Assembly (NCBI GenBank): GCA_036172245.1
Contig: JAYWIR010000063.1
Coordinates: 558,001 to 595,153, forward strand
Reading direction: 5' to 3'
Source: Raillietiella orientalis
Lineage: Eukaryota
Length of the DNA: 37,153 nucleotides
Positions 1-37,153 of this stretch are shown one piece after another. How positions within the stretch are numbered: position 1 is the stretch's first letter; each line of letters begins with the position of its first letter. The translations under genes were made by a program, and so were the position numbers. The notes beneath the pieces were generated by a model that was not told the DNA's origin, ran no database searches, and saw only the letters and a list, made by a program, of their open reading frames with translations.

Positions 1-2274
1 GGCGATGGGTGGGTTTCCAGAATCTGCAGCCTGCGGCAAGCAGCCCAATAGCGATGAATAGACGGAAGGGAACGAAGCTGACCAATTAGGATATCATCCG
101 CGATGCAGAAGCAGTGATGTCTCTACGCTGCTGGCACGTATATCCGAAAATAGGTGAATTGATACGACAAACGCAAATGTTGCACCTTGAGTCACTTATA
201 TTCGAATGGTGATAATAATCTGCACAGAAAACTTCAGAATAATGGCGTCGCATTCAAATTCCGTGAATTTCAGCTAAAGCTAAAATGAGCATGTAGAACC
301 TTCTCCTGCTTTTTTGTATGCAACCTGGAATTGCATCGGCGAAATTATATCGGAATTCCAAGCATTCTTCAGCTTCTGTATCACTTGAAAACAACCAAAG
401 TTACGTGTCTCTGTGAAGCATTGGCACCTGCCTTCTCAGAATTGCAAACTTGAGATGAACCAGACTAAGCTGCTTTTTTGAGTTGTACGTGCACTACTCT
501 CAGAAGTGTGCGTGAACAGAAATTTCTGGATTTGCCTCCAGTAATCTCTTCTGTTTCGAGCCAGAGTTGAAGTGAGCACTCGGGAAATGACGAAAGCTAA
601 GCCAGGCTTCTGCAGCAGTCACCTTAATTCTTGCAATGACATGCTCCCAATTCGAGTTTCTTCTCGAAACTCACGAGCTTTTCTGCAGATCATGCAGGTA
701 AAACATCGCAAGCATGCCTGCTCGAGCTTCCATACTTCCCACAGATGATGCATCCTAGGCGTCTTCACGGTGAATTGAAAGAATTCTCGCAACGAATGTG
801 TTTCTGGAGGAAGTTGTTGGGAAAAATCTTCGATGGATCACGATGGCATACCCGCATTCCTTTTCACCAAGTTCTTGCCAGCTGGGGATTTCGGGGGCGA
901 TGGAAACGTTTCGCGTGCCCAGCGTACCCCACTCAGGTGAGCAGAGGCAATGTTTTACCGATTCTCCTTTCCGATGACTTCTCTGAAGTATCTCCCAAAA
1001 TCTTCCTTGCACTATTTTCGACTCTCTTGTCTCCGGCCACCTGCACCATAAACAGTCTCGCCACCTACTGTCTTCATCTTCTCTTGATGATTCAACAGCT
1101 GATTGCGACCTTCCAGACAACTATCTCCATCCATCACTTTTCTTCAATCTCGCTAATCCAATGCAGGCAACGTGGAAACGAAAGACATCATCAAGTCTCT
1201 CTCCACTAATAGAAACCATAAATCTCAAAATTCAACCCATATCGTTTCATCATCACCACCACAGGAAAAATTCTCGCATTTGTATTCTAAAACGGTCCCA
1301 TCGTCTTCATACCTTAGTTCCCAATTGTTGCCATGCAAGTAACTGTAGGATTCACTGGAGCTTACAGCTTTTCTACCCAAACCTCTCAACGTACAAAAAT
1401 GCATTCAACATCAATACACCAACTGTTTGTTTTTCACTCCTGCAACCAGAACGCAGCCCTCATACTTTCTCAGCACCACCGATAACCCTTTCACTAATCT
1501 TCACATACACAGGAAGACACTCTTCTGCAAAGTCAAAATTTTAGGTAGATTTATCCAGCAGAACAGCAGTCTGAATTTCTACATATCCTTGCAAGAGTAA
1601 AAAATGCACTCAAACTTGCAACGTTCAAATCCATTCTGTAAAGGACTCTCTCATTCATTTCTTTCTTTCGAACATTCGTCAATGTTGGACCGAGGGTAAA
1701 GTAAGAATTCAACTTCTCCAGACACTTGTCCAATAGAATTTCTATGGATGGGATGCAATAGTCTTTGCTCGACAGCTTTAACTGCCATGGTAATCCAAAG
1801 TATTTCAGTAATTGCTGGCCTTCTTTGTTTTACTCTCCTTTTATTTCGAATGTTTATTTTTTCACTTACCCGTATCCACTGTCTTCTTCTTGAGGTTTCC
1901 CTGTGTACCTGACACATCATGGATGTTGAATGACTATTGCTCCTTCCAATTCTATGCTTATGAAAGTGCTGATTTTCAATATATAGGCTAATTACTGAGA
2001 AATAATGAGCTGCACCCTTAATATAACAAATACAGAACACATTACCCATTCAAAACGATCACCCTCAGACAAAGTTACAATTGATTTGAACTCAGACATA
2101 CCACTGTTAATGCTATTCATTTCCTCAATTCAAAACACCTGAGATTATCAGTAGACTGTCTATCAGTCTGCTAAGCACTTTGAATATTTTTCCACATTTG
2201 CAAGCTCCAAGAAGGAATCCTTCACAACACATGTCAAACTGTAGCTAAAATAATAGCATCTGTCTTTAAAAAAC

Positions 2275-2332
2275 ATGCCTTTTAACCCTTGTACCATATA
2301 ATTATGCCTTTTAACCCTTGTACCATATAATT
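2275..2332. repeat. Perfect 29-bp tandem duplication (ATGCCTTTTAACCCTTGTACCATATAATT x2)
   Basis: Identical units at 2275-2303 and 2304-2332. Confidence 0.95.
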
Positions 2333-3849
2333 ACCATATGAATCTCAGAGCAGTCAGCTACTGGTTGGTTCACTTAATGAAACACATCCAAGGACATAGA
2401 ATAGTGACCACAAATATTGACTTGACCATCTTTGCTCTTCTGCAGTATGAGGAAACACCAGCCTCCTTTTCACTTTTGGTATGTAGAATGGACATAAACA
2501 TGAAAGCATCCTGTATTCCATCCATGCTTTCCTAACTGCTTGTATTTTTTGAACAGTCGATGTTGAACTCCCTATCCTTCTCTCCTATCCCTCTTCCCAT
2601 TTCCTCCCACTCACTCTCTAAACTTATGTCTTCTCACACAATGCAGAATTTAAATATGAACTCTGCACTCAAATGATTATCCAGAATTCAAACACAAAAA
2701 CTGGCCAGAGGTCTAGTTCCATACTTTCCATGAAATTGATGTCTATACACCCGCTGATGCTAAACAAGTACACATTCACTCTCAAATCAACAAACATTCA
2801 ATGAGAAGCAATTAGCTCATTTCATTTCCTAAGAAGTGTGATATTAGCAAGCTGTAAGGTTCTTCTGAGGACCGAATTCGCATCCATCATGCTTACATTA
2901 AGCAAAGCAAATTCACCAACTAACCTGACAATTCTTGATTCAATATACTTCCACTTACACACCCACAGAAATTCAATGGATGCACAGAAAGACAAACTTC
3001 CTTTTAAAACTCCAGGAACCCCTTGATCCTACAGCAGTTCCAGAAATATCCACACAGAGAGAAACACATAAATACCCTATAGCAGATACATTACTCTACA
3101 AACTGAACACATCAGCACTTTCCATCTTAATCACCTCAGTGTTCTCTATCAAAAATAAATCACCAAGACATAGCAACACCTTCTATCAAAAACACAGGAA
3201 CGCTCATCATGCACCTCAGATGGCTTGTCAATCCATCCAAGAAAGAAAATTTAAATTCCATTAATTTAATCTGCAGATTCCAAATTAACTAGCTAAGCTG
3301 CAAAATAACCCGCGAAACACGAGATGATACAGCACACCGGAAAATATTCTTTTTACTACACTTCCCCCTCTAATTTTATTGACTATTCCAATGTAGAAAA
3401 CCCCACCTAACACACTGAATTGCATATCCCAGTGCGTCACCATCGAACCATTACTCAATTTTACACCTACTCTTACTATGTACCAGTATACTTGAATGCC
3501 TCAGCACCTGTTCCATCCTTATAATCAACATTCAACCAACAATCCTATTTTCAACTCCCAAATACATTTTTCCAATGCTATAGCAACGTGCTACACAAAT
3601 ATGCACCACACTGGCTCACGAAAAAATTCACAACCACTTAAGCAACACAGCACCCAATCGCTATCCCTCCTATTTCCCTCAACCTATTTTCCACTCCAAT
3701 CATTCACAACTCCAACATTCCACAAATACAATAACCTCGAAGTACGATACCAACCGCCACCCTTACCTCAGCAGCAGTATTAAACACACAACATCATAGT
3801 CGCTGCACGGAAAACCTTAACAACATTGAGTTCGTTAAAAGACAATTCC

Positions 3850-4500
3850 AGCAACCGCCCAGCATCAGCATCGGAGTGCCCATCGATAGTCACTCCCACT
3901 GTCCCTCCCTTCCCACGTGGCTCCTGCGCTCATTTCTGCACATTCGGAGGTCACCGGTCCTGTGGACCAGGAAATCAGTGATTCAATCACAGCATGGATG
4001 GCTGAGTGACAGTGACCTAACACCACCACTCCCGTGCCCTCAGTGCCATTCCCCCTTGCCTCAGCTTGCAATGTGCAGTGACCTCCTTCACATGAACTGC
4101 TATTTTTCCTATGGATCCCAAGTACATCATCGTCACCACCGCAACGGACGCTACAACGTGACCCGTCTTCCCTCCCTTTCGGAAAGGCAGCTCTTCAGCA
4201 GTTGAGGCACAGGGACTCTGGTGGTGGCAGATCTCAAAGCAATCTGCAAAAGATTGTTTTCGTTCCCTCCTGCAAAGCGAAGAAACTTCCCGAACCCTCT
4301 CGTTATCCCTGGATCGTGAAAACCTGGAAGATCGATAGGAATGCTGCAGTTTTGAAGCGGACAGCGGTCGCCTCCTAATCTCCCGGCAAATATTGTCCAC
4401 TGTGGAGTGGCTCAGTTTTGTACGTGCATCTGGTTCTTGGCAACATCGCTGCTCGCGCACTGCATGTGGTCACCCCACCACAGTCGCCTGCCCTTAGCGG
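3850..4500 (-). mobile_element. Possible highly decayed Ty3/Gypsy gag(-protease) remnant
   Basis: ORF 4017..4460 contains 'QEPD..TKL..TVDNICRE' (like the gag RLLQEPDLTL.KAVDICR stretch) and 'KGGKTGHVVA' (degenerate zinc knuckle). Resemblance by eye only. Confidence 0.25.
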
Positions 4501-4565
4501 TGGCTCGCAAAAAGTCTTCGCCTTGTGTTTGATCATTCCCGTATAGCATGAATGACATTGCATTC

Positions 4566-4579
4566 ACGAGAATTTCACA
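4566..4579 (+). repeat. Left target-site duplication of LINE insertion A (ACGAGAATTTCACA)
   Basis: Matches 5075-5088 at 13/14 positions and directly abuts the start of LINE homology. Confidence 0.85.
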
Positions 4580-5074
4580 GCCTCTGGCCCCTGTGGGACC
4601 GCTTTGCCGTGGCCCTGGGAATCCCTGGAGTCAACCCCACAGACGCTATTCGACCCCTCATCGCTCGGTCGCCAGCAAACTCGCCATGGAGCAACGGGAC
4701 GGGAGTACCCAGCGACGGGGATGCGACCGAATACGTCTTCCGCTTCTTGGGGATGGGGACGCGAAGGCCCCGCATATCCAATACCCAGCAACAGCATGCC
4801 GGCATCCTCCAAAGGATGTGACGGACACCAAAACGGATCACACTCTGCTGACTGTGATCCCTTCCCGCTCCCTCCCCAGTTTTGTTTATTTATTTGTTTT
4901 CTTTTTGTTTTTGCCCCTTCCCCTCTGCTGCTGGGATGGACCGCACCGGTCTGCGTACCTGCGACCCGGCAGGCTGCCAACAACTAGGGCGGGGGACTGG
5001 ACCATGCGTCCAGCCACAGATTCTGTAAATGTTTAATTCGAAAGAATAAACGCCCCGCCGCACACGGGTGACAA
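4580..5074 (+). mobile_element. Segment A: 5'-truncated L1/Tx1-like LINE insertion (ORF2 C-terminus + 3'UTR) with TSD and no poly(A)
   Basis: 'LWPLWDRFAVALGIPGVNPTDAIRP' matches segment H 'LRPLWERFAAALGIPGGNPRDALRP'. It ends 'GILQRM*' at 4821, as in segment J. T-rich 3'UTR and terminal motif at 5045-5070. Confidence 0.9.
5045..5070 (+). other. LINE 3'-terminal motif copy 1: AATAAA-CGCCCCGC-CGCAC-ACGGGTG
   Basis: 26-nt motif shared with five other 3' ends; inner base pair degenerate here. Confidence 0.85.
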
Positions 5075-5088
5075 ACGAGAATTTCGCA
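5075..5088 (+). repeat. Right target-site duplication of insertion A (ACGAGAATTTCGCA)
   Basis: Matches 4566-4579 with one mismatch. Confidence 0.85.
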
Positions 5089-6001
5089 ACTGCGAACTAC
5101 GGGAATGCTCGACGAATTTCGTTCAATCAAAGCAACCAATCTTATGGAGCTAATGAGCCCACGCTGATTTCCCTTTCTGTGCTAAGCAATGAGCAGCTCA
5201 GGTCCTCTGTGATAAAAGATTCGATTCTCTGCAAAGTCGCACTTCCGGTGGCTGAGAGGGCACCACCGGAACCATCCAACGCTGCAAGCAAGTCGCTGCA
5301 AAGCAAGTTCTCATGTGGGAAACCAATGTCCGCAACGTATCAATTGAGGAAGGAAGGGAAAACCGCTGCCTGAGAACAACCAAATGGTCTCTGCTCACAG
5401 AAATCTCATTAGAATACAGTGCATGATTTGCATCTCAAGTTCCCTGAATGTTACCGGCAGCTACGTGGTCTGCTCGGGAGTCCATTCTTACGAAAATTGT
5501 CTACCCCTTAAATTTTAAAGACAGCAAAGGTGGCATAGGTTAAAGAGAACACGGTTGTGTATGGGCAGAGCTGCGCAGAGATTTGTTGCAACGAATGAAG
5601 ACAAAGAAGCAGTTTCCATTTAAACATTGCAAAATGGAAGGTTAATATGGCTACTTTCGTGCTCTATTCGAATGGCTTCGGAGAAGCGCTCGTGCAGATC
5701 CTGTGGGCAACGCTGAGGTTGGGAAAAAGGGCGTTTTCCGAGCAATTGGTTTTTCTAGATGAAAAGGATTGTTGGCATTTGTGTGTACGTTTATGCTTAC
5801 AAATGCACAATAATCGAAGAGCATGTAGAAGTCCTCAAGTCCTTTTGGGATGAGAACCCATCAATCTGTCGATTATAAGGAAAGAATAAGAGCAGCGGAA
5901 TCGACATCTTGCCACTGCTGATGAAGGGATGGTTGATCTTTGCTCAAGTAACCTCTGACCTGATGATAGAGTTGTTGCATTACTGAAATTGAAGATATCA
6001 C

Positions 6002-6009
6002 CATGAGGA
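6002..6009 (+). repeat. CATGAGGA, left copy of the 8-bp direct repeat bracketing the LINE mosaic (candidate TSD)
   Basis: Identical to 28549-28556; both copies lie at or near the edges of LINE homology. Confidence 0.5.
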
Positions 6010-7407
6010 AGGATTGTGGCAGTTTAGGGGTACCTTTCGCACGTTCTGGAATAAGTGCTTTCCAGTGGTGGTATTTTGCGCGGTGCGCTGCGGCTTGCTA
6101 CGGGTTTCGTAGCCGCCGCAGAGGCCCCTGCGTTGGATTCGGCCTTTGACGATTTGGGAAGGTACAGCGAATAGAGCTGGAAGTCTTCGCCCTGTGGCGG
6201 TCTTCCTCCTCACCTACCTTTCCTACCGGGGGTCTTCGGAATTTCCCGGTTCCTGGCTTGGAGAGGTGCTTACCATAACGGCAGCGAGGGCGGGCACGGC
6301 ACTTGTCGAGCCCTCGCGCCCCTTTTTAATTGGCTTCCCCGCCGTGATTTCTCCCTTTTGGGGCGTTGCAGGTGGGGACGCCTGTTGCTTAGCCGCGTAT
6401 TGCTTGGCTCTTTCGCCAAGACTTCGCGTACAGAGTTTTTTCTTGGGTGCAGCGGCCTTTCGTGAATTGGTCTCTTTGACGCGACGAAGTTCCGCTGCTG
6501 CCCTTTTTTTTGCAAGTACCATGCACTTTTTGATTTCGTGCCCGGTTTCTTTGCAATAGCGAAATTTAGGGGTGAGATATTCTTTCATTCGGTATCCCTC
6601 CTTGCCGTACTACTCGCACGCGCGAGTGTTGCCTATGAACCACAGGTGAACGACCGTGCTGTTCACCTGCAGCTGCTCAGGTACAACACGCCTGTTCGCG
6701 ACGGTGATCCGCGCGGAGGCTTGTCCAATGTGGACAGAGGGGAAATCCTTTAGAGGATTTGGCCTCCTCCACAGAGCGTGCACGGTGGCGAACTTCGCCA
6801 GCACACTTACGACATAGCGGTCGGAGATTTCCGGCTCGATGTTGCACAATTGGACGACAAACGAGTCGTCCATCACGAAAGGCAGGACTCCCTTGCCACC
6901 GATGGACAATGGAGTACGGAGAAGGCGCTGCACAAGTGCCGCGTCCTTGCACCGTATCTTTGTGTATTCCATCCTGCCCACAGGCATGATAGCAAGGAGC
7001 TCCTCCTCCCGAACGCCGATACGGACGAGCTCATCGTTGAGCTCACGCCCGATCCTCCTGCTAAGGGGCCCACTGACCTTATAACAAAGTGCGGGCATGT
7101 AGCCGGATGCCACATAAGCCTGCAACTCCGCATCGCAGGGTCCTGCTCCCTGGGAGGTGACGGCGGCGTAGCTCCTCACCGAAGGCGAGGAAACCGTCAC
7201 GGAGGATGCGGCCGCTTGCATTCCAATTGAATTGGATTCAACGGCTGACTTCTCCTTACCATTCTTAGAAGTGGCCATGCTGCACTACGCTGCTTCGTCC
7301 ACTTCCAAGAAGCACACAAGTGCGAGCGAAAACTCACGCACAAAGATGCTCAATCACGGACGCAAAGAGACGCGAAAACACGTCTGTACTGTGCGAGCGC
7401 AGGAGAT
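6010..7407 (-). pseudogene. Segment B: LINE 5'UTR + ORF1 (ATG 7278), disrupted and 3'-truncated
   Basis: 'RSYAAVTS' motif; degenerate knuckles 'CE*YGKEGYRMKE' and 'RYCKETGHEIKKC'; in-frame stops at 6610 and 6223; homologous to segments D and F. Left limit uncertain (6010-6040). Confidence 0.85.
7371..7385 (-). promoter_or_regulatory. DPE-like internal promoter motif AGACGTGTTTTCGCG in the segment B 5'UTR
   Basis: Matches 11806-11820 (GGACGCGTTTTCTCG) at a similar distance (~21-23 nt) from the element 5' junction; fits the RGWYV DPE consensus. Confidence 0.45.
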
Positions 7408-8758
7408 TTCTCACCCGGTCACGCCGGGGCGTTTATTCCATATAACTTCAACATAAACAATTATATAAAATAAACCAGTTGGAAACCATGCCCCCAACCG
7501 ACGACGGAACAAGAATCAATAGAAGATTGCTGGCACGCAGGCCAGAATAACACAGAACGGTGTGGGGGTACTGGGGACACAAACAAACAAAAACAAAAGA
7601 CAAACAAATCAATGGGGACACCGGGACAAGGGTCTTTCAGATGGCCGTGGTTCGCACCGGGATAATAGTAATGGCACCGGCATTTTAGCAGAGCGAGTGG
7701 GGATGGGGTATGGGTGGGCAAGAGGTCGCAGGGGTCACCGGATTACGCCGTTCTCAAAGGTCTGTATACCTGCGATGTATGCCGGTGATGTCCTCATTCA
7801 CCTTGTCACGAAGATGAGACCACCTAGCAGCCTTTTTCATGGATTCTGCTGCAAATTGGTGAGCCTCCCTTCGCTGCAATGACAACTCGAGGGCGTAGAG
7901 GGCCTTCACGATGGCGCGAATGCAACACATGGTTGCAACAATCGCACCTACCGAAAATCCATCCCTTCTGAAGAAGCGCCACAGCACATCAATTGCAGTG
8001 CCTCCCTGCGGCAGGATGGCTGAAATCAGCCTTCGCCACAGTTCACGGAGGTCACCGCAGTCCAGCAAGAGGTGCGTAAAAGACTCGATCTCTCCGCACC
8101 TCAAACAGTTTGGCAAAGCAGCACCCCCGGAAACGATGCTTCGCTGCCTATTACAGTGAAATGCACAATGTAAAAAGAGCAGCACATCTTGTTTCCATTT
8201 TAAGCAAAACATGGAGTTGTCCAGACAAACGGGGGGAACCACTATCTCTTCGGGGGTTACACTTAAATGTTCACTCCACCGAAGCAGGCCCTTCGCCCGA
8301 TTACGAGGAGTGGCAGTTTCCACCAGCTCCTTTGTCGTCCAGCCGCCGAGGAGCTTACTGACTCCCGCTTTTTTGCCGGAGAATTCCCATTCCGCCGGTA
8401 GGCTACTGTCGTCGCTTTTCCTCAGGGCAGACAGTGCTGCGGCGAGTATTGTGGCGGTTAGACGATCCGACTTCTTGTCCTGCATGACTTCGTCCATTGG
8501 ATGACTGAGGAGAAGTCGCAGGAGACGAAGATATTTCTGGCGCGTTCCTTCGGAAGCTGCCCAAGATGAAAAGGATTTCTGCCGCCATGCATTATTGTTC
8601 ATAGGGAGGCAGGAGATCCAACATTGGGCATCCAGCAGTGAGGAAAGCTGCCTCAGCGGGAAGCCAAGTAATATTCTGGTGTGCTGAATGTGGGGCAGCA
8701 ACAAAAGCAGTCCCTCGCTTCCCGTGCAGCGCCTTAGTATAAGGCGTGCAGGTAAGCA
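7408..8758 (-). pseudogene. Segment C: LINE ORF2 C-terminal ~335 codons (stop at 7754) + 3'UTR; same family as G
   Basis: 'CLRCGEIESFTHLLLDC' zinc finger; colinear with 13731-15083; 5' breakpoint at 8758. Confidence 0.92.
7412..7437 (-). other. LINE 3'-terminal motif copy 2: AATAAA-CGCCCCGG-CGTGA-CCGGGTG
   Basis: Read directly from the sequence. Confidence 0.9.
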
Positions 8759-9748
8759 ACTTTCGGGGTCACGGCTTCGGCAGCTCCCCTCTCGCCACAT
8801 GTGTTTGCGACGGCGCGCGCGGCATCAACAGAGGCTTTTTCTTGCGCCTTCCTTGGCGCGCGGGGCTGCCTCTTCACTCCGCCAACCTTTATAATGGGGA
8901 AGTGGGAAGGATCGCGCGGTTTGCGCTCCTTCTTCCTTCCCCCAACAAAGGTCCAGCCATCCTCTCCGCCTTCCGGTTTGCCTCGGTTGGGTGCGAGGGC
9001 TTCCAGGGTCCTTCGCATCCTTTATAAGGCCTCGGATACGGCAATGGAAGCCAGTGTCTCCTTTGCCACGTCTGCCTTTTGCACCTCCGTACCGGAAGGA
9101 GCGGGAGGAGTGGCGGGATTCTCGGAGGTCGCGCGAGGCTTTTCAGCCTTTGCTGGCGTTCAACTCGCCGTGGCAGGCTTGCCTGTCGCGGGCAAAGGGG
9201 CGCGCGACCCCTTTTTCGACGCTACGGTGGTCTTCCCGGGCGTGCCACCGCTATTTCGCTCCGGAGCAAGAGCGGACGGAAGCGGTGGTTTTGCAGCCTG
9301 CCCGATGTTATCGGCGAGCTGGGTCGCTCGGGGCTTTACTGAAGCAGCTTGGAGAAGCTTCTTGTCCTTTCGCGCAAGTTTTTGTGGAGCATTGCTCCGA
9401 GAATCGCCCGCGCAAGCGGACTTTTTACTTCTCTGCTGCGAATCCTCGTTCGCGCCGGATTTCTTCCCCGACGACGGGGCGGAAGGAGTCGGCGCGCACG
9501 ACGATGTTGCAAGGAGGTTTCTCGTCCTCCTCTTTCGTTTTAGCTTGGCGCACTCGTTAATCGAGTGACCGAGCAGCTTACAGTATCGGCAACCGCGTGT
9601 TGGGCACTTCCGCGGACGGTGGCCCTCCTTCACGCAGTTGCCGCAAGCGGGGGTTTGCCCGGCAAACCGGAGATAGACGACGACCTCACCGAGGAGGATC
9701 TGCGAAGGCATGAGCCTCCGGTCGTCCATGGTGACGTGCGCCGTGGCG
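8759..9748 (-). pseudogene. Segment D: internal LINE ORF1 fragment with two CCHC zinc knuckles
   Basis: 'CGNCVKEGHRPRKC' and 'CRYCKLLGHSINEC'; two in-frame stops; 'QEKAS' stretch shared with the ORF1 of G. Confidence 0.9.
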
Positions 9749-11785
9749 ATTCACACCCGGATGTGCCGGGGCATTCATTTCAGTGAAATAAAAACACAGG
9801 AAATTTTGCGTGGCAATCCCCAAAGTTCACCACTCCAAAACAGCTTTATGGTTACCGGCTGCATGCCGGAGAGGTCCTAGCGATGCGCGGGTATAAGAAA
9901 TAACAAACAAAAAGAAACAAAAAGTTCAAATGTGGGGGGGGGAACAAATGTTTTAGGGGTAGCAGGGCAGGGAAGGGATCACGTTGCGCGTGGACAGGTC
10001 CTCTAGATCCTATTCAGGATCCGAACAAGCTGAGTCCTTTCAGCGCTTGAGTGGCGCCACTTGCAGACACTGCGTGCGAAAAGGCGAGTCCAGTGTAAGG
10101 CGTTGCCGGTTGGCTGACGCCTTCTTCTGGTGGCGTTCCAAGCCACCACTATTCCTCTGATGCAGCAGAGGACTTCTACGCTAGCGGGCGGGGACAAGGC
10201 GTCACTACAGAAGAGGCGCCTTAAAACGTCCTTTGGGCCGCATTGTCGCAACTCCAGGATCGCCGCGAGACGATCCCACAAAGGGCGGAGGGCTCTGCAC
10301 TCAAAGAGAAGGTGAAGGAATGTTTCCTTTTCCCCACACCGGTCACAATTAGGATCCACAGTCCCCCGGGTGGTGTGATGCAGGCGTGTTTTGAATAGTA
10401 ATCCCCAGAGTACCACAAGCGACGCCACATCCTGCCATTTCAGGGGGAGGGATGCACTGTTCCAGGACTCTGGGGGCCACTTCACCTCCTCCGGAGATAG
10501 TCCGAGTAGCTCGCCCCAGCGTCGAATTCCGTTGGGCGGCACACTCGGCGTCGCAGCGTCAGCTAGCTGCCGAGATGTCCACGCCTTTATCGATTGTGTC
10601 CTGCCGCCTATGGTGCAGGACAAGGTCCATTTCCCATGCTCGCTACTGTCCCTGGCATTTTCAAGGAAGGGCAGCACTGGGGCAAGGGGGGTTATCAGAG
10701 CCCACAGAAGCTGGTCATGGGACTGCACGATCTCCTGCAGCGTCCAGCGGGCGTGCCTTTCCAGGCAAGTGTTCCTTGTGCCCGCCGGAACGTGGATCTT
10801 TTCCCAGGAGGACACTGACTCGTGCAACCAGGCAGAGTAGTTCTTTGGGAGGCAGGAGATCCAGGCGTTTTCCCGAACCGCAACGGCCATGCGTCGCAGG
10901 TGAGAGCCACAATGTGCTCTTCTGCCGAAGCGCGCAGACAGAAACGACAAAACTCCGCCAGATCCGCAGGTTCGTTGGGCCAGGAAGCGTGCTGGAACGC
11001 ACCAAGGCGTATCCCACAATTCGGCCGCGAGGGCGGGAGTCCTGAACTGGAGTTGCAGTTCCATGCGCTCCAGCGTAAGTACGCCAAGTCCACCGTCCTT
11101 AAGTGGAGCGCACAAGTCTTTGAGCCTCACACGGGACCTCCCTTTGGAGAAGGCGAAAAAGGGGAACCGCAAACGCGTTCCACACCGCGGCCTGTTTCTG
11201 CAGGTAGAACTTGGTTTCTTGGAACAAACCGATCGCCAACGCTGCCTTTTGGAGACGGTCGGACCAGGCTTCTGCTGCGCAGTATTCCCCCAACGGAACG
11301 CCAAGGTACTTGAAGCACCTGCACGTGGGGATCCCCAAGCGGATCCAGTCCGACCGTCCAGCCCACGCCGAGCCAACACAAGCCATCGTTGCCTTCGCCC
11401 TGTTCTCCTCCAGGCCCGTCCCGCGGCGCAGCAACTCGAAGAATTCCTCGAGTGCACTTGCCGGGGTGAACCCAGGAAGCAGCAGCAGAAGATCATCTGC
11501 ATAGGCCGACACGGCTGGCGTGCCGGCACACGAGCTCGGTAGTGTTGCCAGAGTTACCCTGTATGCCCTCAGCACCAACTCGAAGTAGATGCTGAAGAGC
11601 AAAGGGTTCAAACTGTCACCCTGCCGGATGCCGCGGCGAACTGGCACGCCGTACACGTGCAGGCCGCTGAAACCAATATTTATATACGCGTTGCGCCAGC
11701 AGGAACGCAGGTTAGACCGGAGCACGGACGGGAAACCCATGCGTTCCAGGAGCTCCAGAAGGAGATCCTGGTCGACGCAGTCGAC
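9749..11785 (-). pseudogene. Segment E: 5'-truncated LINE ORF2 (RT core to stop at 10003) + 3'UTR; same family as L
   Basis: 'DCVDQ', 'RGIRQGDSLNPLLF', 'AYADDL', 'KYLGVPL', 'GGLG', 'CDRCGEKETFLHLLFEC'; frameshifting deletion near 11150. Confidence 0.95.
9754..9779 (-). other. LINE 3'-terminal motif copy 3: AATGAA-TGCCCCGG-CACAT-CCGGGTG
   Basis: Read directly from the sequence. Confidence 0.9.
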
Positions 11786-11805
11786 CGGCTTGCGTGCTCC
11801 AGGGT

Positions 11806-11820
11806 GGACGCGTTTTCTCG
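11806..11820 (+). promoter_or_regulatory. DPE-like motif GGACGCGTTTTCTCG in the segment F 5'UTR
   Basis: See 7371-7385. Confidence 0.45.
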
Positions 11821-11913
11821 GTGCTCCTCGTGCCAGGAAGTCTCCCCCAGTGCAAGCGTCGTGTGGTTCGGTGGTCGATCAGGCAGAGATGCCTGACGCG
11901 ACCACCAGGGATG

Positions 11914-11996
11914 GCCAGGGGACAGCGGCAACGCCGCCCCCAGAGGCGATGGAGAGCCAGGGGGCGGCGGCAACGTCGCCCCCAGAGGCGATGGAG
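11914..11996 (+). repeat. 42-bp coding tandem duplication in ORF1 of F (QGTAATPPPEAMES / QGAAATSPPEAMEV)
   Basis: Two units 42 bp apart. Confidence 0.9.
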
Positions 11997-13726
11997 GTGG
12001 GGGCATCCGCCCCCACAGAATCGGTCCCCGCTGCAGCGCGGGCGTGGAGCGCCGTTGTGTCGGCGCCATCGCCTGCAGCCGCGGCGGAATTGTCGGCCTA
12101 TGTAGAGGAGGGGTACAACCCCTCATTGTTCTACAAGGTAGGCAATTTATATTCTTTAGAGAGCGCGCGCCTTCTCGAAGGGCATGCGCGCTGTCGATGT
12201 GAAAGAGGAGGAGCTTAGCGCTATGACCATCCGCAGCGGGGGTCAGTACGTTGAGGTCATCTGCGAACATGCAGAGCTGGCCCAACGACTGCTTAAAACC
12301 CTTGTTGTGATGGGGAAGCGCAGGCTCCTCCCCACTACGGCGGACCGCAGCATGGTGGTCCACCTGTTAGGCGTAACCGCGCGAATACGCAAAGAACAGG
12401 TTGGCGCCGCTTTGGAACAGTTCGGAACGGTCCACGCGCAGTGGACGAAAGTTAGTCCTTTCGAGGACTACACGGGGCTGCAACACGGCCTCACTGCTGC
12501 GCGCGTGACCGTTCGGGAGGGCTGCACTCTTCCCCACAAACTGGTGGTCAAAGGCGAAACCGTCGACCTCTGGTATGTGGGGAAGCCGAAATACTGTGGC
12601 TATTGCAATACGTCGGGCCACCTCAAAAAGAGGTGTCCCAATGTGCAGTGCCAAGTATGCGGCACAATGGGCCACACGAGGGAGGTGTGCCCAAAAGCAG
12701 CAGTGCGGGTGGTTTCCAAGAGAAACCTTAAAAAACGCGCCCGGCTTCTGCAGAAAAGACTGGCGGCGAAAGCTGCCGCGAAGGCTGTGCCACCCGCGCC
12801 CAAGGCCCCGGCCGCAACCGAGACCCCGACGAACAACGCCGAACAAGTCGAGGGAACAAGCCAGGAGCCTGGGTGGCAGGTGGCTACGGCCAAAAAATCA
12901 AAGAAGGAGAGGAGGATGGAAAAGAAAATCGCCTACCAACAGAAGAAGAAAGAGCAGGGTAGCGCGATAATTAAAGAGTGCAGCGTCGTTGTCGAACGCG
13001 TTCTCGATGTTGCCGAACGCTGCCGGAAAGAGCTCGCCGCTACCGACGACCTCCCCTCGGTTGACACAGTCAACAGCGAGGGGAGCGAGCCGGCGGCGGC
13101 GTCCGTCATCGACACCACCATCGACGACGTAGCCTTCGCGCGAGCCGCGGAGGAGCTGGCAGCTTCGTTGCAGACAGAACCCTCCAAGGCTGGCAAGAAG
13201 GCCGTAAGGCGTCCGGCCTCCCCTCAGTAGTCCCGCACTTCCGACCCCGAGGTGGAGGCCGGAAGCGCAGCCTGCGTTTCCACGGCACCGCGCAAGAAGG
13301 CTGGACGTAAGTCCACAAAGCCAAGGAAGCTCGTCTCCCCCGTCGAAGGGGAAGAGATGGCTTCCGCAAGCGAGGGTGCCATGAGCGTGGGAAACTCTCG
13401 GGTCCCCTCGCCCGAGAGACTCCCACGCGCGGACACGGAGGGGATGGAGGAGGTGGAGGCCGAACAGGTGCCTCAGGTGCCTGAGAAGGCCGAAACCCCC
13501 ATGGACATCCCGCCCGCCTCGCAAGAGGCGGGCTCCCCCACACCTTAATCTTCCCAGCAGTAATGCCGGGAATCTCCTCCTGCCGTCGTCTGCGCATCGC
13601 CGTTTGGAACGTGAACGGCATGACAGACGCAGGCAGGAGACGAGACATGGCCGCCCTTCTGGAGTCCTACGACCTTGCGCTGCTGCAGGAGATCCACGTG
13701 ATCTCCGCAGAACAAGCGCAAAAGAT

Positions 13727-16700
13727 TTCTCACCCGGTCACGCCGGGGCGTTTATTCCATATAACATAACCAAAAAAAGCAATTATACAAAATAAACCAG
13801 TTAGGAACCAAACTCCCAACTGACGACTGAACAAGAATGAAGAGAATATTACTGGCACGGAGGCCACAATAACAGTTTTGCGAACGGTATGGTGGGGCGG
13901 GGAACACAAAGAAACCAGAATAAAATAAAAACAATCAATAAGCAGGACGGGATAAGGGTCTTTGGGATCGCTCTGGAAGACACGGGAATAAAAGCATGGG
14001 CACCGGAAATTTTACCAAGCGAACGGGCACGGGGTATGGGTGGGCAAGAGGTAACAGGGGTGACCGGATTACGCCGTTCTGAAAGATCTGTAAACTGGCG
14101 ATGTATGCTGGTGATGTCCTCTTTCACCTTGTCACGAAGATGAGACCACCTTGAAGCCTTCTCCATGAATTAAGCTGCAAGCAGCTGAGCCTCCCTTCGC
14201 TGCGCTGACAACTCCAGGGCGTAGCGGGCCTTCACGATGGCGCGAACGCAACACATGGTTGCGACAATCGCGCCAATCAAAAGTCCATTTCTGCTGAAGA
14301 AGCGCCGCTGCACATCAATGGCAGTGCCTCCTTGTGGCATGATGGCCGAAGGGAGCCTTCGCCACAGTTCCCGGAGGTCAACGCAGTCCAGCAAAAGGTG
14401 CGGAAAAGACTCGATCTCTCCGCACCTTGAACAGTTTGGCAAAGCAGCTCCCCCGGAAACGATGCTTGGCTGGCTATTACAGTGAATAGCACAATGTAAA
14501 AAGAGAAACACATCTTGTTTCCTCTTTAAGGGGGAAACGGAGCTGTCGAAACAAACGAGGAGAACCAATACCTCTTCGGGAGGCACACATAAATGTTCTC
14601 TCCACCGAAGAAGGCCCTTCGCCCCATTCCGAGGAGTGGCGGCTTGCACCAGCTCCTTTGTCGTCCAGCTGCCGAGGAGCTTACTGACTCCCGCTTTTTT
14701 GCCGGAGAATTCCCATTCCGCCGGTAGGCAACCGTCGTTGCTTGCCCTGAGGGCAGACAGCGCTGCGGCGAGTGATGTGGCGGCCAGACGATCCGACATC
14801 TTGTTGTCCTGCATGACTTCGTCCACTTGATGAATGAGAACTCGCAGGCGTGAAGATATTCCAAGCGCGATCCTTCGGAAGCTGCCCACGATGAAAAAGA
14901 TTCCTGCCGCCATGCATTAATGTTCATGGGGCGGCAGAAGATCCAGCTTTGAGCTTCCAGCAGTGAGGACAGCTGCCTCAGCGGGAAGCGAAACTCTATT
15001 CTGGTGTGTCGAAAGTAGGGTAGCAACGAAAGCAGTCCCTCGCTTCCCGTGCAGCGTCTCAGTATAAGGCGTGCGGGTAAGCACCAAGGCATACACCACA
15101 GCTTGGCACAGGGCCGCAGCATGCGAAACTGCACCTGCAGTTCGATGCTGTTTAAGTCGAGGATGCCCAAGCCTGCATCCTGACGCAGCGCCACCAAGTC
15201 TTTAAGTCTAACACGGGATCTTGCAGCACCCCACAACGCTTTGCGTAGAAGGCGCTGCGCCCAGACTTCGAGTTCCTGTGGGGGTGGACCAACAAAAAAC
15301 AGGGGGCGGAGGAGGGGGGCAACGAAGGTGTTCCAGTAGCAGGCCCGTTTCGACAAGACTAACTGGCCTCCTGAAAATGGGCCAAGTGCACGCTCTGCCT
15401 TCCGAAGGCAGTCCGACCACGCTTCTGAGATGCAGAGGTCGCCCAACGGCACGCCAAGGTACCTGAGGTACCTGCCCGTGGGGATCCCCAGGCCAATCCA
15501 GTCGGACTGCCGCTCCCACATCGCACCCACCGGAACAACCATACACTTACTCCTGTTAACGCTCACGCCCGCACCGCGACGAATCAACTCAAAGAAGTCT
15601 TCAAGCGATGTCGCCGGGGTGGACATGGGCAACAGGAGAAGCAGGTCGTCGGCATAGGCTGCCACGGCGGGCGTACCTGGACAGGAGCTCGGCAGGTTGG
15701 CTAGCGTCAGCCTGTAAGCCTTCAGCCCCAATTCAAAATAGATGCTGAAGAGCAGCGGGCTTAAGCTGTCACCCTGCCTAATTACTCGTCGTAACGGCAC
15801 GCCGTTCATGCGACAGCCACTGAAAAATAAGGTGTAATCGCGTGGCGCCAGCAGAAGCGCAAGTACGCCAACAGGGTTGCCGGAAGACCCAGACGTTCCT
15901 AAAGCTCAAGAAGAAGCTTTTGGTTCACGCAATCGGAAGCTTTGTGCAAATCGACTGCAACCGCCAAGGCTCCCGGTGTCTCCCTTTGCGTCCCGCGCCT
16001 CCGTCGGTGAGAGATCGAAGGCGTCGCTTCCGCACGACGATCCACCGCCACACGATGCTGCAATTGCAGCCATGTGCGGATGAACAAGAGATTTGCGTCC
16101 ATGGACCGTTCAGGAACAGCGTACGTCTGATCCGGACTTAACAAGGATTCCGCGATCCTACCCATCCGCGCCACCCGAAGTTTCGACAACAACTTGACAT
16201 CCGAATTCACTGATGTGATCGGACGCCCGTTGTTCAGTTGGCGCAAATCTCCAAAATTCGGCAGTAGACGCACATTTGCTGATCGAAACGAGGCGGGTAC
16301 ATCGCCCGAGTCTCGCATCAGCGACGAGAGTTGGAGCACCAGGAGGATGAGCTCCGCCGCAAAACACTGGAAGAATTCCGCGGGGAACCCATCTTCGCCT
16401 TGCGCTTTTCGTTTCTTGAGCCCCGAGATGGCCGAGGAAATTCCCTCTGCCGTGAAGGGCTCATCAAGACGCGCGCGTTCCTCCTCGTCTAGAACAGGTG
16501 CATCAATCGGCAGGAGCAGCCGGGAAAGGCTGCGTTCCGTTGGTGCCTCTGCATACAGAGAAGAGTAATAGCGCCTGACTATCCGTCGCACGTCGGCTGG
16601 AGCCGAGCATTCCCGGTCCTGGTCGTCGAGCAGAACTGTCGCCCCTGACTGCCAGACCTGGCGCTCGGCCTTGGCCTTGTACTCGGATAATCGACCAACG

Positions 16701-18350
16701 TCCGCGCGCCTGGAAAAGGAGCGGGCCTGCAGAAAATCTCTGCTGTTAAGTACGCCCTCTCCGAAGCCGCGCCGAAGCTGGTGCAAGTGAAACCGTCAGC
16801 AGAACTCGCGGACCGATCTTTTCAGATCGTCGCAGTCCTCGAGCTCACTTATGGCAGAGCCAAGGAGGTACTGGCAAAGACGCTCAGCCGCCTCCGGGTG
16901 GCTCAGCCAGTCTGCCGGCATCGTCCAAAAACAGTTTGGAAGCCCCTTGCCTGGCGGGAGAAACTTGAACTCGAGCCTGTTGTGGTCTGAAAGCACGGAC
17001 GGCACGGGCCCTCTCCCACCCACTTGAGAGAGCAAGTGTTGTTCAAGGTAAACGTGGTCCGAATTTGCTAGCATAACATTGTCGCTAGCGAACAAGTTGC
17101 ACGCGTGGACGGACGCGCACATCTCTTTTGGTAGGAACTTTTCCCTTTTGTGGGATCTATTCTCGGAAAGCAGGTGGACGTTGAATTCCCCCGCAATGAG
17201 ATGGGCCACAGTAGGGTGCGATCGAGTGAGCCACTAACTTTGAAGGGTACCGAAGAACTCAATCCTTTCGGCCCATCGTCCAGCACCGCTCGGCGCGTAC
17301 ACGTTGGTTACGACAAGGTCGATCGAGTCCAACCACTTGAGTACAAGCTGTCCCACTCGACCTTCCGTGTCGAAACGAACGCTGCGCACCGCTCCCGCCA
17401 AAGTTCCTCACACGAGGAAAGCGACGCCGCACGTACGCGCAACGCCGCACCTATGAAGTAGCGTTCCGCCCGCGCGCCGTTCGATTTCGGCAGCCTGCTC
17501 TTCGGAGATGCTGTGAATCTCCTGCAGGAGCGTCAAGTCGCAGGCGCGCAGAGCGTGAGCCACTAGTTGCCTCTTCTCGTCGTGTTGAAGCCCGTTGACG
17601 GTCCAAGACGTCACAACAACACGACGAGAAGACGCGATTGCCCTGATCGCGGCTGGGAAAGCGTGCTCGCCTCACCCGGCAAGCGGGAGGTAAGCAGCAC
17701 GACGGGCTGGAGGGCGCGGTCGCCACCGGCCTCGAATGTGCTGCACGTAATCGAGTGCTCCTCCCCGGGTGCAGAACCTGTGGATTCCGGGGTAAGCACT
17801 CGCCGTTCTGCGGTGAGTGTGTCACGCCTTAGGGCTTCAACCCAGCGGGCGCTCGCTCCCGGGCGAGTAACGCGTCGTTCAGCGGCGCAATGGGACTCCT
17901 TTACGGAGTCTGATGCTCGCACGATCGACGAAAGCTTGCATCCGTCCGATTGCACCGGAATGGTCTTCTCGGTGGTTACAGAAGCGGACTTGCACGCGTT
18001 GGAGGCGCTGGCTTTTTCCTGGGAAGAGGCACAAGCTGCGCGTGGTTTCGTATTCGCGCGACTGCTTTTTCCTTTGGAAGAGCTCAAAGATGGATGTTGC
18101 GAAGCTTCTTTTGGAGATTTTTCTTTCCTCCTTTACACAACCTTACATTCGCCTTCGCGATTTTCGGAGGCTTTCGCGACAGTAGTTGCGGAAACCTCCG
18201 GGATTTTCGCTGCGTTCTCTAGGGGAGCTGCGTTCCCTACGCCTTTTAAAGGCGGCAACGGAGTCACCTTCTTGACCGTCGGGAGATTGCTCCTCTCCTG
18301 CCGATTCAATGAACCTGATTCGCGGCTCAAAGTATTGTGCGCACGACAAC
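13727..18350 (-). pseudogene. Segment G: ORF1 C-terminal half + nearly complete decayed ORF2 (~17647 to ~14080) + 3'UTR
   Basis: APE 'SWTVNG..LLQEIH..NVYAP..AGEFN..SDH'; RT 'RPIT..NSDVK', 'DLHKASDCV', 'RQGDSLSPLLF', 'AYADDL'; finger 'CSRCGEIESFPHLLLDC'; several stops and frameshifts; probable start codon now ATC. Confidence 0.95.
13731..13756 (-). other. LINE 3'-terminal motif copy 4: AATAAA-CGCCCCGG-CGTGA-CCGGGTG
   Basis: Identical to copy 2. Confidence 0.9.
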
Positions 18351-21300
18351 TTAATCAGTTAATTGTGATCGTGTGTGCCCGGAGAGGGGAAGTTTCCAGA
18401 CGAAACTACAAAAGAAGCGCCAAGGAAATCGCCGCGGAAGACCTTCAGTAGTCCCGTGCAGCATGACCAGCTGCCAGGATGCAGGCACCTGGAGGAGGAG
18501 TGGAGAGACCGTCGTCCCCCATGGAAGCCATGGAGGTAACGTGCGGCAACGGCGAGGCGGTGGCAGGCATGCCGAGGATCGCGCCCGCGGAGGGCTTTGC
18601 TGCGCCGGCGGCGGCGACGCCAAGGGTCGTGCCCGCGGCGACGACGGCGGAGGTCGTGCCTGCGGCGGCGATGCCGAGGATCATGCCCGCGGCGGGGAAG
18701 GTTGCGCCTGCGGCGGCGATGCCGAGTGTGCCGCCCGCGGCGGCAACGGTGGCGACGTCGAGGGTTGCGCTCGCGGCGGCGGCGTCCCAGGCAGAACCCG
18801 CAGGCGTCCACGCGGTTCAGGGCGAGACGCCATCTTGTTCGGCTGCGGCGGCGCAGCCCTTTTCCTATGCGTTGGTGGCGGCTGGACAAGTGGGTGTCCA
18901 CCCACCTAGAAAATTCGGAAAGCCGCTATGCGGCAAAGTCCAAAAGGTGGATCGGACAATCGTGGATTTAGGGCCGAATGTGAAGCCCATCATTTTCAAG
19001 ACTGAGCTGATCAAATTCAATAATATCAGGGAGGTGTATCTGTCCCTCGATAAAACGGATATTAATTTTGATCGCATAAAAGCGATCATATCGGCAAATA
19101 ACGGGTTCACAGTCTTCACAGACTGTGAAAATCTTAGAGAGCGATTGATCCAGAAGGAGATCAATATACAAGGGAGGATGGTTTCTGGTATTGGCAAAAT
19201 GCCATACACAACCGTCTTTCTGAACGGCATCTTCATCCTCACACCGCAACTAACGGTGTAGAATTTTTGGAGCTGTATGGGGAAGTTCTGGACCTTGAAT
19301 TCCAGAACTTCTCTGGAAATATATTTTCTGGCGACATGATCGTCAAAATGAAGTTGAAAGAGGGAGCTGTGATCCCTGGATTAGCCGTTCTTGACGAACA
19401 ATCCCATTGAGTGAACGTGCGTTACCGGCAACAACCGATATTCTGCACCGGGTGCAAGCAGTTTGGTTATAGAACCGGCGCTTGCCCAACGTGTCGTTGT
19501 TTCCGCTGCGGCAAAGTAGGACATCAAGTCCGAAACTGCCCGCAGCCGGAGGTGTGCTCCTTCTGCAAGAAACACGGACATGCTAAATGGAGCTGTCCGG
19601 AGCTTGCAAACTGCAGAAGGATTCGAGGTCTCTCTTCCGTGAGAGAGAGAAACACCAAGAAGACGGAACAGCCTTAGAAGGCAGGAAGGCCGAAGAAGCT
19701 GAAACAAGCCGTCCCGGTATCGCAACACGGCTTCATACAGGTAGGGAAGGAAGGAAAGAGGAGGATACTCGTCAAGGATCAAGAAACCCCTCTTATCCTG
19801 GAAGGTAAGGAGCCGGAAGGCCAGAAGATAGAGTTAGCGCAAAAAGGCGCGGAAGAAGAAATATCCGAAGCTACTCCGGTGTCGCAAAAGGCCCTGCAAT
19901 CTACGGAGGAGCTGGCATCACTGGCTAATGAAGTCCTAGAGGTGCAGAGCGGTCCCCAGCAAGAGAAAGTCTTGCAGAGGATCTGCAATGCACAGGAGAA
20001 GGTCAACCAGGTTGTGAAGGTCACCGAGCGCGAGAAGCTAGAGGAACAGCTTCTCGACGTAAAGGCGAACTTCTGCGCCAAGGTCGAAATAGAGGCGCCA
20101 TCTGGAAAATTGATCGCGCGTGCCGAACACTGCACGGAGAAGGCGGAAGTAACCGACCTCACCGGAACAGAGAGTGACGCCGGCAGCGAGAAGCCAACTG
20201 CTTCTTCATTGTCTGGAAGAGCACGCTCTCTCAGACAGAAGAAGCTCAGGAAGGCCAAGAAATAGGTCTTCCCCTTTTATGGCCTCTTCCCTATCGACCG
20301 CCAGGTGGCTGAACATCGCCTCCTGGAATCTGAACGGTGTGGTCGACCAGGGAAAAAGAAAAAGGATTGTGCGGACCATCGCACAACAAGACATAGTGTG
20401 CCTGCAGGAGACCCACAAGATGGATCTCGAGATTAGTCAGCAAATGGAACGGCGATTTAACAGGCAGATGTTCGTCAGCGAGGAAGAACGGAACACGCAG
20501 GGTGTGGCGGACCTAATCAAGAACAACTTGGCTTCCACTATTCTGGAATTGTTCTGTCCATAACCGAAACGAATCATCGGCGTGCAACTGTCCTGGTCCG
20601 CTACTGTTCACCTCATCCTGGTGAACGTGTAGGGGCTGCACAGGCTGAAACATCTTTGTGCGGAGGCACTGCATGCAGCACTCCGTGAAAAGGTCGCCCC
20701 CAAGGACGTCGTGATTGTTGCAGGCGATCTCAACATATTGGATGAGATCACTCATTCCCAAGACGCCAGAGGAAGGACGGCGTATCGGTGGCTATCCAAA
20801 GAGTTCGGACTGGTGTGGCCAACAGCAAGTCACAAGCCGATCGATCGCGTCCTGCACAGCACCGAACTAGGGAATCGCATTCAGGGTTTTCGAGACACAT
20901 TGACCACTCTGTCCGATCTCCCGTTGGTGCGGTTTTCCCTAAGAACGGAGAATCCTCGGCGGAGGCAAGGCACCAGGGCGGCGCTCATCAGCATGCCCGC
21001 CTGGTTCGAAACCCATCCCGGACATCAGGCAGTCCTGGAGACGATTCTGAAGGCAACAACAATCCGAAGAGTCGCCGACTAAGACAGCCTGAAACACAGG
21101 ATACACCTGTTAGCAAACATGCAGTTCGGGGATAGGCGCTTGAGGCAGGAGGCGTACCGGGAGCTGAAAATCCAAGATCGCATACTCTCAAAGTACTTCG
21201 ATCAGTACGAGAGTAAGTACGTCTTCAAAAACATAAAAGAGAAAGTCGGCGTGCTGGAGAAGAGAAATCTGGCAACAGATATCTTCTGCACCCAGTACGA

Positions 21301-23565
21301 CGGTCAAGAGCGACAGTCGTCCGAAGATATCGTGGATGCCTTTCAAAGGCATTACACGAAACACTTTAGGCGACAACATCTCACTCGCTCTAGTCAACAG
21401 GCCTTTCTGAGCTACCTCGAGAAGAGGACCGACGATCTCCAGCGGAACAGACTGGAGGAGGAATTCTCCGAAGACGAGGTAAAGACTGCGTTTAATGAAC
21501 TACGCAAGGACGTGGCAGCGGGCCCTGAAAGTGTACCCATCACTCACTATCAGCGGTACCTGCATGCGTAACTGCGTTTGTTCCACCAGTTGACCCTCTG
21601 CATCCGCGAAGAAGGAAGACTTCCACAGTGCTTCTACGAGAGTAGGATGAGATTGTTTCCAAAAGGAGGCGACCTCACGCAGGTCGCTCAATGGAGGCCA
21701 ATCTCGATCCTGAACTCGGTTGCCAAGTGGTTGGCGAAGATCTGGTCCAACCGCTTAGGCAAGGTCATGTCGAGGCTCATCTCTGCGGTCCAAACGTGTG
21801 CAGTCCCTGGTCGTCACATGTCGGACAATGTCAAGTGTGCCCAGGCCACCGTCGGACTCAGCCGATACGTCGGCGAGAATCTGGCGCTGGTGTTCACTGA
21901 CATGGAGAAGGCTTTCGACTCCATCGACCATGGGATGCTGCTGAAGGTTCTGGAGAAGCTAGGCCTTCCGGAACACTTCAGCATTTTCGTAAGGGTGGTA
22001 CTCCAGAACCAGTACTGCCGAATCAAAATCAACGGCCAGGAGACGGCAGCAATCCGGATGGAACGGGGAGTCCGGCAGGGCGACTCGCTAAGTCCGATGC
22101 TGTTCGTCATCTACATGGAGGCGTTGTCGTCCTTTATCGAGAAGAGCGGACGACTGCAAGGCAAAACAATCGATGGCCAGCGTCTTACCCATCTGGCATA
22201 CGTTGATGATCTACTCTCCTTTATCAAGGGAGAAAGAAATCAACGAGCGTTTCTGGATGTGGTAGACCTGATGGATCAAAACCTCGGTCTAAAGATCAAC
22301 GCCCAGAAAAGCCAGCTCTTGCCCGTTGGAATTCTCGATCTCTCCACTCTAGCGGGGAGAGGATTCCAAACGGTGGACAAGGCCAAGTACCTGGGTGTCT
22401 ACATTGGCGACGTCTCCGCGTCGAAGATATTGTGGACCGAGATCCTAGGGAAAACGGCCAAGGAAGCAGCCAAGTACACCCGAACGGACCTTGGAATGAA
22501 GCGAAAGGCCAACATATGGAACGGAGTACTCCTTCCAAAAGTGCTCTTTGGGGCGGCCTTCGCGAGGATGAACAAGGACACCACGAGGAAGTTTGACAAG
22601 CTGCAGAGAAAAAGAGCGGGCCACCGGCAATGCGGGACTCTCATCCTACTTTGCACTCCAAAGCCCCATCTGCCACTGCGGACTTCAGATTCGAAGGGCG
22701 GCCAAGCTCGTGAAGACCAACTCGGAGCGGATCCTTGTACGCCCCTCGAACGGTCCTGCCTGGCTGCAGGAAACCGTCCGCACGTGGGCGATGAATCAGG
22801 AGCAGAGCCCGCAACACGAACGAATAGCTCTGTTCGGGCCGCACGCCCATTGCACGCTCCGAGAAATCATCGAGGATCCCCGAAGGAAAGCGTGGGCACA
22901 AAGAGCCTCCCTTGCTGCGGTACTGCCTACCCTACAAGAACATCTGGGCAGCGACGTCGCGGCACAATGGGAGGTAACTTTCAAGATCGACGAAAGGGAG
23001 AAGAAGATCGTGGATTGGAGAACGGGTCAGCTAAACAACGCTGCGACCCCGAGGACCACCCCACACGGACTCTTGCGCTGGGGCGAGCTATTGGATGTTC
23101 CGGAGGAACAACTGGAGTGGCCCTCGGTGCTCATGGACTCGCGCACCCTCCCCTTGAAGTGGCAACAGTCGGCACTCCTGGTGTTGCTTTGAGGCCTACC
23201 CTGTAACGCCCGCCGACACCACTGGACGCTGGAGGGTGTCAACCCCAATTGTGTCAGGTGCGGGGAGAGGGAATACCTCCCCTTCCTGCTAGTGAAATGT
23301 GTTGCCCTCCGTCCCCTGTGGGAACGCTTTGCCGCGGCCCTGGGGATTCCCGGAGGCAACCCCAGAGACGCTTTGCGCCCCCACTTCTTCCGTGATGCTC
23401 TGCCTCCGGCGGCCTTGCTTGCAGCCCTGTGCTGCCTACGCGGGATCGTCGTGGCCTGGAACAAAGCGACGGGAGGGTCCAGCGACACGGACGCCAACGT
23501 GTACGCCGCCCGTTTCCTGATGATGGCGACGCGATGGCCCCATTTGGAACCCACAGCTTCAGCTT
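18351..23565 (+). pseudogene. Segment H: near full-length decayed LINE; 5'UTR, ORF1 (~18479-20265, three knuckles), ORF2 (20279 to ~23565, cut a few codons before its end; no 3'UTR)
   Basis: 'FSYALVAA'; 'CTGCKQFGYRTGAC', 'CFRCGKVGHQVRNC', 'CSFCKKHGHAKWSC'; APE 'SWNLNG..CLQETH..AGDLN'; RT 'WRPISILN', 'DMEKAFDSIDH', 'RGVRQGDSLSP', 'AYVDDL'; finger 'CVRCGERE'; stops at 20563, ~20632, 21082, 21571, 23192; deletion near 22615. Confidence 0.95.
18560..18785 (+). repeat. Degenerate GC-rich coding minisatellite in the ORF1 N-terminus of H (about 5 units like AYGCCGAGGRTCRYGCCCGCGG)
   Basis: Encodes MPRIAPAE / TPRVVPAA / MPRIMPAA / MPSVPPAA / TSRVALAA. Confidence 0.8.
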
Positions 23566-24413
23566 TATTCAGGGGTGCCTCCGAGGAGGAGGATGCGCTT
23601 CCGGCCCCCAGGTCGAACTCACCTGTGGGGGCCTTTTTCGCAGTAGCCGGCCTTCGCCCGGCCTTGCGCGAAGGATTCTCACGCTCGGCCAGCGTGGCCG
23701 CGAGCTCCTCCGCCGCCTGCGGGAACGCGGCGTCCGCGGCTTCGACCGCCGCTATGTCGCGCGGCTCACCCTCTGTTTGCACAGACGGTTCGCCGTCGCA
23801 AACTTCGGGCGCGACGGAAACGGCGAGGGGAGGCTCGTCGCCCCGGGTGGCATCCTCAGGAACGACGATACGTTCCAATGCCACCGTGCACTCGCGTAAG
23901 GTTTTCGAACGCGGCCCGGGTTTTTTTGCCTTACCGATCGACTTCTCTTTCTTCTCCTTTAAAGGAGCTTTTTTCTCTTTTCTGGCTGCTACAAGTTGCC
24001 AGCCCTCTTCACCTTCCGCCACTTGGGAAGTTTTATCCTCCGTCTTTTCTTTTGGAGGTTGAGGATGTGGCAGCTTTTGCCGGACAGCGTCCGCCTTAGG
24101 TCTTGTGACCTTTACTGCGCGTTTCCCCTGCGCCTTTTTCGCGGCAGGAGGTACCGGGGTGGGGCGTTTTGGGCACACACGTCGAACGTGTCCCTTCTCG
24201 CACATGTGGCATTGGATGTTAGGACACCTCTTGCGAAGGTGTCCTACGGTATCGCAGTAGCCGCAATACCGGGGCTTTCCCACGTACCAGACGTCCACGC
24301 ACTTTTTCGCGACCTCTAGCTTGTGGGGAAGCCCACAATCCTTATTCACGGTTACCCGCACTGCAGCCTGGCCTCCGAAATGGCTATTAAAGCCTTCGAA
24401 GATTGTTGGATAG
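23566..24413 (-). pseudogene. Segment I: internal LINE ORF1 fragment (F-like)
   Basis: 'WYVGKPRYCGYCDTVGHLRKRCPNIQCHMCEKGHVRRVCPK', 'AAEELAATL'; open frame. Confidence 0.92.
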
Positions 24414-25704
24414 CGAACCCTCGCCATCGCAGCGAAGATGTGGAGCACCGCTTGGTGCATTCCGGCCCGCCTTCTGGCCAGGCGTGTGTTTCGCTGCGAA
24501 GGACTCGCATCGTTTCGTCTGTGCCCTGGCCGGAAGATTCGAAGATGCGGTTCACTGCTCGGCCGCATGGCAACCCTGGCAAAGGAGAACGACTGGATGG
24601 TTTGTGGCCCCACCAATTCCTCCGCTTGGCTAAAGAAGACTGCTCGCACCTGGGCCAAGCAGAACCAGAGGTGCGAAGACCGGATGAACTACCTGCGAGT
24701 CGGCCTTTACGCCCGCTGAACTCTGCGTGAAATTCTTGAATTTGCACCGAGTTGCACGTGGACGGAAGGCACACCCCTTGTTACGGCGATGCCCTTCCTC
24801 CAAAGTGCGCTTCTCGAAAGCCGGAAGCCAAGGTGGCGAGTCTGCTGCCGTATCGCAGGCAGAGAGAAGATGATGAGCGGCTGGACCATGGGAGAGATGA
24901 CAGAAGCAACGACCCCTAGTCTCCAGCCGCGTGGATTAAGAAGATGGGGCGAGCTGCTCGGCATTCGATTGGATGACCTGAAGTGGCCCCCGGTTCTACT
25001 TGGATCCAGGATTCTTCCCCTGAAGTGGCCAGAATCGGCGCTTCTGTGGCTGCATTCGGGTTTACCCTACAACGCGCGCCGCTTCCACTGGACGCGGGGA
25101 AGAGTAAATCCTGCGTGTGCCAGGTGTGGGGAGCGAGAGTCGCTCCCCAACCTCTTAGTTCAATGCCCTGCCGTCCGGATTCTTCAGGATCGTCTTAAAA
25201 CGGCACTTGGGATACCGGATGGTGGCAATGTTGAATGTGTCTTCAGTCTTGTCTTCGTGCGGGACGCCCTCAGTCCAGCCGCAGCCCTGGCAGCACTTTG
25301 CTGCATTCGTGGTATCGTGGCGGCCTGGAGTGATGCCGAAGATGAAGACTGCATCGTGAGGGACGTCATCTAGTATGCTTCTTGCTTCCTGCAGAGAGCT
25401 ACCCGATGGCTCCATCTAGGAAAACTGAAAATGGAACTAGAAGGCATCCTGCAAAGGATGGGCGCTCCCAGCTGTTTTCTGTGATCCCTTACCGGCCCTT
25501 CAAACTCCTTTTGTTGTTTGTTTTTCTCTTTTATTTTATTTTTGTTTTCTCCCCCATCCCCCTCCACTGCCGAGGAGAGCCACACCGGGCTGCGTCCCGG
25601 TGTCCCGGCAGTTCCGGTATTGCGTGGCCGTCACTGGGGCCTTGTACCACGTTCTGTATTGACTGTTGAAATGTTTTTAATAAACGTCCCGGCGTATCCG
25701 GGTG
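24414..25704 (+). pseudogene. Segment J: LINE ORF2 C-terminal region + 3'UTR (fourth family)
   Basis: 'WSTAWCIPAR', 'LPLKW', 'CARCGERESLPNLLVQC', 'LCCIRGIV', 'GILQRM'; stops at 24719 and 25373. Confidence 0.92.
25679..25704 (+). other. LINE 3'-terminal motif copy 5: AATAAA-CGTCCCGG-CGTAT-CCGGGTG
   Basis: Read directly from the sequence. Confidence 0.9.
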
Positions 25705-27080
25705 GCATCGCCGAAACCTGGAGGAAGTTGATGGAGGGGAAACTGGTCACAGAACTCTCGGACTGAGCGTTTTATTTTGTCCCAGTCAGCGAGAGTCTGC
25801 AGTTCGCAACTACGCAGGAATGCGCGCAAATGTTCGCGCGCTCCTGCGAGTCGCAACCAGTCCCCCGGCAGGCGCCACGCTTCGGAGGGTGGACCTCTGT
25901 CCCGCGGATGGATGTTGAGCACTAGCCGAGGGTGATCGGACAGCTCCGACGCAAGTGCTCCTCGTGTCCCCACCCGCGTACACAAGTGGTTATCCAGGAA
26001 CACGTGGTCTATTCTGCTTCTTACCCCGGATTCATCGGCCAACAAGTTGCGTGTGTGCATAGCCGCACACAACTCGTTGACGAATTGTGCTCTTATGTCG
26101 GGCGCTTCCGACAGCAGGCGGACGTTGAAGTCTCATGCTATCAGATGCGCCCGCCGCACGCCTGCTTCAGCCAGCCAGTCTTGCCGCAGGGCTTCGAAGA
26201 ACGCAGTGCGTTCTCCGCGCCTGTGGCTGGTGCATGGCGCGTACACGTTCGTAACTACGAGGTCGATCGATTCGGACCACTTGAGGACAAGTTGCCCAAC
26301 TCGACCTTCCTCGTCGAAGTGTGCACTGCGCACCGCATTAGCGACGGCCGGCTTCAGCAGAAAGGCCACTCCGCGGGAGTGGTCTCCTCCACAACGCCAT
26401 AGTAGCCTCCCCCCTGTGAGCCTCTCGATTTCCTGGACGTCCTCTCCTCTCAGGGCATGCACCTCTTGGAGAAGTGCCAGGTCGAAAGCTCGCAGGGTGT
26501 CAACCACGCTACGCCTCTTGCTTTCGCTACGCAGCCCGTTGACATTCCAACAGGCTATACGTAGCTGCCGGCAAGAGGCGATTCCACGCATCATGCTAAT
26601 GATGGTGGTGGCGATTGTGTAGCCGCCTCCTGTTCGGGAGGCGGCTGGTCGATGTCCACCTGTATAGGCTGTGTTCCGAAGACGACCGGAACGTCGGCAG
26701 CCGGACTGAGATCGATGGGAATGTCGCTCCGTACACTCTCCAAGGAAGGATCCCGCGACCTCGCGGACATCGCCTCCTCGCTACCCGAGCGCATCCCCTC
26801 CTCATCAGCCCGAGGGGGAGCGACGCGCATAGGGTTGCGAGACTTCCGGCCCGCCTTCCTCTTCGGGAGGGCGACGGTGGGAGTGTTTCCTGCTTCCGCC
26901 TCGGACTCGGAAGTTTCCGGGCCCTTGACTTCCGCCGGACGTCTTATGACCTTCTTTGCAGCCTTAGGCGGCTGCATTAAGGTGGCCGCGAGTTCCTCCG
27001 CCGCCTTTGCGAAATTTTTCTCGTCGCTGGTGCTTGCGTTCTTGCCGCAGATTTCCTGCGGAGGTTCCGCGGCGTTAGCG
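25705..27080 (-). pseudogene. Segment K: ORF1 C-terminus (stop 26591) + ORF2 APE domain (ATG 26594), truncated at both ends
   Basis: 'AAEELAATL'; 'CWNVNG..LLQEVH..NVYAP..IA*DFN..IDHVF..SDH'; ORF1 stop and ORF2 start overlap as ATGA. Confidence 0.93.
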
Positions 27081-28278
27081 TTTTCACCCGGATATTCCGG
27101 GGCATTTATTTCGAAAAACAAAAATACATTAATTTTTCGAGTGGAGAACCCGGAGGTGCACCACGCCAAAACAGCTTACTGGCTCCCGGCTCTATGCCGG
27201 AGAGGTCCGTCCGATGCGCGGGGGTTGGGACAGAAAAAACAAAACAAACAAAAAGTTAAAACACGGGAGGGGATAAATGTTTTAGGGATGGGAGGGCAGG
27301 GAAGGGATCACTTTGCGCCCGGATAGGTCCTCTAGATCCTATTCAGGATCCGGACAAGCTGAGTCCGCTGTGCGCCTAAGTGGCGCCACTTGCATACAGC
27401 TCGCACGAATAGGCGAGTCCATCGTAAGGCGTTGTCAGTTGGCTGACGTCTTCTGGTGGCGTTCCAAGCCGTCACGATCCCTCGAATGCAGCAGAGGATT
27501 GCTACAGAAGCGGGGGGGGACAAGGCGTTACTACAGAAGAGGCGCCTGAAAACGTCCTTGGGGCCGCATCCGCGCAAGTCCAGGATCGCCGTAAGGCGAT
27601 CCCATAAAGGACGGATGGCACTGCACTCAATGAGAAGGTGGAGGAAGGTCTCCTTTTCCCCGCACCAGTCGCACTGGGGATCCACAGCCTCCCGGGTGGT
27701 GTGATACAGGCGTGCTTTAAAGGGTAAACCCCAATGCATTACAAGCAACGCCACCTCCTGCCATTTAAGGGGGAGAGATCCACTGTTCCAGGACGCTGGG
27801 GGCCACTTCATCTCCTCCGGAGATAGTCCGAGTAGCTCGCTCCAGCGTCGAATTTCGTTGGGCATGACACTCGGCGTCGCAGCGTCCGCTAGCTGCCGAG
27901 ATGTCCACGGCTTTATCGGTTGTGTCCCTCCGATTACGGTGCAGGACACGGTCCATTTCCCCAGCTCCCTACTGTCCCTGGCACTGATGAGAAAGGGCAA
28001 CACTGGGGCAAGGGGGGTTATCAAAGCCCACATAAGCTTGTCGTGGGACTGCACGATCTCCTGGAGCGCCCAGCGGGCACGCCTTTTCAGGCAAGTGTTC
28101 TTTGTGCCCGCCGGTACGTAGATCTTTTCCCAGGTGGAGACTGACTCGTGCAACCATGCCGAGTAGTTCTCTGGGAGGCAGGAGATCCAGGTGTTCTCCC
28201 GTACCACAACGGCCATGCGTCGCAGGTGAGAGCCACAATGTGCTCTTCTGCCGACGCGCACAGACAGAAACGACAAAA
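27081..28278 (-). pseudogene. Segment L: LINE ORF2 C-terminal 314 codons (stop 27332) + 3'UTR; same family as E
   Basis: Colinear with 9754-10952; 'CDWCGEKETFLHLLIEC'. Confidence 0.93.
27085..27110 (-). other. LINE 3'-terminal motif copy 6: AATAAA-TGCCCCGG-AATAT-CCGGGTG
   Basis: Read directly from the sequence. Confidence 0.9.
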
Positions 28279-28548
28279 GCCTTCCTCGTCGGCATTTGGC
28301 TCAGAAGTCTCCTTTTGAGGCTCCTGTCCCGTTTGCACGACTTCTTCTGAAGTCGGCTGTTGATCGCTGCTTTTTTTGCTTTCTGCCTTCTTCCCCTCAT
28401 TTGTCGAAGGGGCTAAAGGCGTTGTCGCGGCATTTTTCGGTCACACAGCACTAGTGTGGCCCTTCGCGCTACAGGTTGGGCATGTGGCATCCGGGCATCT
28501 CTTTTTCAGATGCCTAAATGTGTTGCACAGCTCACAGTACTTTTCTTT
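28279..28548 (-). pseudogene. Segment M: short LINE ORF1 zinc-knuckle fragment (not in the ORF track)
   Basis: Manual translation 'KEKYCELCNTFRHLKKRCPDATCPTCSAKGHTSAV*PK...NADEEG'; homologous to F and I. Confidence 0.85.
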
Positions 28549-28556
28549 CATGAGGA
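28549..28556 (+). repeat. CATGAGGA, right copy of the candidate TSD
   Basis: Begins where the ORF1 homology of M appears to stop. Confidence 0.5.
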
Positions 28557-30924
28557 GACACTAAAAGTGCGCTGGTGATTCGTTGTGGGTACACGAAACA
28601 GCCAAAGCACAGGGATACTGTCTTTATGAGGCGAGGCAACTTCAACCGCGTACCTTCAAGCAAGATCCACTTCCTTAAACTAACTGTCTCTCGGAACATC
28701 TTCTGGTTTTGTTGCTCGACCCCTTTTATTTCTTTGTAGGTTCCTCATCGAAATAGATCAGTAAACTCTGTGTCAACTGATAAGCAATCTTGGAGGATTT
28801 GTAAGGTTCAGGATCCGCGTGAAAGAGTCCGCAATTGCGCCTCCCATTGCTGCTTGAGGTATACTCACGTCGGAAAGATTCGGACTGCAAGCGCTGATCC
28901 AAAACCTGTATCAAGCTCTTAACATTCTCGATTCGCACGCCTGCAGGCATTTTAATACGGTGATGCGTCGGCAGCGAAATTACGCTGTCGTTGCTAAGAG
29001 GTACTCACTAGAAAATGAGGAACTACTGGAAGCAGCTTCTAACGTTAAGCATTCTCCTCTCAAGTTGATGCACAGTCGTGAATCTTCTCCGAACTGAGGA
29101 AACCAGTGTTTGACGGTAGAAGGCAGTTGGCTACTACAATTCGTTGTGGGGATTGACTCCTGAAGACCTTTTTCTTCTACGAATTTGGTACCATGTGCTA
29201 AGGTACTAGCAGTTCAAGAGGTGAAGGTTGACAGTTAACAGGTAACTGAGCATGGATCTGAGCATTCCCACCGCTGGACTGCCTGTATATAGGACAAGAA
29301 GTAACAGTGTCCCACGAGCTGAGTGGAAGATGTCCTGCATCATGACGTGCAGGAGAAAACCAATTGGAGTCTACGAGAAGAGAGCAATTCAGTGCCCTAG
29401 CAGCTAAAACTTCCTTCATTGGACCGCCACGGTGAGGCGACATCTAGGGTGTTAGTTCTGTGGAGCTTCTGGTCCTTTTTTGTTGTTTGGGCGCCTCGAT
29501 GCTCTTTTCCTCATGGAAGCCTGCATTAGTGATTTTGATTCCCTTTGCATCCCGGTACAACAAACAACGGTATCCAGTCCCAGGAGAGGTTGCCTTTCTG
29601 GAATCTGCAAGGTACGATTCAAAGAAGTACATCTCTCACCTGCCCATGAATTGCGGTACACAACATAAACCGTTACGTTCACGGCAACATTTCCATGAGA
29701 GATGATTTTCGGATAACGAAAGCGTGGTCTCGTGGAAATGGAGAGGGAACACTATACAATGCAATACCGAAATACAGCTTGTCAAAGTGAGACAATAAAT
29801 GGCAGTCACCTGCATCCGGTATTCAAGTAGCATGTACGCATGTGTGCATGCATCTCACGTAATAAGCATAAACTCACCCCATCTTGACGATCTGGATTAT
29901 ACTTCCCTTCTGGTAGAAATCGAGAGAAGCACCGAGAATCCGCGAAAGACAGGGAAAAAGCCACAATCGCGTGGGGTTCCCCGAATCATTCCAAGAATGG
30001 CATTGTATGAAAATAACATTGAGTGCGATGTGTTGCGGAGATGGAATGCACCATGGAGCCTTTACCCGGCCGAAGTTATGGCAACTATTGGTGGCATCCG
30101 TGCCACCATCGGGGCTCGATTAATGCCGAAAATTACCAGTCGGTGAATGGGAAACACTAGAAGGGGTACACCAAGACTACTGCAAAGTGATCTGATTACG
30201 AAATGGGGGCCACGGAGGAAATCTATCGCATCCGGGTTGCTGGTTCGAGGCCAATTGCAAAGAAAGACTCTGTGATCGTTTTCCATTCTACATCTTTGTT
30301 TCTATTGCTCCGATTCCACATTCCTATTTGCTTCGTAAGTTTTCCATGTTTTCTTTTGGGTTCAGTTGCACGCAGAATGATTAGAAGGATTCTCAGCTCT
30401 TCTCACCCGATTTATACAGTTTTCTTGTCATTTGTTCGCTTCATTGTTTGGAAATCTTGTTGACAAGGGTTGAGTGTGGATGCATCTTGCTAACCATTGC
30501 GGTGCTCTAACCGTCGTTTGAAAAGTGGAGAATCAACTGGTTTATTTTAAATAAAGTATCGCGAACAAATGACGAAAAATTGGTTGCTGTTATTGTTTTA
30601 GTGGGGGTCTCTCCATACGGTTTTCAGAAGAAGCTGCATCTCTTGCATAATATTTAAATCATTTGTTTTTTCTTGCAGGCTTCCATTCCTCTTAGATTTT
30701 TAGCATAAAGCAGAGAGGAATTATGAGCGCGTTCAAAAGAAGACGGAAACGAAGGTACAGGGGCTCGAAAATGTCCCTGGTGCTGCCTTCTGCAATGTCT
30801 AGGGTGATTGACAGACGATCGCACATGATACGCAGGGCGGCACACTTCAACACATTACTTCAATTCGCTTTCACGCCGAAACCTTGCAAGGAAAACGATT
30901 ATTGTGGAAGGAAATCCTGGAGAA

Positions 30925-33560
30925 TGTTTTCCCCAGGTTTTCCTTTCACAATAATCGTGGTGTTGGAGCAACTCCGATGTGGACACATAGGTAATTCACT
31001 CGATCCACCGTGCGGAATCCTTCTTTCGTGAGTGCGCAGAGATCCAGTTCTCCGATTGGCAAAAGCTGGTTCTTCTCGGCGTTGATCTTTAAGCTTAATC
31101 CTTTATTTATAAGCACCAACACATGCAGAGAACCTCGCTGATCTCCCTCCCATTTTAAGAAGAAGACAAGATCGCTTGCATAAGCCAGATGGATGAGTCT
31201 GTGGCTGTTCACGTTGAAACCTTGAAGGTATCCAAATCTCTCGATGAACAACGAGAGGGCTTCCATGTAGATGACAAACACGCTCGGACTTGAAGCATCG
31301 CTCTGGCGGACTCTGCGTTCCATCCGGAAAGCTGTTGTCGTTTCACCGTTAATATTGATGCGGAAGTTTTGTTCTTCAAGTACCGTCTTCACAAAGTTGG
31401 CGAAGTATTCCGGGAGACCCAGTCTTCCTAGAATCTTCAGCAGCATACCGAGGTCCACCGTATCCAAAGCCGTCTACATGTCAGTGAATCCCAGTAACAA
31501 GTTATCACAGATTCTCAGCTGAGTCCAATGGTAGCTTGGGCGCACTTCACATGTTCCGACATGTGGCGTCCAGGCAAGGCACATGTCTGGACCGGAAGAT
31601 CAGTTTCGGCATGACCTTGCTTAAGCGGTTGGCTCAGATCTTCTCCAACCACTTTGCGTCGGGGTTGAGGATAGATATTGGCCTCCATTGGTGACCTACG
31701 TCAGCTCACCTTCTTTTGGCAGCAATCGCATCCTACTCCAGTGAAAGCATTGCGGTAGTCGTCCTTCGTCCTTGGTGCGTAGCGTCAGCAGGTGGAACAA
31801 ACGCTCGTAGGGATGCTGGCACCGTTGATAGTGTGCGATGGGAACACTATCAGGGCACGCTACCACATCCTTGCGAAGGTCCTGAAACGCAGCTTTCACT
31901 TCTTAGGAGAATTTTTCATGGATGATCCTTCGATTGCTTTCGTCGACACTTGTCTCCAGATGTTTCAAGAAACTATTTTCATATGAATTGCACAGAAGTC
32001 TGAGTCGTAAGTGTTCCACATAGTGTCTTTGGATGGTTTTAATGATATCCTCGAACGTGTGTTTGGCGCGACCATCGTACTAGATGCAGAAGATATCTGT
32101 TGCCAGATCCCGCTTCTCTAGAACGCCGACTTCTACCTTGAAGTTTTGGAAGACGTACAGAATCTCGAACTGTATCCAATACGTCAAGAGGGAGAGGTCT
32201 TGGATGTTCAGCTACCGATCCGGTTACCGCCTTAATCTCTTATCACCGAACTGTATGCTGCAGAAAAGGTGGACTCGGTGTTTCAAGCTATCCCAGTCGG
32301 CGAATCTACTGATAATGGTCGTCTGCTGTATGGCCTCTATTAGCTCATGGTAGTAGGGTAGCGTGTCGAAGCAGGCGGGCATGCAGATGAGCGCCTACAT
32401 GAGTGCCTGCTTTTGCCGAGTTTTTGCAGTTCTCAAGGAAAACCTTATTAACGGGAGCTCCAACACTGAGTGAAGCGTGTCAGGAAACCCAAGAAGCGGT
32501 TCCCTATGTCGGAGCTGCAGAGGATATGGCTGGTTGTTAGCCATAGCAGTCCGAAATCGTCGGACAGGCCGCCGTTACGCCGTACTGCCCCTGATGTCAC
32601 GGAAATAGACGACTTCATCGGGTATGTTGAAGTCCCCAACGATGATGACGATGTCCTCCGGTGCGACCGTTTATCGGAGGGTTTGGTCGAGCGTCTCCGC
32701 GCACCGATGTTTATGTTAATGGGGTTCCTAAACATCCAACAGGAACAGGAGAACGTTTGCGGACCAGGACAAAAGTAAGACTATGACTCTTCCAGGTATG
32801 CGACGGAAGTTTCGAGGTTAGTGGCGGCGAGCTCGTTCTTGTTTGAGATCGCCATCCCCAAGGTATGTTCTGTTCTTTGCTGGTAAGCAGTTTGGCGTTC
32901 AATAGCCTTTACAAGTAAAGGCTCAATTCTTGTCCCATCAGGTGAGTTTCTTGTAGGCACACGATGTCGTATTGAACGATGTTCCGCACTATTCTTCTTC
33001 TTTTTGGTCTTGAGGTCCATTAACATTCTAAGAGGCGATGTGTAGTCTCCTGGAGGTGGACAAAGACGAAACCATCAAGGGAATGTATTTTTTGCGCTTT
33101 CTGAGCTTCTTCTGTCGGGGAGAACGTTGTATTCTCCCTGAGAAAGAAGAAGAGGGCTTCTGGTTTCCGGCATTGCTGTGCGTGCTGCTTTTGTCTGTCT
33201 TGTCGTGTTCTTCCATCGAGCGTTCGGCTGTGGGTACCTGCTTGCGCAGGAAGGTCTCCGAGCTGACCGTCGCGCCTTGGGCCGCCTTAACCTCGAAAAG
33301 CTTGGTCTTCAGCTTTTCGCGTTCGCATGCCTCCACCAAATCACAGATGTCCTGCTGGACCTCGCAGATGCGAGTCAGGATTTGCTGTTGCTGCACTCTG
33401 GTGCACCTACACCACAAGATTCACAACCTTCTGGGTGAACTGCAAGACCTCTTGCGTCGCCAGGTTGGATTCATGAATCTCTACTTTGTCGCCTTCCTCT
33501 GCTTCTCTGTCTGCATTTGAGGCATCAACATCTCCGCCGAAACCTTCTTCCTCACCAAGG
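30925..33560 (-). pseudogene. Segment N: older, heavily decayed LINE of the H family (ORF1 C-terminus, APE, RT)
   Basis: 'RQKKLRK', 'MVSSLSTSRRLHIAS*', 'EGRLPQCF..SRMRLLPK', 'RVRQSDASSPSVFVIYMEALS', catalytic motif decayed to YASD; colinear with ~19830-22455. Confidence 0.92.
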
Positions 33561-36500
33561 GAGATTCCACGCAACGTCCACGAAACTTTTTCGAAAGACA
33601 TTCTGACTATCGGTGTTCAATGATTGAGACGCAATCGGAAGCGAGGGCGGTGCAAAACTAAAGTAACAATCTCGGAGGTGAGGATCCTCCTCGACTTTGC
33701 TTTCTACTACCTTTGGATTTCTGCGGCCAAGAGGTGATCAAATTTGTGCTCTCAAAGCATTCTGGCGATTTTTGGCGATAAGCCCATTGAAATTTAAATT
33801 TGAATTGCGTGTATTGTCTGTGCAGATTATGAATGTATCACATATGTAAATTCAGGTGTTTCGTTGGAATTTGAAAAGATGGGGCAACTTACTTTTCTTA
33901 GGAGGACATTAGGAACCACGTGACCCCTGGGAAATGAAAGAATGGTTTCCATGTTCCGAAAAGTTTCATGAACAGTATGAAACACATTGTGAGATTCCAT
34001 AGAATGCACTCGCGCCATACCGTGACATCTACTGAGCATTCCACATCCGAAGAGATGGCATTCCATTGATTCAAAACTTCTCCCCGCACGGTTGGACATC
34101 CGCAGAAGAACGTGGAAGAGAAAAGCACCAGATAACACCATCCAAGGATATCCAGAAACTGCTGAATGGAAAAAACAGGACCGGAGGATTTATGGGAAGT
34201 TCCTGGCAGGGATTCCTACTCTTAAGAAAGGAAGAGACGAATAGCAGAAGCCATTAAAATCGCTCAATGTGACACAGGAATGCTCTCACGATGTCATCCA
34301 GGATTAAGTTCACCCAGTTACTGATTCGAAAAAGAAAACCGTATCATCCCTCTCCATCGCTCATGCGTGCGGAAAAAACGAGAAACGAGAACTCATACGA
34401 CAAATTACCATGCATATAGTGTGTTCTCAACGTTTGTTACCTGGTAATTTTCATCTTGAGAATTCTAGTAAAGGCAATTGGAAACACAGGCCATGAAGTA
34501 AGGATGAAACCTCAAACTCAGGGTGTATCCAATTGATCTGGAAGTTCCACATACGAGTTACAAGAACTAGAATGGTCTCAATGGACAGCGTTGTGCTAAG
34601 CGAGTGGCATTCCACTCCAAACGAAGCAGCTCCCCTTTATAAGAGGGTACATTGGTTCATTTCAATACGGCTGGCAGCCTTGAGTAATGAGCAGCTGTAC
34701 GACTAAATATTGCGCAACTTAGGTTGTTGCCGATTCTTGGCCTTGCTTTGATTCAGGCTCTTAACTCGGAGTAGCGGGTTAGCGCACCAATCCGCCGATT
34801 CCGATGAGCACTCTTCAGGCGTGATCTGCCAATTTAATCAGCAGAAGCTTGAGAAATGCCAGAAATTCTCACTAAATTTATTCTCCAAGGATGTGTCACC
34901 TCGCAAGTCTTTTTTGTCAGTGTTTCCTGGTATTTACTGGAGTCGTGGATGCACAAGGAAGCGTTGCGCCAAATGCGAAAACAGAATTTCCTTACTCCAG
35001 ATGGTTTCCAGATTCGCTCGTTTAGCGATGTCTGCAAGCAATGCAGGCCCCTAAGCACAGATGAGAGAACTCCGAAATGATTGGCTTACTTTTATTGGAG
35101 AATTCAAAATCTAAACATGCGTGATTTCAGCAGATGCCAACCACACATACAATTCTGCATTGCTTTCCTGTGGGATATTCATTTCAGGACTGTTCCTCGA
35201 TAACACCCTACTTCTATCTGTTGCGAAGAAACGTAAGTTAATCCTCCTGGAGGGAACTAAGCATTTGTACAATTTGGCTCTCGTAATTTATTACGTATTA
35301 CACTCAAGCTGTTATGTACCTTCCTAGCAAGCAGCGTAAACTCTTTAAACTTTACAGGTGAAAGAATGAGATATTTTCAAATCTCAATCCGATATCGGCA
35401 AACCTGAATTTCAAATTCAAGTGCAACCTGGGGAAGATGGATGCCGATAGGTAGGTTTTAAATGCTTCCTCATGTTTCTCGCTCAAACGGAATGCATCCT
35501 TCTTTCGGAAGCCATAAATTAGTTGCTGCTCATGGCGAAACCAATCAAGATAAACGATTGAGGTAAAAACAACGACAACCAATGTAAGAGTGCTTCAAGA
35601 CAATGAAACTTTACAGTTTATCAATTAAGATGATCTACAAAGTCATCAGTGCATTCTTCTCTGCAGAACCACTATTCGTTGAGCCATCCGAGAATAAATC
35701 AGAAATGACCTCATGGAAGAATCAAGTGTTAAATACTGAGAAAAGATTGAGGTGCTACGTGATCGTAATCCACGGATCATCCAAGTGTTGCTTCAGCGGG
35801 TTTTTCGCAGAACCGTGTTTATCGTAAAGATATATATAAATATAGATATGAAGTTCTGTGAAAAATTGCCTTGATTTCCACACGGCATCTGAGGTGCAGG
35901 AACGGAAATTTGGCATAGATTCTTCGGTTGGAGCTTCAACGGGTGTTCATCGTAACGATTACTATTACTCAATCAAACTTTGCTGGAGCTGAAAATTGTT
36001 CCCTACACATCACAGAATTCATTTTTCACTCCGATTAATCTGGAAATTCAAAAGTTACGATACGTTGTTTGAGATGCGGATAAGCAGGGCATTAATTATC
36101 AAAATCTACACAACAAAATTTTTCCGACGTCCTCATGGAAGTATGTTTATCCTTAACACGTGATTACGGCTGTTTGGAATCACTTGCCATTGCCCGCCAG
36201 CAGGCCGGGAAAATCCCTGCTATTAGCGATAGGGAATAGCAAACCACCAAAAAAAAAGAAATCAAACGAAAACATAAAGGGAGAACAAATTTTAACGGGA
36301 AATGGACGGAGGTGAAGAGATCACCGTTCGCCTCGAGTAGTCCTCTGCATTAGGTTGTACATGAGCCCAAGTGCTGGTCGCAAGGTTCCTAGCCGGCGCC
36401 ATCAGAAAGCTATCTCCATGTTGCTTGCAGCCCAGTGAATGAGGTCCAGTCTGCTTACCACCTGAATGTGCCGAGGCGTATATTCGAAAACCATCCCGGA

Positions 36501-37153
36501 ACAAATGTTCCCAGGAAAGGACGCAGAAGAACGAGAAAAGAGAGACTCCACACGAGGGTAGATGAAACTGAAAGTCAAATACAAGAGGGAGGGAACCACA
36601 AATAAATATATGAAGAAAAAAAAAAATAGGAGTGTCGTGGACACGGATCTTTGACTTGGGTCCTTCCTTAATTTTAAACCAATGTTGAATGTCGGGAATC
36701 CCCTTCTTAACGTCCTCTGAAAGATGAAGCCACAGAGCCGATGAGGACACCTTATCATCGGCTAAACTGTTGGCCTCTCCTTAAACTGGCTACGATTCGA
36801 ACCGAAGGCGGGCTGCGGGGATGGTGCGGATGCAAGAGATCGTTGCGATCAACGCAATTAACGACACTCCGCCTGACGCGAAAGGAAGGCACGTTGAAAT
36901 CCTTGCGGTGATCCCTTGGTGAAACAGCAGTGAAGTCAAAATTTATCTGAGAATGTGGAGTGAGTCAGAATTTTTGGAACATTTGCTAGCACACTGAACT
37001 AGCAGGCAAATTGTCAAATATTCGTTTATAGATACAGCAACTATTAGCGAAAAGAATCTCTAGAAAGTGGAATGTCCATTATACGCAAACTATACATTAA
37101 TTCTTTTCCTCCTTCACTGTATGTGCATCCTGTTTTGATGCATATAGTATGGG

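Follow-up and report, generated by a model that had tools for sequence, protein, structure and literature searches.

A shared 26-nt motif at the 3' ends of several diverged L1-like LINE families

Results

A short conserved motif marks LINE 3' ends

LINE copies of several diverged families were found to end in the same short motif, which forms an island of identity in otherwise unalignable untranslated regions (UTRs); our data support its being a conserved 3'-terminal signal of these families. The evidence consists of seven copies, one of them decayed, in one 37-kb window (the whole stretch of DNA analysed, 37,153 nt). An earlier, sequence-only reading of this DNA had described six sites of 26 nt, and the pattern AATRAA-YGY-CCCGG-N5-CCGGG-TG was present at all six, with a weakened stem in copy 1. 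Its coordinates and strands were exact, the length was 26 nt in every copy, and the loops were those it had listed: CGCAC, CGTGA (twice), CACAT, CGTAT, and AATAT. The motif copies and the elements that carry them are as follows.

4577..5074, plus strand: element A, a 498-bp 5'-truncated LINE of a D-like family, ending in the motif followed by ACAA
5045..5070, plus strand: motif copy 1 (element A), AATAAACGCCCCGCCGCACACGGGTG, stem down to 4 bp; 45.0 bits
7412..8758, minus strand: element B1, ORF2 C-terminal part and 3' UTR, aligned to B2
7412..7437, minus strand: motif copy 2 (element B1); 50.8 bits
9754..11880, minus strand: element C1, 5'-truncated inside the RT, with RVT_1 and zf-RVT
9754..9779, minus strand: motif copy 3 (element C1), with AATGAA replacing AATAAA; 45.5 bits
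13731..17660, minus strand: element B2, endonuclease, RT and C-terminus, lying antisense in the endonuclease N-terminus of H
13731..13756, minus strand: motif copy 4 (element B2); 50.8 bits
24410..25704, plus strand: element D2, 5'-truncated ORF2 C-terminus and 3' UTR, adjoining the coding sequence of F in antisense
25679..25704, plus strand: motif copy 5 (element D2); 44.5 bits
27085..28278, minus strand: element C2, 5'-truncated zf-RVT part and 3' UTR, between the ORF1 pieces P (28548-28276) and F (27084 downwards)
27085..27110, minus strand: motif copy 6 (element C2); 46.1 bits
30396..30440, minus strand: possible, very decayed motif trace where the 3' end of E, an old and AT-richer element, would be expected, ...AACAAATGAC...TCGGGTGAGAA
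36459..36484, minus strand: decayed seventh motif copy (element N), absent from the earlier reading, AATATACGCCTCGGCACATTCAGGTG; covariance model, 20 bits

Searching the window for CCCGGN5CCGGG with at most one mismatch returned six matches against 1.25 expected, a number that 0 of 100 shuffles reached. Five of these matches were copies 2 to 6; copy 1 carries two stem changes and was missed at this threshold. The sixth match, at 25604, is a separate, weaker inverted repeat within the same UTR as copy 5. A covariance model was trained on the six copies and scanned across the window, where it recovered them at 44.5–50.8 bits (E 1e-9 to 1e-10) and added the decayed copy in element N (E 0.012). 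All seven model matches in the 37 kb searched were at LINE ends, and none was free-standing as a SINE partner would be. Three more matches, at 9–10 bits and E of 4–8, were discarded. The possible trace in element E appeared in a MAFFT alignment only, and the covariance model had no match there.

Conservation was confined to the motif. Between families, 17–20 of the 21 non-loop positions were identical, as were 1–3 of the 5 loop positions. The UTRs were as poorly alignable as had been reported, with 0.43–0.57 identity between families over the 100 nt upstream of the motif versus 0.49 ± 0.03 in shuffled sequence. The hexamer was AATAAA in five of the six intact copies, AATGAA in C1, and AATATA in the decayed N. 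Past the motif, position +3 was A in all seven copies and position +4 in six, and the module probably spans 30 nt: AAUAAA, a YGY spacer, the CCCGG/CCGGG hairpin with its 5-nt loop, UG, and NNAA. Loops did differ among copies, as the sequence-only reading had noted; the free variation it saw in them is not separable from decay after insertion, because the loops of C1 and C2 differ within one family. Likewise, the statement that the motif ends every LINE held for every copy that retains its 3' end (six, or seven with the decayed N) and failed for 3'-truncated pieces. The window contains at least seven such pieces (D1, F, H, J, K, M, and P), whose 3' ends are gone.

The motif-bearing LINEs are L1-like

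The LINEs in the window carry Exo_endo_phos (AP endonuclease), RVT_1, and zf-RVT domains, along with an ORF1 that has zf-CCHC knuckles. In ORF2 architecture, those bearing the motif are L1-like: an AP-type endonuclease and an RT are followed by a Cys-rich domain at the C-terminus. Among solved structures, the RT was closest to human L1 ORF2p (E 7e-34), with R2 at 1.5e-24. Two protein searches with the RT gave no match above 35% identity, and the few named homologues, at 27–33% identity, came from plants, a lizard, a fish, and invertebrates. A protein atlas search with the RT returned generic RT clusters only. One neighbouring atlas cluster had Mucoromycota as its commonest phylum, which we take as a weak hint, and only that, of kinship with Grem-LINE1.

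LINE families in the window were 65–85% identical. B1 and B2 were 84.5% identical (7396-8758 against 13715-15083), C1 and C2 were 85% identical over 9754-10952, and the 5' part of element A was 84% identical to the C-terminus of D1. The 5' ends of J and H gave no useful alignment. The window is a gene-free LINE cluster; an Rfam scan of the whole window found no family at gathering score, and a tRNA search of the window found none.

The motif lies at the ends of insertions

Evidence for where the inserted DNA ends came from element A, which is flanked by an 11-bp direct repeat, ACGAGAATTTC, at 4566-4576 and 5075-5085. This target-site duplication (TSD) places the end of the inserted DNA at motif position +4, which in this copy is 24 nt past the AAUAAA hexamer. 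Interrupted or neighbouring sequence gave similar limits elsewhere. Homology to the interrupted H resumed 0–3 nt from the motif end of B2, homology to the interrupted F ran up to 0–4 nt from that of D2, and homology to the neighbouring M began 3 nt from that of C1. For C2 beside F, homology began 7 nt out by weak tblastx and 50 nt out by tblastn, the latter being firm. Together, these distances place the motif within a few nucleotides of where the inserted DNA really ends. In none of the seven copies was the motif followed by more than four A in a row, and there was no poly(A), as the sequence-only reading had said. Position at the very ends of insertions, conservation across families, and absence of poly(A) were thus directly observed.

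An exact search and a search allowing two mismatches found no convincing TSD for B1, B2, C1, C2, D2, or N. A possible degenerate TSD of C2 was dropped because P and F would then miss ~80 residues that are present in H and K. B1 and B2 share 13 of the 16 nt past the motif, so the RNA may end 16 nt further on in the B family. For the 16 nt past the B2 motif, codon-level comparison favoured target over element, and the B1 flank gave weak, mutually inconsistent endonuclease-like matches only.

Predicted folding of the 3' end

The stem proved to be the constant 5 bp, or 4 bp in copy 1, that the sequence-only reading had described. Five of the seven proposed pairs were invariant, one was changed one-sidedly (C-G to U-G), one was broken in copy A, and none had changes on both sides. 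The hairpin is without covariation support because the stem never varies; conservation of the primary sequence as such, or a palindrome in the DNA, would explain the data just as well as a hairpin in the RNA. In the predicted ensembles, the 5-bp stem had a probability of 0.33–0.97 in the five copies with an intact stem, B1 reaching only 0.33, and it was absent in copies A and N (P 0.00). The G-U and Y-G pairs and the bulged pyrimidine that had been proposed as extensions of the stem are possible on paper but had an ensemble probability below 0.1. A histone-type 3' stem-loop, with a 6-bp stem and a 4-nt loop, was rejected as a candidate: the stem here is 5 bp, the loop is 5 nt, and Rfam gave no match.

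Sequence upstream of the motif also showed regularities. The last 60 nt were T-rich in six of the seven copies (0.38–0.53, versus 0.26–0.32 further upstream), and TGTA occurred within 60 nt in four of seven. In A, B1, B2, and C1, folding predicts that the AAUAAA hexamer is paired to a U-rich arm upstream of it, and 0–3 of 100 shuffles reached the observed value. Such predicted pairing could hide the hexamer from the cleavage machinery. The usual cleavage window lies 10–30 nt downstream of AAUAAA, and motif position +4, at 24 nt, is inside it.

A putative 3'-end module and its alternatives

A role in RT recognition, in 3' processing, or in both would be the natural reading of such a signal and, by analogy, matches LINEs of the stringent type. 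The interpretation toward which we lean, if modestly and from sequence, is a combined 3'-end module, in which a poly(A)-type signal is joined to a hairpin that fixes the start of reverse transcription. These elements would then be stringent-type LINEs of the L1 group that leave no poly(A). We infer a hairpin that forms in the RNA, a protein partner for it, use of the hexamer as a poly(A) signal, and a defined cDNA start point. The module would act in cis on the LINE RNA with two linked jobs. AAUAAA and the U-rich upstream tract would set the RNA 3' end ~20–24 nt downstream, just past the hairpin, and the hairpin would be what the LINE's own protein, ORF2p or possibly ORF1p, grips to hold the RNA end. 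Target-primed reverse transcription (TPRT) would start not within a poly(A) tail but at a fixed spot a few nucleotides beyond the stem, and under this mechanism it is the fixed start site that would make the ends uniform and free of poly(A). Within each family, selection on active lineages would preserve the module, with the remainder of the 3' UTR free to drift.

We consider it unlikely that the motif is purely a host signal, that is, a compact Pol II cleavage and polyadenylation site in which the hairpin replaces the downstream element or places the cut, LINE proteins play no part, and priming occurs at the first tail residues. In its favour are the invariance of AATAAA (once AATGAA), the T-rich upstream sequence and TGTA, the TSD-defined end 24 nt past the hexamer, and a stem that is invariant across families, as one common host factor would require. 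Grem-LINE1 and vertebrate L1s are also described, in the available parts of their reports, with a terminal poly(A) signal (10.1101/706580, PMC5381506). However, tail priming predicts variable and sometimes long A-tails, and all seven copies have at most four A. A LINE that relies on poly(A) should leave poly(A), as vertebrate L1s do in the available part of that account (PMC5381506), and AAUAAA is predicted to be paired in four of the seven copies.

A more far-reaching version of the combined module, which we regard as quite unlikely, would make these elements an L1-group lineage fully independent of poly(A). The invariant GC stem would be both a handle common to the ORF2 proteins of all sister families and a ruler, with cDNA starting exactly 6 nt past the stem regardless of the sequence there, and the loop would confer family specificity. 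The shared handle would also permit RT jumping to the 3' end of a second LINE RNA, which would have produced the three head-to-tail arrays without TSDs. The sequence-only reading had suggested, similarly, that the shared signal could let an RT prime on RNA from a different family and that this would explain the multi-family mosaic; jumping between templates would be a related route. The stem and flanks are common to three families, and three same-orientation junctions are without a clear TSD, as template jumping onto the 3' end of a second RNA would give. Even so, we find this origin decidedly improbable. Wherever a junction is readable, it looks like ordinary nesting or a deletion: A has its 11-bp TSD, B2 and D2 lie antisense in the coding sequence of other LINEs, and C2 lies between ORF1 pieces of one orientation, as simple nested insertion predicts. 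Deletions are also present where D1 and K meet, both 3'-truncated, and the joins of M to B1 and of P to C2 are not at RNA 3' ends. We note that cross-mobilisation would leave no trace visible in this window.

It is very improbable, in our assessment, that CCCGG-N5-CCGGG acts at the DNA level, whether a dimeric protein binds it or new LINE insertions favour it as a target and so build LINE-on-LINE arrays. Invariant stem bases around a spacer that alone varies are typical of a palindromic protein site, and directly after three of the seven motif ends comes a LINE that runs the same way (M after C1, J after B1, and F after C2). Yet the region consists almost wholly of LINEs, so any insertion adjoins LINE sequence, and the head-to-tail junctions have no TSD, though insertion beside a motif would leave one. 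In copy A, the motif is inside the inserted DNA and the TSD is unrelated to it. A symmetric site also leaves unexplained why AATAAA, YGY, and TG, which flank the stem asymmetrically, are as conserved as the stem is. Finally, that the motif has no function and is shared by chance, or because families recently exchanged their 3' ends, is scarcely credible even with seven copies that include two pairs each of one family, since recombination would bring identity of the flanking UTR, where identity immediately upstream is at shuffle level, and chance is excluded by the shuffles and the covariance-model E-values.

Comparison with known LINE 3' ends

The choice of template by an RT decides what else gets copied, including SINEs and processed pseudogenes. 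The L1 group is the standard example of "relaxed", poly(A)-dependent LINEs, and a proposal based mainly on plants holds that L1 lineages relying on a hairpin represent the ancestral state. The signal described here looks like a new variant among the known hairpin-type 3' end signals of LINEs. Such a module, compact and sharply delimited at 30 nt and common to several diverged families of a single genome, would combine a constant stem and a free loop with a lack of poly(A). It would offer a handy natural setting in which to ask whether stem or loop is recognised and how 3'-end formation of the RNA is coupled to priming. It is a lead and not yet a result, because it comprises seven copies in one window only. 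The conserved 3' terminus, far better kept than the UTR, is a trait of stringent-type LINEs, and the poly(A) or A-rich tail that is usual (not universal) in the L1 clade was not found.

The published systems below are compared from the available portions of each source. ORF2 proteins of stringent-type LINEs bind the 3' stem-loop; they recognise the stem in a general way and the loop specifically (PMC4176376). UnaL2 and ZfL2-1/ZfL2-2 have a terminal stem-loop in which the stem is shared and the loop differs between relatives, as in the hairpin predicted here; their ORF2 protein binds the tail and reverse transcription is poly(A)-independent (PMC4176376, PMC3747384), as would be the case for the present elements under the proposed module. 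They are L2-clade elements whose ends consist of short tandem repeats, e.g., TGTAA (PMC3747384), whereas the LINEs in the window have L1-like proteins, no repeat tail, and a predicted hairpin fused to an AAUAAA hexamer.

Within the L1 clade, 3' hairpins have been described in the plant "monocot 1a" lineage and in Chlamydomonas L1-1_CR and read as stringent recognition (PMC3747384). In these, the last few tens of nucleotides are far better conserved than the remainder, as they are here, and form a hairpin (PMC3747384), as the motif may. According to the same partial text, however, the plant stem varies with compensatory changes, conservation falls on the loop (UCU) and the 3' flank (CGAG), and the ends carry poly(A). 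The motif shows the opposite, with an invariant stem, a variable loop, and no poly(A).

In vertebrate L1 3' UTRs, a canonical AATAAA comes after pyrimidine tracts rich in T or C (PMC5381506), and copies A, D2, and N have similar tracts. In contrast to the motif-bearing LINEs, vertebrate L1s have a poly(A) tail directly after the signal and no terminal hairpin. The CCHC knuckles of ORF1 are a further difference from vertebrate L1, and a CpG o/e near 1 in the window argues against a vertebrate-like methylated genome.

Site-specific R2 elements offer a parallel for initiation. The R2 protein holds the structured 3' UTR, and TPRT proceeds from the exact RNA end to give a precise junction with no need for poly(A). 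The mode proposed for the present LINEs is the same, with a protein-held structured 3' end and a precise 3' junction. R2 differs in having a restriction-like endonuclease, a large structured 3' UTR, and site specificity, and the RT in the window is closer to L1 ORF2p.

Grem-LINE1, an L1-like element, fills the pericentric regions of Mucorales in gene-free clusters tens of kilobases long (10.1101/706580). Compared by description, its domain set is that found here (zinc-finger ORF1, AP endonuclease, RVT, and zf-RVT), and a terminal poly(A) signal is reported for it, like the hexamer of the motif (10.1101/706580). The available portion of that report mentions no terminal hairpin (10.1101/706580), and the words "hairpin" and "stem-loop" occur 0 times in PMC7377519. 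Clusters of Mucor Grem copies are reported to be highly similar, whereas the families here are 65–85% identical. Membership in Grem-LINE1 would call for a Mucoromycotina host and for sequence similarity, defined as at least 30% identity and 50% coverage (10.1101/706580), and we treat kinship as a lead only.

Searches beyond the window

A scan with the 26-nt pattern gave nine loci in metagenome contigs, five in prokaryote genome contigs, and none in viral contigs, and none of the loci had LINE context. The nine metagenome loci came down to three different sequences, GC-rich or bacterial in appearance, of which one followed the end of a ribosomal-protein-like gene, and the five prokaryote-contig loci were bacterial records. 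With counts at about chance level and no LINE context, these matches were rejected as relatives.

Among the sequencing runs listed as sharing words with the window, there was one DNA run (X1), with 0.10 of the words, and no RNA run. Among the loose ends and joints listed for its contig pieces (432 more loose ends exist), none fell at motif ends. At 80% likeness, 646 contig pieces were placed on the window, and most were less than 90% identical to it, which indicates that the X1 organism holds many diverged relatives of these LINEs.

Motif copies at LINE 3′ ends

Seven copies of the 26-nt motif AATRAA-YGY-CCCGG-N5-CCGGG-TG, a putative hairpin with a 5-bp stem, were found at the 3′ ends of LINE pieces. 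Six of these had been reported by the sequence-only reading, and the reported string was present on the reported strand at all six.

Motif copies (window start or range, strand, LINE piece, sequence)
5045, +, copy A, AATAAACGCCCCGCCGCACACGGGTG
7412 and 13731, −, copies B1 and B2 (one shared sequence), AATAAACGCCCCGGCGTGACCGGGTG
9754, −, copy C1, AATGAATGCCCCGGCACATCCGGGTG
25679, +, copy D2, AATAAACGTCCCGGCGTATCCGGGTG
27085, −, copy C2, AATAAATGCCCCGGAATATCCGGGTG
36459–36484, −, copy N, seventh and decayed, AATATACGCCTCGGCACATTCAGGTG (covariance model 20 bits, E 0.012)

The core CCCGGN5CCGGG, allowing up to one mismatch, matched six times in the window versus 1.25 expected, and none of 100 shuffles reached six. 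Five of these matches were among the six reported sites, and the remaining one, at 25604, is a separate inverted repeat within the UTR of D2. This search did not catch copy A, which has two stem changes. We ran a covariance model (six seed copies, 34 columns) unfiltered over the entire window; the seed copies scored 44.5–50.8 bits, and three extra matches of 9–10 bits were left out. The N motif, which was absent from the earlier list, terminates an older LINE remnant. Its changes from the consensus are transitions, and the T-rich UTR preceding it resembles those of A and D2. MAFFT alignment suggests a very decayed trace of the motif where the old element E would be expected to end (~30396–30440, −), and the covariance model run over the window did not detect this trace.

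LINE pieces in the window

The GC-rich block at ~4.5–28.5 kb is composed of LINE pieces, and stop-to-stop frames on both strands contained the Pfam domains Exo_endo_phos, RVT_1, zf-RVT and zf-CCHC. Elements were mapped by tblastn, with outside homologues and with ORF1 and endonuclease pieces taken from the window as queries.

LINE pieces (window coordinates in 5′ to 3′ order of the piece, strand, content)
4577–5074, +, A
from 7395 down, −, J, 5′ part with ORF1
8758 to 7412, −, B1
9750 to ~9289, −, M, ORF1 piece
~11880 to 9754, −, C1
~11930 to 13730, +, H, ORF1 and endonuclease start
~17660 to 13731, −, B2
ORF1 knuckles 19411, endonuclease from ~20250, RT 21100–22600, C-terminus to ~23575, +, D1
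24688 to ~23580, −, K, ORF1
~24410 to 25704, +, D2
27084 to 25705, −, F
28278 to 27085, −, C2
28548 to 28276, −, P, ORF1 piece
~33171 to 30400, −, E, AT-richer relative of D1
ends at 36459, −, N

Identity is 84.5% between B1 and B2 and 85% between C1 and C2. The UTRs of A and D2 can be aligned with each other, and the 5′ part of A matches D1. By these comparisons, the motif carriers represent three families plus N. The motif had been said to end every LINE. This applies to the six intact-motif copies and N, all of which retain their 3′ end, but not to D1, F, H, J, K, M and P, which are truncated and have lost theirs. The best solved relative of the RT is human L1 ORF2p (7e-34), with R2 behind at 1.5e-24, and large protein collections contained no protein more than 35% identical to it. 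In a public DNA run (X1), hundreds of contig pieces were 80–99% identical to the window LINEs, and depth peaked at the RT of D1 and the 3′ end of D2, indicating that these families are abundant elsewhere.

True 3′ ends and absence of poly(A)

The 11-mer ACGAGAATTTC flanks copy A as a direct repeat (4566–4576 and 5075–5085). The insertion is therefore 4577–5074, with the terminus ...CGGGTG-ACAA, four nucleotides past the motif. This target site duplication (TSD) settles the end of the inserted DNA. At other copies, tail length is bounded because the sequence just past the motif is recognizable as a different LINE. Endonuclease codons of H reach 0–3 nt from the B2 motif, and F coding sequence (…GFGD, cf. 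GFGE of B2) reaches 0–4 nt from that of D2. Homology to M ORF1 begins 3 nt past the C1 motif, and the F ORF1 C-terminus begins 7 nt (weak tblastx) or 50 nt (tblastn) past that of C2.

The four-nucleotide tails of the seven copies are ACAA, AGAA, TGAA, AGAA, GCAT, AAAA and GTAA, with A at +3 in all seven and at +4 in six. All copies are consistent with a uniform 30-nt module (AAUAAA, YGY spacer, hairpin, UG and a final NNAA). The reported absence of poly(A) was borne out, with A runs of at most 4 in all seven copies; the sequence downstream of the N motif, GTAAGCAG, likewise lacks poly(A).

Family B shares a longer stretch, as the 16 nt past the motif (7396–7411 in B1, 13715–13730 in B2, both −) are identical at 13 of 16 positions (AGAAATCTYYTGCGCT). 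In B2 these nucleotides read as H codons agreeing with other endonucleases (Q-K/E-I), and on that reading they would belong to the target. Past them, the flank of B1 shows no clear endonuclease character. The shared stretch may reflect a longer tail, one site hit twice or flank carried along.

Conservation and RNA structure

Between families, 17–20 of 21 non-loop positions were identical, compared with 1–3 of 5 loop positions. Identity in the 100 nt upstream was 0.43–0.57 between families, versus 0.49 ± 0.03 when shuffled 100-mers were aligned with the same program, and UTR identity within families was 0.74–0.79. Recent exchange of 3′ ends as the source of this island is ruled out by its sharp edges, because flanking identity would travel along. 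The island points to selection in active lineages. Neutral decay of the motif is seen in N (CCCGG to CTCGG, CCGGG to TCAGG).

With 80 nt of upstream context, the 5-bp stem had ensemble probabilities of 0.97 in C2, 0.92 in B2, 0.74 in D2, 0.45 in C1 and 0.33 in B1. The value was 0.00 in A and N, in which the stem is damaged. The pairs showed no covariation, five of seven being invariant, one changed from C-G to U-G and one broken in A. A longer stem proposed earlier, with the added pairs Y7-G26 and G8-U25 and a bulged pyrimidine, forms on paper (97% of cells), but its ensemble probability did not reach 0.1 in any copy. For four copies (A, B1, B2 and C1), the prediction pairs AAUAAA with a U-rich, TTTATT-like arm lying upstream (for example within 7438–7477 and 13757–13796) with a probability of 0.82–1.00, a value reached by 0–3 of 100 upstream shuffles. 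This pairing was not predicted in C2, D2 or N, and a second, upstream hairpin is thus possible in the folding model but not general.

A putative module for 3′-end formation and RT start

The 60 nt upstream are T-rich in six of seven copies and include TGTA in four, and 24 nt separate the hexamer from the end of the inserted DNA. This layout matches a poly(A) site in which the hairpin fills the spacer. We somewhat favor the reading that one module combines 3′-end formation and RT start, in which the element's protein would grip the hairpin and cDNA synthesis would begin at a fixed point. Uniform tails without poly(A) are expected under such an arrangement and unexpected under random priming inside an A tail. 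Stringent-type LINEs are known to operate in this manner.

That the module is only a poly(A) site read by the host seems unlikely. We find it improbable that trans-priming was responsible for the mosaic of families: the cross-family priming suggested by the sequence-only reading is not needed, as A has a TSD, and the B2, D2 and C2 junctions and deletions account for the resolved cases. A palindrome acting at the DNA level is a still more doubtful explanation, and a complete lack of function is hardly credible.

In kind, the motif would be the tail of a stringent-type LINE, and the LINE proteins, by protein comparison, belong to the L1 group. ORF2 proteins of the stringent-type ZfL2 bind the 3′ stem-loop, in a manner general for the stem and specific for the loop (PMC4176376); a plant L1-clade lineage has a conserved 3′ hairpin in which the loop is kept and the stem varies, and its elements carry poly(A) (PMC3747384); and vertebrate L1s end in AATAAA and poly(A) (PMC5381506). 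Grem-LINE1 of Mucorales pericentromeres is reported to carry a 3′-terminal poly(A) signal (10.1101/706580). The window LINEs resemble it in domain set and gene-free clustering, which we treat as a lead only. In a term search of PMC7377519, neither hairpin nor stem-loop nor UTR occurred. In a search of a partial literature collection, we found no report of L1-like elements that lack poly(A) and terminate in an invariant-stem hairpin fused to AAUAAA, and pattern scans beyond the window, the run search and contig comparison added no evidence on the motif.

Origin of the LINE mosaic

B2 and D2 interrupt coding sequence of other LINEs in antisense, and C2 sits between the same-orientation ORF1 pieces P and F. 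D1, K and J have 3′ truncations of kinds that target-primed reverse transcription (TPRT) does not produce, so deletions also shaped the region. No TSD was detectable at the three same-orientation junctions, C1 to M (9750–9753), B1 to J (7395–7411) and C2 to F (27078–27084). These could have arisen by template jumping, or by nested insertion and subsequent loss.

The D1-to-A alignment breaks off at ~23575, the junction with K, where D1 (+) and K (−) are joined tail to tail and both lack their 3′ parts. A minus-strand open frame (23030–24688) spans this joint and is in part artefactual, being read antisense to GC-rich coding DNA. Within K ORF1, the 12-mer CCGGGTGGCATC (23843–23854, +) repeats the motif 3′ half and D2 flank at 25698–25709; this may be chance (by rough estimate, ~0.01 expected per 12-mer) or a minute remnant.

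An imperfect, GC-rich tandem array with 27–48 bp periods (18569–18780) lies in the stretch that separates the B2 and D1 5′ ends, and similar low-complexity runs coding for Ala, Gly and Arg occur at 11914–11996. CpG observed/expected was ~0.8–1.2 across nearly all of the window, unlike a CpG-methylated vertebrate genome, with a value of 0.16 at 2001–3000 versus 0.6–1.2 elsewhere. The region 2001–4000 has a GC content of 0.37–0.42 and a strong C-over-G skew (−0.39), and a perfect 29-bp tandem duplication lies at 2275–2333.

Follow-up and report, generated by a model that had tools for sequence, protein, structure and literature searches.

A 22.5-kb block of twelve broken LINE copies in Raillietiella orientalis: a nest that may have grown by separate, mutually overwriting insertions

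Between positions 6010 and 28548 of the window (the whole 37,153-nt stretch of Raillietiella orientalis DNA analysed here) lies a GC-rich block of 22.5 kb made up of 12 LINE pieces on both strands, all of them broken copies (Table 1). GC content is at least 0.52 in 21 of the 22 one-kilobase bins from 6001 to 28000 and ranges from 0.37 to 0.51 in the flanking bins, that of fragment A excepted; the surroundings are themselves LINE-rich, with A and N both less than 2 kb from the block. Scanning 257 stop-to-stop frames of at least 70 aa against Pfam, we find LINE domains in 11 (RVT_1 in four, Exo_endo_phos in four, zf-RVT in two and zf-CCHC in one) and a weak, probably spurious TrkA_C match in one more; the window yields neither Rfam nor tRNA matches. 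An independent segmentation by self-blastn, tblastx and a CCHC scan reproduces the piece order given in an earlier, sequence-only reading of this DNA, B- C- D- E- F+ G- H+ I- J+ K- L- M-, with nine pieces on the minus strand, three on the plus strand and six strand changes along the block. That reading had also counted at least four families and no host DNA between pieces, and both statements hold: four families separate by C-terminal domain, at 44–56% identity between families, and, at a resolution of about 300 nt and with the G/H border (18130–18478) unplaced, we see no host DNA between pieces.

Table 1 Features in and around the LINE block (window coordinates)
Feature	Position	Strand	Content
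A	4578..5076	+	Stand-alone 5′-truncated LINE 3′ fragment outside the block; control for normal insertion
Left CATGAGGA copy	6002..6009	+	Within the fuzzy left border zone; GC climbs between 6000 and 6100
B	6010..7395	-	5′UTR and ORF1 only; 3′-truncated inside or just past ORF1 at the host border
C	7396..8757	-	C-terminal domain and 3′UTR, 3′ terminus intact; 5′-truncated at the RT/C-terminal border
D	8758..9749	-	Inner part of ORF1 bearing two CCHC knuckles; both ends cut
E	9750..11784	-	Partial RT, C-terminal zinc domain, intact 3′ terminus
F	11785..13717	+	5′ region, ORF1 and first ~60 endonuclease codons; cut at the start of the G 3′ terminus
G	13718..18300	-	ORF1 tail, endonuclease, RT, C-terminal domain, intact 3′ terminus; 5′ border uncertain (18130-18478)
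H	18301..23575	+	Near-whole element: ORF1, endonuclease, RT, C-terminal domain; last ~200-290 nt of the 3′UTR missing
I	23576..24416	-	Internal ORF1 fragment; both ends cut
J	24417..25707	+	C-terminal domain and 3′UTR, 3′ terminus intact
K	25708..27075	-	ORF1 tail and endonuclease; cut exactly at the J 3′ terminus
L	27076..28278	-	C-terminal zinc domain and 3′UTR, 3′ terminus intact
M	28279..28548	-	ORF1 knuckle fragment, 5′-truncated at the right border; perhaps the upstream portion of K
Right CATGAGGA copy	28549..28556	+	Adjoins the M homology border
N	30395..33512	-	Solitary H-related LINE of greater age, right flank; both ends uncertain

The families told apart by the C-terminal domain are C/G, E/L, H (with N) and J (with A). 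In H, Exo_endo_phos (20153–21079) lies upstream of RVT_1 (21572–23203) on one strand, and tblastn finds the same order in G; the C-terminal zinc domain follows RT, with zf-RVT scores of 28.1 bits in L and 25.8 bits, under the cut-off of 27.5, in E. ORF1 carries CCHC knuckles, seen as eight exact CX2CX4HX4C matches at five loci (F, H, I, M and D), and all six 3′ termini have the form AATAAA..CCCGG-N5-CCGGGTG plus 3–8 nt, with no A run. From these features we classify the families as APE-type, L1-like LINEs with a variant 3′ end (no poly(A)); each family has a CCHC ORF1, an ORF2 in which AP-type endonuclease and RT are followed by a zinc C-terminus, and a terminal stem-loop at its end, not poly(A). 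The nearest RT relative in the protein database searched is 35% identical, and the same database yields no ORF1 relatives. A metagenome scan with the 3′-terminus pattern gives nine loci, none with a blastn match to the window; one of them alone (L002) has scattered short tblastx matches, which we read as chance.

The individual pieces are assigned mainly by comparison with one another. B matches the ORF1 of F, D and I (tblastx) and is translated from an ATG at 7284; D is identified by the CCHC scan and by tblastx matches to B, F, H and I. C carries the terminal 3′ motif and aligns to G 13715–15083 with 84.5% identity over the whole matched stretch (blastn), or 87.1% in the coding part (global alignment) and 80.4% in the 3′UTR, and E, which has an RVT_1 match, is 84.8% identical to L over the whole match (blastn) and 87.2% in the coding part. 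L too has the terminal 3′ motif. F combines CCHC matches with the N-terminus of Exo_endo_phos at 13485–13766, and H has zf-CCHC, Exo_endo_phos and RVT_1 (E = 8e-32) matches and an ORF1 ATG at 18479, its 3′ truncation being read from comparison with A, J and N. I is 58% identical, inverted, to F 12487–13303, and M is 67% identical to F 12589–12696, each with a CCHC scan match; K has an Exo_endo_phos match and is 62% identical to G 16758–17648 and 60% to F 13116–13696. Outside the block, A matches the C-terminus of H and the 3′UTR of J and has the canonical 3′ terminus, and N has an RVT_1 match, is 67% identical to H 19826–22455 and has its frames disrupted 4.8 times per kb. The starts of B and F fall exactly at junctions, 111 and 104 nt ahead of their own ORF1 ATG, and at the 3′ termini, pieces of the same family are identical to each other over stretches of about 40 nt.

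Fragment A, as the sequence-only reading had noted, made a target-site duplication (TSD): the 11-bp ACGAGAATTTC, whose score is reached by 2 of 1000 shuffles, and normal insertion therefore works in this genome. The same reading found no TSDs inside the block, and we find none at C, E, G, J or L, the five block pieces with an intact 3′ terminus; the best flank match is equalled in 948 (C), 388 (E), 250 (G), 126 (J) and 183 (L) of 1000 shuffles. In each of these five the precise 3′ terminus adjoins an internal position of a different LINE. The exact terminal motif is kept in five of the six pieces that reach the C-terminal domain, and the neighbours on the 5′ side never resume, an asymmetry predicted by damage at the time of insertion and not by random later deletion. 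Interrupted pieces likewise fail to resume across their neighbours, as had been claimed, with M/K as the sole possible case: M ends near the ORF1 QEP motif and K begins about 65 residues further on (F/I coordinates), so that the two can be read, from their coordinates, as one element split by L. Six pieces (B, D, F, H, I and K) are 3′-truncated; at the left border, a search of B for the 3′ terminus motif found none, and target-primed reverse transcription could therefore not have started there. The six junction targets show no shared target motif.

Several other ways of pairing the pieces were considered and set aside. A TSD of H against the G/H border zone scores no better than 106 of 300 shuffles, and a decayed TSD seen by eye around L is matched at the frequency given above for that piece. 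An alignment of a shared 5′UTR among B, F and H is unconvincing. D–C and M–L do not pass as internally deleted single elements, as D does not resemble the G ORF1 tail at the DNA level, yet C is 87% identical to G. Nor were G and I kept as the two halves of an element interrupted by H, for they carry the same ORF1 tail block. C, J and L gave no sign of sharing a splice acceptor or an internal start, their borders lying about 55–65 nt apart, being non-identical and having no AG there. The left flank is poor in G, but recoding it to look for a LINE hypermutated from G to A gave only one weak 62-nt match. The layout of I/J and of F/E fits twin-priming inversions, a candidate reading, also set aside, that would need the paired pieces to belong to one family.

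Differences between E and L are distributed over codon positions as 40/25/56 (p = 0.003), a bias that shows selection, and E and L are thus not two copies of one RNA; for C and G the counts are 47/31/51 (p = 0.07). Neither same-family pair is made up of copies of one RNA. The two pairs are near-equal in coding identity (C/G 0.871, E/L 0.872), and once polarised, the branches within each pair do not differ significantly in length (C/G 30/35; E/L 36/23, p = 0.12). Frame disruptions number 1 in the 4.6 kb of C, L, I and E and 16 in the 9.1 kb of G and H, an uneven decay (P = 0.010, or 0.028 minus three natural ORF borders) that rests on a post hoc grouping. Comparison with a single DNA run (X1, share 0.10) over window positions 2000–21999 gives depths of 0–1.3 in flank bins and 5–82 in LINE bins, with wide differences in family abundance (D bins 1–3, H bins 35–82). 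X1 covers the LINE families and hardly the flank, and over this range it yields neither spanning support for the block nor an empty allele. Five X1 contigs of the E family diverge from the window past 11784; X1 joints, with short sides of 30–47 nt, were left out of the analysis.

The 8-mer CATGAGGA indeed stands at both sides of the block, and its right copy starts where ORF1 homology ends, the homology of M to F and I bordering at 28548/28549. The weight of this pair is ambiguous, depending on how it is anchored. CATGAGGA occurs five times in the window against 1.5 expected (at least five in 3 of 100 shuffles), and with loose border zones an equal match arises in 660 of 1000 shuffles; with tight anchoring, the right copy being fixed to within 3 nt and the left one to 5975–6047, a match arises in 168 of 20000 shuffles and in 0 of 477 real flank zones. 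The caution in the sequence-only reading that an 8-mer match can be chance was apt, and on the reading favoured below the pair is most likely coincidence.

We favour the view, to which we give a probability of roughly 0.55, that the block is a LINE nest formed by many separate insertions that overwrote one another; most likely it is for the most part ordinary, although a few of its junctions are odd. In its favour are the junction asymmetry, the TSD of A, the reading of M and K as one split element, the left border without a 3′ terminus, the divergence within same-family pairs, the uneven decay, the wide differences in family abundance and the LINE-rich surroundings. Some six copies of older date (B, D, F, H, I and M–K) would have lain near one another, and later copies would have entered by target-primed reverse transcription from nicks within them. 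Each new copy would have formed an exact 3′ junction and joined the chromosome at its 5′ end far off, replacing kilobases of older LINE together with any host DNA lying between older copies, and two extra deletions would have produced the host|B and H|I junctions. A site that repeatedly takes in LINE cDNA had been offered as a second possibility in the sequence-only reading, and it comes close to this account of serial insertion into a growing LINE patch. In keeping with ordinary nested insertion, the block has 5′-truncated copies with exact 3′ termini inside other LINEs, and, like ordinary transposon nests, several families on both strands, beside a solitary A with a normal TSD; unlike them, it has a TSD at none of five internal insertions, at most one split target (M/K) that resumes, six 3′-truncated pieces and no host DNA left. 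Against serial accretion stands the number of special events that it needs: all five secondary insertions must lack a TSD and delete kilobases, with two deletions besides, and no host DNA may survive across 22.5 kb. The anchored 8-mer is rare by chance, the matching identities of C/G and E/L and their not significantly unequal branch lengths are also what a single age predicts, and the starts of B and F look like complete 5′ ends meeting LINEs, which template jumping gives as well.

Replacement of target DNA without a TSD resembles endonuclease-independent L1 insertion at double-strand breaks and L1-associated target deletion, as described in PMC1920257, in which the insertions lack a TSD, remove part of the target and seem to span ends that lie far apart; the block insertions would be alike in all three respects and differ in that their 3′ termini are intact and their targets are other LINEs.

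The sequence-only reading had put first a single event, in which cDNAs from many LINE RNAs were stitched together by serial template jumping and end joining. In the form considered here, which we regard as quite unlikely, whole and broken LINE RNAs of at least four families would have been copied and joined by end-to-end template jumps and end joining in one or very few steps, and the 22.5-kb product would have sealed one staggered break whose fill-in left the 8-bp CATGAGGA duplication. Such an event would account for the lack of internal TSDs, for resumption at most at M/K, for pieces without host DNA between them, for a right 8-mer exactly at the ORF1 homology border with the low anchored chance rate, and for six 3′-truncated pieces, a kind of piece that primed insertion by itself does not produce. 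The junction of the B 5′ start with the C 3′ terminus has the form of a jump from the 5′ end of one RNA to the 3′ end of another, both same-family pairs are equally diverged, and 3 of 12 pieces on the plus strand fits random ligation (P = 0.07, one-sided). In template-switch chimeras the parts generally all point the same way, and the chimera closes with the 3′ end of a LINE. The block shares with such chimeras, of the U6-L1 type and those of Magnaporthe, direct fusion, acceptors that start at an exact 3′ terminus and a candidate flanking direct repeat, but has 12 parts over 22.5 kb with nine minus and three plus, a border without a 3′ terminus and a repeat of 8 bp and doubtful weight; the Magnaporthe retroelements described in PMC2104539 are directly fused, bipartite or tripartite chimeras flanked by an evident TSD of 14 bp. 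With a left border in the interior of B ORF1, six strand flips, E and L diverged under selection, uneven frame decay, a CATGAGGA pair that loose-zone shuffles readily match, and M/K around L fitting plain nesting, the single event is left unsupported, though not refuted. Were it true, LINE machinery would assemble and integrate very long multi-template concatemers, which would be new, the product having roughly four times the complexity of the tripartite chimeras of PMC2104539.

Animal piRNA clusters are dense two-strand archives of fragments of many transposon families. In its sequence the block is alike in its dense, two-strand, multi-family fragments and unlike in holding LINEs only. That it is a specialised trap, a small-RNA (piRNA-like) source or a centromere-associated LINE cluster with preferential targeting or retention, is unlikely, although a multi-family, two-strand, LINE-only block set in low-copy DNA, as the X1 depths indicate, speaks for it. 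So do the Zepp and ZeppL LINEs of green algae, which, according to PMC8226300, cluster through insertion into existing copies; like the block they form a LINE-only cluster of an L1-type element, but their arrays, as described there, are mostly 3′ ends, whereas here there are at least four families on both strands and many ORF1-only pieces, with six pieces representing 5′ parts. Against a trap also stands the lack of a common target motif among the junction targets. The trap reading concerns function and is compatible with serial accretion. False joining of different LINE copies through shared LINE sequence during assembly is very unlikely: the junctions are known from the assembled sequence alone and the exact stretches at the 3′ termini could serve such joins, but the window has no N, and the pieces are at most 87% alike, most of them 44–67%, which makes repeat collapse unlikely. 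Most junctions, moreover, link non-homologous coordinates of different families, as overlap misjoins would not.

The block shows LINE families that lack close relatives in the protein database used and that all end in one conserved terminal stem-loop. If it is a serial palimpsest, it is an ordinary transposon nest of mainly descriptive value. The asymmetry between exact 3′ and non-resuming 5′ sides, the single instructive point here, suggests that in this genome a copy entering a LINE array often takes the place of DNA instead of adding to it, and insertion of this replacement type would help to explain islands free of host sequence.

We find that the order and strands proposed in the sequence-only reading for the 12 LINE pieces of the block (6010-28548), B- C- D- E- F+ G- H+ I- J+ K- L- M-, are reproduced by an independent map built from self-blastn (14 pairs), tblastx run both all-against-all and against the best-preserved copy, a CCHC scan that matched 8 times at 5 loci, sensitive blastn searches of the ORF1 regions, and translations. 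The claim of at least four families likewise stands, with four distinguished by C-terminal domain, C/G, E/L, H(/N) and J(/A), where A and N are fragments outside the block; identity in this domain is 44-56% between families and ~87% within C/G and E/L. Between pieces we see no host-like DNA at ~300-nt resolution, as had been proposed. The block forms a GC-rich core (GC ≥ 0.52 in 21 of 22 one-kb bins, 6001-28000), with flank bins at 0.37-0.51 except for the bin holding A. A Pfam scan of all 257 stop-to-stop frames of at least 70 aa in the window places LINE domains in 11 of them (RVT_1, 4; Exo_endo_phos, 4; zf-RVT, 2; zf-CCHC, 1) and gives one further frame a weak TrkA_C match, which is probably spurious.

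LINE pieces, neighboring fragments, preserved 3' terminal elements, and sequences meeting at each left border (plus-strand layout)
Piece	Position	Strand	Description	3' terminal element (strand)	Left junction
A	4578-5076	+	LINE fragment outside block	5045-5076 (+)	
B	6010-7395	-	LINE piece		host/B: host vs ORF1 interior
C	7396-8757	-	LINE piece	7396-7437 (-)	B/C: 5' start of B vs 3' terminus of C
D	8758-9749	-	LINE piece		C/D: 5'-truncation of C vs ORF1 tail of D
E	9750-11784	-	LINE piece	9750-9779 (-)	D/E: ORF1 of D vs 3' terminus of E
F	11785-13717	+	LINE piece		E/F: 5' border of E at 11784 vs 5' start of F
G	13718 to about 18300	-	LINE piece; border with H not placed	13718-13756 (-)	F/G: endonuclease N-terminus of F vs 3' terminus of G
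H	about 18300-23575	+	LINE piece		G/H: ORF1 tail of G vs 5' region of H
I	23576-24416	-	LINE piece		H/I: H without last ~200-290 nt vs ORF1 tail of I
J	24417-25707	+	LINE piece	25679-25707 (+)	I/J: I vs 5'-truncation of J
K	25708-27075	-	LINE piece		J/K: 3' terminus of J vs endonuclease of K
L	27076-28278	-	LINE piece	27076-27110 (-)	K/L: ORF1 tail of K vs 3' terminus of L
M	28279-28548	-	LINE piece		L/M: 5'-truncation of L vs M
Right host					M/host: 5'-truncation of M vs host
N	about 30395-33512	-	solitary LINE fragment outside block		

GC-rich tandem repeats lie within the N-terminal Ala/Pro-rich part of ORF1 in F (11914-11996, 42-nt units) and H (18569-18780, 27-48-nt units), and a 553-aa open frame (23030-24688, minus strand) runs through ORF1 fragment I and on through the antisense of the H C-terminus, the latter portion probably reflecting chance openness of GC-rich DNA. 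N is 67% identical to H. Its decay, at 4.8 frame disruptions per kb, goes far beyond that of the block pieces, and with a GC of 0.49 it is also richer in AT than they are. The flanks give no Pfam match among frames of at least 70 aa, and their longest frames are not coding-like by eye. On the plus strand the left flank at 601-4500 is strongly G-poor (A 0.295, C 0.275, G 0.149, T 0.281). Its GC skew falls as low as -0.45, and it shows neither a Pfam match nor LINE similarity, G-to-A recoding included.

The elements are APE-type LINEs, with CCHC knuckles in ORF1 and an endonuclease, RT and C-terminal zinc domain in ORF2; the H RT frame has its closest database relative at 35% identity, and a database search with an ORF1 query returned no match. 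Each of the six 3' termini that survive (A, C, E, G, J and L) carries AATAAA followed by a stem-loop, CCCGG-N5-CCGGG, which is shorter in A than in the others, and by TG plus 3-8 nt; none of the six has a poly(A) tail. This terminal element, common to four families despite their low C-terminal domain identity, looks like a cross-family 3' signal recognized by the RT; the stem shows no covariation because it is invariant. AGCGCA recurs at the same offset just past the shared C/G 3' terminus in both flanks (7385-7398 and 13700-13717), and this family's terminus may be ~10 nt longer than drawn or, alternatively, both insertions used target microhomology.

The exact 3' terminus is kept in five of the six block pieces that reach the C-terminal domain, and 5' sides never resume. 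From this 3'/5' asymmetry we infer serial target-primed insertions into older copies; random later deletion is disfavored, since termini would be expected to be struck as often as targets. We therefore read the block, with a probability of roughly 0.55, as the product of serial target-primed insertions that replaced DNA within a cluster of older LINE copies. B, D, F, H, I and M-K (M and K taken as one older element) would represent the older copies, and C, E, G, J and L would have entered by target-primed insertion with an exact 3' junction, the 5' end of each new copy joining the chromosome at a distance and several kilobases, including any host DNA between the older copies, being replaced per insertion; two further deletions would account for the junctions host|B and H|I. 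In human L1, deletions of target DNA and insertions that bridge breaks have been described (PMC1920257). The need for such events in five of five cases is the weak point of this serial-insertion reading.

The stand-alone fragment A, a working positive control, has an 11-bp target-site duplication (TSD; score reached in 2 of 1000 shuffles), and the reported lack of internal TSDs is borne out for C, E, G, J and L, whose best flank matches are reached in 948, 388, 250, 126 and 183 of 1000 shuffles, respectively. M/K is indeed the sole possible resumption, readable as one element with L in between, and its gap lacks ~65 residues that F and I both have. Outside evidence for the E border at 11784 comes from contigs of X1, a DNA sequencing run compared with the window over 2000-21999 (the flanks are not covered by X1): five same-family contigs diverge past that base.

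CATGAGGA, the 8-mer at both block borders, occurs as claimed at 6002-6009 and 28549-28556, and its right copy starts where ORF1 homology ends: M starts to resemble F and I at 28548/28549, and upstream of this point the similarity stays at background, so by this independent border the right copy adjoins the LINE exactly. The weight of the pair varies with test framing, the zones having been picked after the fact: CATGAGGA occurs 5 times in the window versus 1.5 expected (5 reached in 3 of 100 shuffles), loose zones (121 x 61 nt, mismatches allowed) yield an equal match in 660 of 1000 shuffles, and with the right copy ≤ 3 nt from the border and the left within 5975-6047 a match is found in 168 of 20,000 shuffles and in none of 477 real flank zones. 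We regard the pair as suggestive, though it does not decide the matter.

A non-classical mode is favored by the absence of a TSD or a resuming target in all five internal insertions, by six 3'-truncated pieces (B, D, F, H, I and K) not made by primed insertion alone, and by element coverage across 6010-28548 that is U-shaped (ORF1 knuckle regions 6-7x, RT ~3x, C-terminal domain 6x), a departure from the usual steady rise towards the 3' end. B and F start exactly at junctions, 111 and 104 nt before the ORF1 ATG, and the 5' borders of J (24417), C (8757) and L (28278), from different families, fall within ~120 nt at the RT/C-terminal border, a possible hot spot for pausing or template exit (simulated chance 0.028 for any three of six uniformly placed borders). 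The two same-family pairs are also equally identical (0.871 and 0.872), with no significant branch asymmetry (30/35; 36/23, p = 0.12).

Against one primed event, a minus-strand composite needs a LINE 3' terminus at the left border, but none lies near 6010, where B stops inside or just past ORF1. Differences by codon position (E/L, 40/25/56, p = 0.003; C/G, 47/31/51, p = 0.07) and lower C/G identity in the 3'UTR (80.4%) than in coding sequence (87.1%) indicate that divergence arose partly in active lineages, and that neither pair consists of copies of one RNA. Decay is uneven, with 1 frame break in 4.6 kb of C, L, I and E versus 16 in 9.1 kb of G and H by minimum-disruption count (P = 0.010, rising to 0.028 once three natural ORF borders are removed, for a grouping made post hoc), and X1 depth is 1-3 in bins of D versus 35-82 in those of H, which implies large differences between families in abundance or age. 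The block changes strand six times, and the parts of known template-switch chimeras share an orientation. Those described in PMC2104539 consist of two or three parts and carry a clear TSD. The single-event stitching of many LINE cDNAs that the sequence-only reading put forward thus finds no support, given the left border, the strand changes, the pair divergence and the uneven decay.

Its other proposal, repeated entry of LINE copies at one site, is plausible. A one-step or few-step retro-concatemer with a real 8-bp duplication is a rival that we consider quite unlikely. That the locus is a candidate trap, small-RNA or centromere-like, is compatible with accretion and rather unlikely; misassembly is very improbable. 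Among described LINE-only clusters that grow by insertion into existing copies, the nearest are the Zepp/ZeppL clusters of green algae; those arrays, according to PMC8226300, consist mostly of 3' ends, unlike the block. The type of structure is already known, and it is the junction statistics of the block that are unusual.
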